Source of the DNA: Betaproteobacteria bacterium
Lineage (GTDB): Bacteria; Pseudomonadota; Gammaproteobacteria; Burkholderiales; Rhodocyclaceae
Direction: 5' to 3'
Length of the DNA stretch: 64,000 nucleotides
Assembly (NCBI GenBank): GCA_016868295.1
Contig: VGHJ01000009.1
Span: forward strand, 901 to 64,900
Within the stretch, counting starts at the first letter, position 1. The number at the start of each line of letters is the position of its first letter. Positions 1 to 64,000 of the stretch are shown here, piece by piece. The notes below the pieces were generated by a model. That model was not told the DNA's origin, searched no databases, and saw only the letters and a program-made list of their open reading frames with translations. Both the position numbers and the translations under genes were made by a program.

Positions 1-338
1 GGGCGGCCGGAGAAGTCGACCACCACGCGCGACAGCGCCTCGTCGAGCGGCACGTAGGCATGCCCGTAGCGGCGGATGCCCTTCTTCTCGCCGACGGCCT
101 TCGCCAGCGCCTGGCCGATCGTGATGCCGACGTCCTCGACCGTGTGGTGGGCGTCGATGTGCAGGTCGCCCCTTGCCGTGACCTCGAGATCGATCATGCC
201 GTGGCGCGCCACCTGGTCGAGCATGTGCTCGAGGAAGGGCACGCCCGTGGCCAGCTTGGCCTGGCCGCTGCCGTCGAGATTGAGGCGGACGATGATCTCC
301 GTCTCCAGGGTCTTGCGCGAGATTTCGGCTTGCCGCAT
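1..338 (-). CDS. hisB: Imidazoleglycerol-phosphate dehydratase (3' end outside window)
   Basis: Manual translation [13 protein letters not shown]...[15 protein letters not shown]...[13 protein letters not shown]; HHxxED motif. Confidence 0.95.
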
Positions 339-414
339 GGCGGTCGCTACGACGTTAAAAGTGATTCAGGACTGCATGATAACATTGGATTTTCCCTCTG
401 AGCACCGCCCTGGC

Positions 415-1473
415 ATGAGCCGTTTCTGGAGCGCCGTCGTCGGCAAGCTGACCCCCTACGTTCCGGGCGAGCAGCCGAAGCTGCCCAACCTGGTCAAGCT
501 GAACACCAACGAGAACCCCTATGGCCCCTCGCCCAAGGTGCTCGAGGCCCTGCGTGCCGAGACCGGCGACACCCTGCGTCTCTACCCCGATCCGAATGCC
601 GACCGCCTCAAGGAGGCCGTCGCCGGCTATTTCGGCGTGACGCCGAAGCAGGTCTTCGTCGGCAACGGCTCGGACGAGGTGCTCGCCCACGTCTTCCTCG
701 GCCTGCTCAAGCACGAAAAGCCGGTGCTCTTCCCGGACATCACCTACAGCTTCTACCCGGTGTATTGCGGGCTCTACGACGTCGCATTCGAGACCGTGCC
801 GCTGACGGAGACCTTCGAGATCCGTCCTGCGGACTACGCGCGGCCCAACGGCGGCATCATTTTTCCCAACCCGAACGCGCCGACCGGCCGCGCCCTAGCG
901 CTGGGGGACATCGAGCAGATCCTCGCCGCCAACCCGGATTCGGTCGTGGTGGTGGACGAGGCCTACGTCGATTTCGGCGCCGAGACGGCGGTGCCGCTGA
1001 TCGATCGCCACCCGAACCTGCTGGTGGTGCAGACGCTCTCCAAGTCGCGCTCCCTGGCCGGGCTGCGCGTCGGCTTCGCCGTCGGCCACGAAGACCTCAT
1101 CGAGGCGCTGGAGCGGGTGAAGAACAGCTTCAACTCCTATCCCCTCGACCGCCTCGCCATCGCCGGCGCCGTGGCGGCGATGGAGGATCGCGCCCACTAC
1201 GAGCAGACGCGCCAGGCCGTCATCAAGAGCCGCGAGGCACTGGTCAAGGAACTGGCCGCCCTCGGCTTCGAGGTGCTGCCCTCCGCAGCCAACTTCATCT
1301 TCACCCGCCACCCGCAACGCGACGCAGGCGAGCTCGCCGCCGCCCTGCGGAGCCGCAGCATCATCGTCCGCCACTTCCGCCTGCCACGCATCGAGCAGTT
1401 CCTGCGAATCACGGTAGGGACGGATATGCAGTGCAAGACGCTCACCGCAGCGCTGAGGGATATCCTCAGCTAA
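415..1473 (+). CDS. hisC: Histidinol-phosphate aminotransferase
   Basis: MSRFWS...[45 protein letters not shown] (PLP lysine). Confidence 0.95.
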
Positions 1474-1535
1474 ACTTCAAATAACCCATTGTCCATATAA
1501 CGAACGCGCCCATCAACGCGGGAGGTTTGGCGTAG

Positions 1536-2216
1536 TTATCGGATCAGCCCTAGCTCGGTCACTACTTTTTCAACGTGCGGTAACCAGATCCTAGCATCCT
1601 GTATTACCCCTTCAAGAAACCCCGCTTCAATCTCGATGCTATCGCCAAGAAAATTTTGATTGGTAACTTGAATCCCCTGTAGCGCTGCGACCGCTTGACG
1701 TAGTTGCTCATGATGTTGATACGACTGCAACAACCCCGCCGCATGAACGATACAGTTTCGGACGTGAATCAGTTTTTCCAGAAGCTGAATTTTCACATCC
1801 AATTTGAGGATTGCCTTATCGTTGAATATATTTAAAGTGTAAACCGCTTCATTTACCTTCTCCGGCCTTTTCGGAAACGTGAAGCATGCGCGTTTCTTCA
1901 GTATCAGCAGCAACCACTCGATTGTAGTAATAAGCGCAACTAGCGCCGCGTACCGAACCCGTTGCCTTAAGCTCACCTCAAACCGATACTCAACGCCTTG
2001 AAGCACTTGATCGCGATATTGCGCTTCCATCCCGGGCTCTTCGAACTCTACACTGCTGCATTCTTGCTCAGCACGTCTAAGTTCTCTTCTCTTTTGCCAT
2101 CCAATATTGCTTTCTGAGAATTCAATAAAGTCTTCGAGATCCCCAAGCATTGCTAAGGTATCGAGACCATAGAATGTCTGGTCAAGCAGCGCAGTGAGGT
2201 CGATCTGGGAAGCCAT
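1536..2216 (-). CDS. Hypothetical protein, probable HEPN-family RNase
   Basis: R-x4-H motif (VRNCIVH) in a helical ~226-aa protein; AT-richer than flanks; alternative TTG start at 2225. Confidence 0.55.
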   Translation of the reverse strand: MASQIDLTALLDQTFYGLDTLAMLGDLEDFIEFSESNIGWQKRRELRRAEQECSSVEFEEPGMEAQYRDQVLQGVEYRFEVSLRQRVRYAALVALITTIEWLLLILKKRACFTFPKRPEKVNEAVYTLNIFNDKAILKLDVKIQLLEKLIHVRNCIVHAAGLLQSYQHHEQLRQAVAALQGIQVTNQNFLGDSIEIEAGFLEGVIQDARIWLPHVEKVVTELGLIR

Positions 2217-2242
2217 GTCACCCAAGGAGTTGAAGTTATTCT

Positions 2243-2935
2243 CTAGCTCCTCCAGTTAAGGGGATTACCGTCACCACGCATGTCACCGGACACCTGCGCC
2301 AGATTGAAATCGATCCGGATTTGACGAATAACGCGTTGCGGGCCGGCCGAGGAACCTAGAACGCGAATTGCTTCGTTAAGTGCCTTCGCCGCCGCCTTGT
2401 TCCCGCTTCCAATAAGCTCACGAGCGAAATCCAACAACTGTGGGTCGCTTCCAAAATACAACTTGAGAAAATCAGATTCCATCGTTTGAGCGAGCTTTAC
2501 CCGATCAGCAAAAACCTTCGCCTCCAACAGGTATGCACGATAAGTGTTCGCAAGGCGCCATGAGATCCTTGCGAGCCGGGAGTTGAGTTCAAGAAGGTCA
2601 GGATAATACTTGAGAGCAACACTCCAATCCCGCATGAGAGGATCGGAGCCAGTAGGCTCGGCACTTGCATCATCGGCAAAATATGGATCGCTAGCAGATG
2701 CATTTGATCCCCTTAGATCATCATACTTGCTCCGCATAACAGGGTCAGATAGAACCTGATACGCTTCATTGATTTCGCTCATACGGCGATTCGCTTCGTT
2801 CTCAGAGCCAGTAAATCTATCTGGATGATACCGCTGAGCGAGTGCCCTGTATGCTGCGCGGATTACAACATCTTCTGCGTTTGGCAGTACCCCAAGAACA
2901 GCGTAGTAGTCTATTGTTGGATCCATGATCTTCAT
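2243..2935 (-). CDS. J-domain (DnaJ-like) protein with unknown C-terminal domain
   Basis: DYYAVLGV...YRALAQRYHPDR...INEAYQVLSDP; HPD motif; AT-richer. Confidence 0.85.
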   Translation of the reverse strand: MKIMDPTIDYYAVLGVLPNAEDVVIRAAYRALAQRYHPDRFTGSENEANRRMSEINEAYQVLSDPVMRSKYDDLRGSNASASDPYFADDASAEPTGSDPLMRDWSVALKYYPDLLELNSRLARISWRLANTYRAYLLEAKVFADRVKLAQTMESDFLKLYFGSDPQLLDFARELIGSGNKAAAKALNEAIRVLGSSAGPQRVIRQIRIDFNLAQVSGDMRGDGNPLNWRS

Positions 2936-3231
2936 CCGCGATGCGCTTCGGCATGCAGCTTCAAGCCGAGAGCGTGCACAACCTTGAGGATGGTGTCGAA
3001 GCCCGGGCTGCGTTCGCCGGAGAGCGCCTTGTACAGGCTTTCGCGCGAGAGGCCCGCATCGCGCGCGACCTGCGCCATGCCCTTGGCGCGCGCGATGTCG
3101 CCGAGCGCCTTGGCGATAAAGGCCGCATCGCCGTTCGCCTCCTCCATGCAGGCTTCTAGATAGGCCGCCATTTCCTCCGTGGTGCGGAGATGTTCGGCGA
3201 CATCGTAGCGGGTGGTCTTGGTTATTTTCAT
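2932..3231 (-). CDS. Addiction-module antitoxin, HTH (HigA-like)
   Basis: YDVAEHL...ALGDIARAKGMAQVARDAGLSRESLYKALSGERSPGFDTILKV; AGGA RBS upstream. Confidence 0.9.
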   Translation of the reverse strand: MKITKTTRYDVAEHLRTTEEMAAYLEACMEEANGDAAFIAKALGDIARAKGMAQVARDAGLSRESLYKALSGERSPGFDTILKVVHALGLKLHAEAHRG

Positions 3232-3239
3232 CGTCATTC

Positions 3240-3530
3240 CTAAAGGTTGCGGGCGAGGCGCAAGGCAGTCTTGATGTCGCTGGCCTGGCTGCTCTTGTCG
3301 CCGCCAGCCAACAGGATGATCAGCTCTCTTCCGCGCTTTCTGAAATACACCCGGTAACCGGGGCCGTAATCGATCCGTAATTCCGAGACGCCCTCCCCGA
3401 CCGGCTTGACGTCTCCGGGGTTGCCCGCCGCCAGCCGTTCGATCCTCGCCTGGACGCGCGCCCTCGCGTGAATGTCGCGCAGACCGTCCAGCCACACGGC
3501 GAAGACCTCCGTCTTGCGGATTTCGATCAT
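3240..3530 (-). CDS. RelE/HigB-family addiction-module killer toxin
   Basis: WLDGLRD...GNPGDVKPVGEGVSELRIDYGPGYRVYF...LLAGGDKSSQ; upstream of HTH antitoxin. Confidence 0.9.
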   Translation of the reverse strand: MIEIRKTEVFAVWLDGLRDIHARARVQARIERLAAGNPGDVKPVGEGVSELRIDYGPGYRVYFRKRGRELIILLAGGDKSSQASDIKTALRLARNL

Positions 3531-3538
3531 AGAGTAAC

Positions 3539-3556
3539 TGTAGCCGCGCGGCTACA
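3539..3556. promoter_or_regulatory. Perfect 18-bp palindrome, probable TA autorepression operator
   Basis: TGTAGCCGC/GCGGCTACA, 8 bp upstream of toxin start. Confidence 0.75.
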
Positions 3557-3575
3557 CATTGTCAATGAAATGAAT

Positions 3576-3600
3576 CGCCGTATCGCAGCGACTGACTTTT
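3576..3600 (-). repeat. Dispersed motif AGTCAGTC-N8-ACGGCG, exact copy
   Basis: Reverse complement reads aaaagtcagtcgctgcgatacggcg. Confidence 0.9.
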
Positions 3601-3630
3601 CCCCCGACGATTCGGAAGCAAAGGAGGAGC

Positions 3631-3807
3631 GGGCCAAGGGCGAGGCTGCCGCCGATTTCGCGGCCGCCGCCGCGGCGGCGCGCTCGCCGGGGATGTCCGG
3701 GCCTGCTGTCCGAGCGCAGCGAGTTTGCAGGCCCGGCCGGCGGGCGCGACGACGCAAGGGCACCCGCAGGGCGGCCGCGCATGAGGCGGCAGCTTCGCCC
3801 TTGGCCC
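3631..3807. repeat. ~177-bp nested inverted-repeat element (MITE/REPIN-like or structured RNA)
   Basis: 23-bp arms 3631-3653 and 3785-3807 (1 G.T mismatch) plus three inner complementary pairs. Confidence 0.7.
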
Positions 3808-3830
3808 ACGGGCAGAGAGTACGAAAGGGT

Positions 3831-4124
3831 TTAAGCAGCGGCCAGCTTGAAATTGATCGTCTTGCCGAGCGCGGCCGCGGCGCTCGCCAGCGTGGTCAGG
3901 GTCAGGCTGGTATCTTCCTCGTCGAGCAGGCGATTCAGCGCGGCGCGGCTGGTGTGCATGCGCTTCGCCAGCTCGGTCTTGGTGATCTTCTGGTGCTTCA
4001 TTTCCTCGGCGATCTGCCAGGCGATCACCCGCTTGATCGCAACGGCGGTGGCATCCTCGAGCATCGCCTGCTCCATGAGGAAATCATCGAAATTGCTGCC
4101 GATGTTTTTCTTGCCCATGCTCAT
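3831..4124 (-). CDS. XRE-family HTH antitoxin
   Basis: NIGSNFDDFL...ITKTELAKRMHTSRAALNRLLD...LTLTTL; ATGA overlap with toxin stop. Confidence 0.85.
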   Translation of the reverse strand: MSMGKKNIGSNFDDFLMEQAMLEDATAVAIKRVIAWQIAEEMKHQKITKTELAKRMHTSRAALNRLLDEEDTSLTLTTLASAAAALGKTINFKLAAA

Positions 4125-4462
4125 CTCCGTCTCAACTGTTTCAGCCGATCCCGGGCCAGATCGAGATCGGATTTGGGGGTGGCCTGCTGCTTTTTGATGA
4201 AACCGTGCAGGAGCACCATGATTTGTCCGTCCAGTGCGAACAGCACGCGGGCGATGCGGTTGTCCAGCCTGATCCGCACCTCCCATATGTCGCCCGTCAG
4301 GTGATCGACCAGCGGCATGCCGAGCGGCCAGCCGAACTGCACCGTCTTGATGTTCTCGCCGATGGTCTTGCGCTCTGCGGCCGGCAGTTCCTTCAGCCAA
4401 TCCCGAACGGGTTCGGCACCGGCATCGGTCCGAAAGAAGCGCACGTCCAGGACGGGTTTCAT
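4121..4462 (-). CDS. RelE-like toxin (Gp49/DUF891 type)
   Basis: FFRTDAGAEPVRDWL...QFGWPLGMP...IWEVR...VLLHGFIKKQQATP. Confidence 0.85.
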   Translation of the reverse strand: MKPVLDVRFFRTDAGAEPVRDWLKELPAAERKTIGENIKTVQFGWPLGMPLVDHLTGDIWEVRIRLDNRIARVLFALDGQIMVLLHGFIKKQQATPKSDLDLARDRLKQLRRR

Positions 4463-4469
4463 GGGCAGC

Positions 4470-4491
4470 AATGTACCAATATTGGTACATT
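4470..4491. promoter_or_regulatory. Perfect 22-bp palindrome, probable TA operator
   Basis: AATGTACCAAT/ATTGGTACATT, 7 bp upstream of toxin start. Confidence 0.8.
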
Positions 4492-4524
4492 TGCGCAAGG
4501 GACTGCAGGAACTGCAGGCGAGAC

Positions 4525-5823
4525 TCAGCCCTTTTTCAGGCGCAATTCCGCCGCCCGTGCGTGGGCCTGCAGGCCCTCGCCATGGGCGAGCGTCGAGGCG
4601 ATGCGGCCGAGCTTGTCGGCGCCGCCGGCCGAGACCTCGATGATCGAGGTGCGCTTCTGGAAATCGTAGACGCCGAGCGGCGAGGAGAAGCGCGCGCTGC
4701 GCGAGGTCGGCAGCACGTGGTTCGGCCCGGCGCAGTAGTCGCCGAGCGATTCCGAGGTGTAGCGGCCGACGAAGATGGCGCCGGCGTGGCGGATCCTGTC
4801 CACCAGCGCGTTCGGCTCGGCCACGGAGAGTTCGAGGTGCTCCGGCGCGATGCGGTTGGCGATGGTGCAGGCTTCCTCGAGGTCGCGCACCTCGATCAGC
4901 GCGCCACGCCCGGCGAGGGAAGCCGAGATCACGTCCTTGCGCGGCATCTCCGGCAGCAGGCGGGCGAGGCTGTGCGCCACCGCGTCGATGAAGCGCAGGT
5001 CCGGGCAGAGCAGGATCGACTGCGCCAGCTCGTCGTGCTCGGCCTGGGCGAAGAGGTCCATCGCCACCCAGTCCGGATCGGTCGAGCCGTCGGCGATGAC
5101 CAGCACCTCCGAGGGACCGGCCACCATATCGATGCCGACCACGCCGAAGACGCGCCGCTTGGCGGCTGCGACGTAGGCGTTGCCGGGACCGACGATCTTG
5201 TCCACCTGCGGGATGGTCTGCGTGCCGTAGGCCAGCGCGCCCACCGCCTGCGCGCCGCCCAGGGTGAACACGCGGTCGACGCCGGCGAGCGCCGCCGCGG
5301 CCAGCACCAGGGCGTTCTTCTCGCCGCGCGGCGTCGGCACCGTCATGATCAGTTCGCCGACGCCGGCCACCTTGGCCGGGATCGCGTTCATCAGCACCGA
5401 GCTGGGATAGGCCGCCTTGCCGCCCGGCACGTAGAGGCCGACGCGGTCGAGCGGCGTCACCTTCTGGCCGAGGCGCGTGCCGTCGGCCTCGGTGTACTCC
5501 CAGGAGGCGGCGAGCTGCTTCTGGTGATACAGGGCGATGCGCGTGGCGGCCTGCTCCAGCGCCTCGCGCTGTTCGGCCGGCAGGTTGAACAGCGCCGCTT
5601 CCAGTTCGCGCTTGGGCAATTCGAGTTCGACCATGGCCTTCGCCTGCAGGTGGTCGAAGCGGCGCGTGTATTCCAGCACGGCTGCGTCGCCGACGGTACG
5701 CACCGCCATGAGGATCTCCGCCACCGCCTGCTCGATGCTGTCGTCCTGGGCGTTCTCGAAGGCCAGCAGCGCGGCAAGCTGCTGGGTGAAATCCGGGTCG
5801 CGGGTGGTGAGGCGCTTAATCAC
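4525..5823 (-). CDS. hisD: Histidinol dehydrogenase
   Basis: [47 protein letters not shown]. Confidence 0.97.
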
Positions 5824-6460
5824 GGACGGCTCCGGCGAAGGCGTCGATGACGGGCTGCAGCAGTTCGCGCTTCATCTTCAGCGAGGCCTGGTTCACGATC
5901 AGGCGCGAGGAGATCGGCATGATGTCCTCCACCGCCACGAGGTTGTTGGCCTTCAGCGTGTTGCCGCTCGAGACGAGGTCGACGATGGCGTCGGCCAAGC
6001 CGACCAGCGGCGCCAGCTCCATCGAGCCGTAGAGCTTGATCAGGTCGACATGCACGCCCTTGTCGGCGAAGTGCTCGCGCGCTGTCTGGATGTACTTGGT
6101 CGCCACGCGCAGGCGCGCGCCGCGGCGCACGGCGGCGGCGTAGTCGAAGCCGTTGGGCACCGCCACCGCCATGCGGCAGCGGGCGATCTTGAGATCCAGC
6201 GGCTGGTAGAGGCCGGCGCCGCCGTGTTCGATCAGCACGTCCTTGCCGGCGATGCCGAGGTCGGCGGCGCCGTACTGCACGTAGGTCGGCGTGTCCGAGG
6301 CGCGCACGATGACCAGGCGCACGTCGGCGCGGTTGGTATCGAGGATGAGCTTGCGCGAGGTCTCCGGATCGTCGGCCGGCACGATGCCCGCTGCCGCCAA
6401 GAGCGGCAGGGTTTCCTCGAAGATGCGGCCCTTGGAGAGGGCGATGGTGATGCCGGTCAC
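5816..6460 (-). CDS. hisG: ATP phosphoribosyltransferase, short form
   Basis: [54 protein letters not shown]. Confidence 0.96.
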
Positions 6461-6503
6461 GGCACTTTTCCAATCATTAAAAAAACATGATTTTACCGCA
6501 GAC

Positions 6504-6528
6504 AAAAGTCAGTCCCTGCGGGACGGCG
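6504..6528 (+). repeat. Dispersed motif AGTCAGTC-N8-ACGGCG, exact copy (murA-hisG intergenic)
   Basis: aaaagtcagtccctgcgggacggcg; identical to 27639-27663. Confidence 0.9.
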
Positions 6529-6533
6529 ATGCG

Positions 6534-8025
<1,492 letters not shown>

Positions 8026-8033
8026 GTGTTTTC

Positions 8034-8789
8034 CTATGCGCGAAGCTTGTAGCCTATCCTGAGCAGCCACAAGGTGAAAAGGGTGAGCGCCGCGAAGCAT
8101 CCGCTCACCACGCCGAGGCTGGTCCAGGGCGAGACGTCGGAAACGCCGAAAAAGCCGTGGCGGAAGCCGTCGATCATGTAGAAGATCGGGTTGAAATGGG
8201 AGACCTGCTGCCAGAAGGGCGGCAGCGAATGGATCGAGTAGAACACGCCGGAGAGGAAGGTCAACGGCATGATGATGAAGTTCTGGAAGGCTGCGAGCTG
8301 GTCGAACTTTTCGGCCCAGATGCCGGCAACCACGCCCATCGCGCCCATGATCGCCCCGCCCAGCAAGGCGAAGGCGAGAATCCACAGCGGGGCCTGCCAG
8401 GGCAGGTCGACCAGCCACAGCGTCGCCAGCAGCACGCCCAGGCCGACGACGATGCCGCGCGCAATGGCCGCCAGCACGAAGGCGGCGAAAAACTGGGCAT
8501 AGGAGATCGGCGGCAGCAGCATGAAGATGATGTTGCCCGTCACCTTCGACTGGATGAGCGATGAGGAACTGTTGGCGAAGGCGTTCTGCAGCAGCGACAT
8601 CATCGCCAGCCCGGGCAGCAGGAAGGACGTATAGGAAACGTTTTCGTATACCCGCACATGCCGCTCGAGCACATGGGAAAAGATGAGCAGGAACAGCAGC
8701 GCCGTCAGGATCGGCGCCGCCACCGTCTGGAAGCTCACTTTCCAGAAGCGCAGCACTTCCTTGTAGAGCAGGGTCGCGAATCCGCCCAT
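8034..8789 (-). CDS. ABC-2 transporter permease (YadH-like)
   Basis: LLYKEVLRFW, FIIMPLTFLSGVFYSI, NPIFYMIDGFR. Confidence 0.9.
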   Translation of the reverse strand: MGGFATLLYKEVLRFWKVSFQTVAAPILTALLFLLIFSHVLERHVRVYENVSYTSFLLPGLAMMSLLQNAFANSSSSLIQSKVTGNIIFMLLPPISYAQFFAAFVLAAIARGIVVGLGVLLATLWLVDLPWQAPLWILAFALLGGAIMGAMGVVAGIWAEKFDQLAAFQNFIIMPLTFLSGVFYSIHSLPPFWQQVSHFNPIFYMIDGFRHGFFGVSDVSPWTSLGVVSGCFAALTLFTLWLLRIGYKLRA

Positions 8790-9691
8790 CAGCCGCGCTC
8801 CATGACGCGCAGGAAGACTTCCTCGAGGTCGGGCTTGCCAATCTCGATGTCTTCGACGCTACAGCCCGCCTCGCGCAGGCAGGCGAGCGCCAGCTCGATT
8901 TCCCCGCAACTGCCCAAAGCCAGCACATGCTCGCCGCCGGGACCGGCCGAAACGCGTGCGCGCAAGGACTCGGGCAGCGCCGTGCCCGCGCCCAGGCGCA
9001 GGCGCAGGGAGTGCCCGGAGAAGCGCTGCAGCAGGTTGGCGGTCGTGTCGAGCGCGACGATGCGCCCCTGCTTGAGCATGGCGATGCGCCCGCACAGGCT
9101 CTCGGCCTCCTCCAGGTAATGCGTGGTCAGCACGATGGTATGGCCATCCCGATTGAGCCGGCGGATGAAGCCCCACAGTGCCTGGCGCAACTCGACATCG
9201 ACCCCGGCGGTCGGCTCGTCGAGCACGATCACCGACGGCCGGTGCACCAGCGCTTGGGCGACGAGCACGCGCCGCTTCATTCCGCCCGAGAGCTGGCGCA
9301 TGTTGGTGTTCGCCTTCTCGGTCAGATCAAGGTTCTCGAGGATCTCGCCGATCCAGTCAGAATTGTCGTGGATGCCGAAGTAGCCCGACTGGATCCGCAG
9401 CGTTTCGCGCACCGTGAAAAAGGGATCGAAGACCAGTTCCTGCGGCACAACGCCGAGCAGGCGGCGGGCAGCGCGATAGTCCGAAGCCACGTCGTGTCCC
9501 ATGACGGCCAGACGACCGGCATCTGGCCGCACCAGCCCGGCGAGGGCGGAAATCAGGGTGGTCTTGCCCGCCCCGTTCGGCCCCAGCAGTCCGAAGAACT
9601 CCCCTTGGGCCACTTCGAGGTCTATGCCGCCTAGAGCAAGGACGCTGCCAAAGCGCTTGGTCACGCCTTCGATGCGTATCGCCGGACCCAT
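8789..9691 (-). CDS. ABC transporter ATP-binding protein (YadG-like)
   Basis: GPNGAGKTT, LSGGMKRR, LDEPTAGVD, TTHY. Confidence 0.92.
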   Translation of the reverse strand: MGPAIRIEGVTKRFGSVLALGGIDLEVAQGEFFGLLGPNGAGKTTLISALAGLVRPDAGRLAVMGHDVASDYRAARRLLGVVPQELVFDPFFTVRETLRIQSGYFGIHDNSDWIGEILENLDLTEKANTNMRQLSGGMKRRVLVAQALVHRPSVIVLDEPTAGVDVELRQALWGFIRRLNRDGHTIVLTTHYLEEAESLCGRIAMLKQGRIVALDTTANLLQRFSGHSLRLRLGAGTALPESLRARVSAGPGGEHVLALGSCGEIELALACLREAGCSVEDIEIGKPDLEEVFLRVMERG

Positions 9692-9715
9692 GCTGATTTC
9701 TATTGAATCGCCGGC

Positions 9716-10000
9716 TTAGGCCAGCGGAAGGAGATCGGTGACGCCGTAGAGCCGGGCAAGACTGAGCAGGTTCTGCGGGGGGTGCGCGATGCGCACCGTC
9801 TTGCCGGCACGCTGCGCCGCGCGCACCCAGCCGAAGATGACCGTCAGGCCGGAGGAGTCGATTTCCTGGACTTGCGCCAGATCGAAGACGACATCCTTCC
9901 TGCTTTCCACCTGCCGGCTGCCGGCGTCCAGCATCTGCTTGGCGGACCCGAGCGTGAGCGGGCCGGTCACCTCGAGCCGATCTCCGGCGTCGCGAATCAT
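9716..10000 (-). CDS. mlaB: STAS-domain protein of Mla system
   Basis: DLAQVQEIDSSGL STAS motif; position in mla operon. Confidence 0.85.
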   Translation of the reverse strand: MIRDAGDRLEVTGPLTLGSAKQMLDAGSRQVESRKDVVFDLAQVQEIDSSGLTVIFGWVRAAQRAGKTVRIAHPPQNLLSLARLYGVTDLLPLA

Positions 10001-10623
10001 TACTTGGCCGAGGCTTCCAGGGTCTTGTTCTTGGCCTGCAGCGTCTTGATCAGGCCATCGATGCCGCCGTTGCGCACTTCGGTGGCGAAGCTGGAGCGGT
10101 AGTTGGTCACCAGGCTGACGCCGGCGATGACCACGTCATAGACCTTCCAGCCCTGCGCGTTTTTCTCCAGGCTGTAGTCCAGCGTGATCGGCTGCTTGGC
10201 GCCGGGCTGGTGAATCTGGGTGCGCACGATCACATCGGTTTCGCCCGGCTGCATCTTGAAGGGCTTGTAATCCACCGTCTCGTTCTTGTAGGCGATCAGC
10301 GCGTTCGAATAGGTGCGCACCAGCAGTTCCTTGAAAGCCTCGGTCAGCGCCTTCTGCTGTGCCGTATCGGCCTGGCGCCAGTCCTTGCCCACCGCCAGCG
10401 CCGTCATGCGCGAAAAGTTGAAATGCGGCAGCACCTTCTGTTCGACCAGCTCGATCGCGCGCTTGGTGCTGCCGGCCTTGATGTCCTTGTCCTTGCGGAT
10501 GATATCGAGGACCTCGTTGGTGACGGTCTTGACGAGAACGTCGGGTGCGGTTTCCTGCGCGTGGACGCCAAGGGGCAGGAAAAGGCTGGCGGCCGACGCC
10601 AGCAAAAAGGCGAATAGCTTCAT
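10000..10623 (-). CDS. mlaC: Phospholipid-binding periplasmic protein (Ttg2D)
   Basis: Signal peptide; FNFSRMT..AVG, WKVYDV.IAGVSLVTNYR. Confidence 0.93.
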   Translation of the reverse strand: MKLFAFLLASAASLFLPLGVHAQETAPDVLVKTVTNEVLDIIRKDKDIKAGSTKRAIELVEQKVLPHFNFSRMTALAVGKDWRQADTAQQKALTEAFKELLVRTYSNALIAYKNETVDYKPFKMQPGETDVIVRTQIHQPGAKQPITLDYSLEKNAQGWKVYDVVIAGVSLVTNYRSSFATEVRNGGIDGLIKTLQAKNKTLEASAK

Positions 10624-10645
10624 GGTTTACCGGAAAGCAGATTGA

Positions 10646-11434
10646 TCAGTTGCGGGACGCCACTTGCTCATGGGTGGCACCTTCCCCGAACGCTTCCGAG
10701 ACCTTGCCGTCCTGCGACCCGGAATACGGGTCGAACTTCGGCGGATTGCCGTCATGGATCAGGCTCTTGCGGCGCTGCAGGTAGGCATCGCGAACGTAGC
10801 TGTACTTGTCGAGCGCCGCCTCCTCGATGATCTTGTCGGCCTTGAGCAGATCGGCACGGTTGCTGACGATGCGGACGGCCCACACCGTGTTGCGGGTCGC
10901 AACATGGTCGATATAGCTCAGCGGGTCGGTTGCGACATCGAACACGAGGCCGATCGTGTCGCGCGCCGTGCGCGGCCCGAAGAAGGGCCAGACGACGTAG
11001 GCGCCATCCTCCATGCCCCAGCGACCGAAGGTCTGGCCGAAATCTTCCTCGTGCTTCTCCATGCCCATGGTGCTCGCCACGTCGAGCAGGCCGAGGAATC
11101 CGATGGTCGAGTTCACCAGCACCCGGCCGGCATCGGAAGCGGCCTGGGCCGGCTTGCCCTGGAGGAGGTTGTTCACGCCGATCATGATGTCGGCGATGTT
11201 CGAGAAGATGTTCGAAATGCCCGTCTGGATCGGCGAAGGCAGGACGGCCTCGTAGCCCGTGGCCACGGGTTTGATGATGACCTTGTCGAGACCCTCGTTG
11301 AAACCGTACATGGCGCGGTTGAAGCCCTCGATCGGATCCTTCGGATTTCCGCTCGTGGCACATCCGCCCAGCAGTCCGGCAGCAGCCACAACCACCGCCA
11401 GCCTGCTGATTTGCCTGAAATAAGTCGTTTCCAT
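10646..11434 (-). CDS. mlaA: VacJ/MlaA lipoprotein
   Basis: Lipobox LLGGC; DPIEGFNR, EDFGQTFGRWG, YVVWPFFGP. Confidence 0.94.
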   Translation of the reverse strand: METTYFRQISRLAVVVAAAGLLGGCATSGNPKDPIEGFNRAMYGFNEGLDKVIIKPVATGYEAVLPSPIQTGISNIFSNIADIMIGVNNLLQGKPAQAASDAGRVLVNSTIGFLGLLDVASTMGMEKHEEDFGQTFGRWGMEDGAYVVWPFFGPRTARDTIGLVFDVATDPLSYIDHVATRNTVWAVRIVSNRADLLKADKIIEEAALDKYSYVRDAYLQRRKSLIHDGNPPKFDPYSGSQDGKVSEAFGEGATHEQVASRN

Positions 11435-11478
11435 CGGGGCGCCTTTCTGTTTTTTTCCGATACTCTAGCGTAGCAACG

Positions 11479-11949
11479 TCATTTCTTGTCTTTTCCTTCA
11501 GCCGCCTTGTCGAACAGGAACTGCCCGACCAAGTCTTCCAGCACCATGGCGGATTCCGTCTTCTTGACGGATTCGCCCGGCTTGAACACCTGTTCATCTC
11601 CTCCCACTGCCAGGCCGATGTACTGCTCCCCCAGCAGGCCCGACGTCCGGATCTTGGCAAAGGTGTCGCGCGGGAACTTGAACTGGCTGCTGATGTTCAT
11701 CGTCACCACCGCCTCGAAGCGTTCCGCATCCAGGCGAATGTCGCCAACGCGTCCCACCACCACCCCTGCGCTCTTCACCGGCGCACGGACTTTCAGGCCC
11801 CCGATGTTATCAAAATTTGCTTTGAGTACATAGGTTTCGCCGGTATTTGTAGAAGCCAGATTACCGACCTTTAGTGCTAAAAACAATAGTGCACACAGGC
11901 CGATGGCCACGAAAACGCCTACCCAGATATCCAATGTCATACGGTTCAT
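11479..11949 (-). CDS. mlaD: MCE-domain protein
   Basis: FDNIGGLKVRAPVKSAGVVVGRV, TSGLLGEQYI. Confidence 0.95.
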   Translation of the reverse strand: MNRMTLDIWVGVFVAIGLCALLFLALKVGNLASTNTGETYVLKANFDNIGGLKVRAPVKSAGVVVGRVGDIRLDAERFEAVVTMNISSQFKFPRDTFAKIRTSGLLGEQYIGLAVGGDEQVFKPGESVKKTESAMVLEDLVGQFLFDKAAEGKDKK

Positions 11950-12744
11950 TTACGCACCCCGGAACATGAATGCCGTCAGAATGAAATCGGCAGCAAGAAT
12001 AACCAGCGAGGAAGTCACCACGGTTCGGGTCGTCGCGCCCGACACGCCCTCGGCGGTGGGTTCGGAATCATAGCCCTCGAAAACCGCGATCCAGGACACC
12101 AGGATGCCGAACACCACGCTCTTGATGACGCCATTCACGATGTCCTCGCGGAAATCGACCGACGCCTGCATCTGGGACCAGAAAGACCCCTCGTCCACGC
12201 CGATCAGCACCACGCCGACCAGGTAGCCGCCGAAGATGCCCATGGCGGAAAACAGGGCCGCCAGCAGCGGCATGGAAATCACCCCGGCCCAGAAACGCGG
12301 CGCGACGACGCGGGCGATCGGATTCACAGCCATCATCTCCATGGCCGAAAGCTGCTCGGTCGCTTTCATCAGGCCGATCTCGGCGGTGATCGCCGATCCG
12401 GCCCGGCTGGCAAACAGCAGGGCGGACACCACCGGGCCCAATTCCCGAACCAGCGACAGGGCGACCAGGATGCCGAGCGCCTCCGAGGAGCCGTAGCGCT
12501 GGAGCGTGTCGTAGCCCTGCAGTCCCAGCACCATGCCGACGAACAGGCCCGACACAAGGATGATGATGAGGGAGAGGACGCCGGTGAAGTATATCTCCCG
12601 GATGGTCAGAAAGAAGCGGCGGAAGCTTGTGCCCGAATAGAGCAGTATGGCGAGGAAAAACCGGCTGGCGAAGCCGAGGCGCCAGATGCGCGAGGTGACG
12701 CGGTTGCCGAGGCCGCGCAGCGCCGAGGTCGCGCGGTCAAGCAT
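11950..12744 (-). CDS. mlaE: Mla ABC permease
   Basis: [30 protein letters not shown]. Confidence 0.95.
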
Positions 12745-13546
12745 GGGCTGCTCCGTAGATTTGTTCCCGGTAGGGCGCCGAAGGGTACTGGAACGGCACC
12801 GGACCATCCATCTCCCCCCAGACGAACTGGTGCACATAGGCCTTGTCCGAGGCCCGGATCTCGTCCGGCGTGCCCTCGGCCACCACCTTGCCGTCGGCCA
12901 TGAAATACACGTAATCGACGATCTGCAGGGATTCCTGAACGTCGTGGGTAACGATGATCGAGCTGCCGCCGAGCGCGTCGTTGAGCTTGCGGATAAGCTG
13001 GCCGATGACCCCCATGGTGATCGGGTCGAGGCCGGTGAAGGGCTCGTCGTACATCATCAGCAGGGGATCCAGGGCGATGGCCCGGGCCAGCGCCACGCGC
13101 CGCGCCATGCCGCCCGAGAGCTCGGCCGGCATCAGGTCCTGCGCCCCGCGCAGGCCGACCGCGTTCAGCTTGCACAGCACCAGGTCGCGGATCATCTCCT
13201 CCGGCAGATCGGTATGCTCGCGCATCTGGAAGGCGACGTTGTCGAACGCCGAGATATCGGTAAACAGGGCGCCGAACTGGAACAGCATCCCCATGCGGCG
13301 GCGCATCGCATACAGCTCGTCGACGTCCTGCTCGTGCACCACGCGCCCGTCGAACCGCACCTCGCCCTGGGTCGGCCTGAGCTGGCCGCCGATCAGGCGC
13401 AGGGTGGTCGTCTTGCCGCAACCGCTCTGCCCCATGATGGCCACGACCTTGCCGCGCGGGATGGTCATGTTGATCCCGGTCAGCACCGGACGACGATCGT
13501 AGGTGAAGTTCAGGTCGCGAATCTGGACGAGAGGCTCGTTCGACAC
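12737..13546 (-). CDS. mlaF: Mla ABC ATPase
   Basis: [41 protein letters not shown]. Confidence 0.95.
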
Positions 13547-13711
13547 GAAGGAAATCCGGCGTTTTTGCAAGGCGGCATTCTATCAGAGCATGGCCGCGGC
13601 CATGATAGTGGCGTAGCCGCCCGGCCGCCGTGAAATATGGCACATCCGCTTATCTCGCCAGGGGCGGGTCTGCTATAGTTCGCCGCATGATTGCTTCGGG
13701 CAAGCGCTGGC

Positions 13712-15175
<1,464 letters not shown>

Positions 15176-15493
15176 CTGACCAAGGGAGAGACCGTGGGCA
15201 ACCTCAGCCTGGGCGACGAGTACGTGCCGAAGAACGCCGACGGCGGCCGCCTCGGCGTGACGGGGGACGCCGTGTTCACCGGCGCCACGCCCTGGGCCGC
15301 CAACTTCTTCATCTGCTCGTCGAACATCCAGGGCCGCTTCGCACGCCAGCTCGACACCACGGTGGATGACGGCAACACGACGACCGGCACGATGCGGGTG
15401 CTCTGCCAGAACGAGTGCGCGACGTCCAACGCCTACGTCGCCCTCACACCGGCGGAGGACGCCAACGTCTACACGGTCTGCGTCGGCAACTGA
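15176..15493 (+). pseudogene. 5'-truncated pilin-like gene (C-terminal half only)
   Basis: PKNADGGRLGV...ICSSNIQGRFARQLDTTVDDGNTTTGTMR...TVC resembles C-terminus of large type IV/pseudopilins; no GFTLxE N-terminus; frame begins at upstream stop codon. Confidence 0.55.
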
Positions 15494-15515
15494 GCGTCCC
15501 CTCTCCTGCAAGAAG

Positions 15516-15540
15516 AAGCCCGCCGCCCGGCGGGCTTTTT
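15516..15540 (+). terminator. Intrinsic terminator (possibly bidirectional)
   Basis: aagcccgcc-gccc-ggcgggctt followed by T run, between convergent genes. Confidence 0.75.
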
Positions 15541-15543
15541 CGT

Positions 15544-17511
15544 TCACCCCTTCAGCAGGCGGTTCTCGGCCGCCTCGAGCCCGTCGGGCACGCCCAGCAG
15601 CACCACCACGTCGCCGGCCTCGAGGCGCGCCTCGGGCGCCGGGCTGACGGCGCGGATGCCGCGGCGGCGGATGAGCGAGACCGACACGTCGAAGCGCTCG
15701 AGCCCGGCTTCCCCGAGCGTGCGGCCGATGGCCCAGGCGCCGGCATTCAGCGCCACCGAATGCAGGCGCGGCTGGCGCGCTTCATCCAGGTCGTCGGCGG
15801 CGTCCGAGGTGCCGTGGAAGAAGCCGCGCATGAGGTCGTAGCGCTGCTCGCGCACCTCGCGGAAGCGCCGCACGACGCGGTTGATGGGCACGCCGAGCAG
15901 CACCAGGGCGTGCGAGGCGAGCATGATGCTCGACTCGAGCACCTCCGGCACCACTTCGGCGGCGCCGGCCTGCGACAGCCGGTCGAAGTCGCTCTCGTCG
16001 GCGGCGCGCACCACCACCGGCAGTTCCGGCCGCAGCTCGCGCACCATGGCCAGCACGCGCAGGGCCGAATCGGGGTCGGCGTAGGAGACGATCACCACGC
16101 TGGCGCGCATCAGCCCGGCGGCGACGAGCGCCTCGCGCCGCGCCGCGTCGCCATACACCACCGTGTCGCCGGCGGCGGCGGCCTCGCGCACGCGCTCCGG
16201 GTCGAGGTCGAGCGCGACGTAGGAGACGCCCTCCTGCTCCATGAAGCGCGCCAGGTACTGGCCGCTGCGGCCGTAGCCGCAAATGATGGCGTGCTTTTCG
16301 GTCGCCATCGAGCGCGCGGCGATCTGCGTCAGCTCCATCGAGCGCAGCATCCATTCCGAGGCGCAGAAGCGCATCACCAGCTTCTCGCTGTGCAGGACGA
16401 TGAGCGGGGCGAGCAGCATGGACAGGGCCAGCGCCGCCGTCACCACCTGCAGGACGGGCGCCGGCAGCAGCGGCAGGTCGCGTATGTGGGCGATCAGCAC
16501 GAAGCCGAACTCGCCGCCGGCGCACAGCCAGAGGCCGCTCCTCATGGCGGTGCCCGGCGAGGCGCCGAAGGCGCGCGAGAGCCCGGCGACGAGGGCGAAC
16601 TTGCCGGCGAGGAGCAGGACGAGCAGGCCGGCCACCCAGGGCAGCTGGCGCACGATGACGCCGACGTCGAGGAACATGCCGACGGTGATGAAGAAGAGGC
16701 CGAGCAGCACGTCGCGGAAGGGCTTGATGTCCTCCTCCACCTGGTAGCGGTACTCGGTCTCCGAGATGAGCATGCCGGCGAGGAAGGCGCCCAGCGCCAG
16801 CGACAGGCCGGCCAGCTCGGTGAGCCAGGCCAGCCCGAGCGTGACCAGCAGCACGTTGAGCATGAACAGCTCGGTCGAGCGCCGCCGGGCGACGATGTGG
16901 AACCAGCCGCGCATCAGGCGCTGGCCGAAGAAGAGGATGAGCGAGAGCACCACGGCCGCCTTGGCCGCCGCCACGGCCAGGGTGCCGGCCATGGCCTCCG
17001 CCGGCTGCGACAGCGCCGGCACGACGATCAGCAGCGGCACCACGGCGAGGTCCTGGAAGAGCAGCACGCCGATGATCTCGCGTCCGTGCTTCGACTCGAG
17101 CTGCAGGCGCTCGGCCAGCATCTTGACGACGAGCGCCGTGGAGGACATGGCGAGAATGCCGCCCAAGGCGATGCCGGCGGATAAAGTCAGTCCCGCCGGC
17201 ACGGCGACGGCGAGGACGAGCAGGATGGTAAGCAGCACCTGTGCCAGGCCGAGGCCGAAGACGATGCGCTTCATGCTGTAGAGGCGCGGCAGCGAGAACT
17301 CGAGCCCGATGGAGAACATGAGGAAGACCACGCCGAACTCGGCCAGGTGGTGCGCGGCGGCGGAATCGGGCACCAGGTCGAGGGCGTGCGGCCCGATCGC
17401 CGCGCCCACCAGCAGGTAGCCCAGCACGGGCGGCAGGTTGAGCCAGCGGAACAGCGCCACCACCAGCACCGCGGAGGCGAGAAGGACGAGCACCAGTTGC
17501 AATGTGGTCAT
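15544..17511 (-). CDS. CPA2 cation:proton antiporter with TrkA-N/TrkA-C domains (KefB/KefC/YbaL-like)
   Basis: AEFGVVFLMFSIGLEFS, LLFQDLAVVP, IKPFRDVLLGLFFITVGM, IICGYGRSG. Confidence 0.92.
   Translation of the reverse strand: MTTLQLVLVLLASAVLVVALFRWLNLPPVLGYLLVGAAIGPHALDLVPDSAAAHHLAEFGVVFLMFSIGLEFSLPRLYSMKRIVFGLGLAQVLLTILLVLAVAVPAGLTLSAGIALGGILAMSSTALVVKMLAERLQLESKHGREIIGVLLFQDLAVVPLLIVVPALSQPAEAMAGTLAVAAAKAAVVLSLILFFGQRLMRGWFHIVARRRSTELFMLNVLLVTLGLAWLTELAGLSLALGAFLAGMLISETEYRYQVEEDIKPFRDVLLGLFFITVGMFLDVGVIVRQLPWVAGLLVLLLAGKFALVAGLSRAFGASPGTAMRSGLWLCAGGEFGFVLIAHIRDLPLLPAPVLQVVTAALALSMLLAPLIVLHSEKLVMRFCASEWMLRSMELTQIAARSMATEKHAIICGYGRSGQYLARFMEQEGVSYVALDLDPERVREAAAAGDTVVYGDAARREALVAAGLMRASVVIVSYADPDSALRVLAMVRELRPELPVVVRAADESDFDRLSQAGAAEVVPEVLESSIMLASHALVLLGVPINRVVRRFREVREQRYDLMRGFFHGTSDAADDLDEARQPRLHSVALNAGAWAIGRTLGEAGLERFDVSVSLIRRRGIRAVSPAPEARLEAGDVVVLLGVPDGLEAAENRLLKG
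17182..17206 (+). repeat. Dispersed motif, exact copy inside CPA2 antiporter gene
   Basis: taaagtcagtcccgccggcacggcg. Confidence 0.85.
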
Positions 17512-17567
17512 GGGGGCGGAAGGGGCGCTTTGCTATACTTTCGCCCAAGTCTAATCAATTCGATGGC

Positions 17568-18560
17568 ATGAACCAAATCCGGGACATCGAGGCGGCCGGC
17601 AGGCAGGCCCTCGACATGGCGAGGCGGGTGCTCAGGATCGAGGCCCAGGCGGTGACGGACCTCGTCGTGCGCCTCGACGGCAGCTTCGCCCGCGCCGTCG
17701 CCCTCATCCTCGCCTGCAAGGGCCGCGTCGTCGTTTCCGGCATCGGCAAATCGGGCCACGTCGCGCGCAAGATCGCGGCGACGCTCGCCAGCACCGGCAC
17801 GCCGGCCTACTTCGTGCACGCCGCCGAGGCGGCGCACGGCGACCTGGGCATGATCACGCGCGAGGACATTCTCGTCGTGCTCTCCAACTCGGGCGAGAGC
17901 GACGAGCTGCTCACCATCGTGCCGCTCATCAAGCGCGAGGGCGGCAAGCTCATCGCCATCACCGGCAACCCGGCCTCCTCGCTCGCGCGCGAGGCCGACG
18001 CCCACCTCGACGCCGGCGTGGCCGAGGAGGCCTGCCCGCTCAACCTCGCCCCCACGGCCAGCACCACCGCGGCGCTGGCCATGGGCGACGCGCTCGCCGT
18101 GGCCCTGCTCGACGCGCGCGGCTTCGGCGCCGAGGACTTCGCCCGCTCGCACCCGGGCGGCGCGCTCGGCCGGCGCCTGCTCACCCACGTGCGCGACATC
18201 ATGCGTTCCGGCGAGGCGGTGCCGAAGGTCTCCGCCGGGGCGACGCTGGCCGAGGCGCTCCTCGTCGTCTCGCGCGGCGGCATGGGCATGACGGCGGTGG
18301 TCGACGCGCAGGAGCGCGTGCTCGGCATCTTCACCGACGGCGACCTGCGCCGCGCCCTGGAAAAGACCGAGAACCTGAAGGGCACCCCGGTCACCCAGGT
18401 CATGACCCGCAATCCGCGCAGCATCGGACCCGAGCGGCTCGCCGCCGAGGCGGCGCAGATGATGGAGGAACACAAGATCAGCCAGATCCTGGTGGTCGAG
18501 AACGGCGTGCTGGTGGGCGCGCTGAACACGCACGACCTCTTCCGGGCGAAGGTCATCTGA
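17568..18560 (+). CDS. kdsD: Arabinose-5-phosphate isomerase (SIS + CBS)
   Basis: GIGKSGHVARKIAATLASTGTP, HGDLGM, APTASTT, HPGGALG. Confidence 0.95.
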   Translation: MNQIRDIEAAGRQALDMARRVLRIEAQAVTDLVVRLDGSFARAVALILACKGRVVVSGIGKSGHVARKIAATLASTGTPAYFVHAAEAAHGDLGMITREDILVVLSNSGESDELLTIVPLIKREGGKLIAITGNPASSLAREADAHLDAGVAEEACPLNLAPTASTTAALAMGDALAVALLDARGFGAEDFARSHPGGALGRRLLTHVRDIMRSGEAVPKVSAGATLAEALLVVSRGGMGMTAVVDAQERVLGIFTDGDLRRALEKTENLKGTPVTQVMTRNPRSIGPERLAAEAAQMMEEHKISQILVVENGVLVGALNTHDLFRAKVI

Positions 18561-19132
18561 TGAAGCGCCTCGGCCAGGGCATCTTCCACATCGCCATCCT
18601 GGTGCTGCTGGTCGCCATCACCTTCTGGCTGGAGCGCGCCACGGAACTGAAGCGCCCCGGCAGCGACGGCCTGTTGCGGCACGATCCCGACTTCTTCGTC
18701 GAGAAGCTGACGATGCACCGCTTCGGCCCGAGCGGGGAATTGCAGAACACGATCGTCGCCGAGAAGATGGTGCACTATCCCGACGACGACACCACCGTCG
18801 TCACCGCACCGCGCCTCATCTTTCTCAAAGGGCCGCGGCCGACCCACCTCTCCGCCAAGCAGGGGCTGGTCACCCCGGACGGCCGCGAGGTCGTCTTTGT
18901 GGACAGCGTGCGCGGCGTGCGCGAGGCGACGAAAACCGATCCGGAGATGGTGTTCACCACGACGCACCTGAACGTCTTCCCGGACAACGACACCATGCGC
19001 ACCAGCGCCCCGGTCACCCTCGTGCAGGGCGCCTCCGTCGTGCGCGCCGTCGGCATGGAAGCCGACAACAAGACCAAGATCGTCGAACTGCTGAGCCAGG
19101 TCAACAGCACCATCGTGAATAAGCGACGCTAA
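18560..19132 (+). CDS. lptC: LPS export protein LptC
   Basis: N-terminal TM, HDPDFFVE, HYPDDDTT; lies between kdsD and lptA. Confidence 0.88.
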   Translation: MKRLGQGIFHIAILVLLVAITFWLERATELKRPGSDGLLRHDPDFFVEKLTMHRFGPSGELQNTIVAEKMVHYPDDDTTVVTAPRLIFLKGPRPTHLSAKQGLVTPDGREVVFVDSVRGVREATKTDPEMVFTTTHLNVFPDNDTMRTSAPVTLVQGASVVRAVGMEADNKTKIVELLSQVNSTIVNKRR

Positions 19133-19136
19133 AGCC

Positions 19137-19757
19137 ATGACAAACACACACACCCTTGCCCGCGCCGCCCTGTGCGCGACCCTCCTCGCCGCCGCCCTGC
19201 CCTGCCTGGCCGAGAAGGCCGACCGCGACAAGCCGGTCAACCTCGAAGCCGACAAGGTCACCGTGGACGACATCAACAAGGTGCACGTCTTCGAGGGCCG
19301 CGTCACCCTGAGCCAGGGCACCCTGGTCATCCGCGGCGACAGGATCGTCGTCAAGCAGGACGCCGAGGGCTACCAGAGCGGCGTGGCGACGGCCAATCCG
19401 GGCGGCGTGGCCTACTTCCGCGTCAAGCGCGACGGCAAGGAGGAGTACACCGAGGGCGAAGCCGAGCGCATCGAGCACGACTCGAAGACCGAGGTCACCA
19501 AATTCTTCAACCGCGCCTGGGTGAAGAGCGGCCAGGACGAGGTGCGCGGCCAGTACATCATGGTGGACGGCCGCAACGAAAACTACTCGGTCACCAGCGG
19601 CCCGGCCGGCTCGGTCGCGCCCGGTCGCGACAGCCGCGTGCGCGCCGTGATCCAGCCGAAAACAAAGGACAAGGGCAAGGACACCGATCCGCAGGCTGCT
19701 TCGACGGGCGCGCCCGTGCGCCTGCAAATGGCGCCCGGCATCGCCAACCCACGATAG
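19137..19757 (+). CDS. lptA: LPS transport periplasmic protein LptA
   Basis: Signal peptide, [35 protein letters not shown]. Confidence 0.92.
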
Positions 19758-19765
19758 GAAACGTC

Positions 19766-20542
19766 ATGACGTACGAAAACATCATCGTCGAGACCCGCGG
19801 CAAGGTCGGCCTCATCACGCTCAACCGCCCGAAGGCGCTCAACGCCCTCAACGACGCCCTGATCGACGAACTCGGCGACGCGCTGGGCAAATTCGAGGCC
19901 GACGAGGCCATCGGCGCCATGGTCATCACCGGCTCGGAGAAGGCCTTCGCCGCCGGCGCCGACATCGTCGCCATGAGCACGATGGACTACATGGACGTCT
20001 ACAAGGGCGACTTCATCACGCGCAACTGGGAGCGGGTGAAGACCTGCCGCAAGCCGGTCATCGCCGCGGTGGCCGGCTTCGCGCTGGGCGGCGGCTGCGA
20101 GCTGGCGATGTCCTGCGACATCATCATCGCCGCCGACACGGCCAAGTTCGGCCAGCCGGAGATCAAGCTCGGCATCCTGCCCGGCGCCGGCGGCACGCAG
20201 CGCATGCCGCGCGCCGTGGGCAAGGCCAAGGCCATGGACCTCTGCCTCACCGCGCGCATGATGGACGCCGCCGAGGCCGAGCGTGCCGGGCTGGTCTCCC
20301 GCGTCGTGCCTGCAGACAAGCTGGTCGAGGAAGCGCTCGCCGCCGCCGAGACCATCGCCGGCTTCTCGCTGCCGGTGGTGATGATGGTCAAGGAGTGCGT
20401 CAATCGCGCCTACGAGAGCGGGCTCGACGAGGGCCTGCTCTTCGAGCGCCGCACCTTCCACGCCGCCTTCTCGCTCGCCGACAAGAAGGAAGGCATGGCC
20501 GCCTTCGTCGAAAAGCGCAAGCCGGACTTCAAGAACAAATAG
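19766..20542 (+). CDS. Enoyl-CoA hydratase
   Basis: [46 protein letters not shown]. Confidence 0.95.
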
Positions 20543-20562
20543 TCAGTCACTTCCGGACGGCG
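20538..20562 (+). repeat. Dispersed motif, exact copy spanning two convergent stop codons
   Basis: aatagtcagtcacttccggacggcg. Confidence 0.85.
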
Positions 20563-21428
20563 ATGGCGACGCCGAGGGCGGCGATCGCCATGCCCGCGAC
20601 GGCCGTCAGACCGAGCTTCTCCCCGAAAATCAAAAAGGCCAGCAACGCCGTCGTCGGCGGCGTGAGATAGAACAGGGCCGAGACGCGCGTTGCCGCGCCG
20701 CGCCGGATCAACAGGTGCAGCAGGGAGATCGCCCCCAGCGACAACACGAAGATCAGCCAGCCCAGCGCGAAGGCGAACCGGCCGCTCCATTCGATGCGCA
20801 TCGTCTCGAAGGCCAGGGCGAACGGCAGCAGCACCAGCGCCGCCGCGACGAACTGGATCACCGAGCCGCTCCACAGGTCGAGTTCGGCGCAGAAACGCTT
20901 CTGGTAGAGCGTACCGAGGGTGATGCTGCCGAGTGCCAGTGCAGAAAACACCAGCCCGGCGCCGCTCAGCCCGGCCAGTCCCAGTTTCTCCCACACCACG
21001 AGCGTCACCCCCGCGAAGCCGAGCACCAGGCCGGCCCACTGCCGGGCGCTGACCCGCTCCCCCACCATCGAAGCGCTGAGAAAGGCGGTCAGCAGCGGCT
21101 GGATGCCGACGACGAGCGCCACGACGCCCGCCGGCATGCCGCGGTGGATGGCGAGGAAAACCCCCGACAGGTAGCCGCCATGCAGCAGGATTCCCGCAAT
21201 GGCGATGTGAAACCAGTGCTCCGGCCGTTGCGGCCAGGGCCGCCGCAGAACCAGCGCCAGCGTGCCGAGCAGGCCAATCACGCAGGCAAAGCGGACGATC
21301 AGAAAGGTGAGGGGCTCGGCATACGGCAACCCCAGCTTGGCGCCGATGAAGCCGGTGCTCCAGAGCAGCACGAACAAGCCGGGAGAAACGGCCAATAACC
21401 ATATTCTGGGCAAGTCTTTTTCGGTCAT
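20547..21428 (-). CDS. DMT/EamA-family transporter
   Basis: WSTGFIGAKLGLPYAEPLTFL, SALFYLTPP; ~10 TM segments. Confidence 0.9.
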   Translation of the reverse strand: MTEKDLPRIWLLAVSPGLFVLLWSTGFIGAKLGLPYAEPLTFLIVRFACVIGLLGTLALVLRRPWPQRPEHWFHIAIAGILLHGGYLSGVFLAIHRGMPAGVVALVVGIQPLLTAFLSASMVGERVSARQWAGLVLGFAGVTLVVWEKLGLAGLSGAGLVFSALALGSITLGTLYQKRFCAELDLWSGSVIQFVAAALVLLPFALAFETMRIEWSGRFAFALGWLIFVLSLGAISLLHLLIRRGAATRVSALFYLTPPTTALLAFLIFGEKLGLTAVAGMAIAALGVAIAVRK

Positions 21429-21544
21429 TTATTTCGAAAGGCCTGGTTGCATCGCGACAAATGAAACCATTCATCGCAACAAAGTTAAGTGCTTACTAAC
21501 TTATATCTGATTGTTAACAATAAAATTATAAAACGCTAAAAATA

Positions 21545-21597
21545 TTTTGTGCTCTGCACAAAATAGTTCTTGACTTGGCACATGCCGCCCTTATAAT
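21545..21597 (+). promoter_or_regulatory. phaP sigma70-type promoter with upstream inverted repeat (candidate PhaR operator)
   Basis: TTTTGTGC-tct-GCACAAAA 21545-21563; TTGACT 21570-21575, 16-bp spacer, TATAAT 21592-21597. Confidence 0.65.
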
Positions 21598-21683
21598 TGA
21601 ATCGTGCTGCAATGCAACAAACGATTATTCGACTGCTGCGCGATGCAATTTGATTTTCAACTTTTTCATTGAAGGAGAGAGCA

Positions 21684-22241
21684 ATGTTTACCACCCCGGA
21701 ACAACTGGCCACCGCCAACAAAGCCAACGTCGAAGCCATGCTGACCCTGGCCAACACCGCGTTCGCGAGCGCCGAGCGCTTCGCCGCGCTGAACCTGAAC
21801 ACCGCCCGTGCCGTGCTGGAAGACGGCGTGAACAACGCCAAGTCCCTGCTCGGCGCCAAGGACCTGCAGGAAGTCGTTTCCCTGCAAGCCACCCTGGCCC
21901 AGCCCGCCGTCGAGAAGGCCGTCGCCTACTCGCGCAGCGTGTATGAGATCTCCGCCCAGACCCAGGAAGAGTTCTCCAAGCTGGTCGAGGCCCAGTTCGC
22001 CGAAGTGAACAAAAACGTCGCCTCGACGCTGGACAAGGCCGCCAAGTCGGCCCCGGCCGGTTCCGACGTCGCGGTCGCCGCGGTCAAGTCCGCCATCGCC
22101 GCCGCCAACTCGGCCTACGACACCATGAGCAAGGCCGCCAAGCAGGTCGCCGAGATCGCGGAAGCCAACGTCGCCGCCGCGACCAACGCCACCGTCAAGG
22201 CTGTCGGCGCCGCCCAGACCAAGGCGAAAAAAGCCGCCTAA
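21684..22241 (+). CDS. phaP: Phasin (PHA granule protein)
   Basis: FTTPEQL..ANKANVE, ERFAALNL, AVKSAIAAANSAYD; Ala/Lys-rich tail. Confidence 0.93.
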   Translation: MFTTPEQLATANKANVEAMLTLANTAFASAERFAALNLNTARAVLEDGVNNAKSLLGAKDLQEVVSLQATLAQPAVEKAVAYSRSVYEISAQTQEEFSKLVEAQFAEVNKNVASTLDKAAKSAPAGSDVAVAAVKSAIAAANSAYDTMSKAAKQVAEIAEANVAAATNATVKAVGAAQTKAKKAA

Positions 22242-22285
22242 GTCTCAACCTCCTCCTCCCGCCCCGCGCAAAGCGGAGCGATTCG

Positions 22286-22313
22286 AACCCCGGCTCCGGC
22301 CGGGGTTTTTTTT
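22286..22313 (+). terminator. Intrinsic terminator of phaP
   Basis: aaccccggc-tccg-gccggggtt followed by a T run. Confidence 0.85.
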
Positions 22314-23061
22314 ATTTCGGTTCTTGCCACTCATAACCAAGCCGCGTCACCTCGGCTCGGATGACTTCCATCGCCAAGCGGACGGACTCCGGCTCGCCGC
22401 GCACGCCGAGTTCGATATGGCGGCGCACGCCCTCGCCGCCGAACGAGGGCAGGCTGAACAGCGTCGCCTTCGGGTAATCCCGGGTGATGCGGTTCATCAG
22501 GTCGAGCAGCGCCGACTCCGGGGCCTCGTAGACGACGATCGCCTGTTCCTCGCGCGCCACGGCGTGGCGCAGCTGCGCCAGCCGCGTGTCCAGCACCCAC
22601 TCCAGCATCGGCCAGGACATGACCGGAAAGCCGGGGAAGAACCAGTGGTCGCGGATCGAGAAGCCGGGAATGCGGTTGTAGGGATTGGGGATGATGGCGC
22701 TGCCGACGGGGAACTCGCCCAGCATCAGCCGCTGCGGCGTGGTTTCCTCACCGAATCGCGCACGGATCTCGCGCTCGGCATCGGGATGCAGGGCGATGCC
22801 GACGCCCAGCGCCGCGGCGGCGGCCTGGCGCGTGTGGTCGTCCGGCGTCACGCCGATGCCGCCGAAGCTGAAGACGATGTCGCCGGAGGCGAAGCTCGCC
22901 CGCAGCGCCGCGGTCAGCCGCGCCCGGTCGTCGCCCAGGTACTGCGCCCAGTCGAGCGCCATGCCGCGCGCGCGGAGCAGCTCGACGACCTTGGCGAAGT
23001 GCTTGTCCTGCCGCTTGCCGGAAAGGATTTCGTCGCCGATGATGATGGCTCCGATCGTCAT
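22312..23061 (-). CDS. Molybdopterin-binding / CinA N-terminal-like protein
   Basis: IIIGDEILSGKRQD, GGIGVTPDDHT, PGFPVMSWPM. Confidence 0.88.
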   Translation of the reverse strand: MTIGAIIIGDEILSGKRQDKHFAKVVELLRARGMALDWAQYLGDDRARLTAALRASFASGDIVFSFGGIGVTPDDHTRQAAAAALGVGIALHPDAEREIRARFGEETTPQRLMLGEFPVGSAIIPNPYNRIPGFSIRDHWFFPGFPVMSWPMLEWVLDTRLAQLRHAVAREEQAIVVYEAPESALLDLMNRITRDYPKATLFSLPSFGGEGVRRHIELGVRGEPESVRLAMEVIRAEVTRLGYEWQEPK

Positions 23062-23780
23062 GCGTTCCGCGTCCGCCGCAGTGCCTCCAGGCCGTAGTGG
23101 ATGAAGGCCAGCCCGGCATAGGCCGGCGCGATGAGATTCGCCACCGGCACGAAGGCGAGCAGGCCGGCGACGATGCCGGCGAGGTAGAGGCCGCCGCGTT
23201 CTCGCGCCAGCACGGCATCGAGCTCGTCCGCGCCGGCATGCGCCGAGAGCGCGTCGTAGCTGTAGCCGCGGTAATTGAGGTAGCCGGCGAGCAGCACCGG
23301 CAGCACGATGCCCATGCCGGGGATCAGCCACAGCGGCAGCGTCACCGCCCAGCCGACGAGGAACACGATCACCGCGAGCAGGGCGTTGCCGACGCTGCCG
23401 GCCAGCGTGCCGCCGTTGCGCCGCTCCAGTTCCGGATAGTCCTTCGCCGCCACGCGCTCCAGCATCAGCGGCAGGGCGAAGACGGCGACGATGAACATCG
23501 CCGTGCCGTAGATGAGCGGGATCAGCAGCAGGCCCAGCACCACCTTGACGAAGATGGCGCCGGCCAGGGCCGAGGCCTCCCAGCGCAGCTGCAGCCAGTT
23601 GAGCCAGCTCACCTCGTTGAAGAGGCGCTCGACGCCGGCGCCGACCGTGTCCCAGCTCATCCACGCCACAGCGATCCAGAACACGACCGCCAGCACGGTC
23701 GGCCACAGCAGGTGCCAGAGGATGCCTGGTGTGAGCAGGCTCTTCAGGGCGCGCAAATAGGCTTTCAGCACTTCCGTCAT
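23058..23780 (-). CDS. EI24/CysZ-like membrane protein
   Basis: Multi-TM; YPELERRNGG, RGYSYDAL..HA. Confidence 0.8.
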   Translation of the reverse strand: MTEVLKAYLRALKSLLTPGILWHLLWPTVLAVVFWIAVAWMSWDTVGAGVERLFNEVSWLNWLQLRWEASALAGAIFVKVVLGLLLIPLIYGTAMFIVAVFALPLMLERVAAKDYPELERRNGGTLAGSVGNALLAVIVFLVGWAVTLPLWLIPGMGIVLPVLLAGYLNYRGYSYDALSAHAGADELDAVLARERGGLYLAGIVAGLLAFVPVANLIAPAYAGLAFIHYGLEALRRTRNA

Positions 23781-23790
23781 ATTCCGTTCC

Positions 23791-26700
23791 TCAATGCCGC
23801 GGCCGGCTCTCCCAGGCCTTCTGCAGGCGCTTCACCGACACCGGCATCGGCGTCTTCAGCTCCTGCGCGAACAGCGCGACGCGCAGTTCCTCGAGCAGCC
23901 AGCGGAAATCCTCCAGCCAGGGGTCGGGCGCGCCGCTCTTGCGCCGCGCCAGGCGCTCGCGCTCCCAGGGTTTATACAATGCCGCAAACTCCTGCGCCAG
24001 CCGGGCGTCGCGCGCCGGATCGGCGCGCAGCTTGTCCACGCGCAATTGGGCCGCCTTCAGGTAGCGCGGAAAATGCGCCAGGCGCTCGAAGGGCGTCGCC
24101 TCGACGAAGACCTTCGGCAGCAGCTCGGCGCACTGGCTCCTGATGTCTTCCGCCGCGGCCGGCTGCGCCTTGATCGTCGCGAGTTTCTTCTGCAGGGCGG
24201 CATGCTCGGCGAGAATCGTCCCGACCAGCCGCCCGATTTCCTGCCCGACCAGGCTGATGCGGGCGCGCGCCTCGTCCTTGCGCCTGGCGAAACTGGCGGC
24301 ATCGGCCGGCAGCGGCTCCAGCATGCAGGTGCGCTCCAGCGTCGCCGCGACGATCTGGCTTTTCAGTTCGGCCTCCGTGCCCCAGGCCATGTAGAGCAGG
24401 CCCAGCTCGCGCGGCAGGGATTTCTCGACGAACTTCACCTGCTCGCGCAGCTCGAGCGCGAAAAGCCGGCGCAGGCCCTTGCGGTGCACGGCGGCGGCCT
24501 TCTCCGGCGTGTCCTGCACGCGCAGCGCCACCGTGTCGCTCTCGTCCACCAGCGCCGGAAAGCCGATCACCTTGCGGCCGCCGACGTCCACTTCCATGAT
24601 CTCCGGCAGCGCGCCGAAGCTCCAGGAAGTCAGTCCCTGCAGCACGGCGCCTTCGGTTTCCTCCTTCACCTCGGCGCGGGCGAAGCTCTGCTCGATCTTC
24701 TCGGCGAAGCGGCTGCGCAGTGCCGCGAGGTCGCGCGACTGCCCGAGCATGCGGCCGTGCTCGTCCACGGCGCGGAAGTTCATGAAGAAGTGCGCCGGCA
24801 CCATCTCGGCGCGGAAGGCGTCGAGCGGCAGCTTCAACTGCATCTTCTCCTCGGCGGCGCGCGTCAGCGCACGCAGGAAGGGCTCGTCGGCCTCGCGGGG
24901 CGCTTCCGCGAAGTCGGCGACGAATTCATCGATGGGCTGCAGGCGGTGGCGGTATTTCTGCGGCAGGGTCTTCACGAACTGCGCCGCCTTCTGCTCGAGC
25001 AGGCCCGGCACCAGCCACTCGCAGCGCACCGCCGGCACCTGGTTCAACGCCGCCACCGGCACCGTCAGCGTGACGCCGTCGTCCTCGGTGCCGGGCTCGA
25101 AATGGTAGGCGAGCGGATAGCGCTGGCCGTGGATCTCCAGCTGCGGCGGGAAGCGCTCCGAGGTGACGCCGGCGGCATCGTGGCGCATGAGCTGATCGCG
25201 CGTGAGGAAGAGCCGCTTCGGCTCGGCCTTTTCCGCCTCCTTGCGCCAGCGCTCGAAGCCGGCGACGTCGACAACCTCGGCAGGAATCTGCGCGTCGTAG
25301 AAGGCGAAGATCAGTTCCTCGTCGACCAGCACGTCCTGGCGGCGCGTCTTGTGCTCGAGCTGCTCGATGTCGCGCACCAGCTTGCGGTTGTGCTGGAAGA
25401 AGCGGGCGTGGCGCGCCATCTCGTCGGGCAGTTCGCCCTGCACCAGGCCCTCGCGGATGAGCAGCGCGCGGGCGAGCTTCGGGTCGATGCGGCCATAGGT
25501 CACCGGCCGTTTTGCGTAGAGCACCAGGCCGTGCAGGGTGGCGCGCTCCCAGGCGCGGACCTGGCCGGTCTTCTTTTCCCAGTGCGGGTCGTAGACGCTC
25601 TTCCTCACCATGTGGGCGCCGACCTCTTCCAGCCATTCCGGCTCGATCTTCGCCAGGCAGCGCGCGTAGAGCCGCGTCGTCTCGACCAGTTCGGCGGCGA
25701 CGATCCAGCGGCCGGCCTTCTTCGCCAGCGCCGAGCCGGGATGCGGCCAGAAGCGGATGCCGCGCGCGCCGAGGTAGTGGCCCTCCTCCTCGCTCTTCAG
25801 GCCGAGGTTGCCGAGCAGGCCGGCGAGCAGCGCCTTGTGGATCTGCTCGTAGGTCGCCGGCTGCTCGTTCGCCCCGGCGCCGGGCCGCCCCAAGCCGGGG
25901 CGCTTGTGCGCCTGCGAGCGAAGCGAGCCGCCGTCACCCCCTTCCCCGGGAAGGGGGGCGGGGGGTAGGTGTCCTTTCAGCCAGCTGTGCTCGCCGCAGA
26001 GGGTGTGCAGCTGGGCGTGCACCTCGCGCCACTCGCGCATGCGCAGGTAATGCAGGAAGTTCTTGCGGCACCAGTCGCGCTGTTTGCGCTGCGACTCGTG
26101 GATCCAGATCTGATCGAAGGCCTTCCAGAGATTCAGCCAGGCGAGGAATTCCGAGCGCTGCTGCTGTTCGTCGCCGCGCCATTTGGCGTGGGCCTGGTCG
26201 GCCGCGCCGGCCTGCTCGGGCGGCCGCTCGCGCGGGTCCTGCACCGAGAGCACGGCGGCGATGATCAGCATCTCGCGCAGGCAGTGGCCGTCACGCGCGG
26301 CGAGGATCATGCGGCCGATGCGCGGATCGAGCGGCAGCTTGGCCAGCTCGCGGCCGGACTGCGTCAGCTCGCGCTGGTCATCGACGGCGCCCAGCTCCTC
26401 CAGCAACTGATAGCCGTCGGTGATCATTCTGGGCAGCGGCTTGTCGAGGAAAGGGAATGCCTCCACCTCGCCCAGGTGCAGCGACTTCATGCGCAGGATG
26501 ACGCCGGCCAGCGAGGAGCGCAGGATTTCCGGATCGGTGTAGGCGGGGCGTTTGGCGAAATCCTCCTCGTCGTAGAGGCGGATGCAGACGCCGCTCATGA
26601 CGCGGCCGCAGCGCCCGGCACGCTGGCTGGCGGCGGAGCGGGCGATGTCCTCGACCTGCAGCATCTCCACCTTGTTGCGGTGGGAATAGCGCTTGACGCG

Positions 26701-27636
26701 CGCCAGGCCGGCGTCGACCACGTAGCGGATGCCCGGCACGGTGAGCGAGGTCTCGGCGACGTTGGTGGCGAGCACGACGCGGCGACCCTTCGCCGGCGCG
26801 AAGACGCGCTGCTGCTCCTGCGCCGACTGGCGGGCGTAGAGCGGCAGCAGTTCCGTCCCGGGCGGATGGTGCTTCCGCAGGGCTTCCGCCGCCTCGCGGA
26901 TCTCGCGTTCGCCGGGCAGGAACACCAGCACGTCGCCGGGGCCGTTGCGATGGCATTCGTCCACGGCGTCGACGATGGCATCCGCGACATCGACGTCGTC
27001 GGCCGGCGGCCGCCAGCGCGTCTCGATGGGATAGAGCCGGCCCGACACCTCGATCACCGGGGCCGCTTTTTCGTTGATCGCGAAGTGCTTAGCGAAACGC
27101 TCGGCGTCCAGCGTCGCCGAGGTGACGATGACCTTCAATTCAGGCCGCTTCTGCAACAGCTGCTTCAAATAGCCGAGCAGGAAGTCGATGTTGAGGCTGC
27201 GTTCGTGCGCCTCGTCGATGATCAGCGTGTCGTACTGCCTGAGCTGCGGGTCGCCCTGCGTCTCGGCGAGCAGGATGCCGTCGGTCATCAGCTTGATGTA
27301 GCTGTCGGGGCTGACGCGATCGGTGAAGCGGATCTTGAAGCCGACGGCACGGCCCAGTTCGCTCTTCAGCTCCTGGGCGATGCGCGTGGCGGTGGCGCGG
27401 GCGGCGATGCGGCGCGGCTGGGTGTGGCCGATGAGGCCGTTCGCCCCGCGCCCGAGCTCCAGGCAGATCTTCGGCAACTGCGTCGTCTTGCCCGAGCCGG
27501 TCTCGCCGCAGACGATGACCACCTGGTTGTTTTGAATCGCCTCGGCGATCTCGCCGCGGCGGGCCGAGACCGGCAGCTCGTCATCGTAGGCAATCGCCGG
27601 CCGCGCGGCCAGGCGGATTTCCGGATCGAATCTCAT
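23791..27636 (-). CDS. hrpA: ATP-dependent RNA helicase HrpA
   Basis: GETGSGKTTQLPK, TQPRRIAA, DEAH, ATNVAETSLTVPGI, QRAGRCGR, SLFAQEL-like tail. Confidence 0.97.
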   Translation of the reverse strand: MRFDPEIRLAARPAIAYDDELPVSARRGEIAEAIQNNQVVIVCGETGSGKTTQLPKICLELGRGANGLIGHTQPRRIAARATATRIAQELKSELGRAVGFKIRFTDRVSPDSYIKLMTDGILLAETQGDPQLRQYDTLIIDEAHERSLNIDFLLGYLKQLLQKRPELKVIVTSATLDAERFAKHFAINEKAAPVIEVSGRLYPIETRWRPPADDVDVADAIVDAVDECHRNGPGDVLVFLPGEREIREAAEALRKHHPPGTELLPLYARQSAQEQQRVFAPAKGRRVVLATNVAETSLTVPGIRYVVDAGLARVKRYSHRNKVEMLQVEDIARSAASQRAGRCGRVMSGVCIRLYDEEDFAKRPAYTDPEILRSSLAGVILRMKSLHLGEVEAFPFLDKPLPRMITDGYQLLEELGAVDDQRELTQSGRELAKLPLDPRIGRMILAARDGHCLREMLIIAAVLSVQDPRERPPEQAGAADQAHAKWRGDEQQQRSEFLAWLNLWKAFDQIWIHESQRKQRDWCRKNFLHYLRMREWREVHAQLHTLCGEHSWLKGHLPPAPLPGEGGDGGSLRSQAHKRPGLGRPGAGANEQPATYEQIHKALLAGLLGNLGLKSEEEGHYLGARGIRFWPHPGSALAKKAGRWIVAAELVETTRLYARCLAKIEPEWLEEVGAHMVRKSVYDPHWEKKTGQVRAWERATLHGLVLYAKRPVTYGRIDPKLARALLIREGLVQGELPDEMARHARFFQHNRKLVRDIEQLEHKTRRQDVLVDEELIFAFYDAQIPAEVVDVAGFERWRKEAEKAEPKRLFLTRDQLMRHDAAGVTSERFPPQLEIHGQRYPLAYHFEPGTEDDGVTLTVPVAALNQVPAVRCEWLVPGLLEQKAAQFVKTLPQKYRHRLQPIDEFVADFAEAPREADEPFLRALTRAAEEKMQLKLPLDAFRAEMVPAHFFMNFRAVDEHGRMLGQSRDLAALRSRFAEKIEQSFARAEVKEETEGAVLQGLTSWSFGALPEIMEVDVGGRKVIGFPALVDESDTVALRVQDTPEKAAAVHRKGLRRLFALELREQVKFVEKSLPRELGLLYMAWGTEAELKSQIVAATLERTCMLEPLPADAASFARRKDEARARISLVGQEIGRLVGTILAEHAALQKKLATIKAQPAAAEDIRSQCAELLPKVFVEATPFERLAHFPRYLKAAQLRVDKLRADPARDARLAQEFAALYKPWERERLARRKSGAPDPWLEDFRWLLEELRVALFAQELKTPMPVSVKRLQKAWESRPRH
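24625..24649 (+). repeat. Dispersed motif, exact copy inside hrpA
   Basis: ggaagtcagtccctgcagcacggcg. Confidence 0.85.
25870..25980. repeat. GC-rich palindromic repeat inserted in frame in hrpA (~37 aa)
   Basis: cgtcacccccttccccgggaaggggggcgggggg; encodes LKGHLPPAPLPGEGGDGGSLRSQ...; related copies at 32118 and 42952. Confidence 0.75.
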
Positions 27637-27638
27637 GA

Positions 27639-27663
27639 AAAAGTCAGTCCCTGCGGGACGGCG
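27639..27663 (+). repeat. Dispersed motif, exact copy between toxin stop and hrpA start
   Basis: aaaagtcagtccctgcgggacggcg. Confidence 0.9.
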
Positions 27664-27665
27664 GC

Positions 27666-27965
27666 TCAGGAACGCTGGAGACGCTCCGTGATGGAGGCAG
27701 GATCCTGGCGGCAATCGAGCACGGCGACGACCGTAGTCGTGTCGTCACGCATCTCATAATAGATCGCAAACGGGAACCGTCTGGCAAGCATGCGATGCAG
27801 TCGATCATCGAACTTGATGTGAATGCCCGCATACAGCGCCAGCGCATCGATGTCGGCAAACAGGCTGTCGAGAAAATAGTCGCCGATGCCGGGTTGCTGC
27901 TTCTCGTAGAACACGAACCCTTCGAGCAGATCGGTCTCTGCCGAACGGGCGATCCTGACCTGCAT
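27666..27965 (-). CDS. RelE/ParE-family toxin
   Basis: AETDLLEGFVFYEKQQPGIGDYF, RFPFAIYY, VAVLDCRQDP. Confidence 0.88.
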   Translation of the reverse strand: MQVRIARSAETDLLEGFVFYEKQQPGIGDYFLDSLFADIDALALYAGIHIKFDDRLHRMLARRFPFAIYYEMRDDTTTVVAVLDCRQDPASITERLQRS

Positions 27966-28186
27966 CAACCCGCCTTGGTCTGGTTGCGAATGCGCTCCTT
28001 TGCTTCCTGCCAGGACGTGACGGCATCCGCACCGCTATCGATCAGGCGCATGCGTTCTCTCAGCACTGCGCCATGCCAGGCGGGCGACTCGACCCAGGAA
28101 TCCGACTTGCACAGCGAATCCCAGAGCGCTTCCATCAGTTTCAGCCGTTCCGCGACGGGCAAATCAGCTATGTCGGCCGTGACCAT
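27965..28186 (-). CDS. Addiction-module component (antitoxin)
   Basis: LPVAERLKLMEALWDSL...SPAWH..VL.ER...WQEAKERI. Confidence 0.85.
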   Translation of the reverse strand: MVTADIADLPVAERLKLMEALWDSLCKSDSWVESPAWHGAVLRERMRLIDSGADAVTSWQEAKERIRNQTKAG

Positions 28187-28227
28187 TCGATGCTCCTGTT
28201 TACCCTGTGACGGCCAATACTAGCAGA

Positions 28228-28611
28228 TCACCTGGCAAGCACGACGAAAGTGGCGATGCCCAGTGCCGTCATCACGAGCGAGCCGACGAGATGCCCGCCC
28301 GCGACCGCCAGCGCCCAGCCGTACTGCGCGCGCTCGATCAGCGCCACCACCTCGGCGGAGAAGGTCGAGAAGGTCGTCAGCCCGCCGAGAAAGCCGGTGA
28401 TGAGGAAGAGCTTCAGCTCGGGCGACAGTCCGGCGTGGTGGTGGAACAGCGCCACGGCAAAGCCGACCAGATAGCCGCCGATGAGGTTGGCGGCGAGCGT
28501 GCCGAGCGGCACGGTCGGGAACAGCGGGTTGAGGGCGACGCCGAGGCCCCAGCGCGCCCAGGCGCCCAGCGCGGCGCCGCCGCCGACGGCGAGGAATGAT
28601 CCCAAGTTCAT
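28228..28611 (-). CDS. crcB: Fluoride efflux channel CrcB/FluC
   Basis: GGGAALGAWARW, PLGTLAANL.G, GFLGGLTTFSTFS.E. Confidence 0.95.
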   Translation of the reverse strand: MNLGSFLAVGGGAALGAWARWGLGVALNPLFPTVPLGTLAANLIGGYLVGFAVALFHHHAGLSPELKLFLITGFLGGLTTFSTFSAEVVALIERAQYGWALAVAGGHLVGSLVMTALGIATFVVLAR

Positions 28612-28668
28612 GTTTGTCATGGATTTTGCCTGCGATTGTAGCGCGTCCTGTCGTACTCCCGCTGACAC

Positions 28669-28698
28669 GCTGTAAGCTTTTGCCCCATGCGCCGGTCT
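28669..28698 (+). promoter_or_regulatory. Candidate ECF promoter GCTGTAAG-N15-CCGGTCT
   Basis: Same spaced motif recurs at 30785-30814. Confidence 0.7.
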
Positions 28699-28719
28699 TA
28701 TCCTGCGGAGGCCATTGCC

Positions 28720-29223
28720 ATGTCCCTTTTCAGCCAGCGCCAGTTCGACCAGGCCGCGCGCGCCTACAGCGCCGACCTCTATCGCTATGCCTACTGGCTG
28801 TGCCGCGATCGCTTCGTCGCCGAGGAACTGGTGCAGGAGACCTTCGCCCGCGCCTGGAAGAATTGGGACAGCCTGGAGGACCTCGCCGCCGCCAAGCCCT
28901 GGCTCATCACGATACTCAGGAACGAGCACGCCCGCCTCTACGAACGCAAGCGCCTCGACTACACCGACGACGACCCGCAGGAACTCGACCTGCCGTCGGC
29001 CGCACAGGCCGGATCCCACCTCGAACTGGAGCAGCTGGTCGAGGCGCTGCCGGAAACCTACCGCGAGCCGCTGGTGCTGCAGGTGCTCGGCGGCTACGAG
29101 TGCAAGGAAATCGCCGAGATGCTCGGCACCACAGAGGGGGCCGTGATGACCCGCCTCACCCGCCCGCGGCAGGCGCTGCGCGCGCATCTGTCCGATCCCG
29201 CGAAAGCGAGGGTAGCCCAATGA
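28720..29223 (+). CDS. ECF sigma factor
   Basis: AEELVQETFARAW, PWLITILRNE, LPETYREPLVLQVLGGYECKEIA..LG. Confidence 0.92.
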   Translation: MSLFSQRQFDQAARAYSADLYRYAYWLCRDRFVAEELVQETFARAWKNWDSLEDLAAAKPWLITILRNEHARLYERKRLDYTDDDPQELDLPSAAQAGSHLELEQLVEALPETYREPLVLQVLGGYECKEIAEMLGTTEGAVMTRLTRPRQALRAHLSDPAKARVAQ

Positions 29224-29927
29224 CGAACTGCCTGGATTTCCGCCGCGAGAAACTCGCCGACCCGCGCCACCTCTCGCCCGGGGCGCTGGCGCACATGAGC
29301 GATTGCGCCGCCTGCCGCGGTTTCTCCGCCGAGATCAACGAGAACGAGGCGCAACTGGCCGCCGCGCTCGACGTGCCGGTGCCCGAGGGCCTGGCGGAGC
29401 GCATCGTTCTGCGCCGCAGGGCCGGCGCCCGGAATGTTGCAAAGGCGTCGCCGCGCCTGTGGGCCATGGCCGCCACCGTCGTGCTGACTTTCGCCTTCGG
29501 CTTCCAGCAGTGGAAGGACTTCTCCTCGCAGGACTATGCGCGGCTGGCCATCGAGCATGTCATGCACGAGCCGGAATCGTTCACCAGCACGCGCCTGGCC
29601 GACCCGCAGCTGTTCCGCAGCGTGATGCACAACTTCGGCGGCGAGATGCAGGCTTCCCTCGGCAAGGTGCGCTTCATGAAACTCTGCCCGGTGCCGGACG
29701 GCACCGGCTGGCACATCGTCTTCGAGACCGAGCAGGGCGAGCTCGCCACGCTGATCCTGATTCCCGCCAAGCGCATGCAGTCGCAGAGGGAGCAGGCGAC
29801 GGTGGGCGGCTGGACCGCGCTGGCGCGTCCGGGCGGACAGGGTTACTACGCCGTGATCACGCAATCGCCCGAGACCCTCGGCAAGGTGGACGAACTGGTG
29901 CGCCAGCGCGTGCGCTGGCGCGGCTGA
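29220..29927 (+). CDS. Probable anti-sigma factor (DUF3379-like)
   Basis: N-terminal CLDFRR...H..DC.AC zinc-binding-like motif, one TM, ATGA overlap with ECF. Confidence 0.75.
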   Translation: MTNCLDFRREKLADPRHLSPGALAHMSDCAACRGFSAEINENEAQLAAALDVPVPEGLAERIVLRRRAGARNVAKASPRLWAMAATVVLTFAFGFQQWKDFSSQDYARLAIEHVMHEPESFTSTRLADPQLFRSVMHNFGGEMQASLGKVRFMKLCPVPDGTGWHIVFETEQGELATLILIPAKRMQSQREQATVGGWTALARPGGQGYYAVITQSPETLGKVDELVRQRVRWRG

Positions 29928-29929
29928 TC

Positions 29930-30768
29930 GTGCGTACCGTTTCAGCGGTCCTGCTGGCCGCTGCCTGCTTCCTCGCACCGGCCGTCCAGGCCCAGCTCGC
30001 GCCGGAGGACCGCCAGGCCTGGCCGAAGACGGATTTCTCGAAGCGCAGCGTCGAGCTGACGGAGATCCAGTTCGGCGGCCCGCCGAAGGACGGCATCCCG
30101 GCCATCGACAAGCCGCGCTTCGACAGCGCCAGCCAGGCGCGCGCCTGAATATCCTCCCCGCCGAAGTCGTCGCCTTCGAAGACTTCCTGTCGGCCTATCC
30201 GGCGGGCGAAGTCCTTTCACGCCGCACCGGCCACTCGCGGCCCTACGGCCGCAATCCCTACCGCGGCTACGACCGCGTCGGCCAGAATCCCTTCCTCTTC
30301 GACGACCCCGTCGACAAGCGCCTGCCGGCGATGGAACGCGTGCTCGCCGTCGAACTCGGCGGCAGGACGCGGCTGCATCCCTTCGCCCAGCTCGAGAAGC
30401 AGTTGGTGCTCAACGAGTCGCTGCAGCGCACGCCCTATGTCGTTTTCGCCAAGGCCCGCTTGAGCAGCGCGCTGGACACGGAGCGCATCGAGGACGGTCG
30501 CCGCATTCCGGCGGCGGCGGCCTATCTGCGCACGCTCGACGGCCGCGTGCTGGAGTTCGCCGCCAGGGAAGACCGCGTCATCGATCTGCAGACCGGCTCG
30601 TCCTGGAACGCCCTGGGCGAAGCAACCGCCGGCACGCTCAAAGGCAAGCGGCTGGAAAGCGTGCCGGGCGGCGTGCATTTCGCCTTCGCCTGGCTCGCCT
30701 TCCGGCCGGACTCCGAGATCCATCAGCCGGCGGCAAACGCCAACGCCGCGCCGTCCCGCAGAGACTGA
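29930..30768 (+). pseudogene. DUF3179-family gene with internal deletion and frameshift at ~30145
   Basis: Frame A: signal peptide + GGPPKDGIPAID, stop at 30146; frame B resumes LNILPAEVV...YGRNPY...HFAFAWLAFRP. Confidence 0.75.
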
Positions 30769-30773
30769 CTTTT
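30749..30773 (-). repeat. Dispersed motif, exact copy over DUF3179 stop codon
   Basis: Reverse complement aaaagtcagtctctgcgggacggcg. Confidence 0.9.
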
Positions 30774-30784
30774 AAATATTTCAG

Positions 30785-30814
30785 GCTGTAAGGAATTCGA
30801 CTGCCGGCCGGTCT
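30785..30814 (+). promoter_or_regulatory. Candidate ECF promoter GCTGTAAG-N15-CCGGTCT upstream of DUF2282 operon
   Basis: Matches 28669-28698 in both boxes and spacing. Confidence 0.7.
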
Positions 30815-30875
30815 CTTTCGACAAGGGCCGGCCATTCCGGCCGGCCCTGCACCCCAAATCCAATAGGAGACCGAC

Positions 30876-31178
30876 ATGCAAAAAGCCCTCACCGCCGCAT
30901 CCTTCGCCATCGCCTTCGGCACCGCCATGACCCTCGCCGCCGCCCCCGTCGCGGCGCAGGACAAGATGGCCGACAAGGAGAAGTGCTACGGCGTCGCCCT
31001 CAAGGGCAAGAACGACTGCAAGGCCGGCGCCGGCACATCCTGCGCCGGCAGCTCGAAGATGGACTACCAGGGCAATGCCTGGTCGATGGTGCCGAAGGGC
31101 ACCTGCGAGAAGACCGCCTCGCCGACCTCGCCGACCGGCTTCGGCCAGCTCAAGGAGTTCAAGGAAAAGAAAGCCTGA
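30876..31178 (+). CDS. DUF2282 periplasmic Cys-rich precursor (bufferin BufA1-like)
   Basis: Signal peptide; [14 protein letters not shown]...SCAGSS..DYQGNAW..VPKGTC. Confidence 0.9.
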
Positions 31179-31206
31179 TCGAGCGCGCAGTGACGGAGCG
31201 CCTCTC

Positions 31207-32106
31207 ATGACGAACGCGAACCCGCATCGCCCCATCAGGGGAGGCGCCAAAGCCCCCGCCGCGCTGCCGAAGCGCGGCGGCGTCGGCCTGAAGCCGGAGC
31301 ATTTCCGCCACATCCTCGACGCGCAACCGGACATCGGTTTCTTCGAGGTGCATGCCGAGAACTACATGGTGGCCGGCGGCCCCTTCCACCATTACCTGGA
31401 GCGCATCCGCGCCGACCATGCGCTCTCGATCCACGGCGTCGGCCTGTCGATCGGCGGCGAGGACCCGCTCGACGAACTTCACCTCGACCGTCTCGCGGCG
31501 CTGCTGGCGCGCTACCAGCCCGAATCGTTTTCCGAACACCTGGCCTGGTCCAGCCATGGCGGCGCCTTCTTCAACGACCTGCTGCCGGCGCCCTATCACG
31601 CCGGCACGCTGGCCCGCGTCTGCGCGCACATCGACCGGGTGCAGGAACGCCTCGGCCGGCGCATGCTGCTGGAGAACCCGGCCACCTACGTCGAGTTCGA
31701 GGCCTCGACGATGACGGAGACGGATTTCATCGCGGAGGTCGTCCGCCGCACCGGCTGCGGCCTGCTGCTCGACGTCAACAACGCCTACGTTTCCTGCACC
31801 AATCACCATCGCGACGCGCGCGCCTACCTGCGCGCCCTGCCGCTGGCGGCGGTGGGCGAGATTCACCTCGCCGGCCATGCCCGCGAGGTCGACGCCGCCG
31901 GCGCGCCGCTGCTCATCGACAGCCATGGTGCGCCCGTGGCGGAGGCGGTGTGGGCGCTCTACGATTTCGCCCTTTCCCTCGTCGGCCCGCAGCCGACCCT
32001 GATCGAGCGCGACAACGACCTCCCGGCATTCGCCGTGCTCGCCGCCGTGGCGCGCCAGGCCGAAATCGTCATGGCGCGCCACGCGAAACTCGAGGTCGCG
32101 GCATGA
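31207..32106 (+). CDS. DUF692 multinuclear non-heme iron oxidative enzyme (MNIO)
   Basis: [53 protein letters not shown]. Confidence 0.93.
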
Positions 32107-32117
32107 GCGCCCGGCAC

Positions 32118-32207
32118 GGCCGCCCGAAGGGGCGCCAGCCACAAACAGGAGCCGCGCAGCGGCGAACCAACGTCACCCCCTCCCTTGGGGAGGGGGCTGG
32201 GGGGAGG
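32118..32207. repeat. Intergenic copy of GC-rich palindromic repeat family
   Basis: ggccgcccgaag...ggagccgcgcagcggcgaacc...cgtcaccccctcccttggggagggggctgggggaggg. Confidence 0.75.
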
Positions 32208-32215
32208 GTGCTCCA

Positions 32216-32980
32216 GTGAGCGCTGCTTTCGCCGACGCCCTGCTGCGGCCGGACGCGCCCTGCCCGGCCGGACTGAAAACCTGGAACGGCTCCGACCCGG
32301 CGCAGCGCTTCGCCGTCTATCGCAACAACGTCATCGTCTCGCTGGTCGACGCGCTGGCCGACAGCTACCCGGTGGTGCAGGCGCTGGTCGGCGAGGATTT
32401 CTTCCGCGCCATGGCCGCCGAGTTCGCCCGCGGCAACCCGCCGCGCTCGCCGGTGCTGGCCTGGTACGGCGCCGGCTTCGCCGACTTCGTGGCGGATTTC
32501 CCGCCCGCCGCCGGCCTGCCCTATCTCGCCGACGTCGCCCGGCTCGAATGGCTGCGCGTCGAGGCCTGGCATGCCGCCGACGCCGATCCCGTGCCGCTGG
32601 CCGAAGTCGGCGCATGCCTGGCCGACGAAGCCGCGCTGCCCGCGCTGCGGCTCACCTTGCATCCGGCGCTGCGCCTGCTGCGCTCGGCGCATCCGGTGGT
32701 GTCGCTGTGGGCGGCGCACCAGGCGGAAGACGTGTCCGCGGCGCTCGGCGCAGTCGATTTCGCCGATGCCGAGGCGGCGCTGGTCGTGCGCGAGGGGCTC
32801 GACGTGGCCATCCTGCACATCGAAGCCGGCGCGGCCGAATTCGTCGACAAGCTGCTGCGGGGCGCCGCCCTCGGCGAAGCCGCGCAGGCCTCCGGGCCAT
32901 TCGACCTTCCCGCCGCCCTCGGCCTGCTGCTGCGCAGCGGCGCCGTCGTGGCGATGACGCCTTCGAGGAGAGCACCATGA
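32216..32980 (+). CDS. DUF2063 MNIO partner protein
   Basis: RFAVYRNNV..SL.DAL..SYPVV..LVGEDFF, YLADVARLEW. Confidence 0.9.
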   Translation: MSAAFADALLRPDAPCPAGLKTWNGSDPAQRFAVYRNNVIVSLVDALADSYPVVQALVGEDFFRAMAAEFARGNPPRSPVLAWYGAGFADFVADFPPAAGLPYLADVARLEWLRVEAWHAADADPVPLAEVGACLADEAALPALRLTLHPALRLLRSAHPVVSLWAAHQAEDVSAALGAVDFADAEAALVVREGLDVAILHIEAGAAEFVDKLLRGAALGEAAQASGPFDLPAALGLLLRSGAVVAMTPSRRAP

Positions 32981-33462
32981 GTCACATCGCCGTCGACCTG
33001 GCGCGCCGCGCCGTCGCTCTGTGCAACCGCATGCCCGACGCGTGGATCGCCCTGCTGGGCCGGTTTTCCGTCGCCGCCATCTTCTGGAAGTCCGGCCAGA
33101 CCAAGATCCAGGGCTTTTCCCTCGACATCGTCTCCGGCGAATTCCAGTTCGGCATGCCGCGCCTCGCCGACGCCGTGGTGGACCTCTTTCGCGACGAGTA
33201 CCGCCTGCCGCTGCTGCCGCCCGAGCTGGCGGCCATCATGGCGGCCTGGGCCGAGCACGTCTTCCCGGCACTGATCCTGCTCGGCCTGGCGACGCGCTTC
33301 TCCGCCCTCGCCCTGCTCATCATGACGGCGACGATCCAGGTCTTCGTCTATCCCGACGCCTATCCGACGCACGGCGTCTGGGCCGCCGTGCTGCTCTTCC
33401 TCGTCGCCCGTGGTCCGGGTCCGCTTTCGCTCGATTCACTCATTGTCAGGCGCTTCGGCTGA
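32977..33462 (+). CDS. DoxX-family membrane protein
   Basis: FWKSGQTK, LFRDEY.LPLLPP, EHVFP.L.LLGLATRFSAL, GPGPLSLD. Confidence 0.9.
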   Translation: MSHIAVDLARRAVALCNRMPDAWIALLGRFSVAAIFWKSGQTKIQGFSLDIVSGEFQFGMPRLADAVVDLFRDEYRLPLLPPELAAIMAAWAEHVFPALILLGLATRFSALALLIMTATIQVFVYPDAYPTHGVWAAVLLFLVARGPGPLSLDSLIVRRFG

Positions 33463-33516
33463 CCCCTGCGGCCGGCCGGCAGCCTTGCAGGTCGTTTCAA
33501 GCCATAATGGCGGCCC

Positions 33517-34005
33517 ATGAAAGCACACCACATCCATTTCGCCACCGGCCTCGGCTGCCTCGCCCTGGTCGGCTTCTCCGTCAATTACCTGCAGGCCGCC
33601 CTCGGCCTGCTGCCCTGCCCGCTCTGCGTCGTGCAGCGCATCGCCTTCATCCTGTTCGGCATCACCGCGCTCATTGCGTCCATGCACCGGCCCGCCGGCA
33701 CGGCGCGCTGGCTGTATGCGGGCCTGCTCGACCTGTGGGCGACGCTGGGCGCGGCGGTCGCCGCCTGGCAGGTGTACCTCACTTACAACCCGCAGGCCGC
33801 CGAATGCGGCATCAGCCCCGAGGAGCGCTTCCTCAACGGCCTGCCGCTGGCGAAGTGGTGGCCGGCGATGTTCGAGGCCAACGGCGACTGCACCAAGGTG
33901 GACTGGACCTTCCTCGGCCTCTCCGTGCCGGAACTCTCGCTGATCGCCTTCGTCCTGCTCTCCGCCTCTGCCCTATACGCAGCGCTGCGCCCCGCCTCGC
34001 GGTAA
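33517..34005 (+). CDS. dsbB: Disulfide bond formation protein B
   Basis: LLPCPLCVVQR, second Cys pair (ECG...GDC), 4 TM. Confidence 0.9.
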   Translation: MKAHHIHFATGLGCLALVGFSVNYLQAALGLLPCPLCVVQRIAFILFGITALIASMHRPAGTARWLYAGLLDLWATLGAAVAAWQVYLTYNPQAAECGISPEERFLNGLPLAKWWPAMFEANGDCTKVDWTFLGLSVPELSLIAFVLLSASALYAALRPASR

Positions 34006-34017
34006 AATCGCGGCATC

Positions 34018-35790
34018 ATGAGCAAAGAAAAAAGCGCGCCCGCCGCGGCGCCCACCCCACCCGTTTCGAATTTCATCCGCCAGATCGTCGAAGCCGACCT
34101 CGCCGCCGGCAAGCACGACGGCGTGACGTGGGGCGGCCAGCCCGGCCCGGCCGCCGCCCACGCCGGCGCGCCCGCCGACCCGGCGAGGATCCGCACGCGC
34201 TTCCCGCCCGAGCCGAACGGCTATCTGCACATCGGCCACGCCAAGTCGATCTGCCTGAATTTCGGCCTGGCGCGCGACTACGCCGGCGCCTGCCACCTGC
34301 GCTTCGACGACACCAACCCGGAGAAGGAGGAGCAGGAGTACGTCGACGCCATTGTCGACGCCGTGCACTGGCTCGGCTTCGACTGGGGCACGCACGGCTA
34401 TTTCGCCTCGGACTACTTCGACTTCATGTACGAGGCGGCGCAGTACCTCATCAGGGCGGGCCATGCCTACGTCGACTCGCAGAGCGCCGAGGAGATGCGC
34501 GCCAGCCGCGGCACGCTGACCGAGCCGGGCAAAAACAGCCCCTACCGAAATCGCAGCGCCGAAGAGAACCTCGACCTCTTCCGCCGCATGGAGGCGGGCG
34601 AGTTCCCCGACGGCGCCCACGTGCTGCGGGCGAAGATCGACATGGCCTCGCCCAACATCAACCTGCGCGACCCGGCCCTCTACCGCATCAAGCACGCCAC
34701 GCACCACCGCGCCGGCGACAAGTGGAACGTGTACCCGATGTACACCTTCGCCCACCCGATCGAGGACGCGCTGGAGCGCATCACCCACTCGATCTGCACC
34801 CTCGAGTTCGAGGACCAGCGCCCGTTCTACGACTGGCTGCTCGACAAATTGGCCGAGGGCGGGCTGCTGGCGAAGCCGCTGCCGCAGCAGGTCGAGTTCG
34901 CCCGCCTCAACCTCTCCTACGTCGTGCTGTCGAAGCGGAAACTCATCCAGCTGGTGCAGGAGCGGCACGTCGACGGCTGGGACGACCCGCGCCTGCCGAC
35001 GCTGGTCGGCGCGCGCCGGCGCGGCTACACGCCGGAGGGCTTCCGCCTCTTCGCCGAGCGCATCGGCGTCGCCAAGGCCGACTCGTGGATCGACTACGGC
35101 GTGCTGGAAGAGTGCATGCGCGACGACCTCAACGCGCGCGCCCTGCGCCGCATCGCCGTGCTCGACCCCTTGAAGCTGGTCATCGACAACTACCCGGCGG
35201 AGCAGGACGAGGAATGCTTCGCGCCGAACCATCCGCAACAGCCCGAACTCGGCAAGCGCGCCGTGCCTTTCTCGAAGGAACTCTGGATCGAGCGCGAGGA
35301 CTTCAGCGAGAACCCGCCGAAGGGCTACTTCCGCCTCTTCCCCGGCAACTCGGTGCGGCTGCGTTACGGCTACGTCGTCAAGTGCACCGGCTGCGACAAG
35401 GACGCCTCGGGCAATGTCGTCGCCGTGCATTGCGAATACCTGCCTGATTCGAAGAGCGGCACGCCCGGCGCCGACGCCTACAAGGTGAAGGGCAACATCC
35501 ACTGGGTCAGCGCGGCGCACGCCTACGCGTGCGAGGTGCGCCTCTACGACCGCCTGTTCCGCGAGCCGAACCCGGGCGCCGGCGGGCGCGACTACCTGGC
35601 GGACCTCAACCCGGATTCGAAGACGCTCATCAAGGCCTGCCTCGAACCGGCGCTGAAGGAAGCCAAACCGGAGGAACGCTTCCAGTTCGAGCGCCACGGC
35701 TACTTCGTCGCCGACCGCGTCGACTCGAAGCCCGGCGCGCCGGTGTTCAACCGGGCGGTGACGCTGAAGGACTCCTGGATTAAAGGCTGA
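34018..35790 (+). CDS. glnS: Glutaminyl-tRNA synthetase
   Basis: RFPPEPNGYLHIGHAKS, RFDDTNP, LSKRKL, WDDPRLPT, FQFERHGYF. Confidence 0.97.
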   Translation: MSKEKSAPAAAPTPPVSNFIRQIVEADLAAGKHDGVTWGGQPGPAAAHAGAPADPARIRTRFPPEPNGYLHIGHAKSICLNFGLARDYAGACHLRFDDTNPEKEEQEYVDAIVDAVHWLGFDWGTHGYFASDYFDFMYEAAQYLIRAGHAYVDSQSAEEMRASRGTLTEPGKNSPYRNRSAEENLDLFRRMEAGEFPDGAHVLRAKIDMASPNINLRDPALYRIKHATHHRAGDKWNVYPMYTFAHPIEDALERITHSICTLEFEDQRPFYDWLLDKLAEGGLLAKPLPQQVEFARLNLSYVVLSKRKLIQLVQERHVDGWDDPRLPTLVGARRRGYTPEGFRLFAERIGVAKADSWIDYGVLEECMRDDLNARALRRIAVLDPLKLVIDNYPAEQDEECFAPNHPQQPELGKRAVPFSKELWIEREDFSENPPKGYFRLFPGNSVRLRYGYVVKCTGCDKDASGNVVAVHCEYLPDSKSGTPGADAYKVKGNIHWVSAAHAYACEVRLYDRLFREPNPGAGGRDYLADLNPDSKTLIKACLEPALKEAKPEERFQFERHGYFVADRVDSKPGAPVFNRAVTLKDSWIKG

Positions 35791-36300
35791 TCCGCCGGAT
35801 CTCGTCGATATCCAGCGCGACGAGATTCGGGAAGGGCATCGGCCTGTCGCCGAACAGCGTGGGCCAGATGCGGCGCTTCGTCGCCGCTTTCAATCCGCCG
35901 AAGTCGCGGTAGGCCTCGCACAGATGCGCGGCATGGGCCCAGCCGCCGACCACTTCCGCCGTGTAGTCCAGTCGCGTCAGCAAGCCCTGCTCGTCGAAAT
36001 AAAACACCTGTCGGCGGCTGTGCGTCGGGATGTCGGGCGGGAAGAGCGCGACGATGCGCTCGACCTTGCCTTGCGCACCCTCGAGCGGCGGCAGCCGCTC
36101 GAATTCGAAGCCGGGGCGCAGGAAGAGGAACGGCGTCGTCAGGTAGTTCCAGGTGGCGTAGCCGCCGAAGTAGAGGAAATCCAGTTCGTCCCAGCGGAAC
36201 TGCCGGCGCAGGCCGCGGAAGGCCTCGCGCCGCGCCAGAACGCCTCCCCGCCGTGCGCGGCGATGGTCCGGTCGAGGATGGACTGGGCTGTGCGTTCCAC
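35780..36300 (-). pseudogene. Hypothetical-protein gene with internal deletion/frameshift at ~36230
   Basis: N-part MERTAQSILDRTIAAHGGEAFWR joins out of frame to REAFRG...WDELDFLYFGGYATWNYLTTPF...FYFDEQGLL.RLDY. Confidence 0.6.
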
Positions 36301-36301
36301 G

Positions 36302-36520
36302 CTAGCCCTTCCGCTTCGGCTCCACCGGCCCCATGCTCGGCGCGAGCTCGGCGCGGCCTTCGCGCAGCGCCTCGCGCTGCTGCTCGTCCGTGTAGGCCAC
36401 CCACCAGTCGCGCTCGTCCTGGGTGCGGCAGCAGCCCTTGCAGAGGCCGACGGCTTCGTCCATCTCGCAGACCTTGACGCAGGGCGAGCGCACGGGGGTG
36501 GGGGTGGGGGCCTTATTCAT
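36302..36520 (-). CDS. DUF1289 small Cys-rich protein
   Basis: SPCVKVCEMD...LCKGC.RT..E..WW. Confidence 0.85.
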   Translation of the reverse strand: MNKAPTPTPVRSPCVKVCEMDEAVGLCKGCCRTQDERDWWVAYTDEQQREALREGRAELAPSMGPVEPKRKG

Positions 36521-36530
36521 GGGATCGATG

Positions 36531-39005
36531 TCAGTGCCCGTTGGCGGCACTCTCGCCGGCCATGCGCAGGATGGTCTGGCGCACTTCGGCGGAGAGCACC
36601 AGCTCGGCGTGCGCGGCGGGCACGGTGATGCGTTCGTCGAAATGCAGCAGCCCGTCCGCATCCTCCCGCAGGATGCCCGAGTCGACGAACTGGGTGACGA
36701 CGCCGGCGAAGAGCGACTTCTCCGAGAACTCCGGCGCATTGAACTCGTAGAGCAGCGCCAGGCGCTGGGCGAGGAGGTGGCTCGACTCCTCGAGCGCGCG
36801 CCGCGTGATGCGGCCGGAGCCGTGCCGCTGCAGCAGGGCCAGGGTGAGGAAGTGCCGCTCGAGCGTCGGGCGGATGGTCTCGCCGAGCAGGCGCAGCTCG
36901 GCGAAGGCCTGGCTGTGCGGTTCGGGCGCGGCGTAGCGGCCGGTCTCGGGGTTCTGCCGCATCAGGCCGCGCGCGGTGAGTGCCGCGATGGCCGCCGCCA
37001 TCGCGCCCGACAGCGCGGACGGCGGCCAGTGCAGGAACAGCTCGGCGCGCAGCAGCATGTAGATGCCGGACACCACCTCGTCCATGCGGTGAGCCTCGAT
37101 GCGGCGGTTGCGCCCGAGCAGGCAGGCGACCAGCGCCGGCAGGGCGAAAAAATGCAGCACGTTGTTGCGGAAGTAGGCCAGCAGGGGCGCGGCGTCGGCG
37201 CGCACGCGCACCAGTTCGCCCAGTGCGTGCGGCAGGCGTTCGACGAAGCCGAGCTGCTCGGCATAGGCGACGACCTCGGCCGCGGTCAGCTCGCAGCCCG
37301 CCGCGCCGGGCGAATAGGGCGCCGTGCGCAGCAGGGCCTGGTAGTGCTCGATCAGGCGCAGCAGCGCCTGCGCGTCGGCGGTGTGCTTCGGCGTCGCCAG
37401 CAGGGCGAGGGCGACGAGGTTGACCGGCGTCACCACCGCCGCCGCGTTGATGCGCCGCGCCACTTCCTCGGCGGCGGCGCGGACGAGGGGGCGCACCCAG
37501 GAATCATTCCCGTCGCCATCCTCGCGCCAGCCGGGATGCTGGGCGTCGAGGAACTCGGCCAGCGCGAGCGGCTCGCCGAAGTTCACGTGCACCTTGCCGA
37601 ACTTGCGCCCGAGCAGGCGCCAGGCGCCCAGCAGGCCCGAGAGCGATTCGCCGCGCTTCGGCCTGCCCTGCAGTTCGTCGAGGAAGGACTGCCCCTCGAG
37701 CAGCTTCTCGTAGCCGAGGTACACCGGCACGAAGACGAGCGGCCGCGCCTGCTCGCGCAGAAAGCTGCGCACGGTCATGCCGAGGATGCCGGTGCGCGGC
37801 GCCAGCATGCGCCCGCTGCGGCTGCGCCCGCCCTCGAGGAAGAACTCGATGGGAAAGCCGCGCGCGATCATCATGTGCAGGTATTCGTGGAACACCGCGG
37901 CGTAGAGCGGATCGCCCTTGAAGCTGCGCCGCAGGAAGAAGGCGCCGCCGCGGCGCAGCAGCGGCCCGATGACCGGCATGTTGAGGTTCTCGCCGGCGGC
38001 GATGTGCGGCGGGGTGAGGCCGCGCTGGTAGACGACGTAGGACAGCAGCAGGTAATCGATGTGGCTGCGGTGGCAGGGCAGGTAGACGATGCCCTGGCCC
38101 GGCGCGATGCGGGCAAGGGTCTCGAAGTGGCGCACCTCGACGCCGCCGTAGAGGCGCGTCCACAGCCAGGTGAGGAAGAGCACGAAGGCGCGCACCACGC
38201 CGTAGGTGTAGTCGGAGGCGATCTCCAGGGCGAAGCCGCGCGCCGCGTGTTCCGCCGAGGCTTGCGAAACGCCCTTGGCCGCCGCCTCGGCGGCGATCGC
38301 CGCGCGCACCGCCGGCGCCGCGAGCAGGGCGTCGACCTGCGTGTTGCGGTGGGAGAGGTCCGGTCCGATGGCGATCTCGCGCTGGCGGCGGAAATGCACG
38401 CGCAGCACGCGCGAGAGCTTGCGCACCGCGCGCGCCTCGTCCGGCTCGCCCTCGAGCAGCGCGCGCAGCGAAAGCGGCGCGCCGAAGTTCAGCATGGCCT
38501 GGCGGCCGTGCAGCAGGACGGCGAAGAACTGGCGCAACCGCCCCGGCGCGCGCCAGGTCTCGGCGAAGAGCGCCTTGAGGATGGTCTCCTGCTTGTCGGG
38601 CGCCCGCCCCCAGAGCAGGGAGACGGGCACGATCTGCACGTCGCAGGCGGGATCGGCGAGGGCCGCCCTGACCATGCCGACCATCAGCGGGGAATGTCCG
38701 TAGCGCTCCTTCGCCGTCGACACGAGGCGGCGCGGGCGCGCGATGAAGAAGAAGGAGCGCCGCGACTTCAGCGCGCCGAGCGCGATCGGGGCGCGCGGCG
38801 GCGGCAGGCCGGCGCGGCGCGTCTCCTCCATCAGCACCAGCAGGTTGGACAGGTAGCGCTCGTCGAGCACGTAGCACGCCGGGCGCGCCTGATCGAGACC
38901 GAGCGCCTCCGGCTTGTCCGGCAGCACGGCCGGCTTCACCCAGAGGTAGAGCAGCCGCCGCAGCAGGGCGAGGGTGAGTCCGGTCAAATCCAGCGGTCGG
39001 GACAT
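36531..39005 (-). CDS. plsB: Glycerol-3-phosphate acyltransferase
   Basis: PCHRSHIDYLLLSY, AAGENLN, GAFFLRRSF, FFLEGGRSRSG. Confidence 0.95.
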   Translation of the reverse strand: MSRPLDLTGLTLALLRRLLYLWVKPAVLPDKPEALGLDQARPACYVLDERYLSNLLVLMEETRRAGLPPPRAPIALGALKSRRSFFFIARPRRLVSTAKERYGHSPLMVGMVRAALADPACDVQIVPVSLLWGRAPDKQETILKALFAETWRAPGRLRQFFAVLLHGRQAMLNFGAPLSLRALLEGEPDEARAVRKLSRVLRVHFRRQREIAIGPDLSHRNTQVDALLAAPAVRAAIAAEAAAKGVSQASAEHAARGFALEIASDYTYGVVRAFVLFLTWLWTRLYGGVEVRHFETLARIAPGQGIVYLPCHRSHIDYLLLSYVVYQRGLTPPHIAAGENLNMPVIGPLLRRGGAFFLRRSFKGDPLYAAVFHEYLHMMIARGFPIEFFLEGGRSRSGRMLAPRTGILGMTVRSFLREQARPLVFVPVYLGYEKLLEGQSFLDELQGRPKRGESLSGLLGAWRLLGRKFGKVHVNFGEPLALAEFLDAQHPGWREDGDGNDSWVRPLVRAAAEEVARRINAAAVVTPVNLVALALLATPKHTADAQALLRLIEHYQALLRTAPYSPGAAGCELTAAEVVAYAEQLGFVERLPHALGELVRVRADAAPLLAYFRNNVLHFFALPALVACLLGRNRRIEAHRMDEVVSGIYMLLRAELFLHWPPSALSGAMAAAIAALTARGLMRQNPETGRYAAPEPHSQAFAELRLLGETIRPTLERHFLTLALLQRHGSGRITRRALEESSHLLAQRLALLYEFNAPEFSEKSLFAGVVTQFVDSGILREDADGLLHFDERITVPAAHAELVLSAEVRQTILRMAGESAANGH

Positions 39006-39079
39006 TCTGGGGCGCAAGGCCTAAATGCAGGTCGGTTGCCGGGAGTATACTTGCCTCCTTGCCGAGGAGCCCAGCCCGC

Positions 39080-39754
39080 ATGAATGCATTGCCCGCCCTG
39101 CCCCGCTACACCCTGCGCGAGGAGATCGCCAGCAGCGTCACGCACGGCATCGGCATCCTGCTCGCCATCGCCGGCCTGGCCGTGCTGGTCGCCTTCGCCG
39201 CCATAAACGGCGACGCCTGGCACGTGACGAGCTGCAGCATCTTCGGCGCCGCCCTGATCCTCTGCTTCACCACCTCCACGCTCTACCACAGCGTGCAGGT
39301 CGAGCGCCTCAAGCACACCCTGCGCGCCCTCGACCATGCCGCCATCTTCGTCCTCATCGCCGGCACCTACACCCCCTTCCTGCTGGTGAACCTGCGCGGG
39401 CCGTGGGGCTGGTCGCTCCTCGCCGTGATCTGGGGACTGACTTTTGCCGGCATCGGCCTGCGCCTCTTCCTCAAGGGTCGGCTGCACGGCCTGGTGGTGT
39501 CGATCTACATCGCCATGGGCTGGATCGTGGTGGTGGCGGCCGAGCCGATGCTGCGCCATGTCGGCACCGGCGGCCTGATCCTGCTCGCCGCGGGCGGACT
39601 CGCCTACACCGCCGGCGTCGCCTTCTACAAGTGGAAGCGCCTGCCCTACAACCACGCCATCTGGCACGGCTTCGTGCTGGCCGGCGCGGCGCTGCACTTC
39701 TTCGCCGTGCTGTTCTACGTCATTCCCTGGCCGGGCACGGTAGCCGCCGCCTAA
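39080..39754 (+). CDS. Hemolysin III / PAQR-family membrane protein
   Basis: EEIASSVTHGIG, STLYH, DHAAIFVLIAGTYTP, NHAIWHGFVL. Confidence 0.92.
   Translation: MNALPALPRYTLREEIASSVTHGIGILLAIAGLAVLVAFAAINGDAWHVTSCSIFGAALILCFTTSTLYHSVQVERLKHTLRALDHAAIFVLIAGTYTPFLLVNLRGPWGWSLLAVIWGLTFAGIGLRLFLKGRLHGLVVSIYIAMGWIVVVAAEPMLRHVGTGGLILLAAGGLAYTAGVAFYKWKRLPYNHAIWHGFVLAGAALHFFAVLFYVIPWPGTVAAA
39421..39445 (-). repeat. Dispersed motif, exact copy inside hemolysin III gene
   Basis: Reverse complement aaaagtcagtccccagatcacggcg. Confidence 0.85.
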
Positions 39755-39820
39755 GGGCTGTGGCACACTAGCCGCCCGAGCCGCCGCAGAGCGGACAGCA
39801 AACCACCCAAGGAGAACCGC

Positions 39821-40246
39821 ATGGCCGCCCCACTGCCGCCGTTTCACCTCGCCTTCCCCGTCACCGACCTCGAGCGCGCGCGCGAGTTCTACGGCAAGTT
39901 CCTCGGCTGTCCCGAGGGGCGCAGTTCGGACGAGTGGGTGGACTTCAACTTCCGCGGCCACCAGATCGTCGCCCATCTCGTCAAGCGGCTCGGCGCGGAC
40001 GACCCGACCAACAGCGTCGACGGCAAGCAGGTGCCGGTGCGCCACTTCGGCCTGGTGCTGCCGATCGACGAGTGGCAGCGCCTGGCCGAGCGCTTCCGCG
40101 CCGCCGGCATGGAGTTCGTCATCGAGCCCTATGTGCGCTTCAAGGGCCAGCCGGGCGAGCAGGCCACCATGTTCATCATGGACCCCTTCGGCAACGCGCT
40201 GGAGTTCAAGGCCTTCAGCGATCCGGCGCGGCTGTTCGCCAAGTAG
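39821..40246 (+). CDS. VOC/glyoxalase-family protein
   Basis: [42 protein letters not shown]. Confidence 0.9.
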
Positions 40247-40252
40247 GGCCTG

Positions 40253-40268
40253 TTCACGTTTTTTTCAC
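40253..40268 (+). promoter_or_regulatory. ColR-box-like operator
   Basis: TTCACGTTTTTTTCAC; related box at 44281-44296. Confidence 0.6.
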
Positions 40269-40335
40269 GTCATCTTGAAGCGGTCTTGACGCCCCGCTTG
40301 ATACGGTATGGCCCGTACGATTACGGAGCCCTGCC

Positions 40336-42216
40336 ATGCCTGCCCTGCCGTCCGCCCGCCAGCTCAACCGCTATTTCCTTTTTTCCTGGCTGATCGCCCT
40401 CGCCCTCGTCGCCGGCCTTCAAAGCGCACGGCAGTTTCTCGTGCCCGCCGTCGCCGGCTGGACCCTGGCAGCGACGCTGAGCTACGCCTTCCTCTACCTG
40501 CTGCCGGCGCTGCTCGCCACGCATCTGCTGCGGCTGGCTATCAGGAAGACCTCGCCGAAAACCGGCTCTGCCCTGCTCGCCGCCACCGCCGTCGGCCTGA
40601 CGACACTGACCCAGACCCTGCTCTACGCCGACCGCATCATCCGCGACATGTACGGCTTCCACATCAACGGCTTCGTCATCGACCTCGTGTCCACGCCCGG
40701 CGGCATCGATTCCCTCGGCGCCACCACGGCGACCCAACTGACGGCGGCGGGAATCGTCAGTCTGCTCGGAGCGGCGCAGGCCGGTCTGTATATCTGGATC
40801 GTGCGCCGCGACGGCCTGGCACGGTGGACGGTAAGAATCCGCTGGCGCTGGGCGCTTCTCGCCGTCGCCCTCCTCGGCATGGGCGAACGCATGGCCTACG
40901 CCTACAGCGCCGCCTCGAACTACCAGCCCATCCTCTTCGCCAGCGAGCGCTATCCGCTCTACCAGCCGCTCACCATGCGCAAGCTGGCCAAGCACCTCGG
41001 CATCGAGTCGCCCCGCGGCGAGGCGCAAAGCCTGAACGTGCGCGAGGGCAGCCTCGCCTATCCGCTGACGCCGCTGCGCGTCGAGACGCCGAAGGCGCCG
41101 CTCAACGTCGTCTGGCTGGTGGCCGAGTCGCTGCGCTTCGACATGCTCGACGCGAGGATCATGCCGCGCCTGTGGGCCTTCTCCAACGACGCGCTGCGAC
41201 TGGAAAAACATTACAGCGGCGGCAACCTGACGCAGATGGGCGTCTTCTCGATGTTCTACGGCCTCTACGGCAACAACTGGTTTCCCATGCACGCGGCGCG
41301 GCGCGCGCCGGTGCTGATGGACGTGCTGCAACGGCAGGATTACCAGTTCGCCCTGCACACCAGCCAGCGCTTCACCTATCCGGCCTTCGACAAGACCGTT
41401 TTCGTGAACATGCGTGCCGAGGACATGCACGCCTTCGAATCCGGCCCGCCGCCCTGGCAGCGCGATGCGAAGAACATCGACGACATCCTCGCCTTCATCG
41501 ACCGGCGCGAGCCGTCGCGGCCCTTCATGAGCTACATGTTCTTCGAGTCCACCCACGCGCCCTACGACTTCCCGCAGGAGGGCGCCATCGCGCGGCCCTA
41601 CCTGGAGAACTTCAACTACCTGACGGCCGACTTCGCCACGCAAACGCCGCAGATCAAGAACCGCTACATCAACGCCGCGCACCACGTCGACGCCCAGATC
41701 GGCCGCGTCATCGACCATCTAAAGGCGAAGGGCCTGCTCGAGAAAACCGTGGTCATCGTGCTCGGCGACCACGGCGAGGAATTCATGGAACGCGGCCGCT
41801 GGGGCCACAGCGCGGAATTCAACCGCTTCCAGACCGGCACGCCGGCGGTGATCCGCGTGCCCGGCCAGGCGCCACGCGTCGTTTCCGGCATCACCAGCCA
41901 CCTCGATATCCCGGCCACCCTCATGCCGCTGCTCGGCGTGAAGAACCCGCCGTCCGACTACTCGCATGGCTACGACCTGCTGGCGCCCGGCTACCGGCGC
42001 GAATATGCCGTCGCAGCCGACTGGAACCGCATCGCCTACCTCGGCGACGACTTCAAGGTGTCCTTCCCGCTGAATGCTTTGGGCGCCATCCGCAACGAGG
42101 TCACCGACGGGGACGACCGCCCACTGGCCGATTCGTCCGGCGTGATCAAGGCGATCCGCACTGCCATGCTGGAGATCATGGGCAATCTTTCCCGCTTCAG
42201 CCGCGCCCCGTCCTGA
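40336..42216 (+). CDS. Membrane-anchored sulfatase-like protein (YejM/PbgA, DUF3413-like)
   Basis: 5 N-terminal TM, HYSGGN.T..G.FSMFYGL, GDHGEEF, WGH, TSHLDIPAT. Confidence 0.8.
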   Translation: MPALPSARQLNRYFLFSWLIALALVAGLQSARQFLVPAVAGWTLAATLSYAFLYLLPALLATHLLRLAIRKTSPKTGSALLAATAVGLTTLTQTLLYADRIIRDMYGFHINGFVIDLVSTPGGIDSLGATTATQLTAAGIVSLLGAAQAGLYIWIVRRDGLARWTVRIRWRWALLAVALLGMGERMAYAYSAASNYQPILFASERYPLYQPLTMRKLAKHLGIESPRGEAQSLNVREGSLAYPLTPLRVETPKAPLNVVWLVAESLRFDMLDARIMPRLWAFSNDALRLEKHYSGGNLTQMGVFSMFYGLYGNNWFPMHAARRAPVLMDVLQRQDYQFALHTSQRFTYPAFDKTVFVNMRAEDMHAFESGPPPWQRDAKNIDDILAFIDRREPSRPFMSYMFFESTHAPYDFPQEGAIARPYLENFNYLTADFATQTPQIKNRYINAAHHVDAQIGRVIDHLKAKGLLEKTVVIVLGDHGEEFMERGRWGHSAEFNRFQTGTPAVIRVPGQAPRVVSGITSHLDIPATLMPLLGVKNPPSDYSHGYDLLAPGYRREYAVAADWNRIAYLGDDFKVSFPLNALGAIRNEVTDGDDRPLADSSGVIKAIRTAMLEIMGNLSRFSRAPS

Positions 42217-42261
42217 TCGTGGAATGGTAGTCTTGCGCTTCCGCAAGAAGGCACGGCATCG

Positions 42262-42948
42262 ATGCGACTGCTGCTGGTCGAAGACAACCGCGACATCCTG
42301 GCCAACCTGGCCGACTATCTGGCACTGAAGGGCTATGAGACGGACTGCGCCCACGACGGCCTCACCGGCCTGCACTTGGCGGCGACCAACCCCTATGACC
42401 TGATCGTGCTCGACGTCATGCTGCCCGGTATGGACGGCTATACTCTGTGCCAGCGTTTGCGCGAGGGCGAGCGGCGCGACACGCCGGTGATCATGCTCAC
42501 CGCGCGCGACGCCCTCGACGACCGCCTGCAGGGCTTCGGCAGCGGCGCCGACGACTACGTAACCAAACCCTTCGCCCTGCCCGAGCTGGCCGCGCGCATC
42601 GAGGCGGTGCTCAAGCGCACGCGCGCCGGCGGCCGCCGCCTGCTCAGGGTGGGCGATCTCAGCTACGATCTCGACACCCTCGAAGTCACGCGCGCCGGCC
42701 AGCCCCTGAAGATCGGCCCGATCGGGCTCAAGCTGCTCGCCGTGCTCATGCAGAAGAGCCCCGCCGTGGCGACGCGCGAGACGCTCGAATCGGCGCTGTG
42801 GGGCGATGCCCCGCCCGACAGCGACAGCCTGCGCAGCCACATCCACACCCTGCGCCAGCAGATCGACAAGCCTTTCCCGAAACCGCTGCTGCACACCGTA
42901 CACGGCGTCGGTTTCCGTCTCGCCGAAACCGAAGATGCAGCGAAATGA
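42262..42948 (+). CDS. OmpR-family response regulator (ColR-like)
   Basis: LVEDN, LDVMLPGMDG, GADDYVTKPF, LRSHIHTLR, TVHGVGFRL. Confidence 0.92.
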   Translation: MRLLLVEDNRDILANLADYLALKGYETDCAHDGLTGLHLAATNPYDLIVLDVMLPGMDGYTLCQRLREGERRDTPVIMLTARDALDDRLQGFGSGADDYVTKPFALPELAARIEAVLKRTRAGGRRLLRVGDLSYDLDTLEVTRAGQPLKIGPIGLKLLAVLMQKSPAVATRETLESALWGDAPPDSDSLRSHIHTLRQQIDKPFPKPLLHTVHGVGFRLAETEDAAK

Positions 42949-42951
42949 CAT

Positions 42952-43012
42952 GGAGCCGCGCAGCGGTGAACCGTCGTCCCCCCCTTCCCCGGGAAGGGGG
43001 GCGGGGGAAAGG
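42952..43012. repeat. GC-rich palindromic repeat between response regulator and kinase
   Basis: ggagccgcgcagcggtgaacc (20/21 to 32148-32168) then ccccttccccgggaaggggggcggggg (shared with hrpA insert). Confidence 0.75.
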
Positions 43013-43018
43013 CCGCAC

Positions 43019-44284
43019 ATGACTGCAAGACGAAGTCTTGCAAAGCGCATCGTTGTCGCCTTCGTGCTGATGACGCTGGTGGTGGCCGGCGTCTTCTCGC
43101 TCACCGTGGTGATGTCGATCAGCTACACCGAGGAGAACTACGCATCCTCGACCATGAGCAAACAGCTCGACGACATCCTCACCGCCCTCGACAAGGGCCG
43201 GCCCTTCCATCTCGAGCAGGATGCCCAGCTCTATGTCAGGGGCCCCGACGGCCAGCCGCCCCTGCCGGCCTGGCTGCGCGACGTCAGGCCCGGTTTCCAG
43301 GAAATCGAGCGCGAGGGCGACGAGCAGCATGTCTACGCGCGCGAGGCGAACGGCACCCTGTATGTGCTGGTGCAGGACCAGGAGGAGTTCGAGCAGCGCG
43401 AGGACGTCCTTTATGTCGTCATCGCCGTCGCCTTCGTTCTCAGCATGCTGTCGGCGTGGGGGCTGGGCCTGCTCATGGCGCGCCGCGTCATCGCGCCGGT
43501 GATCCGTCTCTCCGAACAGGTGCAGCACCGCGAGCAGCAACTGACGGGGGCGCCGCCGCTGGCGGCGGATTATCCCGCCGACGAGGTCGGCCGCCTCGCC
43601 GCCGCCTTCGATGCCACGCTCGGCCGGCTGCGCCAGGCGCTCGAGCGCGAGCGCATTTTCACCAGCGACGTCAGCCACGAATTGCGCACACCGCTCATGG
43701 TCATCGCCAGTTCATGCGACCTGATGATGGCACAGGGGCTGGCCGATCCCAGACAACTGGCACAGGTGCTGCGCATCCAGGCCGCCTGCAACGAAATGCA
43801 GGAACTGGTGGAAACCTTCCTGCGCCTGGCGCGCGTATCCGACGGCGAGCGCGAAGAAGCGGAGGTCACGCTGGCCCAGGTCGCCGGCGAGCAGATCGAC
43901 CGCCTGCGCCCCGAAGCGGCCGACCGCGGCCTGGAGTTCGGCCTGATCAGCGAAGGCGAGGACGCCGGGCGCTACCCGGCACCATTGCTGCGCGCCGTAC
44001 TCTCCAACCTGCTGCGCAACGCCATCCACTACACCGACCGCGGCTACGTCCGCCTGGTGCTGCGGCCGGGCGGCTTCAGCGTCTGCGACTCCGGCGCCGG
44101 CATCCCCCCCGAGCAGCGCGAGAGCGTGTTCCAGCCCTTTGTGCGCGGCGACCGCAGTCGCGGCGACGGGCTCGGCCTGGGTCTATCGCTGGTGCAGCGC
44201 ATCTGCCGGCGCCAGGGCTGGCGCGTCCACCTCGGCGAGAACCACAGCGGCGGCTGCGAGTTCCGCGTCGAGCTTGCCGTTTAA
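43019..44284 (+). CDS. Sensor histidine kinase (ColS-like)
   Basis: 2 TM, HAMP, FTSDVSHELRTPL, NLLRNAIHYT, DSGAGI, GLGLGLSLV; alternative start 42950 would translate the repeat. Confidence 0.92.
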   Translation: MTARRSLAKRIVVAFVLMTLVVAGVFSLTVVMSISYTEENYASSTMSKQLDDILTALDKGRPFHLEQDAQLYVRGPDGQPPLPAWLRDVRPGFQEIEREGDEQHVYAREANGTLYVLVQDQEEFEQREDVLYVVIAVAFVLSMLSAWGLGLLMARRVIAPVIRLSEQVQHREQQLTGAPPLAADYPADEVGRLAAAFDATLGRLRQALERERIFTSDVSHELRTPLMVIASSCDLMMAQGLADPRQLAQVLRIQAACNEMQELVETFLRLARVSDGEREEAEVTLAQVAGEQIDRLRPEAADRGLEFGLISEGEDAGRYPAPLLRAVLSNLLRNAIHYTDRGYVRLVLRPGGFSVCDSGAGIPPEQRESVFQPFVRGDRSRGDGLGLGLSLVQRICRRQGWRVHLGENHSGGCEFRVELAV

Positions 44285-44296
44285 CGAATTTTTCAC
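44281..44296 (+). promoter_or_regulatory. ColR-box-like operator upstream of phosphoethanolamine transferases
   Basis: TTAACGAATTTTTCAC followed 6 bp later by TTGACA. Confidence 0.6.
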
Positions 44297-44373
44297 ACCG
44301 GATTGACACGCCCCTGACGACGGGGCCGCTAGAGTGGGCGATCGTTCGGCCATGCCGCTGACAACCCGCTCAC

Positions 44374-46107
44374 ATGAACACAGACTTCGCCGCAACCGCG
44401 TCCCCCCTGAGCCTGCCGCGCCCGCGCACCGGCCTCGACTGGGACGCCCTCGGCCGCGCCTACCTGTTCTTCTGGTACTTCTCGGGCGTCACCCACCTTC
44501 TGCTCGTCGCCAGCGGCGCGACGGGCTTCTCGCCGCTGCGCCACGGCCTACTCAACAGCCTGCTCTGGCTGGTGCCGCTGCTCGCCTTTCCCCGCCAGGG
44601 AGTGCGCCTCGCCGGCCTGATCGGTTTGGCGCTCTGGGCGTTCTCGCTCGTCAACCTCGGCTACTTCGCCATCTACCGCCAGGAATTCTCGCAAAGCGTC
44701 CTCTTCATCCTGTTCGACTCGAATCCCGCGGAGGCGAGCGAATACATCGGCAACTACTTCGCCTGGTGGATGGTGCCGGCCCTGCTGGCCTATTCGGCGG
44801 GCGCCTGGTGGCTGTGGCGCCGCCTGCGTCCGCTCACCATGCCGCGGCGGGCGGCGTGGTCGCTGGCGCTCGCCATCCTGGCGCTGATTGCCCTGCCGGG
44901 GACCTACCGGATCCTTTACAAGAACAAGGGGCTCGACGCCAACACCTTCTCGCGCGCGCTCGCCAACAGCCTCGAACCGGCGGTGCCCTGGCAATTCGCC
45001 GTCGGCTATTTCAAATACGAGCAGCAACTGACGAAGATGCACGACTTGCTCGAGCGGAACCGGCGCCTGCCGCCGGTCGCCAACCTGGCCGATGCCCATG
45101 CCGGCCAGCCGGCGACGCTGGTGCTGGCCATCGGCGAGTCGACCAGCCGTCTGCACATGAGCCTGTATGGCTACGGCCGCCAGACCTCGCCGCGGCTGGA
45201 AGCCATGCGCGACCGGCTCACCGTGTTCAACCGGGTGGTGGCCTCGCGGCCCTACACCATCGAGACGCTGCAGCAGGCGCTCACCTTCGCCGACCAGGAG
45301 CATCCGGATCTCTACCTCACCCGTCCCTCGCTGATGAACATCATGAAGCAGGCCGGCTACAAAACCTACTGGGTCACCAACCAGCAGACGCTGACCATGC
45401 GCAACACAATGCTGACCAATTTCTCGGAACAGGCCGACGAGCAGGTCTACCTGAACCACAGCCGCTCGCAGAACTCCTACCGTTACGACGGCAACGTGCT
45501 GGACCCCTTCTCGCGCATCCTGACGGACAAGGCCGAGCGCAAATTCATCGTGGTGCACCTGCTCGGCACGCACATGATCTACGAATACCGCTATCCGCCC
45601 GAATTCAACGTGTTCAAGGACAGGAGCGGACTGCCGGAGTGGGTCACCGACAGGCAGCTGCCGCTGATCAACCACTACGACAATGCCGTGCGCTACAACG
45701 ACCATGTCCTCGCCAGCCTGATCGAGCGCCTGGACAGCCTGGGCGGCAAGTCGATGCTGCTGTACTTTTCCGATCATGGGGAAGATGTCTTCGATTCCCC
45801 TGCGCACGATTTCATCGGCCGCAACGAGGCCCGCCCGACGCTGCCGATGTACGCCGTGCCGTTCCTGCTCTGGCGCTCCGCGGCCTGGCAGCAGGCCCGG
45901 GGACGCAATTTCGACAAACAGGTCGACCGCCCCTACCAGACATCGCACCTGATCCATACCTGGGCCGATCTGGCCGGGCTCTCCTTCGACGATTACGACC
46001 CGAGCAAGAGCGTCGTCAATGCCCGCTTCAGGGAGCGCCCCCTTCTGGTCGGCAACCCGGGCTCGCAGAAGGCCCTGGTCGACCTGAGCACGCTGCCCCC
46101 CCATTAG
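44374..46107 (+). CDS. Phosphoethanolamine transferase (CptA/EptC-like)
   Basis: 5 TM, VLAIGEST.R.HMSLYGY, HLLGTH, YDNAV, YFSDHGE. Confidence 0.88.
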   Translation: MNTDFAATASPLSLPRPRTGLDWDALGRAYLFFWYFSGVTHLLLVASGATGFSPLRHGLLNSLLWLVPLLAFPRQGVRLAGLIGLALWAFSLVNLGYFAIYRQEFSQSVLFILFDSNPAEASEYIGNYFAWWMVPALLAYSAGAWWLWRRLRPLTMPRRAAWSLALAILALIALPGTYRILYKNKGLDANTFSRALANSLEPAVPWQFAVGYFKYEQQLTKMHDLLERNRRLPPVANLADAHAGQPATLVLAIGESTSRLHMSLYGYGRQTSPRLEAMRDRLTVFNRVVASRPYTIETLQQALTFADQEHPDLYLTRPSLMNIMKQAGYKTYWVTNQQTLTMRNTMLTNFSEQADEQVYLNHSRSQNSYRYDGNVLDPFSRILTDKAERKFIVVHLLGTHMIYEYRYPPEFNVFKDRSGLPEWVTDRQLPLINHYDNAVRYNDHVLASLIERLDSLGGKSMLLYFSDHGEDVFDSPAHDFIGRNEARPTLPMYAVPFLLWRSAAWQQARGRNFDKQVDRPYQTSHLIHTWADLAGLSFDDYDPSKSVVNARFRERPLLVGNPGSQKALVDLSTLPPH

Positions 46108-46144
46108 CCCGTGAGTCATCCAGGCGCCCTTTCGCACCGACCAG

Positions 46145-47758
46145 ATGAGACGGCTTGCATTCAAAAGAGAACTCAGCGGCAACGCCCTGCTGCTGCTGAC
46201 TTGCCTCGTCCTGGTCGGCGGCGGCAATGCGAGTTTCATCGCGAACGTATTGCAGGCCTTCCCGCCCACGGCACGCAACCTGCCGGCCCTGCTGTCGCTC
46301 GCCGGCGCCTTCCTCGCGCTCAACGTCCTCCTGCTGGGGGGATTCGCACTGGGAAAGCTAACCAAGCCGGTCCTGATCACGGTGCTGCTGGCCGCCTCGA
46401 TCAGCGCCTATTTCATGGACAATTTCGGCACGGTCATCGGCGTGGATATGCTGCGAAACGTCGCCCAGACCCATGCGGGCGAGGCGCTCGACCTGGTCAC
46501 GCCCGGTCTGCTGGCCTATTTCTGCCTGCTCGGCGTCCTGCCCGCCGCCGTGATCGGGCGCATCCCACTGGCCTGGCGCGGATGGCGGCACGAACTGCTC
46601 AGCCGGGCCAAGCTGCTCGCGTTGTGCCTGCTTGGGACAACGATCTTGGTCGTCGCCTTCGGCAGCTTCTATGCCTCCTTCGTGCGCGTGCACAAGCCGC
46701 TGAGAAGCTATGCCAATCCCGCCTATTTCCTGCTGTCCGCCGTCAAGTTCCTCGGCAGCGGACGGCATGACCCCGACGGCCCCTTGGCGGTCGTTGCCGC
46801 AGACGCGCATATCTCCAAGGACGACAAACACCGGGAACTGATCATTCTCGTCATCGGCGAAACGGCAAGGGCCGACCGCTTCTCGATCAACGGCTACGCG
46901 CGCGACACCACGCCGCGTCTGAGGGAAGCCCAGGCCATCAGCCTGCCCGATTTCCGCTCCTGCGGCACCTCGACGGCCGTCTCCGTGCCGTGCATGTTCT
47001 CGCCGCAGGGCATGGCCCGCTTCGACCCGCGCAAGGCCCGGCACGAGGAGAATCTCCTCGACATCGTGCAGCGCGCCGGGGTGAACGTACTTTGGCTGGA
47101 CAACAATTCCGACTCGAAGGGCATCGCCTTGCGCGTTCCCTACCTGGACTACAAGTCCCCCGAGATCAACACCGTGTGCGACCAGGAATGCCGCGACGAG
47201 GGCATGCTGGTGCCGCTGCAGGATTACATCGACAGCCACCCCTCGGGGGACATCCTCGTTGTCCTGCACCAGATGGGCAACCACGGGCCGGCCTACTACA
47301 AGCGCTATCCGCCGGAGTTCGAGAAGTTCCGGCCGGCCTGCCGGAGCAAGGATCTGAGCCGGTGCAGCCAGGAGGAGATCGGCAACGCCTACGACAATGC
47401 CATCCTCTACACCGATCATTTCCTGGGCAAGGCGATCGAGCTGCTGAAACGGAATGACGCGAAGTTCGAAACCGCGCTGTTCTACTTGAGCGACCACGGC
47501 GAATCCCTCGGCGAGGGCGGCGTCTATCTGCATGGCCTGCCCCGCCCCATCGCCCCGGAGAGCCAGCTGCACGTGCCGGCCATTCTCTGGTTCGGCAGCG
47601 GTTTCGACGAACTCGACCGGCCGGCGCTGGAGCGCAAGCGCCATCGGCGCTACACCCACGACCACCTCTTCCACACCCTCCTCGGCTTTTTCGAGATCAA
47701 AACCGCTTTCTACAAGCCGGAGCTGGATATCCTTGACGGGTGCCGGAAGGACGAATGA
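46145..47758 (+). CDS. eptA: Lipid A phosphoethanolamine transferase
   Basis: VIGETARAD.FS.NGY, CGTSTAVSVPCMFS, HQMGNHGPAY, YDNAILYTD, SDHGESLGE. Confidence 0.9.
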   Translation: MRRLAFKRELSGNALLLLTCLVLVGGGNASFIANVLQAFPPTARNLPALLSLAGAFLALNVLLLGGFALGKLTKPVLITVLLAASISAYFMDNFGTVIGVDMLRNVAQTHAGEALDLVTPGLLAYFCLLGVLPAAVIGRIPLAWRGWRHELLSRAKLLALCLLGTTILVVAFGSFYASFVRVHKPLRSYANPAYFLLSAVKFLGSGRHDPDGPLAVVAADAHISKDDKHRELIILVIGETARADRFSINGYARDTTPRLREAQAISLPDFRSCGTSTAVSVPCMFSPQGMARFDPRKARHEENLLDIVQRAGVNVLWLDNNSDSKGIALRVPYLDYKSPEINTVCDQECRDEGMLVPLQDYIDSHPSGDILVVLHQMGNHGPAYYKRYPPEFEKFRPACRSKDLSRCSQEEIGNAYDNAILYTDHFLGKAIELLKRNDAKFETALFYLSDHGESLGEGGVYLHGLPRPIAPESQLHVPAILWFGSGFDELDRPALERKRHRRYTHDHLFHTLLGFFEIKTAFYKPELDILDGCRKDE

Positions 47759-47779
47759 AACGGCCCCCGCGCCGGACGG

Positions 47780-48118
47780 TTGTGGCATAGTTTCCCGGTC
47801 GGCCGTCCCGGCCGCTCAAGGCAACACGACCGCTTCCGCCGCGCCGCCGTCCTGCTGGCAACGGCATTCTTCCTCGCCGCCTGCGGCTCTAAGGTCTCGG
47901 CCGAGAATTTCGAACGCATCCGGAACGGCATGACCCAGAAGGAGGTCGTCGCCATCCTCGGCGAGCCGGCCGAGACCAGTTCCGTCAGCATCGGCGGCCT
48001 GTCCGGCGGCATGGCCACCTGGCGCGACGGCAACACCGAGATTTCCGTGCAGTTCGTGAACGACAAGGTGCAGGCCAAGCAGTTGAGCCGCGGGCTTCCC
48101 GCGACGCAGGGGAAGTAG
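47780..48118 (+). CDS. Small lipoprotein (SmpA/DUF3862-like)
   Basis: Lipobox LAAC; I.NGMT.KEV..ILGEP; true start may be downstream. Confidence 0.65.
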   Translation: MWHSFPVGRPGRSRQHDRFRRAAVLLATAFFLAACGSKVSAENFERIRNGMTQKEVVAILGEPAETSSVSIGGLSGGMATWRDGNTEISVQFVNDKVQAKQLSRGLPATQGK

Positions 48119-48133
48119 GCGCGCCGGATCCCT

Positions 48134-50911
48134 TTACTGCCCTTCCAGCAGCTTCGCCTGCGCCGCCGCCAGCCGCGCGATGGGCACGCGCGGACCCGAG
48201 CACGACACGTAGTTCAACCCGATCTGGTGGCAGAAGCGGATCGAGGCAGGGTGTCCGCCGTGCTCGCCGCAGATGCCGACCTTGAGGTCCGGGTTGGTCT
48301 TGCGGCCATCGGCCACCGCCAGCTTCATCAACTCGCCGACGCCCTTCTGGTCGAGCACCTCGAAGGGGTTGTCGATGAGGATGCCGGTCTCGATGTAGCC
48401 CGGCAGGAACTTGTTCTCGGCGTCCTCGCGGCTGAACGAGAAGGTGGCCTGCGTCAGGTCGTTGGTGCCGAAGCTGAAGAACTGCGCCATCTCGGCCATG
48501 CGGCCGGCGCGCAGGCAGGCGCGCACCACCTCGAGCATGCTGCCGAACTTGACCCCGACGTTGATGCCGTGGGTGAGTTCGACGACCTTGTGCAGGTCCT
48601 GCACGTACTTGTGGATGCGCTTGAGTTCCTCGACGGTCGCCACCTGCGGCACCATGATCTCCGGATGCACCTCGATGCCCTCCTTGGCGCATAGCGCCGC
48701 CGCCTCGAGGATGGCCTGGATCTGCATCTTGTAGATTTCCGGATAGGTGATGCCGAGGCGCACGCCGCGGTGGCCGAGCATCGGGTTCACCTCGGAGAGC
48801 GCGCGCACCTTCTTCAGCGTCTTCTCCTTCTTCAGGATGATGTCGTCCTCGAGGTGGCTGTCCTTGAAGTCCTCCATGCTGCCGGAGAGCTTGCTGAGCC
48901 CGTCGGCGTACTGCTGGTAGAGCCGCGGGTTGAGGAGCTTGAGGGTCTCGGGCAGTTCCTCCAGCGCCTTGATCGAGTCGCGCAGGTGGTGCAGGTGGGC
49001 AATTTCCAGCTCGAGCTGCGCCGCCGTGGGCAGGAACTCGTGCAGCGGCGGGTCCATCAGGCGCACGGTGACCGGCAGGCCGCGCATGGCCTTGAAGATG
49101 CCCTTGAAGTCGGCGCGCTGGATCGGCAGCAGCCGGTCGATGGCGGCCTGGCGCTCCTCGGCGCTCTCGGCGAGGATCATCTCCTGCACGATGGGCAGGC
49201 GGTCGGTGGCATTGAACATGCGCTCGGTGCGGCAGAGGCCGATGCCCATGGCGCCGAACTCCCTCGCCCGCGTCGCGTCGTCCGGCGTGTCGGCGTTGGC
49301 CATCACCTGGAGGCGCGCCACCTCGTCGGCCCATTTGAGCAGGGTCTGCATGTCCTCGCTGAATTCGGCCTGCACGGTCGGCACCTCGCCGGCATAGACG
49401 TTGCCGTTGCTGCCGTTGATGGTGACGACATCACCCTCGTGCAGCGTGGTGTCGCCGATGACGGCGCAGCGCTTGATGTCGTCGATGTGGATGGCCTCGC
49501 AGCCGGAAACGCAGGGCTTGCCCATGCCGCGCGCCACCACCGCGGCGTGCGAGGTCTTGCCGCCGCGCGAGGTGAGGATGCCCTGGGCCTGGAAGAAGCC
49601 GTGGATGTCCTCCGGCTTGGTCTCCTCGCGCACGAGGATGATGCGCTCGCCCGCCTTGCCGCGCGCCTCCGCCGTGTCGGCGTCGAAGACGATCCGGCCG
49701 GAGGCGGCGCCGGGCGAGGCCGGCAGGCCGGTGGCGAGCGGCTTGCCCTTGAAGCCGGGCGAGAGCTGCGGCACGAGCAACTGCTCGAGGATGCCCGGGT
49801 CGATCCGCGTCAGGGCGCGCTCGCGGCCGATCAGGCCTTCCTTGAACATCTCGACCGAGGTGCGCACCATGGCCTGGGCGTTCATCTTGCCGTTGCGCGT
49901 CTGCAGGCAGTAGAGCGTGCCGCGCTCAATGGTGAATTCGAAGTCCTGCACCTCCTTGTAGTGCGACTCGAGCCGGTTGTGCAGTTCGAGCAGCTGCCGG
50001 TAGATCGGCGGCATGTCGCGCTCCATCTCGGCGATCGGCTTCGGCGTGCGGATGCCGGCAACGACATCCTCGCCCTGGGCGTTGACCAGGTATTCGCCGT
50101 AGATGAGGTTCTCGCCCGTGCCCGGGTTGCGCGTGAAGCCGACGCCGGTGCCGGAGTCGTTGCCCATGTTGCCGAACACCATGGTGCACACGTTCACCGC
50201 CGTGCCGTTGGCCATCTCCCGGGTGATCTTGAACTGCCGGCGGTAGTCGACGGCGCGCTTGCCGTTCCAGGAATTGAACACCGCGCCGACGGCGATCTCG
50301 AGCTGCTGGTAGGGATCCTCGGGGAAGGGCTTGCCGGTCTTGGTCTCGACGATCTTGGCGAACTGCTCGGCCAGTTCGGCCAGATGCTCGGCCTTGAGGT
50401 CCACGTCCTGCGCGGCGCCGACCTTGCGCTTCATGGCGTGCATGGCCTCGTCGAAATGCCGGTCGTCGATATTGAGCGCGATCTTGCCGAAGAGCTGGAT
50501 GAAGCGGCGCCAGGCGTCGTAGCCGAAGCGCGGGTTGTTGGTGAGCTTGATCAGGCCCTGCAGGGTGGCCTTGTTGAGGCCGAGGTTGAGGACGGTGTCC
50601 ATCATGCCCGGCATGGACATGGCCGAGCCGGAGCGCACCGACACCAGCAGCGGATTGTCCGCGGCTCCGAAGCCCTTGCCGGTCTTCTTCTCCAGCGCCT
50701 TCATGTGCGCGCGGATGTCGTCCATCAGGCCCTCGGGCAGCTGGTTGCGCTCGAGGTAGGCAAGGCAGGCCTCGGTGGAGATGGTGAAGCCGGGCGGCAC
50801 GTTGAGGCCGATCTGCGTCATCTCGCACAGATTGGCGCCCTTGCCGCCGAGCAGCATCTTGTTCTTGCCGTCGCCTTCCTCGAAGGCGTAAATCAATTTG
50901 CGGGCGTTCAT
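48134..50911 (-). CDS. ppdK: Pyruvate, phosphate dikinase
   Basis: LGGKGANL, SVRSGSAMSMPGMMDT, GGKTSHAAVV (phospho-His), GLCRTE, NPMLGHRG.R, SFGTNDLTQ. Confidence 0.97.
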   Translation of the reverse strand: MNARKLIYAFEEGDGKNKMLLGGKGANLCEMTQIGLNVPPGFTISTEACLAYLERNQLPEGLMDDIRAHMKALEKKTGKGFGAADNPLLVSVRSGSAMSMPGMMDTVLNLGLNKATLQGLIKLTNNPRFGYDAWRRFIQLFGKIALNIDDRHFDEAMHAMKRKVGAAQDVDLKAEHLAELAEQFAKIVETKTGKPFPEDPYQQLEIAVGAVFNSWNGKRAVDYRRQFKITREMANGTAVNVCTMVFGNMGNDSGTGVGFTRNPGTGENLIYGEYLVNAQGEDVVAGIRTPKPIAEMERDMPPIYRQLLELHNRLESHYKEVQDFEFTIERGTLYCLQTRNGKMNAQAMVRTSVEMFKEGLIGRERALTRIDPGILEQLLVPQLSPGFKGKPLATGLPASPGAASGRIVFDADTAEARGKAGERIILVREETKPEDIHGFFQAQGILTSRGGKTSHAAVVARGMGKPCVSGCEAIHIDDIKRCAVIGDTTLHEGDVVTINGSNGNVYAGEVPTVQAEFSEDMQTLLKWADEVARLQVMANADTPDDATRAREFGAMGIGLCRTERMFNATDRLPIVQEMILAESAEERQAAIDRLLPIQRADFKGIFKAMRGLPVTVRLMDPPLHEFLPTAAQLELEIAHLHHLRDSIKALEELPETLKLLNPRLYQQYADGLSKLSGSMEDFKDSHLEDDIILKKEKTLKKVRALSEVNPMLGHRGVRLGITYPEIYKMQIQAILEAAALCAKEGIEVHPEIMVPQVATVEELKRIHKYVQDLHKVVELTHGINVGVKFGSMLEVVRACLRAGRMAEMAQFFSFGTNDLTQATFSFSREDAENKFLPGYIETGILIDNPFEVLDQKGVGELMKLAVADGRKTNPDLKVGICGEHGGHPASIRFCHQIGLNYVSCSGPRVPIARLAAAQAKLLEGQ

Positions 50912-51073
50912 GTTGACCAGGCCTCGGTTGGAAAAAAGGTTGAGTGTGCCATGTGCGACCGCGGAAAACCATGCGCGGCACAGTGGCAATGCCTCAAAGG
51001 GCGAGCAAATTTTTTCAGGCAATCATAAGCTAAACTTGTCGTTTCCATAAGCAAACCTCCCAGGAGACCAGAC

Positions 51074-51682
51074 ATGAAGCTGTATTACAGCCCCGGCGCC
51101 TGTTCCCTTTCCCCGCACATCGCCCTGCGCGAGGCCGGCCTGCCTTTCGAACTGGTGAAGAAGGACCTGACCTCCAAGACCCTGGCCGACGGCAGCGACT
51201 TCCGCGCCATCAACCCCAAGGGCTACGTGCCGGCGCTGGCGCTCGACGACGGCCAGGTCCTCACCGAGGGGCCGGCCATCGTCCAGTACATCGCCGACCG
51301 CGCGCCGGAAAAGGGACTGGCGCCGCCCGCCGGCACGATGGAGCGCGTGCGCCTGCAGGAATGGCTGAACTACATCACCTCGGAACTGCACAAGACCTTC
51401 AGCCCGCTGTTCAACAAGCAGGCCTCGGAGGACTGGAAGGACGCGGCGCGCAAGCTGCTCGACCGCCGCATCGACTACGTGGCGAAGGCGCTCGAAGGCC
51501 GCAATTACCTCATGGGCGAGACGTTCAGCGTGGCCGACTGCTATCTGTTCACCGTGCTCAACTGGGCGCACTGGGTGAAGATCGACCTCTCCCGCTGGCC
51601 GGGCGTCACCGAATACCAGAAGCGCATCGCCGCGCGCCCGGCCGTGCAGGAGGCGCTCAAGGCCGAGGGGCTGAAAGGCTGA
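51074..51682 (+). CDS. gstA: Glutathione S-transferase (beta class)
   Basis: LYYSPGACSLSPHIALRE, NPKGYVPAL, EGPAI.QY. Confidence 0.92.
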   Translation: MKLYYSPGACSLSPHIALREAGLPFELVKKDLTSKTLADGSDFRAINPKGYVPALALDDGQVLTEGPAIVQYIADRAPEKGLAPPAGTMERVRLQEWLNYITSELHKTFSPLFNKQASEDWKDAARKLLDRRIDYVAKALEGRNYLMGETFSVADCYLFTVLNWAHWVKIDLSRWPGVTEYQKRIAARPAVQEALKAEGLKG

Positions 51683-51743
51683 CCGCCCGGATCCGATGGG
51701 CGGCCGACAGTCGGCCCCCGTTAGCGACTATCATGGTCCGACC

Positions 51744-52988
51744 ATGCATTCCCTGAAAACCGCCCTGTTCGCCGGTCTGATGCTGGCGCCGCTGGCCGCG
51801 CTGGCGCAGCCGGCCTACGCTCCCGCCGAGGATCGTCCCGGCCGCATCGTGCTCGTGCCCATGTCGGTCGAGCGGCCCTCGGGCGACGGCTGGGTGATGG
51901 TGCGCCGCACCGATCAGGAACTCACCTTCATGCGGCCGGCGACGGGCAATCGCAACAGCCTGGTCGCCATCGCCTCGGGCAAGGTGCCCGACCGGCGCGC
52001 GCGCACCGCGCAGGAGCTCGCCGCCAACATCCGGGATGAACTGAAAGGCAAGACCGACGACAAGCGCTTCGAGGTGCTGGCCGAGGAGGTTCAGGTCGAC
52101 ACCTCGGGGGAGCGCAAGTGCGCGCGCTATCGACAGCAGGCGCGCGACAAGGGCGCCGTCGGCGCCGACGGCAAGGCGCAGATCATCGATCTGTACGGCC
52201 TGGCCTGCCTGCATCCGGCCGATGAGGGCATCGTCCTCACCGTCTCTTACTCCGAGCGCGGCTCCGCCGGGTCCGCCAATCCGCGTCTCGCCGAGGAATC
52301 CGCGCGCTTCTTCCAGGGCATGCGCCCGCATGCCCCGCTCAAGGGCAAGGCGTGGCAGACCCTCGCCGAGCAGGACGACGCCAATGCCCAAGTCTGGCTT
52401 GCCCGCACCCTGTTCCAGTCCAACGAGTTGGAGGAGGCCATCGTCTGGCTCGGACGAGCGGCGGACAAGAGCCAGCCGGAGGCGCAGACCCTGCTCGGGC
52501 TGTCCTACTTCAGCGGACGGGCCGTCACGCGCAGCCCGGAAGAGGCCGTCAAGTGGCTGCGTCTGGCAGCCGAGAAGGGCTATCCGAAGGCCGAAGGCCT
52601 GCTCGGATTGACGCTCATCACCGCACCGGAGATGCGCAACCAGGAGGACGGCGTGCGCTGGGTGCGCAAGGCGGCGGCCGACGGCGATCCGCTCGGCCAG
52701 ACACTGCTCGGCGAACTGCTGATCCATGGCCGTGCCGGCGTGGCGGAAAACGAGCCCGAGGGCGCCGCCTGGGTGCGCAAGGGGGCTGAACAGGGCGATG
52801 CCCGCGCGCAATATGAACTCGCCCGGCTGCTCGCCAACGGCATCGCCATGGAAAAGGACTTTCAGCAGGCCCGCTTCTGGCTGGAATTGTCCGCCGTGCA
52901 GGGCAACCCGGACGCGCGCAAGGTGCTCGACCAGAACCGGCGCCCATCCGAGGCGCCGGCGAAGAAGCCCTCGGGCGAGGACAAGTAG
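51744..52988 (+). CDS. Exported Sel1-repeat protein
   Basis: Signal peptide; repeated A..WL..AA..G...AQ..LG motifs in C-terminal half. Confidence 0.85.
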   Translation: MHSLKTALFAGLMLAPLAALAQPAYAPAEDRPGRIVLVPMSVERPSGDGWVMVRRTDQELTFMRPATGNRNSLVAIASGKVPDRRARTAQELAANIRDELKGKTDDKRFEVLAEEVQVDTSGERKCARYRQQARDKGAVGADGKAQIIDLYGLACLHPADEGIVLTVSYSERGSAGSANPRLAEESARFFQGMRPHAPLKGKAWQTLAEQDDANAQVWLARTLFQSNELEEAIVWLGRAADKSQPEAQTLLGLSYFSGRAVTRSPEEAVKWLRLAAEKGYPKAEGLLGLTLITAPEMRNQEDGVRWVRKAAADGDPLGQTLLGELLIHGRAGVAENEPEGAAWVRKGAEQGDARAQYELARLLANGIAMEKDFQQARFWLELSAVQGNPDARKVLDQNRRPSEAPAKKPSGEDK

Positions 52989-53004
52989 CCCCTTTCTCTT
53001 CGCT

Positions 53005-53037
53005 GCGGCGCAATATGCTGCGCCGCCTCTTTATTTT
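53005..53037 (+). terminator. Possible intrinsic terminator
   Basis: gcggcgca-atatgc-tgcgccgc then ctctttatttt. Confidence 0.45.
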
Positions 53038-53091
53038 GAAACATTTGCGGCGTAGGCTGGTCTTCCAAAAGGAGTGATCGAGGAGACAGCC

Positions 53092-53622
53092 ATGGCCAGC
53101 GCCAAACCGATCGGCACGCTTGCCGAATGCTATGCCAACGCCCTCGCCATCGAACGCGAGGCGGCCGCGCGCAGCGTGCAGTTCGCGGATTTCCTGGAGG
53201 ACCACGGCGCGCAGGCGACGGCGGACCTTTTCCGCCGCCTGGCGCGCTTCGAGCAGCAGCACGTCGAGGAACTCGAGCGCCGCACCGCCGGCATGCCCCT
53301 GCCGGCATTGCGATCATGGGAATTCAGCTGGCTCGACGACGCGCCCTCGGAGCAGGTCGACCACGAGTTCGTCTTCCACCTGATGACGCCGCACGACGCG
53401 CTGACGATCGCGCTCGGCGCCGAGAAGCGCGCCCAGGCGCTCTACGAGCAGGCCATCGTCGTCAGCGACGATCCGGAAGTGAAGCGCCTCGCGCGCGAAC
53501 TGGCCGGCGAGGAGCTGGAGCACATTGCCTGGCTGGAAGACGGCCTGAAGCGTGTGCCGCGCCCCATCACCAGCGAAGCCGACTACGAAGCGCTGTTCAA
53601 TGCGGCTTCTTCGCCGAATTGA
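53092..53622 (+). CDS. Rubrerythrin/ferritin-like protein
   Basis: Two E-x(n)-E-x-x-H diiron motifs (EQQH, ELEH). Confidence 0.85.
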   Translation: MASAKPIGTLAECYANALAIEREAAARSVQFADFLEDHGAQATADLFRRLARFEQQHVEELERRTAGMPLPALRSWEFSWLDDAPSEQVDHEFVFHLMTPHDALTIALGAEKRAQALYEQAIVVSDDPEVKRLARELAGEELEHIAWLEDGLKRVPRPITSEADYEALFNAASSPN

Positions 53623-54079
53623 TGAACGCCACCGGGAACACAACGTCCGCCGCCGCGTGTTTCTGCTGCGCGTTCCGGTAGTCTGGCATGTGCGGCGCTG
53701 AAATGCCCGAGGCAGCCATCAGCTTGCCGATCAGCACCTGGATCTGGTCGGCGAACCAGGCCTCCTCGTAGCGCGTTGGCAAGAAGCGCAATTCCCTGAC
53801 GCGCTCGGGAATATCCGCCGCTTCGAGGATGTCGTCGGCGGCATAGGCGCCCGAAAAGAAGCGCCCCGCCACGAAGCGCAGAAAACAACCGCCCTTGCCA
53901 TCCGCGGCGAGCACGAAGACGCGGGCGCCCGAAGGCGACTCCTCGTCCTCCTCCTCGAACACCGGATGCACGGCGAAGGCCGCCGCCTTGCGCTGCAGGA
54001 CGTAATGAACCGCCTCGTCGAAGGACAGCCGGTTGTCCTCGAAGAGCGGCTGGACGTTGCTGGATTCTTCTGTTGTCAT
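53597..54079 (-). CDS. Hypothetical protein
   Basis: 160-aa ORF with plausible codon usage and RBS-like GGAGA; no motif recognised. Confidence 0.6.
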   Translation of the reverse strand: MTTEESSNVQPLFEDNRLSFDEAVHYVLQRKAAAFAVHPVFEEEDEESPSGARVFVLAADGKGGCFLRFVAGRFFSGAYAADDILEAADIPERVRELRFLPTRYEEAWFADQIQVLIGKLMAASGISAPHMPDYRNAQQKHAAADVVFPVAFINSAKKPH

Positions 54080-54166
54080 TGGGGTTTCTCCGTTGGGATC
54101 AATAAGCTATCAGCTTGCCGTCCGCTGTGGCAAGCTGGCTTTTCTCTTCGCCAATCGAAATCCCAA

Positions 54167-57100
54167 ATGTCAGACAGGAAGCAGCCCGTCATCGCCATCC
54201 GCGGCGCGCGCCAGAACAACCTGAAAAACCTCAGCCTCGACCTGCCCACCGGTGAACTCATCGTCGTCACCGGCGTCTCCGGCTCGGGCAAGAGCTCGCT
54301 GGTCTTCGACACGCTCTACGCCGAGGGGCAGCGGCGCTACGTCGAGACCTTCTCGCCCTACGCGCGCCAGTTCCTCGACCGCATGGACCGCCCGCAGGTC
54401 GATGCGATCTCCGGCATCCCGCCGGCCATCGCCATCGACCAGACCAACCCGGTGCGCACCTCGCGCTCCACCGTCGGCACCATGACGGAGCTCGCCGACC
54501 ACCTCAAGCTGCTCTACGCCCGCGCGGCGCGCCTTTACTGCCGCGGCTGCGGCCAGCCGGTGCGGCGCGACACGGCGGAAAGCATCCACGCGGAAATAGT
54601 CAGTCGCTGCGGCACGGCGCAGGACCCGCGCCTGATCGTCGCCTTCCCCGTCGAGGTGCCGCACAACTTCGGCGAGGACGAGGTGCTGCGCCTGCTCGAA
54701 GCCCAGGGCTACACGCGCATCCACGCCCGCCGCGGCAAGACGATCGAGGTGGTGCAGGACCGCTTCCGCCTCGCCCATGCCGAGCGCGCCCGCGTGATCG
54801 AGGCGCTGGAGGCGGCGCTGCGCGTCGGCCAGGGCCGCGTTGCCATTTATCCGCTCACTGATGACGGCACGCCGGCGACGCCGTGGAAGTTCTCCACCGA
54901 TCTGCACTGCGCCGACTGCGACATCCATTACGCCGAGCCGACACCGAGCAGCTTCTCCTTCAACTCGCCGCTCGGCGCCTGCGAGGCCTGCCGCGGCTTC
55001 GGCCGCATCATCGGCGTCGACTTCGGCCTGGTGGTGCCCGACGAGTCGAAGACGCTCGCCGGCGGCGCGGTGAAGCCCTGGCAGACCGAGTCCTACCGCG
55101 AGTGCCAGCAGGATATGGCGAAGTACGCGCCGAAGCGCGGCGTGGCCATGGACATCCCCTGGCGCGACCTGCCGCCCGAGCATCGCCGCTGGGTGCTGGA
55201 GGGCGACGACGACTGGGTGAGCTGGAAGCAATCCTGGCCCGGCAAGTGGTACGGCGTGCGCCGCTTCTTCGACTGGCTGGAGACCAAGGCCTACAAGATG
55301 CACATCCGCGTGCTGCTGTCGCGCTACCGCGCCTACACGCCCTGCGCGGCCTGCGACGGCGCGCGCCTGAAGCCGGAGTCGCTGCTGTGGAAGCTCGGCG
55401 CGGAGAAGCTTTCCATCCACGACCTGATGCTGCTGCCGATCGAACGCTGCCGCGACTTCTTCGCCGCGCTCGCCCTGCCCGCCCCGCTCGACGAGGCGGC
55501 CGACCTGCTGCTCGGCGAGATCCGCACGCGCCTCGCCTACCTGTGCGAGGTCGGCCTCGGCTACCTCACGCTCGACCGCCAGTCGCGCACGCTCTCCGGC
55601 GGCGAGGTGCAGCGCATCAACCTCACCACCGCGCTCGGCACCTCGCTGGTGAACACCCTGTTCGTGCTCGACGAGCCGTCCATCGGCCTGCACCCGCGCG
55701 ACATGGGCCGCGTCATCAATGTCATGCGCCGCCTGCGCGACGCCGGCAATTCGCTGGTGGTGGTCGAGCACGACCCGCAGATCATGTTTGAAGCCGACCG
55801 GCTGCTCGACATGGGCCCCGGCCCGGGCGAGCGCGGCGGCGAGGTGGTGTTCTTCGGCGCGCCGAGCGAGATGCGGCAGGCGGAGACGCTGACGGCGGAG
55901 TATTTGTCGGGGCGAAAGCGGGCCGAAGGTGCTGCCCCCTCACCCCAGCCCTCTCCCCGCAAGCGGGGAGAGGGGGTAGACGCCCCCTCGCCCCTCAGGG
56001 GAGAGGGCCGGGGTGAGGGGTGGTTGGAAATCCTCGGCGCGCAGGAACACAACCTGAAAAACATCGACGTCGCCCTGCCGCTCAACCGCCTGGTCTGCGT
56101 GACGGGCGTTTCCGGCTCGGGCAAGTCGACGCTGGTGCAGGACGTGCTCCACGCCGCGCTGCGCAAGCAGCAGGGCAAGCCGACCGAGGCGCCGGGCCAA
56201 CACCGCGCGCTGCGCGGCTTTGAACACATCGCCGAAGTGGCGATGGTCGACCAGACGCCGATCGGCAAGACGACGCGCTCCAACCCGGCCAGCTACGTCG
56301 GCGCCTTCGACCCGATCCGCAACCTGTTCGCGAAGGACGAGGTTTCGAAGGAGCGCGGCTATACGCCGGGCACCTTCAGCTTCAACTCCGGCAACGGCAG
56401 GTGCCCGACCTGCGGCGGCAACGGCTTCGAGCACGTCGAGATGCAGTTCCTCTCCGACGTCTACCTGCGCTGCCCCGACTGCGACGGCAAACGCTTCCGC
56501 GCCGAAGTGCTGGAGGTTACGCTCGAGGGCAAGTCGATCGCCGACGCATTGGCGCTCACCGTATCGGAGGCACTGACTTTCTTCGCCGACCGGCCGGAAG
56601 TGCTGGCGCGCCTGGCGCCGCTGGCCGACGTCGGCCTCGACTACCTGCGCCTCGGCCAGCCGGTGCCGACGCTCTCCGGCGGCGAGGCGCAGCGCCTCAA
56701 GCTCGCCGGCCACCTTGCCGACAGCGACACGGAAGGCAAACCGACGCTGTTCCTCTTCGACGAGCCGACGACGGGCCTGCACTTCGACGACATCGCCAAG
56801 CTGCTGAAGTCTTTCCGCCGCCTGGTCGCCGCCGGCCACTCGCTGGTAGTGATCGAGCACAACCTCGACGTCATCCGCGCCGCCGACTGGATCGTCGACC
56901 TCGGCCCGGAGGGCGGCGAGGCCGGCGGCGAGCTGGTCTGCGCCGGCACGGTGGCGGAGGTGATGGGGTGCGAGGCGTCGCATACGGGGAAGGCGCTGCG
57001 GGAGTACGAATCCGCCTTCGTCGACTGGGCGCGCGCGGCGTCGCCTGTCGCCCTGCCGGCGCCGCCGCAGGCCGACGACAGCATCCGCATCCACAACGCC

Positions 57101-59728
57101 CGCGAGCACAACCTGAAGGGCGTGGACGTCGACATCCCGCGCAACCGCTTCACCGTCGTCACCGGCGTCTCCGGCTCGGGCAAGTCGACCCTGGCCTTCG
57201 ACATCCTCTTCGCCGAGGGGCAGCGCCGCTACCTCGAGTCGCTCAACGCCTACGCCCGCCAGTTCGTGCAGCCCTCGGCGCGGCCCGACGTCGACGCCAT
57301 CTTCGGCATCCCGCCGACGGTGGCCATCGAGCAGCGCACCAGCCGCGGCGGGCGCAAGAGCACGGTCGGCACGCTCACCGAGATCCAGCACTTCCTGCGC
57401 CTGCTCTACGTCAAGCTCGGACTGCAGCATTGCCCCGACTGCGCCGTGCCGATCGAGCCGCAGAGCGAGGAGGCCATCGCCGCGCGCATCCTGCGCGACT
57501 GGCGCGGCCGGCACATCGGCCTGCTGGCGCCGCTGGTGACGGCGAGGAAGGGCGTGTACACCGACCTCGCCAAGTGGGCGGCGGCCAAGGGCTTCACGCA
57601 CCTGCGCGTCGACGGCGCCTTCCTGCCGACGGCCAAGTGGCCGCGCCTCGACCGCTTCCGCGAACACGACATCGCGCTGCCGGTGGCCGACCTCGTCGTC
57701 ACGGCGGACAACGAGGCGGAACTGCGCGCCGCGCTGGCCCGCGCGCTGGAATTCGGCAAGGGCACGCTGCAGGTGGTCGGCCCGCTCGACGCGCTGGCGC
57801 AGGCCATCCGCCAGGGCAGGAACGAGGCGAAGCTGGAGCAGCACAGCTTCTCGACGAAACGCGCCTGCCCCTCCTGCGGCAAAAGCTTCGCCGAACCCGA
57901 CCCGCGCCTGTTCTCCTACAACTCCAGGCACGGCTGGTGCGGAAGTTGTTACGGCACGGGGCTGGCCATCACCGGCTTCGACGCCGAGCAGACCGGCGAG
58001 GAGATCTGGTGGAACGAATGGTTCGAAGGGGAAGCGCACGCCTGCCCGGCCTGCTCGGGCAAGCGCCTCAACCCCACCGCGCTGGCGGTGCGCTTCCGCG
58101 ACCACTCCATCGCCGATCTTTCCGCCCTGCCGGTCTCCGGACTCGAAGCGTTCTTCGCCAAACTCAAGCTCGCCGGCCGCGACGAGGCCATCGCCCGCGA
58201 CATCCTCGTCGAACTGCACTCGCGCCTGGCCTTCCTGCGCGAGGTCGGCCTCGACTACCTGGCGCTCGACCGCGCCGCGCCGACGCTCTCCGGCGGCGAG
58301 GCGCAGCGCATCCGGCTGGCCGCCCAGCTCGGCTCCAACCTGCAGGGCGTCTGCTACATCCTCGACGAGCCGACGATAGGACTGCATCCGCGCGACAACC
58401 GCATCCTGCTCGACACCCTGGCGAAGCTGGAGGCCAAGGGCAACACCCTGGTGGTGGTCGAGCACGACGAGGACACCATCCGCCGCGCCGACCACGTGCT
58501 CGACCTCGGCCCCGGCGCCGGCACGCAGGGCGGCCGCGTCGTCGCCGAAGGCACGGCGGAGGAGTTGATGCGCCACCCCGACTCCGTCACCGGCCAATGT
58601 CTCGCGCAGCCCTTGCTGCACCCGCTCGCGCCGCGGCGAAAAGTCAGTCCCCGCGATACGGCGCTGGAGATCGTCGGCGCCACTCTCCACAACCTGAAGG
58701 ACCTCGACCTCGCCCTGCCGCTCGCCCGCCTGTCGGTGGTGACCGGCGTCTCGGGCTCCGGCAAGTCGACGCTGGCGCGCGAGGTGCTGCGCGACAACCT
58801 GCACCGGCGGGTGGCCGAGGGGCGCAAGCACAAGAGCGCGCCCCTGCACGGCTGCCGCGAACTGCGCGGCTGGGAAGCCGTCGCCCGCGTGCTCGAAGTC
58901 GACCAGACGCCGATCGGCAAGACGCCGCGCTCCTGCCCGGCCACCTACGTCGGCTTCTGGGACGCCGTGAGGAAGCTCTTCGCCGACACGGCGGAGTCGC
59001 GCATCCGCGGCTACTCGGTCTCGCGCTTCTCCTTCAACACCGCCGGCGGCCGCTGCGAGGCCTGCGAGGGCCAGGGCGTCGTGAGGATCGAGATGAGCTT
59101 CCTGCCCGACGTGAAGGTGCCCTGCGACTCTTGCCGCGGCACGCGCTTCAACGCCGAGACGCTGACGGTGCGCTGGAAGGGGAAACACATCGGCGAGGTG
59201 CTGGCCATGAGCGTCGACGAGGCCGTCGACTTCTTCTCGGCGCATCCGTCCATCCACCACGCCCTGCGCCTGCTGCAGGACGTCGGCCTCGGCTACCTCA
59301 CCCTCGGCCAGCAGAGCCCGACGCTCTCCGGCGGCGAGGCGCAGCGCATCAAGCTGGTGACCGAGCTGGCGAAGGTTCGCCCCTCACCCCAGCCCTCTCC
59401 CCGCGCGCGGGGAGAGGGAGGTGCGCCCCGACAGATGAGCGCCCACACCCTCTACGTCCTCGACGAGCCGACGGTCGGCCTGCACATGGCCGACGTGGAG
59501 AAGCTGATCCGCGTGCTGCACCGCCTGGTCGACGGCGGCAACACGGTGGTGGTGATCGAGCACAACCTCGACGTGATGGCCGAAGCGGACTGGATCGTGG
59601 ACCTCGGCCCGGAAGGCGGCGCGGCGGGCGGGCGCATCGTCGCCCAGGGCGCGCCCGAGAAGGTGGCCAACGCGGCCTCGCACACCGGCCGGATACTGAA
59701 GGACTTTCTGGCGGAACGCTCGCGCTAG
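54167..59728 (+). CDS. uvrA: Double-length excinuclease ABC subunit A (~1850 aa, four ABC ATPase modules)
   Basis: Four GVSGSGKS Walker A and four LSGGE signatures, multiple CxxC zinc fingers. Confidence 0.93.
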   Translation: MSDRKQPVIAIRGARQNNLKNLSLDLPTGELIVVTGVSGSGKSSLVFDTLYAEGQRRYVETFSPYARQFLDRMDRPQVDAISGIPPAIAIDQTNPVRTSRSTVGTMTELADHLKLLYARAARLYCRGCGQPVRRDTAESIHAEIVSRCGTAQDPRLIVAFPVEVPHNFGEDEVLRLLEAQGYTRIHARRGKTIEVVQDRFRLAHAERARVIEALEAALRVGQGRVAIYPLTDDGTPATPWKFSTDLHCADCDIHYAEPTPSSFSFNSPLGACEACRGFGRIIGVDFGLVVPDESKTLAGGAVKPWQTESYRECQQDMAKYAPKRGVAMDIPWRDLPPEHRRWVLEGDDDWVSWKQSWPGKWYGVRRFFDWLETKAYKMHIRVLLSRYRAYTPCAACDGARLKPESLLWKLGAEKLSIHDLMLLPIERCRDFFAALALPAPLDEAADLLLGEIRTRLAYLCEVGLGYLTLDRQSRTLSGGEVQRINLTTALGTSLVNTLFVLDEPSIGLHPRDMGRVINVMRRLRDAGNSLVVVEHDPQIMFEADRLLDMGPGPGERGGEVVFFGAPSEMRQAETLTAEYLSGRKRAEGAAPSPQPSPRKRGEGVDAPSPLRGEGRGEGWLEILGAQEHNLKNIDVALPLNRLVCVTGVSGSGKSTLVQDVLHAALRKQQGKPTEAPGQHRALRGFEHIAEVAMVDQTPIGKTTRSNPASYVGAFDPIRNLFAKDEVSKERGYTPGTFSFNSGNGRCPTCGGNGFEHVEMQFLSDVYLRCPDCDGKRFRAEVLEVTLEGKSIADALALTVSEALTFFADRPEVLARLAPLADVGLDYLRLGQPVPTLSGGEAQRLKLAGHLADSDTEGKPTLFLFDEPTTGLHFDDIAKLLKSFRRLVAAGHSLVVIEHNLDVIRAADWIVDLGPEGGEAGGELVCAGTVAEVMGCEASHTGKALREYESAFVDWARAASPVALPAPPQADDSIRIHNAREHNLKGVDVDIPRNRFTVVTGVSGSGKSTLAFDILFAEGQRRYLESLNAYARQFVQPSARPDVDAIFGIPPTVAIEQRTSRGGRKSTVGTLTEIQHFLRLLYVKLGLQHCPDCAVPIEPQSEEAIAARILRDWRGRHIGLLAPLVTARKGVYTDLAKWAAAKGFTHLRVDGAFLPTAKWPRLDRFREHDIALPVADLVVTADNEAELRAALARALEFGKGTLQVVGPLDALAQAIRQGRNEAKLEQHSFSTKRACPSCGKSFAEPDPRLFSYNSRHGWCGSCYGTGLAITGFDAEQTGEEIWWNEWFEGEAHACPACSGKRLNPTALAVRFRDHSIADLSALPVSGLEAFFAKLKLAGRDEAIARDILVELHSRLAFLREVGLDYLALDRAAPTLSGGEAQRIRLAAQLGSNLQGVCYILDEPTIGLHPRDNRILLDTLAKLEAKGNTLVVVEHDEDTIRRADHVLDLGPGAGTQGGRVVAEGTAEELMRHPDSVTGQCLAQPLLHPLAPRRKVSPRDTALEIVGATLHNLKDLDLALPLARLSVVTGVSGSGKSTLAREVLRDNLHRRVAEGRKHKSAPLHGCRELRGWEAVARVLEVDQTPIGKTPRSCPATYVGFWDAVRKLFADTAESRIRGYSVSRFSFNTAGGRCEACEGQGVVRIEMSFLPDVKVPCDSCRGTRFNAETLTVRWKGKHIGEVLAMSVDEAVDFFSAHPSIHHALRLLQDVGLGYLTLGQQSPTLSGGEAQRIKLVTELAKVRPSPQPSPRARGEGGAPRQMSAHTLYVLDEPTVGLHMADVEKLIRVLHRLVDGGNTVVVIEHNLDVMAEADWIVDLGPEGGAAGGRIVAQGAPEKVANAASHTGRILKDFLAERSR
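54595..54619 (+). repeat. Dispersed motif, exact copy inside uvrA
   Basis: aatagtcagtcgctgcggcacggcg. Confidence 0.85.
55937..56019. repeat. Palindromic repeat inserted in frame in uvrA
   Basis: ccctcaccccagccctctccccgcaagcggggagaggg...gggagagggccggggtgaggg; encodes PSPQPSPRKRGEG...GEGRGEG. Confidence 0.8.
56557..56581 (-). repeat. Dispersed motif, near copy (2 mismatches) inside uvrA
   Basis: Reverse complement gaaagtcagtgcctccgatacggtg. Confidence 0.6.
58639..58663 (+). repeat. Dispersed motif, exact copy inside uvrA
   Basis: aaaagtcagtccccgcgatacggcg. Confidence 0.85.
59381..59418. repeat. Palindromic repeat (half unit) inserted in frame in uvrA
   Basis: ccctcaccccagccctctccccgcgcgcggggagaggg; first 24 bp identical to 55937; encodes PSPQPSPRARGEG. 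Confidence 0.8.
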
Positions 59729-60636
59729 AGGCTGTCGAAATGCTGCGCCATGCGCCGGCGCAGCGCAGCGTCGGGCAGACGGCCGTAATTCGCGCCCATG
59801 TTCTCCAGCATGTGCGCCGGGTTCGAGGTGGCGGGAATGGCGCAGGTCACCGCCGGGTGCGAGACGACGAATTTCAGAAAAAACTGCGCCCAGTTGGCGC
59901 AGTCGATCTCCACCGCCCAGGCCGGCAGCGGCTTGCCGCGCACGCGCGTAAAGAGATCGCCGCCGTCGAAGGGCCGGTTGGCGATCACCGCCATGCGCCG
60001 CTCGGCGGCGAGCGGCAGCAGGTGACGCTCCGGTTCGCGGTCGTGCAGGCCGTAGGTGAACTGCACGAAGTCGAAATCGGCCTTCTTCATCGCCTGCAGC
60101 AGCTCGTCGTGGCGACGGCCGTGCGAGGTGGTGATGCCGATGTGGCGGAGGCGGCCCTCGCGCTTCATCTCGCGCAGCACCTCCAGATGCCCCTCCCAGT
60201 CGAGCATGTTGTGGATCTGCATCAGGTCGAAGCGCGGCACGCCCCACAGCTTGCGCGAGGCCTCCATCTGCCGCCGCCCCAGCGCCTGGCCGTAGATCCA
60301 CACCTTGGTGGCGGAGAACAGGTTCTCCCGCCCCTTCAGCCGCGGCAGCAACTCGCCGATGACGCGCTCGGCCGTGCCGTACATCGGGGATGAGTCGATG
60401 AGCCGCCCGCCGTGGTCGAAGAAGGCCTGCAGCACCGGCTGCAGGCGCGCAAGCGCCGCGGCGCCGGCGCCGGTGTCGAACGTCAGCCAGGAGCCTACGC
60501 CGATCAGCGGAATGCGTTCGCCGCTGGAAGGAATCGGCTTGGTCAGCGGCACGCGTTCGTCCGCCAGGCCGGGCTCCAGCGCCAGCGCGAGACCCAGCCC
60601 GGCCAGGCCCTGCAGAAAGCCGCGTCTTTGCGTCAT
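59725..60636 (-). CDS. Aldo/keto reductase with twin-arginine-like signal peptide
   Basis: QRRGFL + hydrophobic stretch; IDSSPMYG, DLMQIHN, GITTSHG, NRPF, AIPATS. Confidence 0.88.
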   Translation of the reverse strand: MTQRRGFLQGLAGLGLALALEPGLADERVPLTKPIPSSGERIPLIGVGSWLTFDTGAGAAALARLQPVLQAFFDHGGRLIDSSPMYGTAERVIGELLPRLKGRENLFSATKVWIYGQALGRRQMEASRKLWGVPRFDLMQIHNMLDWEGHLEVLREMKREGRLRHIGITTSHGRRHDELLQAMKKADFDFVQFTYGLHDREPERHLLPLAAERRMAVIANRPFDGGDLFTRVRGKPLPAWAVEIDCANWAQFFLKFVVSHPAVTCAIPATSNPAHMLENMGANYGRLPDAALRRRMAQHFDSL

Positions 60637-60691
60637 GCGTTTCACGATAGGTTGAAAACGGGCCCGGCACAAGGGCTACAATCTTGCCGTC

Positions 60692-61516
60692 ATGAATCGG
60701 TCCTTTGTTCGACTCGCCTTCCTGGCGCTGGGTTTCCTCGCCGCCCTGCCCGCCCATGCCCTGCCGCGGGAAGCCGCCGTGCCCGGCGGCGTCGCCCTCG
60801 TCCGCCTCGGCAACGGCAGCGAGCGGCCGCAGGCCTGGTTCGGCGAAAAGCGCGTCGCCGTGCTGCGCGATGGCCAGGGCTGGGTGGCGCTGGTCGGACT
60901 GCCGCTCGCGCTGGAGCCGGGCGAGCACGCCCTGCGCGTGCAGGCCGGCGGCAGCGAGGGGACGAAGCCGGTCCGCGTCGCCGCCAAGCACTACCCGACG
61001 CAGCGCTTCAGCGTGCCCGACCGGCGCAAGGTCGAGCCGCCGCCCGAGGACATGCTGCGCATCGAGCGCGAGCAGAAGCGCATCGACGAGATCAAGGCGC
61101 ACTTTCGCGACGAACCGAACATCGACCTCGCCTTCCGTGCACCGGCGCAGGGCCGCCTCACCGGCAACTTCGGCCTGCGCCGCGTCATCAACGGCCTCGA
61201 TCGCATGCCGCACGCTGGCATCGACTTCGCCGTGCCGGTCGGCACGCCGGTGCGCGCGGCGGCGGCGGGCATCGTCGTCGAGACCGGCGACTTCTTCTTC
61301 AACGGCCACTCGGTGTACCTCGACCACGGCCAGGGCCTGGTGACGCTCTACTGCCACCTCGACCGCGTCGACGTGAAGCCCGGCGCGCGCGTCGCGGCCG
61401 GACAGCGCATCGGCCTCTCCGGCAACACCGGGCGCACGAGCGGACCGCACCTGCACTGGACGGTGCTCGCCAACGGCGCGGCGGTCGACCCACTGCTGTT
61501 CCTGAGGAAGCAATGA
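60692..61516 (+). CDS. M23 metallopeptidase with N-terminal DUF4124-like/peptidoglycan-binding region
   Basis: Signal peptide; H.GIDFA, LDHGQGL.T.YCHL, SGPHLHW. Confidence 0.9.
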   Translation: MNRSFVRLAFLALGFLAALPAHALPREAAVPGGVALVRLGNGSERPQAWFGEKRVAVLRDGQGWVALVGLPLALEPGEHALRVQAGGSEGTKPVRVAAKHYPTQRFSVPDRRKVEPPPEDMLRIEREQKRIDEIKAHFRDEPNIDLAFRAPAQGRLTGNFGLRRVINGLDRMPHAGIDFAVPVGTPVRAAAAGIVVETGDFFFNGHSVYLDHGQGLVTLYCHLDRVDVKPGARVAAGQRIGLSGNTGRTSGPHLHWTVLANGAAVDPLLFLRKQ

Positions 61517-61686
61517 CGCTGTCCGATGCCGAGGTTCCCTGGAAGGCCTTCGCGCTGTTCTCCGCCCTCGCCGCGCTGGCGGCTACTGCGATGTTGCAGA
61601 ACGCCGTGCTGACGGGACTGCCTTTTCTGCTGGCGGGGGCGGCGGCAGTTCCGGCAGCGGGGGCGCCTCGGGCAGCTGGTAATTGA
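61513..61686 (+). CDS. Short hydrophobic ORF, possibly a truncated membrane-protein remnant
   Basis: ATGA overlap with M23 stop, GAGGA RBS; 57 aa. Confidence 0.35.
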   Translation: MTLSDAEVPWKAFALFSALAALAATAMLQNAVLTGLPFLLAGAAAVPAAGAPRAAGN

Positions 61687-61725
61687 CGCAAGACAAGGCC
61701 GGATTCCCCTTGGCGGCAACAATGT

Positions 61726-61750
61726 CGCCGTGTCGTACCGTCTGACTTTT
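61726..61750 (-). repeat. Dispersed motif, near copy (1 mismatch) over nosD start
   Basis: Reverse complement aaaagtcagacggtacgacacggcg. Confidence 0.7.
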
Positions 61751-62929
61751 CTTTTTGTTTTCTGCAATGCCGCGCTCGCCGCGCCGCCGCTGCAGCCGCT
61801 CATCGACGCCACGCCGGCGGGCGGCGTGCTGCGCCCGGCGCCCGGTCTCTATGCCGGCCCGGCGACCCTCGCCAAACCGATGACGCTGGACGGCGGCGGC
61901 AAGGTCATCCTCGAAGGCAGCGGCCGCGGCACGGTGCTGACGCTGGCCGCGAGCGGCGCGACCCTGCGCGGCCTGCGCCTGACGCGCTCCGGCGACAGCC
62001 ACGACGGCGTCGATGCCGGCCTGCTGATCGAGGGCGACGACAATCTGGTCGAGGGGAACGCCATCGACGACGTGCTGTTCGGCATCCACGTCAGGCAGGG
62101 CAACCGCAACCGCATCCTGAACAACAGCGTCGCCAGCCGATCCGCGCCGCGCGGCGCGCGCGGCGACGGCCTGCGCCTGTGGAACAGCCGCCACAACCGC
62201 GTCGAGGGCAACGCCTTCGCCCGCGTGCGCGACCTGACGCTGGCCAACTCGCCGGACAACCGCATCGCCGGCAACACGCTCGCCGACGGCCGCTACGGCA
62301 TGCACATCGTATTCTCGCCGCGCACGCTGGTCGAGAAAAACGCGCTGCGCGACACCGACACCGGCATCGTCGTGCTCTATTCGCCCGACGTCACGCTGCG
62401 CGGCAACACCATCGCCCACGCGCTCGACGGCGGCGGCGCCGGCATCGCCTTCAAGGACAGCGGCAGCGCCCTGGTCGAGGACAACGAAGTCCTGCATTGC
62501 GCGACCGGCCTCTCGGCCAACGCGCCGCTCAACACGGAAGCCGTCCTCACGGTGCGCAACAACCGCTTCGCCCACAACGTCGTCGGCATCTATTTCTACG
62601 GCGAGAAGGGCGGCCACCGCATCACCGGCAACCGCTTCGACAACAACCTGACCCAGGTGGCGGTGAGCGCCGCCGGCGTCGGCGAGGCCAACGAGTGGCG
62701 CGGCAACGCCTGGAGCGACTACCAGGGCTTCGACCGCGACGGCAACGGCATCGGCGACACGCCGCACGAAGTCTGGCTCTACACCGACCGCATCTGGATG
62801 GAAACGCCGCGCGCGAAATTCTTCGCCAACTCGCCGGCGCTGGAACTGCTCGACCTGCTCGAACGCCTCGCCCCCTTCGCCTCGCCCGCGCTCATCCTGC
62901 GCGACCCGGCCCCGCGGATGGCGAAGTAA
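61730..62929 (+). CDS. nosD: NosD-like periplasmic copper-binding beta-helix protein
   Basis: Signal peptide, parallel beta-helix repeats, RGDGLRLW, GRYGMH, GN.WSDY.GFD..G.GIGD.P. Confidence 0.8.
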   Translation: MSYRLTFLFVFCNAALAAPPLQPLIDATPAGGVLRPAPGLYAGPATLAKPMTLDGGGKVILEGSGRGTVLTLAASGATLRGLRLTRSGDSHDGVDAGLLIEGDDNLVEGNAIDDVLFGIHVRQGNRNRILNNSVASRSAPRGARGDGLRLWNSRHNRVEGNAFARVRDLTLANSPDNRIAGNTLADGRYGMHIVFSPRTLVEKNALRDTDTGIVVLYSPDVTLRGNTIAHALDGGGAGIAFKDSGSALVEDNEVLHCATGLSANAPLNTEAVLTVRNNRFAHNVVGIYFYGEKGGHRITGNRFDNNLTQVAVSAAGVGEANEWRGNAWSDYQGFDRDGNGIGDTPHEVWLYTDRIWMETPRAKFFANSPALELLDLLERLAPFASPALILRDPAPRMAK

Positions 62930-62936
62930 CCGGCCG

Positions 62937-63215
62937 CTATGCGGCGATCCGCATCACCTTTGGCCGGCGAAGCTGTCTGGCCTGCCACAAGTCATAGCCT
63001 GCCTGCATCTCCAGCCACATCTCGGCACTCATGCCAAGCGCCGCTTCGAGGCGCAGGGCCATGGCGGCACTGACGCCGGCACGGCCATTCAGCAATGCCG
63101 ACAGTGCCTGTCGGGTGACACCGAGGCGCCGAGCGGCCTCGCCCACGCCAAGCGATTCAGGCAAATACTCCCGCAGCACTTCGCCAGGGTGCGCAGGATT
63201 GTGCATACGAGACAT
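62937..63215 (-). CDS. higA: HigA antitoxin
   Basis: NPAHPGEVLRE, LGVTRQALS.LLNG...VSA.MALRL, WLEMQ..YDL. Confidence 0.92.
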   Translation of the reverse strand: MSRMHNPAHPGEVLREYLPESLGVGEAARRLGVTRQALSALLNGRAGVSAAMALRLEAALGMSAEMWLEMQAGYDLWQARQLRRPKVMRIAA

Positions 63216-63228
63216 GCTGTATTCCTTC

Positions 63229-63507
63229 CTAGTGATAATCGAGATAATCGACCAACTCGGCGTCCTTGCCATCGAAGCGGAAAATCATTCGCCAGTTGCC
63301 ATTGACCGTGACCGAGAAGAAGCCCTTCAGTTCGCCGGTCAGTGCGTGAAAGCGCCAGCCCGGCGCTTTCATGTCTTCAGGCCGCTTCGCATAATCCAGC
63401 GCAGTCAGCATGATCCTCAGCTTGGCCGCGTGATGGGCTTGTATGCCCGCCTTGCTGCCGCGACGGAAAAACGCCTCGAGGCCTTTGTGACGAAACGATT
63501 TAATCAT
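63229..63507 (-). CDS. higB: HigB toxin (plasmid maintenance killer)
   Basis: IKSFRHKGLE.FF, PGWRFH.L.G, SVTVNGNWR.IFRF, VDYLDYH. Confidence 0.92.
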   Translation of the reverse strand: MIKSFRHKGLEAFFRRGSKAGIQAHHAAKLRIMLTALDYAKRPEDMKAPGWRFHALTGELKGFFSVTVNGNWRMIFRFDGKDAELVDYLDYH

Positions 63508-63514
63508 GGCCGAT

Positions 63515-63540
63515 TGTAATGCGGAAAGCGACGCTTTACA
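63515..63540. promoter_or_regulatory. Imperfect inverted repeat, probable higBA operator
   Basis: TGTAATGCG-N8-CGCTTTACA (1 mismatch) just upstream of higB. Confidence 0.55.
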
Positions 63541-63597
63541 AGCCGCTGCTGCCATCGACAGGGCGTCACCGAAATCGGGGCGCTATAGCCGGTCCAT

Positions 63598-64000
63598 TCA
63601 GGGCTTCACCGGATCCCACGGCTCCTGGGCGAAGTAGGCTTCCATGCCCGGCTGGGCGTGCGGGTTGCCGGCCTTACCCCAATGGCAGGTGAGGCGCGCG
63701 TAGTTGTCGAGATCCGGGCCGACCAGGCAGACCATCTCCATCGGGCTCTTCTGCCCCCACTTGAAGGCCAGCACCCAGGCCTCGCCCGGATCGGCGCGGC
63801 GCACCGTGCCGAAGATGCGCTCCTGCTTGCCCGCAATGGTGCGCGTCAGCCGCAGCTTCTGGCCCACCCGCTCGATCTTCGCCGTGCCGGTGTACGTGGC
63901 CTGGCTGTCGGGCTGGCGGCCGATCAGCGTGTAACGCCCGCGCACGAAATCCCACAGCGGCGATTCGTCGACGTCGGCGGCGGAGGCCGACGCCGTCAGC
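63598..64000 (-). CDS. Hypothetical exported protein (5' end outside window)
   Basis: Frame is open to window edge (…LTASASAADVDESPLWDFVRGRYTLIG), suggesting end of a signal peptide. Confidence 0.6.
   Translation of the reverse strand, partial: LTASASAADVDESPLWDFVRGRYTLIGRQPDSQATYTGTAKIERVGQKLRLTRTIAGKQERIFGTVRRADPGEAWVLAFKWGQKSPMEMVCLVGPDLDNYARLTCHWGKAGNPHAQPGMEAYFAQEPWDPVKP

Follow-up and report, generated by a model that had tools for sequence, protein, structure and literature searches.

A toxin-antitoxin pair followed by compositionally foreign J-domain and HEPN-like genes in a cargo slot beside hisC

Introduction

Toxin-antitoxin (TA) pairs of the HI1419/HI1420 type, in which the toxin is Gp49/DUF891-like, are described by the curated models TIGR02683 and TIGR02684. 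In toxin-antitoxin-chaperone (TAC) systems, a TA pair of the HigB, HicA or MqsR type is accompanied by a SecB-like chaperone (PMC5105189, PMC6377645). In HEPN domains, core helix 3 ends in an Rx4-6H motif that leads into the loop to helix 4, and helix 2 carries a conserved acidic residue near this motif; sacsin has such a domain at its C-terminus, directly behind a J domain (PMC3710099). Here we analyse a 2-kb block from a stretch of 64,000 nucleotides of a Rhodocyclaceae genome (the window), in which a TA pair is followed by a J-domain gene and by a gene for a HEPN-like protein. The block had been proposed, from its sequence, as a candidate defence module.

Organization of the locus

Four co-oriented genes lie on the minus strand of the window under a single promoter, and a palindromic operator is located upstream of them all, just as the original prediction had it. 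The first encodes a toxin of the RelE/ParE superfamily, HI1419 / Gp49-HigB-like type (3240-3530, 96 aa), and is separated by 8 nt from the gene for an XRE-type helix-turn-helix (HTH) antitoxin of the HI1420 type (2932-3231, 99 aa). They are followed by the J-domain protein gene (2243-2935, 230 aa, or 227 aa if the start is Met4, position 2926) and by the HEPN-like gene, which encodes a putative RNase (1536-2216, 226 aa). The sigma-70-type promoter of the TA operon (3537-3565, minus strand), composed of a -35 box TTGACA at 3565-3560, a 17-nt spacer and a -10 box TACAGT extending to 3537, is the best-scoring site of the region (10 of 12 matches), and its -35 box is kept in all seven aligned TA loci that cover that position. 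The palindrome TGTAGCC-N4-GGCTACA (3539-3556) overlaps the -10 box and the spacer. Its half-sites are kept in eight out of eight loci of the TA pair, the central 4 nt being variable, and the HTH antitoxin presumably binds here as a dimer. Through this conserved operator, the antitoxin, probably together with the toxin, would repress its own promoter.

The stop codon of the antitoxin gene does overlap the first codon of the J frame as ATGA, as had been noted, although J homologues begin at a Met four codons downstream, which would place the start 5 nt past the antitoxin stop. The proposed spacing of 17-26 bp between the J and HEPN-like genes also holds, with 26 nt to the ATG used by homologues and 17 nt to an upstream TTG. 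Neither the antitoxin/J junction nor the J/HEPN junction has room for a promoter or contains a terminator-like site, which makes read-through from the TA promoter the most likely source of transcription of the last two genes. We thus infer their co-transcription with the TA pair, and depletion of the antitoxin would be expected to raise the expression of both. A search for RNA runs containing this stretch returned none. A weak terminator-like hairpin (1505-1520, minus strand; a pattern match only) is located 15 nt past the stop of the HEPN-like gene, in its convergent gap with hisC; the number of terminator-like sites in the region is not above that of shuffled sequences. A 21-nt direct repeat with 16 of 21 matches lies on either side of the entire block (1484-1504 and 3554-3574), but was not accepted as a target-site duplication because its right copy is the -35 region of the promoter and its left copy is absent from other alleles.

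The toxin-antitoxin pair

The toxin matched TIGR02683 with 134.8 bits (cut-off 62.85, E 1e-39), and also Pfam Gp49 (5e-6) and phrog_3445, annotated as "toxin" (3e-34). The antitoxin matched TIGR02684 with 126.7 bits (cut-off 53.7, E 3e-37) and, over residues 7-96, PF21716 (1.8e-30). Its C-terminus coincides with the end of the HTH domain and carries no extension. At least seven relatives in which no J gene accompanies the TA pair have an antitoxin of the same length, 99 aa, and the protein is 89% identical to the antitoxin of one other locus, L008. The toxin gene, compared with its copy in a relative (G008), shows an omega of 0.075. The pair is a self-contained, canonical type II RelE/ParE-HTH pair of the HI1419/HI1420 type.

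The last two genes are foreign and occupy a cargo slot beside hisC

Base composition separates the TA pair from the genes that follow it. GC/GC3 values are 0.64/0.84 for the toxin gene, 0.64/0.79 for the antitoxin gene, 0.50/0.49 for the J gene, 0.47/0.49 for the HEPN-like gene and 0.67/0.90 for hisC. The drop in composition that had been noted at the antitoxin stop is therefore real, GC3 falling from about 0.8 to 0.49 precisely at this point, and both the J and the HEPN-like genes are compositionally foreign in this strain. Moreover, when 40 genomes from the genus and the order were compared, only positions 2932-3567 of the window had DNA matches. A detailed alignment of five relatives places the start of these matches at 2932-2941, at the antitoxin stop or no more than 13 bases from it. 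Both the GC3 drop and this end of homology support an acquisition of the J and HEPN-like genes that was separate from that of the TA pair. The equal GC3 of the J and HEPN-like genes (0.49) fits a joint origin of the two and, as such, counts against their being independent pieces.

Both cargo genes are under purifying selection, with omega about 0.1 at dS above 1. In comparison with the L039 copies, omega was 0.075 for the J gene and 0.107 for the HEPN-like gene, from which we conclude that both are functional.

The contents of the space between the antitoxin stop and hisC differ from one relative to the next. In G008, hisC is followed by a gene for a 261-aa esterase-like protein and a repeat copy, and then by the TA pair. 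On a second contig of the same assembly (C90), a gene for a 173-aa unannotated, probably membrane protein lies between hisC and the TA pair (96% identity). The orthologous locus of a diverged relative (L039/L040) carries the J gene, the HEPN-like gene and hisC in this order, and across this locus and the window the two genes are 26-37 nt apart. Finally, at L041/L042 a repeat is followed by the J gene and directly by hisC, with neither the TA pair nor the HEPN-like gene. There the -35 box marks the exact position of the upstream breakpoint, and the J gene (80% identity) is under purifying selection. This space, bounded by the 3' end of hisC, is a slot that exchanges cargo among close relatives, and in the strain studied here it contains two foreign genes. 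That the J-HEPN pair remains intact and tightly spaced in two lineages at dS above 1 is an observation that counts against a pure mosaic.

The HEPN-like protein and its family

In a set of 1.84 billion representatives, the family of the fourth protein accounts for 202 clusters, with lengths of 215-240 aa in nearly all of them. The motif RNCIVH, which the original prediction had singled out, occupies residues 153-158, with R153 and H158 at the C-terminal end of a predicted helix (140-159). Chance alone would be expected to give one R-x4-H in a protein as large as this, and the same protein has a second one, RIWLPH; what makes RNCIVH meaningful is its conservation across the family rather than its mere presence. 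Of 63 diverse members, 61 keep the R, 57 the N and 62 the H. Position 100, in a long helix spanning 61-108, is occupied by E in 54 of these 63 and by D in another 7, and R153, N154, H158, E100, R88, Y89 and E35 are all near-invariant. A motif at a helix end, together with a conserved acidic residue in the preceding helix, is the arrangement described for HEPN domains (PMC3710099).

Profile comparisons point weakly in the same direction. The PADLOC model RTasHEPN matched the fourth protein at 3.4e-5 and 26 of 27 family members, at best at 7.5e-7, and alignment with hhalign to the RiboL-PSP HEPN family (PF18735) gave P = 1.1e-4 over 41 columns covering the motif helix. All matches to Pfam HEPN models fell below cut-off, and a search of Pfam, NCBIfam and PHROGs returned nothing over threshold. 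A sequence-profile search of the PDB gave a single match, to JmjC, which was discarded as spurious. An AF2 model of the family (pLDDT 91.7) is all-alpha, with an insert between a long hairpin and the motif helix, and Foldseek comparison of this model to the PDB and BFVD produced nothing at E below 0.07 and no HEPN entry. The assignment to HEPN thus stands on the conserved RNxxxH at a helix end, the acidic residue and the RTasHEPN matches, whereas its fold was not recovered by Foldseek. From sequence profiles and topology, the fourth gene plausibly encodes a HEPN member of a small unannotated family of about 227 aa, and we infer a putative RNase with a composite R/H active site. Such a protein could act as a self-contained toxin or abortive-infection-type effector. 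With respect to catalogued defence systems, PADLOC v2 detected only the domain-level RTasHEPN match, with no reverse transcriptase or other partner, and gave no match for the J protein.

Family members usually occur as a single low-GC gene in unrelated neighbourhoods, often by TA or defence genes. The GC content of the gene is 0.37-0.51 at 10 of 11 loci and 0.57 at the eleventh, in surroundings of 0.46-0.63; at one locus it is not below that of its surroundings. Ten genomic loci have no neighbour in common, and none of 31 metagenomic loci has a J-domain gene or this TA pair. At seven contigs, a protein of 143-155 aa with an N-terminal hydrophobic segment is encoded 8-11 nt upstream. As a Rosetta-stone test, the longer family members were scanned for a fused J domain, and none was found; in one of them, on a single contig, a RelB antitoxin domain reads through into the HEPN start. 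A docking motif common to the C-termini of the J protein and of the hydrophobic-N-terminus partner was also considered (hhalign P = 0.03), and rejected as being at chance level, with 5 of 200 column shuffles reaching this value and the motif absent in other upstream partners.

The J-domain protein

The third protein matched PF00226 with 78.6 bits over residues 9-72, and its HPD signature (H37-P38-D39) is invariant in 27 family members. It consists of an N-terminal J domain, a conserved helical middle domain (residues about 98-200) and a disordered tail. In the AF2 model, the J domain superimposes on those of DnaJ and CbpA with an RMSD of 1.1-1.4 Å, and Foldseek matched only this part of the protein, apart from weak HscB matches beyond it. 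By its domain layout it is a class-C (Hsp40) J protein, of the type predicted to work with DnaK. It would be a specialised DnaK co-chaperone, with its J domain joined to a private helical client-binding domain, from a family whose members normally stand alone: in five independent loci of more distant members there is no HEPN neighbour.

Discussion

In our view, the block is probably a 2-kb mosaic assembled from pieces that are independent of one another, with its cargo in a swapping slot, rather than one conserved four-gene defence system. Adjacency of the J and HEPN-like genes is restricted to the window and the orthologous L039/L040, being absent from about 35 HEPN-family loci and from seven J contexts that include L041/L042. 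The independent HEPN-family loci, approximately 35 in number, have no J-domain neighbour, the orthologous hisC locus of the diverged relative being the exception. Among 151 genomes of the taxonomic family, the HEPN family was found in four and the J family only in the source genome, so that the three other HEPN-carrying genomes have no J-family gene anywhere. A conserved J-HEPN or four-gene defence module, as had been proposed, is not supported, given these HEPN-family loci, the five J-family loci lacking the HEPN gene, and the occurrence of J alone at the same slot. When co-occurrence was checked, the two genes came close to never being adjacent elsewhere, the sole other pair being that of L039/L040, and since this locus is orthologous both pairs represent one event, with no independent recurrence.

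The retained pair goes beyond a recent chance event, and the two genes may have a functional partnership at this locus. The best-surviving alternative, although a doubtful one, is that the J and HEPN-like genes form a true two-gene module at this locus, in which the helical domain of J would bind the HEPN protein and hand it to DnaK. DnaK would either hold it inactive or activate it when phage infection or proteotoxic stress titrates DnaK away, which would be a bacterial split-gene counterpart of the J-HEPN tandem of sacsin. Such a module would account for two intact frames with omega about 0.1 in the window and L039/L040 at dS above 1, for the spacing of 26-37 nt with no terminator between the genes, and for their equal GC3. 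Host DnaJ, reportedly, can mediate phage sensing by a defence protein. The tight but different upstream partners of HEPN members at seven contigs would fit a variable partner combined with a HEPN effector, and the weak hhalign signal that links the hydrophobic-N-terminus partner to the C-terminal portion of the J family would also agree with it, as does the joining of DnaJ and HEPN domains in sacsin (PMC3710099). Against this, the identical slot can hold a J gene that has no HEPN beside it, is 80% identical and is kept by purifying selection; J is missing from some 35 independent loci of the HEPN family and from the whole of three other genomes of the taxonomic family that carry HEPN; the L039/L040 pair is no independent recurrence; and the shared-motif signal fell to chance level once other partners were inspected. 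A more specific version appears improbable to us: J as a dedicated adaptor delivering the HEPN RNase to DnaK, so that the availability of the chaperone would gate the RNase, which would be freed or activated when a phage takes over the cell or under proteotoxic stress. The dose of the pair, carried on the TA transcript, would rise with antitoxin degradation. This would make the two genes a chaperone-gated toxin or defence pair analogous to a split-gene sacsin, and the HEPN family one with interchangeable upstream partners, either a J protein or a small protein whose N-terminus is hydrophobic.

It is also unlikely that the fourth protein is merely helical with an RNxxxH-like motif and no catalytic HEPN RNase, for instance a regulatory or an RNA- or nucleotide-binding protein without any toxin or defence role. 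The lack of a significant Foldseek match to solved or viral structures, the below cut-off Pfam HEPN matches and the single-gene status, with no conserved antitoxin-like partner in most genomes, which is unusual for a constitutively toxic RNase, would all be in line with it. It is difficult to reconcile, however, with seven residues near-invariant in 63 diverse members, a motif position and an acidic residue in the preceding helix that fit the HEPN description, RTasHEPN matches to 26 of 27 members (down to 7.5e-7), and the alignment to RiboL-PSP HEPN (P = 1e-4 over the motif helix). Moreover, in one member the reading frame continues from a RelB antitoxin domain into the HEPN part, and three or four loci adjoin TA genes or known defence-type domains (the window, L008 and L004, and, by eye, L007).

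A tripartite TAC-like system, in which J would recruit DnaK to fold or protect the antitoxin, is highly improbable and already contradicted by the comparative data, since the gene order mirroring HigB-HigA-SecB(TA) (PMC5105189), the overlap of the J start with the antitoxin stop and the binding of DnaK to a HigB-family toxin, which raises its toxicity in P. putida (PMC7918210), are outweighed by the absence of any SecB-like gene at the locus (the third gene is a PF00226 DnaJ only), by an antitoxin that, as the original prediction had itself remarked, has no ChAD-type chaperone-addiction tail, being 99 aa long as in at least seven J-less relatives and 89% identical to that of L008, and by the occurrence of the TA pair without J in most relatives and of J without the TA pair.

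If the mosaic reading is right, an autoregulated TA pair can serve as an expression platform for cargo landing past its stop codon, and a housekeeping junction (hisC/hisD) turns into a cassette-exchange site, which is useful for annotation, if not surprising. The analysis also defines two unannotated families, both of which are candidates for domain libraries. One consists of stand-alone HEPN proteins of some 227 aa, with about 200 clusters and no model in Pfam; the members of the other join a J domain to a helical domain of their own.

Comparison with known systems

The first two genes resemble HI1419/HI1420 TA pairs in their scores well over the curated cut-offs, in being adjacent with the toxin first, in the palindromic operator within the promoter and in their mobility, being found at different sites in relatives. 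There is no essential difference, the only oddity being the foreign genes joined at the 3' end, which probably ride on the TA transcript. With TAC systems (PMC5105189, PMC6377645) the locus shares the order of toxin, antitoxin and a gene of a chaperone system, but the third gene encodes a J-domain co-chaperone instead of SecB, the ChAD extension is missing and the TA pair is autonomous in relatives. The J protein recalls class-C proteins of the HscB type, which combine a J domain with a private helical bundle and provided the weak Foldseek matches past the J domain, although its helical domain has no sequence relationship to theirs.

Like RTasHEPN of DRT systems, RiboL-PSP (PF18735) and ApeA-type single-gene HEPN families, the fourth protein is all-alpha and carries RNxxxH at a helix end, with an acidic residue on the helix before it and an insert separating the two. 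Like defence-associated HEPN families, its gene is sporadic, of low GC and located in TA or defence islets. It differs from these families in being covered by no Pfam, NCBIfam or PHROG model, in having no structural neighbour among those searched, in the great length of its N-terminal helical hairpin (residues 15-108) and in a beta-hairpin inserted behind the motif, and, unlike RTasHEPN, it is not beside a reverse transcriptase. With respect to sacsin (PMC3710099), the likeness is that of a J domain directly before a HEPN domain, in the same order, whereas here each domain has a gene of its own, the HEPN does not belong to the PF05168 type and the association is not conserved in bacteria; descent is not implied. 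Only if the J and HEPN-like proteins do work together would they bear on the question of what role a J domain plays beside a HEPN domain, as in sacsin.

Anatomy of the locus

The original prediction had described four co-oriented genes under one palindromic operator, with an ATGA overlap and a fall in base composition at the antitoxin stop, and gene matches, junctions, operator and GC3 values confirmed this observation in every detail. The four genes share the minus strand, beside hisC. The toxin (96 aa, 3240-3530) matched TIGR02683 (134.8 bits), Pfam Gp49 and the 'toxin' family phrog_3445, and the antitoxin (99 aa, 2932-3231) matched TIGR02684 (126.7 bits) and PF21716. They are followed by a J-domain protein of 230 aa (2243-2935; PF00226, 78.6 bits, residues 9-72) and by a fourth protein of 226 aa (1536-2216), which had no match in Pfam, NCBIfam or PHROG and was recognised by the PADLOC profile model RTasHEPN (3.4e-5) over residues 143-188, including the motif RNCIVH. 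The sequence does show the ATGA overlap between antitoxin and J, but homologues of the J family start at a Met four codons further on; the gap between J and the fourth gene is 26 nt, counted to the ATG used by homologues. A promoter (TTGACA-17 nt-TACAGT, 3565-3537, minus strand) precedes the toxin-antitoxin (TA) pair and contains the palindrome TGTAGCC-N4-GGCTACA (3539-3556). At eight loci of the TA pair the half-sites are kept and the central four bases vary, the predicted signature of a dimeric HTH operator. No terminator-like site was found between any of the four genes, and a weak one follows the last. GC3 is 0.84 in the toxin, 0.79 in the antitoxin and 0.49 in both J and the fourth gene, with 0.90-0.93 in hisC and hisD.

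This islet interrupts the his cluster (3-6505), with murA-hisG-hisD and hisB encoded on the minus strand and hisC (about 415-1473) on the plus strand, where it points away from hisB and towards the fourth gene; the hisB/hisC arrangement is the same in the close relative genome G008. A second, unrelated type II TA pair is encoded at 3831-4462 (minus strand), consisting of a Gp49/HigB-like toxin (4121-4462; PF05973, 8e-24) and an HTH_37/XRE antitoxin (3831-4124), with its own perfect palindrome with 13-nt arms, AATGTACCAATATTGGTACATT, at 4470-4491.

The fourth protein and the J protein

An AF2 model of the fourth protein was confident (pLDDT 91.7) and essentially all-alpha. Helices 15-55 and 61-108 form a long hairpin; after an insert that contains a short helix comes helix 140-159, with R153...H158 at its end, then a short helix with a beta-hairpin, and lastly helix 200-221. 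HEPN domains are described as a pair of alpha-hairpins, often with an insertion between helices 2 and 3 (Anantharaman et al., PMC3710099). In keeping with this description, among 63 diverse family members, R153 (61/63), N154 (57/63) and H158 (62/63) were near-invariant, as were R88, Y89 and E35, and position 100 was E in 54 and D in 7. The RTasHEPN model matched 26 of 27 members, below-threshold matches to RiboL-PSP, pEK499_p136 and Csm6-HEPN recurred, and hhalign against 15 RiboL-PSP HEPN proteins aligned the motif helix (P = 1.1e-4). The HEPN fold proposed originally was favoured by topology and profile matches but not by Foldseek, which returned nothing significant in PDB or BFVD. Membership of the HEPN superfamily is probable, and catalytic RNase function is likely to a somewhat lesser degree.

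The J protein carries a bona fide J domain, with an invariant HPD, that superposes on those of CbpA and DnaJ at 1.1-1.4 Å. A conserved helical domain, with no relatives found in PDB or Pfam, and a variable tail follow. HscB is a specialised class-C co-chaperone that carries one client to an Hsp70, and the architecture of the J protein (J domain plus helical domain) is that of such a co-chaperone.

Genomic neighbourhoods of the HEPN and J families

A word-index search recovered 147 HEPN-family homologues, nearly all of about 227 aa and, among the 120 matches listed, 53-77% identical. At 10 independent genomic loci from Thiobacillus, Rhodoferax, Litchfieldella and Sulfuricaulis (all proteobacterial) and unclassified assemblies, no J-domain gene was present, and no neighbour was shared except the TA pair, which recurs in one Rhodocyclaceae assembly (L008, 5995-7408). 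There the HEPN gene (65% identity) is directly upstream of the TA pair (84-89% identity), so that HEPN precedes toxin and antitoxin, opposite to the window, and J is absent. A metagenome scan added 31 HEPN loci (about 25 distinct; 27 with at least 500 bp upstream), all devoid of a J domain or the TA pair; most close homologues are on contigs of only 1-3 kb. From the other side, 95 proteins share the J helical domain (residues 85-230), and about 87% of this family have an N-terminal J domain; none of five independent contexts of its more distant members contained a HEPN-family gene. Within the 151 genomes of the taxonomic family, HEPN occurred in four, once as a pseudogene, and J in that of the window only.

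The closest relatives were the deciding evidence on conservation. Both genes are adjacent in L039/L040, the orthologous locus of a more distant relative (HEPN 77%, J 83-85% amino-acid identity), in the order J, 37-nt gap, HEPN, hisC 3' end. In L041/L042 (J 80%), J follows directly on a hairpin-element flank and hisC lies about 14 nt past its stop; HEPN and the TA pair are absent, and the upstream breakpoint is exactly at the TA -35 box. A further J-family gene (L043, 214-808) has an intact helical domain and lacks residues 37-66, including HPD. Either this domain may function without recruiting DnaK, or the gene may be in decay; its 2.4-kb contig carries an integrase gene and no HEPN. TA, J and HEPN are each found without the other two, also at the hisC locus itself, and these arrangements, with the genome-level counts, thus make them separable units. 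The four-gene defence module originally proposed was not supported: beyond the window, J and HEPN were adjacent only in the orthologous L039/L040 locus, so that the refuting outcome named for it, homologues never side by side in other genomes, was essentially what was observed.

Among 1.84 billion representatives, 202 clusters belong to the HEPN family, and nearly all of them are stand-alone. In 10 of 11 loci measured the gene was lower in GC than its surroundings, and it is frequently part of a small islet with TA genes or known defence-type domains: L004 has Sir2-family and HerA-type domains, L007 has genes that look antitoxin-like by eye, and the window and L008 have the TA pair described above. 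One 316-aa HEPN-family call (L065, 371-1321) has an N-terminal RelB antitoxin domain (PF04221, 3e-16) and no stop before the HEPN start; it comes from a single metagenomic contig and would be a fusion or else a RelB-HEPN TA-like pair. The most recurrent partner is a conserved upstream protein of 143-155 aa with an N-terminal hydrophobic segment, 8-11 nt away on seven contigs (L007 5525-5989; L066 119-550; L067/L068 2459-2989; also L085, L089 and L091). It carries the motif FDDPKPM...AGQADWLEKM, has no match in Pfam or PADLOC, and is a candidate two-gene module with HEPN by itself. By eye, many of the remaining upstream genes in tight linkage also seem to encode membrane-bound or secreted proteins.

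The toxin-antitoxin pair and the space behind it

When 40 genomes from the genus and order were compared with 1480-3560, similar DNA was limited to the TA pair and its promoter (2932-3567), starting at 2932-2941, at or just past the antitoxin stop, in the five relatives aligned in detail. In G008, collinear with the window, hisB-hisC (88%) and the TA pair (89%) enclose a 261-aa esterase-like gene and a copy of a GC-rich hairpin element. A second contig of the window's own assembly (C90; L034, 1-3942), evidently from a co-assembled strain, carries, between hisC (90%) and the TA pair (96%), an unannotated 173-aa protein, probably of the membrane, where the window has J-HEPN, and stops just upstream of the TA promoter (3560). 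This second hisC-TA allele indicates strain heterogeneity or co-binning in a metagenome-assembled genome. In other genera the TA pair (76-79% DNA identity) occupies unrelated sites, with or without low-GC genes behind it. Judged from these comparisons, the TA pair is a self-standing unit with a cargo slot behind it. Another order-level relative (L038, 4568-5678) provides a further example of foreign cargo behind the TA pair, where two same-strand genes of low GC (0.49), encoding 126 and 204 aa and matching no family, follow it; upstream is a 445-aa reading frame resembling, by eye, a group II intron reverse transcriptase.

The nested-hairpin element is repeated (3631-3807, between the two TA modules of the window; L033, 8864-9041 and 9764-9942; L041, 1-110). 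In G008 it stands on each side of the TA pair, and it may mark or promote cassette exchange at the hisC locus.

Interpretation and comparison with known systems

J and HEPN are real genes under selection: between the window and L039, omega was 0.107 for HEPN (dS 1.27) and 0.075 for the J helical domain (dS 1.06), and between the window and L041, pN was 0.10 and pS 0.77 for J. The reading we moderately favour is that the TA pair acts as a standard autoregulated module, and that J and HEPN would be separately mobile accessory genes that arrived in the exchange-prone slot behind it and are transcribed via read-through from its promoter. At least 11 DNA runs of lake-water metagenomes, but no RNA run, contained the locus. 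The HEPN protein would be the candidate effector, an RNase acting either as a toxin or in the manner of abortive infection, and would have to be self-limiting or activation-dependent because it usually stands alone. A lineage-specific partnership of J and HEPN, to which their retention as a pair across dS above 1 and their equal GC3 point, seems rather unlikely. The suggested analogy to a toxin-antitoxin-chaperone system is contradicted by the lack of a SecB-like gene and by the antitoxin, which, as had been rightly noted, has no C-terminal chaperone-addiction (ChAD-type) extension and is of the same length in relatives without J.

Regarding known systems, the gene order echoes sacsin, in which J lies next to HEPN (PMC3710099); the J-beside-HEPN arrangement is not conserved as a system in bacteria. 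Among the components, the TA pair is a known one, and the HEPN and J families are unannotated members of known superfamilies.

Follow-up and report, generated by a model that had tools for sequence, protein, structure and literature searches.

A dispersed bipartite word of 25 bases in an uncultured Rhodocyclaceae clade as a candidate DNA uptake signal

Sequence-specific DNA uptake has been documented in only two families, both of host-associated bacteria (bioRxiv 10.1101/2025.10.24.684340). The DUS of Neisseriaceae, 5'-AT-GCCGTCTGAA-3' (PMC3630211) and its dialects, is 10-12 nt long with a CTG core, and its receptor is the minor pilin ComP. The USS of Pasteurellaceae consists of a 9-bp core and phased AT-rich flanks, together about 29 bp. 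Of its copies, 49-65% are located in ORFs, where they favour particular frames and residues of low conservation (PMC2817400). For DUS and USS together, the fraction in ORFs is 34.5-65%, again with a frame bias and at poorly conserved residues (PMC2817400), while about half of the known copies reside in terminators (bioRxiv 10.1101/2025.10.24.684340). DUS are present in DNA-repair genes (PMC3630211; bioRxiv 10.1101/2025.10.24.684340), and both signals are enriched in genome-maintenance genes, including UvrABC (bioRxiv 10.1101/2025.10.24.684340). The spread of such 'self-preferring' transformation in nature is the wider question that is touched by the motif described here.

The window, that is, the whole 64-kb stretch of DNA that was analysed, belongs to the core chromosome of an uncultured lake-water bacterium of the Rhodocyclaceae, a lineage recorded only in metagenomes; the GlnRS encoded in the window is 89% identical to that of Candidatus Desulfobacillus denitrificans. 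About once per 5-6 kb, the window contains a two-part word of 25 bases, AAA-AGTCAGTC-N8-ACGGCG, with the consensus 5'-(R)AAA-AGTCAGTC-YCNGCRRN-ACGGCG-3' when the spacer preferences are included. The earlier note had found 10 copies by eye, and an exact pattern search for AGTCAGTC-N8-ACGGCG returned the same number, seven on the plus and three on the minus strand. Its statement that every AGTCAGTC 8-mer is followed by N8-ACGGCG also held (10/10 lie within the full motif, with no stray ones in the window), as did the C at spacer position 2 in 10/10 and at position 5 in 9/10 copies. The minus-strand coordinates given there were exact, but those on the plus strand were 3 nt too low, because the AAA prefix had been included. 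The expected number of copies in the window is 0.0003-0.0008 under Markov models of order 0-3, in line with the previous estimate of about 0.001 and equivalent to an enrichment of at least 10^4-fold, and 100 dinucleotide shuffles of the window gave no motif match. The information of the motif resides in 14 invariant and about 10 biased positions over 25 bp, and similarity among the window copies ends at about 25 nt, with none further out. Type I restriction-modification targets have a similar N8 geometry, and typically consist of 3-5 nt, N6-8 and another 3-5 nt and are normally not enriched; such a target was rejected for the motif, with its blocks of 8 (or 11) and 6 nt and its enrichment.

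The copies are found in unrelated core genes and at gene junctions, as had been reported. The intergenic copy at 3576..3597 (minus strand, spacer GCTGCGAT) is located directly upstream of a promoter-like TTGACA-17-TACAGT and a toxin-antitoxin pair of a Gp49/HigB-like and an HTH protein. The copy at 6507..6528 (plus, spacer CCTGCGGG) occupies the short gap that separates the stop codon of murA (6534) from the start of hisG and is antisense to the two genes, and that at 27642..27663 (plus) fills the spacer of about 30 nt by which the ATG of hrpA is set apart from the stop of a ParE/RelE-like toxin gene; an orthologous copy of the latter, with different spacer bases, is present in the Candidatus Desulfobacillus-like locus L338. 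At 20541..20562 (plus), the motif lies across the convergent junction of an enoyl-CoA hydratase gene (plus) and an EamA gene (minus), following the TAG stop of the former and covering the last codons and the TGA stop of the latter. The copy at 30749..30770 (minus, spacer TCTGCGGG) is located at a gene edge, within a segment of about 4.9 kb (ECF sigma factor, MbnB/DUF692, DUF2063) that a Candidatus Desulfobacillus-like locus does not have.

Three copies are antisense within genes. One at 17185..17206 (plus) lies in a gene for a KefC-like K+/H+ antiporter (15544-17511, minus), where it encodes ..AVPAGLTL.. of a membrane segment; another at 24628..24649 (plus) lies in hrpA (23791-27714, minus), encodes ..GAVLQGLTS.. 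and has an identical counterpart in L338; the third, at 39421..39442 (minus), lies in a gene for an HlyIII-family membrane protein (about 39059-39754, plus), encodes ..LAVIWGLTFA.. and has orthologous copies in L001, L205 and L338. Two sense copies are found in the long gene for a UvrA paralogue, both on the plus strand: 54598..54619, encoding ..EIVSRCGTA.., has orthologous copies in 6/6 fetched clade genomes, while the colinear codons of outgroups are unrelated, and 58642..58663, encoding ..RRKVSPRDTA.. in a linker preceding a UvrA repeat, has orthologous copies in 7/7 clade genomes. Thus, among the genome-maintenance genes of the window, the UvrA paralogue carries two exact copies and hrpA carries one.

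Imperfect copies, all on the minus strand, comprise two with one mismatch and one with two. Both near copies that had been noted, at 56557 and 61726, are real, and a third at 61602 had been overlooked. The overlooked site (61602..61623, one mismatch, AGGCAGTC) lies in a TPM-domain gene; at the orthologous position, L203 and L205 match the motif exactly, and L001 and L206 have AGTCAGCC. The site at 61726..61747 (one mismatch, AGTCAGAC) extends across the start of a NosD-like gene and its signal peptide, and the orthologous site is exact in L001, L203, L205 and L206. The two-mismatch copy at 56557..56578, in the UvrA paralogue (..LTVSEALTFF..), is common to close relatives; it may have arisen by chance, by decay of a former site, or as a proto-site.

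The motif is restricted to one Rhodocyclaceae clade around Candidatus Desulfobacillus. Its bearers belong to an uncultured freshwater and wastewater group of this family, and Candidatus Desulfobacillus-like and Sulfuritalea-labelled contigs contain it. When relatives were compared, as the earlier note had suggested, those with a UvrA 83-90% identical to that of the window were found to carry the motif in the same genes at the same positions: locus L001 has seven copies in 25.5 kb, L205 five, L203 four, and L003 and L206 one each, with additional one-off copies. The Candidatus Desulfobacillus-like locus also carries it, with four exact copies and a one-off copy in 21.8 kb. No copy was found in 25.5 kb of L208, the UvrA of which is 80% identical, or among 1.64 Mb of sequence from 80 loci of proteobacteria that are more distantly related. 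The motif is rare in viral contigs, with 32 motif stretches in IMG/VR, which is about chance level by a rough estimate. A few phage contigs, namely L004, L080, L012 and L064, have it directly upstream of a ribosome-binding site.

How the copies arose can be read from orthologous sites. In the UvrA paralogue, codon alignments with outgroups are colinear, and the motif-bearing codons contain no indel; at the 58642 site, RRKVSPRDTA corresponds to RRPVGREDPA or RREIAADHPA in outgroups. At the junction of the enoyl-CoA hydratase and EamA genes (20541), the Candidatus Desulfobacillus-like orthologue lacks the motif, which arose by substitutions and a 4-nt duplication. These comparisons indicate that substitutions within variable protein segments gave rise to the motif in place, without an insertion. 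An alternative would be a small mobile repeat of the MITE or REP/REPIN kind, dispersed by a transposase, of which the copies would be modules or remnants. MITEs and the REP/REPIN elements moved by RAYT transposases likewise occur as hundreds of dispersed 20-35-nt copies, some motif copies could form short stems, the commonest spacer being able to pair as GTCCC-TGC-GGGAC (5 bp), and the copies of one sub-family, with spacer GCTGGGAT, reside within a repeated element of about 190 nt. However, REPs and MITEs are extragenic, hairpin-defined and inserted, whereas the motif is also intragenic (one third to one half of the copies are coding) and colinear with motif-free orthologues; the bulk of the copies show no similarity past 25 nt, no stem covariation was found in the spacers of the motif copies, leaving a hairpin unsupported, and Pfam scans of the window found no transposase or RAYT. 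For the bulk of the copies, this alternative is largely refuted, and overall we regard it as very improbable; the prediction that the copies are not ends of MITEs or IS elements was borne out. The element of about 190 nt has two inverted copies flanking MgtC in L001 and more in L249 and L295.

The motif is conserved at the level of DNA. The pairwise difference at orthologous sites is 3.7% for the 14 fixed bases, 18.9% for the spacer and 20.8% for the flanks; it should be noted that these values are partly ascertained, as the sites were found by a motif scan and only the two UvrA sites form a complete sample. Only one change recurs, from AGT to AGC, and it is synonymous; sites turn over between close relatives. 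Selection for a candidate binding site would fit this conservation equally as well as uptake drive. The second reading in the earlier note was a site for an unknown nucleoid or segregation protein, and the motif could mark sites of an abundant lineage-specific chromosomal DNA-binding protein, for example, a nucleoid-associated protein, a segregation protein or condensin loader, or a self-DNA marker for a defence or repair system, with each site kept by selection. The strong conservation across species at orthologous positions and the clade restriction would suit such a protein, as would the long asymmetric duplex motif without a hairpin, which resembles the footprint of about 25 bp of a two-domain or dimeric protein; the base preferences in the spacer are position-specific and without covariation, as expected for recognition of duplex DNA. 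Nevertheless, the copies sit in the least-constrained sequence (spacers, gene ends, linkers, transmembrane segments) without a functional pattern, they are unpolarised and their sites turn over, and we know of no described nucleoid or segregation protein with hundreds of high-information sites of 22-25 bp in coding sequence. We therefore consider a protein of this kind unlikely, but worth keeping in mind.

Cyanobacterial HIP1 (GCGATCGC) is a further word kept in place at orthologous sites, including sites within genes, without a mobile-element origin. By analogy, sequence-biased repair, modification or gene conversion might make and keep the motif in place, with no role in uptake or as a landing pad for a protein. 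The point-substitution origin, the persistence against synonymous drift at orthologous sites, genes included, and the lack of a mobile-element signature are shared with HIP1, but HIP1 is a short palindrome tied to the specificity of a methyltransferase, whereas the motif is non-palindromic and its 22-25 bp do not match the size of methyltransferase words. We know of no candidate enzyme, and nothing specific favours such a process over uptake drive; we rate it as improbable.

About one third to one half of the copies are in coding sequence. Of 179 distinct copies, 31% lie wholly within it, and the others are intergenic or at gene edges, where copies are enriched. The coding copies are evenly divided between sense and antisense (28 vs 28) and are strongly biased in reading frame (24/28 antisense and 17/28 sense copies in one frame each); they encode transmembrane or linker peptides and are placed at poorly conserved residues. 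At gene edges, antisense copies outnumber sense copies by 33 to 19. This lean might reflect a signal in transcription or translation, read as CGCCGT-N8-GACTGACTTTT, such as a weak terminator or attenuator, a 5'-leader element or an operator. The copies at 6507 and 27642 are co-directional, immediately precede start codons in the spacers of operons and register as a minimal hairpin (5-bp stem) with a T-run, and the copies in the four phage contigs would also suit such a signal. Yet the conserved copies in the UvrA paralogue are sense, the coding copies have no preferred orientation, the copies in L030 are oppositely oriented, hairpin covariation is absent, and a terminator needs no 14 invariant bases. 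A terminator scan of positions 1-40000 of the window gave no hits above shuffles. A signal of this type is, in our judgement, highly unlikely.

With respect to the locus GC skew, which is only a proxy for replication direction, 130 copies from loci with a length of 4 kb or more showed no polarity (67 vs 62, p = 0.79), as predicted by the uptake-signal reading in the earlier note. Chi and the FtsK-orienting KOPS are also over-represented chromosomal words, but they are 5-8 nt long and strongly replication-polarised, and an architecture motif of this type was rejected for the unpolarised motif of 22-25 nt.

The uptake sequences are close counterparts of the motif. With the DUS, the motif shares hyper-abundance on both strands of the core genome, conservation in a clade and absence outside it, placement at permissive coding and intergenic sites, a frame bias in coding sequence, the occurrence in DNA-repair genes and a betaproteobacterial host. 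It differs in being bipartite and 22-25 bp long instead of contiguous and 10-12 bp, in its frequency (one per 5-6 kb instead of about one per kb) and in having no inverted terminator pairs. Its reverse complement, CGCCGT-N8-GACTGACT, contains GCCGT and CTGA, the halves of the DUS GCCGTCTGA, CTG core included, 10 bp apart, a resemblance that was seen post hoc. A dialect of the Neisseria DUS was rejected on account of the bipartite structure and the separation of the halves; in a bolder version of the uptake-signal reading, the motif might be a relative of the neisserial DUS, the halves of which moved one helical turn apart. With the USS, the motif shares a composite asymmetric signal that exceeds one short core, with an A-tract at one end, accumulation by point mutation and ORF copies in preferred frames. 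However, there is no sequence similarity, two rigid invariant blocks replace a core with degenerate flanks, the density is lower and the hosts belong to different phylum-level lineages.

The enrichment, the presence on both strands without polarity, the spread over core genes and junctions, the in-place origin at permissive positions, the clade restriction and the frame bias are the sequence-level predictions of the uptake-signal reading in the earlier note that could be tested, and each was borne out; the reading is thus partly supported, but its word 'dialect' was unjustified. Several points count against this reading: the length (25 bp vs 9-12 bp for known uptake sequences) and specificity, a density that is 5-6 times below that of Neisseria or Haemophilus, the lack of terminator-like hits and of close inverted pairs (none among the copy positions listed for about 0.9 Mb of motif-bearing DNA of the fetched loci), the sub-family in the element of about 190 nt and a conservation that also fits a binding site. 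The window, by Pfam scans, and the fetched flanks contain no competence or pilus genes (type IV pilus, ComEA, ComEC, DprA), and a literature search found no report linking the clade to transformation. On balance, we give an even chance to the motif being a DUS/USS-type uptake signal of the Rhodocyclaceae clade around Candidatus Desulfobacillus; the competence of the host, the receptor and the uptake bias are what we infer from it. The host, of an uncultured lineage known from a MAG, would be naturally competent, and a receptor on its surface, by analogy a minor pilin of a type IV pilus, would prefer double-stranded DNA bearing the word. Retraction of the pilus and the ComEA/ComEC route would bring the bound DNA into the cell, and RecA would recombine it. 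Alleles with the word, or improving it, would be taken up more and replace alleles without it (molecular drive), and because of this bias copies would accumulate by point mutation where tolerated, in short spacers between genes, at the ends of genes, and in linkers that vary or segments with a transmembrane or signal role, and once made would be kept against synonymous drift. The rigid bipartite 25-bp architecture would be unprecedented among uptake signals and imply a two-site receptor.

Whichever reading applies, the motif offers a practical taxonomic watermark for binning the clade. If it marks sites of a chromosomal protein instead, it would reveal a new genome-wide binding system of high specificity. 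If it is an uptake signal, it would provide a precise 25-bp probe that can be synthesised and used in uptake assays, to pull down the receptor and for predicting structures, and lineages with a sharp and with a decaying motif would form a natural experiment from which the receptor could be found by phylogenetic profiling. At somewhat less than even chances, the motif could represent a third and independently evolved family of uptake signals, with no earlier example either outside Neisseriaceae and Pasteurellaceae or among environmental bacteria that live freely, and sequence-specific uptake would in that case extend to the uncultured Rhodocyclaceae of freshwater and wastewater.

The exact motif AGTCAGTC-N8-ACGGCG, without mismatch at its 14 fixed bases, was found 10 times in the 64-kb window by pattern search, seven times on the plus strand (6507, 17185, 20541, 24628, 27642, 54598 and 58642) and three times on the minus strand (3576-3597, 30749-30770 and 39421-39442). 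Every one of the 10 occurrences of the 8-mer AGTCAGTC lies inside the full motif, as an earlier note, made from the sequence alone, had claimed in stating that the 8-mer is always followed by N8 and ACGGCG. The spacer bases given there (C at position 2 in 10 of 10 copies and at position 5 in 9 of 10) are also correct, as are its minus-strand coordinates, while those on the plus strand are 3 nt too low because the AAA prefix was counted in. Both of its near copies exist, one at 61726 (minus strand, one mismatch) and one at 56557 (minus strand, two mismatches, inside a UvrA paralogue), and the mismatch search of the window added another one-mismatch copy at 61602 (minus strand); matches more degenerate than the two-mismatch copy were at chance level. 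Markov models (orders 0-3) give an expectation of 0.0003-0.0008 copies in the window against the 10 observed, and none of 100 dinucleotide shuffles of the window contained a match. The motif is real and very strongly non-random. An origin as a sequencing-adaptor or assembly artefact, brought to mind by the TCAG within AGTCAGTC, which we take to be the 454 key, is ruled out by the in-frame presence of the motif in conserved genes of independent JGI, NCBI and ENA assemblies.

The logo of 177 distinct copies reads (R)AAA-AGTCAGTC-[C/T/G]-C-N-G-C-R-R-N-ACGGCG-(A), in which positions -1 and -2 are partly set by the search pattern, the window's own copies carrying the same prefix; the flanks of the window copies share no similarity past about 25 nt. 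Candidate stems (GTCCC-NNN-GGGAC, or the spacer with CGGCG) show no more pairing than shuffled columns do, and on this ground a hairpin, REP or attC reading was rejected. A terminator-like scan of window positions 1-40000 gave totals not above those of shuffles, with minimal 5-bp stems only, at 6507 and 27642. These two results together argue that the motif is read as duplex DNA rather than as a hairpin, as far as sequence comparison can tell. Rfam gave no match in the window or in two loci bearing the motif (L001 and L295). The copies are oriented independently of GC skew (67 vs 62, p = 0.79), which led to rejection of a polarity, KOPS or Chi reading; strict replichore polarity, which the earlier note had named as speaking against its proposal of a new uptake signal or a site for an unknown nucleoid or segregation protein, is not seen with GC skew as a stand-in for replication direction.

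The window, with a GC content of 0.67, is ordinary core chromosome according to GC3 and Pfam scans, encoding hisD, hisG, murA, the Mla system, an NtrC-type regulator, a KefC-like antiporter, KpsF, LptA, enoyl-CoA hydratase (ECH), EamA, a phasin, CysZ, hrpA, CrcB, an ECF sigma factor, MbnB/DUF692 with DUF2063, DsbB, glnS, plsB, a HlyIII-family protein (the ORF around the 39421 copy ends at 39754), two-component systems, EptA-type transferases, PPDK, GST and a long UvrA paralogue. Pfam scans of the window revealed no competence or pilus gene and, in agreement with the earlier note, no transposase. The UvrA paralogue (54167-59728, plus strand; product P0001, 1853 aa, duplicated UvrA/ABC modules) contains two exact motif copies and the two-mismatch copy; its ORF from 53966 is overlong, the start in relatives being MSDKKQPVIAIRGARQNNLKNL. 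This paralogue occurs widely among Beta- and Gammaproteobacteria (at least 80 loci), and its closest relatives belong to Rhodocyclaceae or Zoogloeaceae MAGs. The GlnRS of the window shares 89% identity with its counterpart in Candidatus Desulfobacillus denitrificans, and the window DNA occurs in lake-water metagenomes.

Several further features of the window should be recorded. A segment of about 4.9 kb between CrcB and DsbB (28600-33500), missing from a Ca. Desulfobacillus-like locus (L338), carries the ECF sigma factor (28687-29223), an MbnB/TglH/ChrH-family DUF692 enzyme (31075-32106) and DUF2063 (32216-32980), a set that looks like a RiPP-type or metal-related cassette; the motif copy at 30749 sits within it. 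Two toxin-antitoxin-like pairs, both on the minus strand, adjoin motif copies: Gp49/HigB-like with an HTH antidote at 2932-3565, where TTGACA-17-TACAGT at 3565-3537 is close to a consensus promoter, and a pair at 27664-28230 with a ParE/RelE-like toxin (..FPFAIYYEM..VVAVLDCRQDP..), immediately upstream of hrpA. GC content dips to 0.595 at 1-4000 and 0.619 at 8000-12000, compared with about 0.67-0.70 elsewhere, the first dip overlapping the toxin-antitoxin region and an ORF at 1536-2225 that has no Pfam hit. The ORF at 40308-42230 (plus strand, 640 aa) has good GC3 and no Pfam match, and a DUF3413/sulfatase protein occupies the equivalent position in L338.

The earlier note had held that confinement to this region would tell against its proposal, and the motif is in fact present in relatives and in metagenomes. 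Loci of relatives centred on the UvrA paralogue bear it where protein identity is 83-90%: L001 has 7 exact copies and 1 with one mismatch in 25.5 kb, L205 has 5 and 0 in 21.9 kb, L203 has 4 and 2 in 25.5 kb, L003 has 1 and 1 in 25.8 kb, and L206 has 1 and 3 in 25.8 kb; L208, at 80% identity, has neither in 25.5 kb. L338, which is syntenic with window positions 19-48 kb, contains 4 exact and 1 one-mismatch copies in 21.8 kb. No exact copy was found among 80 listed loci of other proteobacteria (59-88% identity, 1.64 Mb, including named Azoarcus, Pseudothauera, Bordetella, Cupriavidus and Rubrivivax records), a set that is a negative control and not a close-relative panel, its listed matches lying mostly at 59-72% identity. 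At least 119 stretches of JGI metagenomes match AAAGTCAGTC-N8-ACGGCG, and 10 housekeeping proteins from multi-copy stretches fell, among the matches listed, into clusters labelled Rhodocyclaceae, Rhodocyclales, Zoogloeaceae, Ca. Desulfobacillus denitrificans and Sulfuritalea sp. The window and L001 have about one copy per 5-6 kb; the density is lower elsewhere, motif-selected contigs having one extra copy per 16 kb. IMG/VR viral contigs yielded only 32 stretches with the AA-prefixed 16-base pattern, about the number expected by chance on a rough estimate, and their matches to the 14-base pattern are mostly chance.

The motif recurs at the same position across genomes with differing spacers at two UvrA sites and at TPM-gene, NosD-start, HlyIII, hrpA-internal and hrpA-upstream sites. 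When the codons of the UvrA paralogue are aligned with the protein as guide, neither motif site has an indel, and clade members read ..RRKVSPRDTALEI.. and ..AAIVSRC(D/G/N/S)TA.. where outgroups read ..RRPVGREDPALAI.., ..RREIAADHPAIVV.. and ..AELEERCAQAG.., which argues that the motif replaced codons already present in linkers of low conservation. The copy at the ECH/EamA junction, missing from the Ca. Desulfobacillus-like locus, arose when the final EamA codons underwent synonymous and conservative substitutions and 4 nt were duplicated between both stops. Because the motif was made in place at these sites, and the UvrA alignment is colinear and indel-free, insertion of a mobile element or MITE is ruled out for the bulk of the copies, which are therefore not the MITE or IS ends that the earlier note had envisaged as a counter-finding. 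A mobile repeat as the general explanation is accordingly very improbable, and it holds only for a sub-family with the spacer GCTGGGAT, embedded in a repeated element of about 190 nt that combines one motif copy with an ATTCCC-N8-GGGAAT hairpin, presumably dRS3-like as in Neisseria. Two such elements flank MgtC in inverted orientation (L001:22540-22760, plus strand, and L001:23620-23830, minus strand) and look like a small mobile cassette or invertible segment; further copies lie at L249:1-150 and L295:440-640.

A codon-model classifier placed 31% of 179 distinct copies wholly in coding sequence (5 of 10 in the window), 29% with coding sequence on a single side, 4% at gene-gene junctions, and 35% without clear coding sequence within 150 nt, the last figure being too high owing to chance hits and lower-GC contigs. 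Sense and antisense coding copies are equally numerous (28 vs 28), and a single frame accounts for 24 of 28 antisense and 17 of 28 sense copies. Antisense copies give the peptide A-V-x-x-G-L-T(F), which falls within membrane or signal segments, for example, AVPAGLT in KefC, AVIWGLTF in HlyIII, AVLQGLT in hrpA, and the C-terminus of EamA. A leader or terminator signal acting in transcription would fit two operon-spacer copies and a few IMG/VR contigs (GC 0.54-0.65) in which two to three copies, separated by a few hundred bp, occupy the short gaps between small genes, in many cases immediately upstream of a ribosome-binding site (L004:5155-5385, L080:11281-11730, L012:3953-4504 and L030:8533-9016; the copy in L030 belongs to a perfect 9-bp stem, GTCCCGCCG-GCA-CGGCGGGAC). 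This reading, prompted by the phage contigs, was rejected as a general one and is highly unlikely, since conserved copies occur on the sense strand of coding sequence, structure and stem covariation are absent, and some viral-contig copies have the opposite orientation.

Among orthologous groups, copies differ pairwise by 3.7% at the 14 fixed positions, by 13.5% in the AAA prefix, by 18.9% in the spacer and by 20.8% in the 30-nt flanks, in a sample partly ascertained through the motif scan, in which the two UvrA groups are complete. In both of these, the only fixed-base change is at position 7, AGT to AGC, which is synonymous and toward the codon expected to be favoured in a GC3-rich genome; four-fold sites within GTC, ACG and GCG are invariant and adjacent synonymous sites vary. 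The variant AGTCAGCC recurs at UvrA and TPM sites in the motif-sparse lineages L003, L206, L191 and partly L203, and is mildly enriched (5 in 531 kb of motif-selected metagenome contigs vs 1 in 1.64 Mb of controls), reflecting either erosion once the force that maintained the motif was lost or a change of specificity. The main rival explanation, selection on hundreds of sites for a putative chromosomal protein, accounts for the conservation and the duplex footprint but leaves the siting in the least constrained sequence unexplained, and we regard it as rather unlikely; a HIP1-like word driven by repair is more doubtful still.

Uptake sequences lie in ORFs in 65%, 49% and 34.5% of cases in three species, favouring poorly conserved residues and particular frames (Findlay and Redfield, PMC2817400). 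The DUS of Neisseriaceae is GCCGTCTGAA (the 12-mer AT-DUS), all dialects keep its essential CTG core, and inverted pairs are frequent in terminators (Frye et al., PMC3630211). The present motif resembles DUS and the USS of Pasteurellaceae in its enrichment, clade structure, in-place origin, permissive placement, frame bias and absent polarity, but differs in being long and rigid, with two invariant blocks over 22-25 bp, in its lower density and in the lack of close inverted pairs among the copies listed. Its reverse complement, CGCCGT-N8-GACTGACT, holds GCCGT and CTGA, both DUS halves, 10 bp apart, a resemblance that is improbable by chance on a rough estimate (about 10^-3 to 10^-2 allowing for alternatives) but, being post hoc, is given little weight. 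A full-text search for the motif strings returned primer and barcode noise only, and nothing relevant was found on uptake sequences in Rhodocyclaceae, Desulfobacillus or Sulfuritalea; the motif is absent from the searchable literature.

The best-supported mechanism, to which we would give about an even chance, is that biased DNA uptake and homologous recombination would together act as a molecular drive accumulating the motif. Its consequences are visible at the sequence level, and from them we infer a putative uptake step, receptor and competence. Uptake sequences are still regarded as restricted to Neisseriaceae and Pasteurellaceae in a survey of 177 genomes from 2025, which places about half of them in terminators and finds them enriched in genes of genome maintenance, UvrABC included (bioRxiv 10.1101/2025.10.24.684340). 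The most fitting label for the motif is that of a candidate uptake signal with a new type of architecture.
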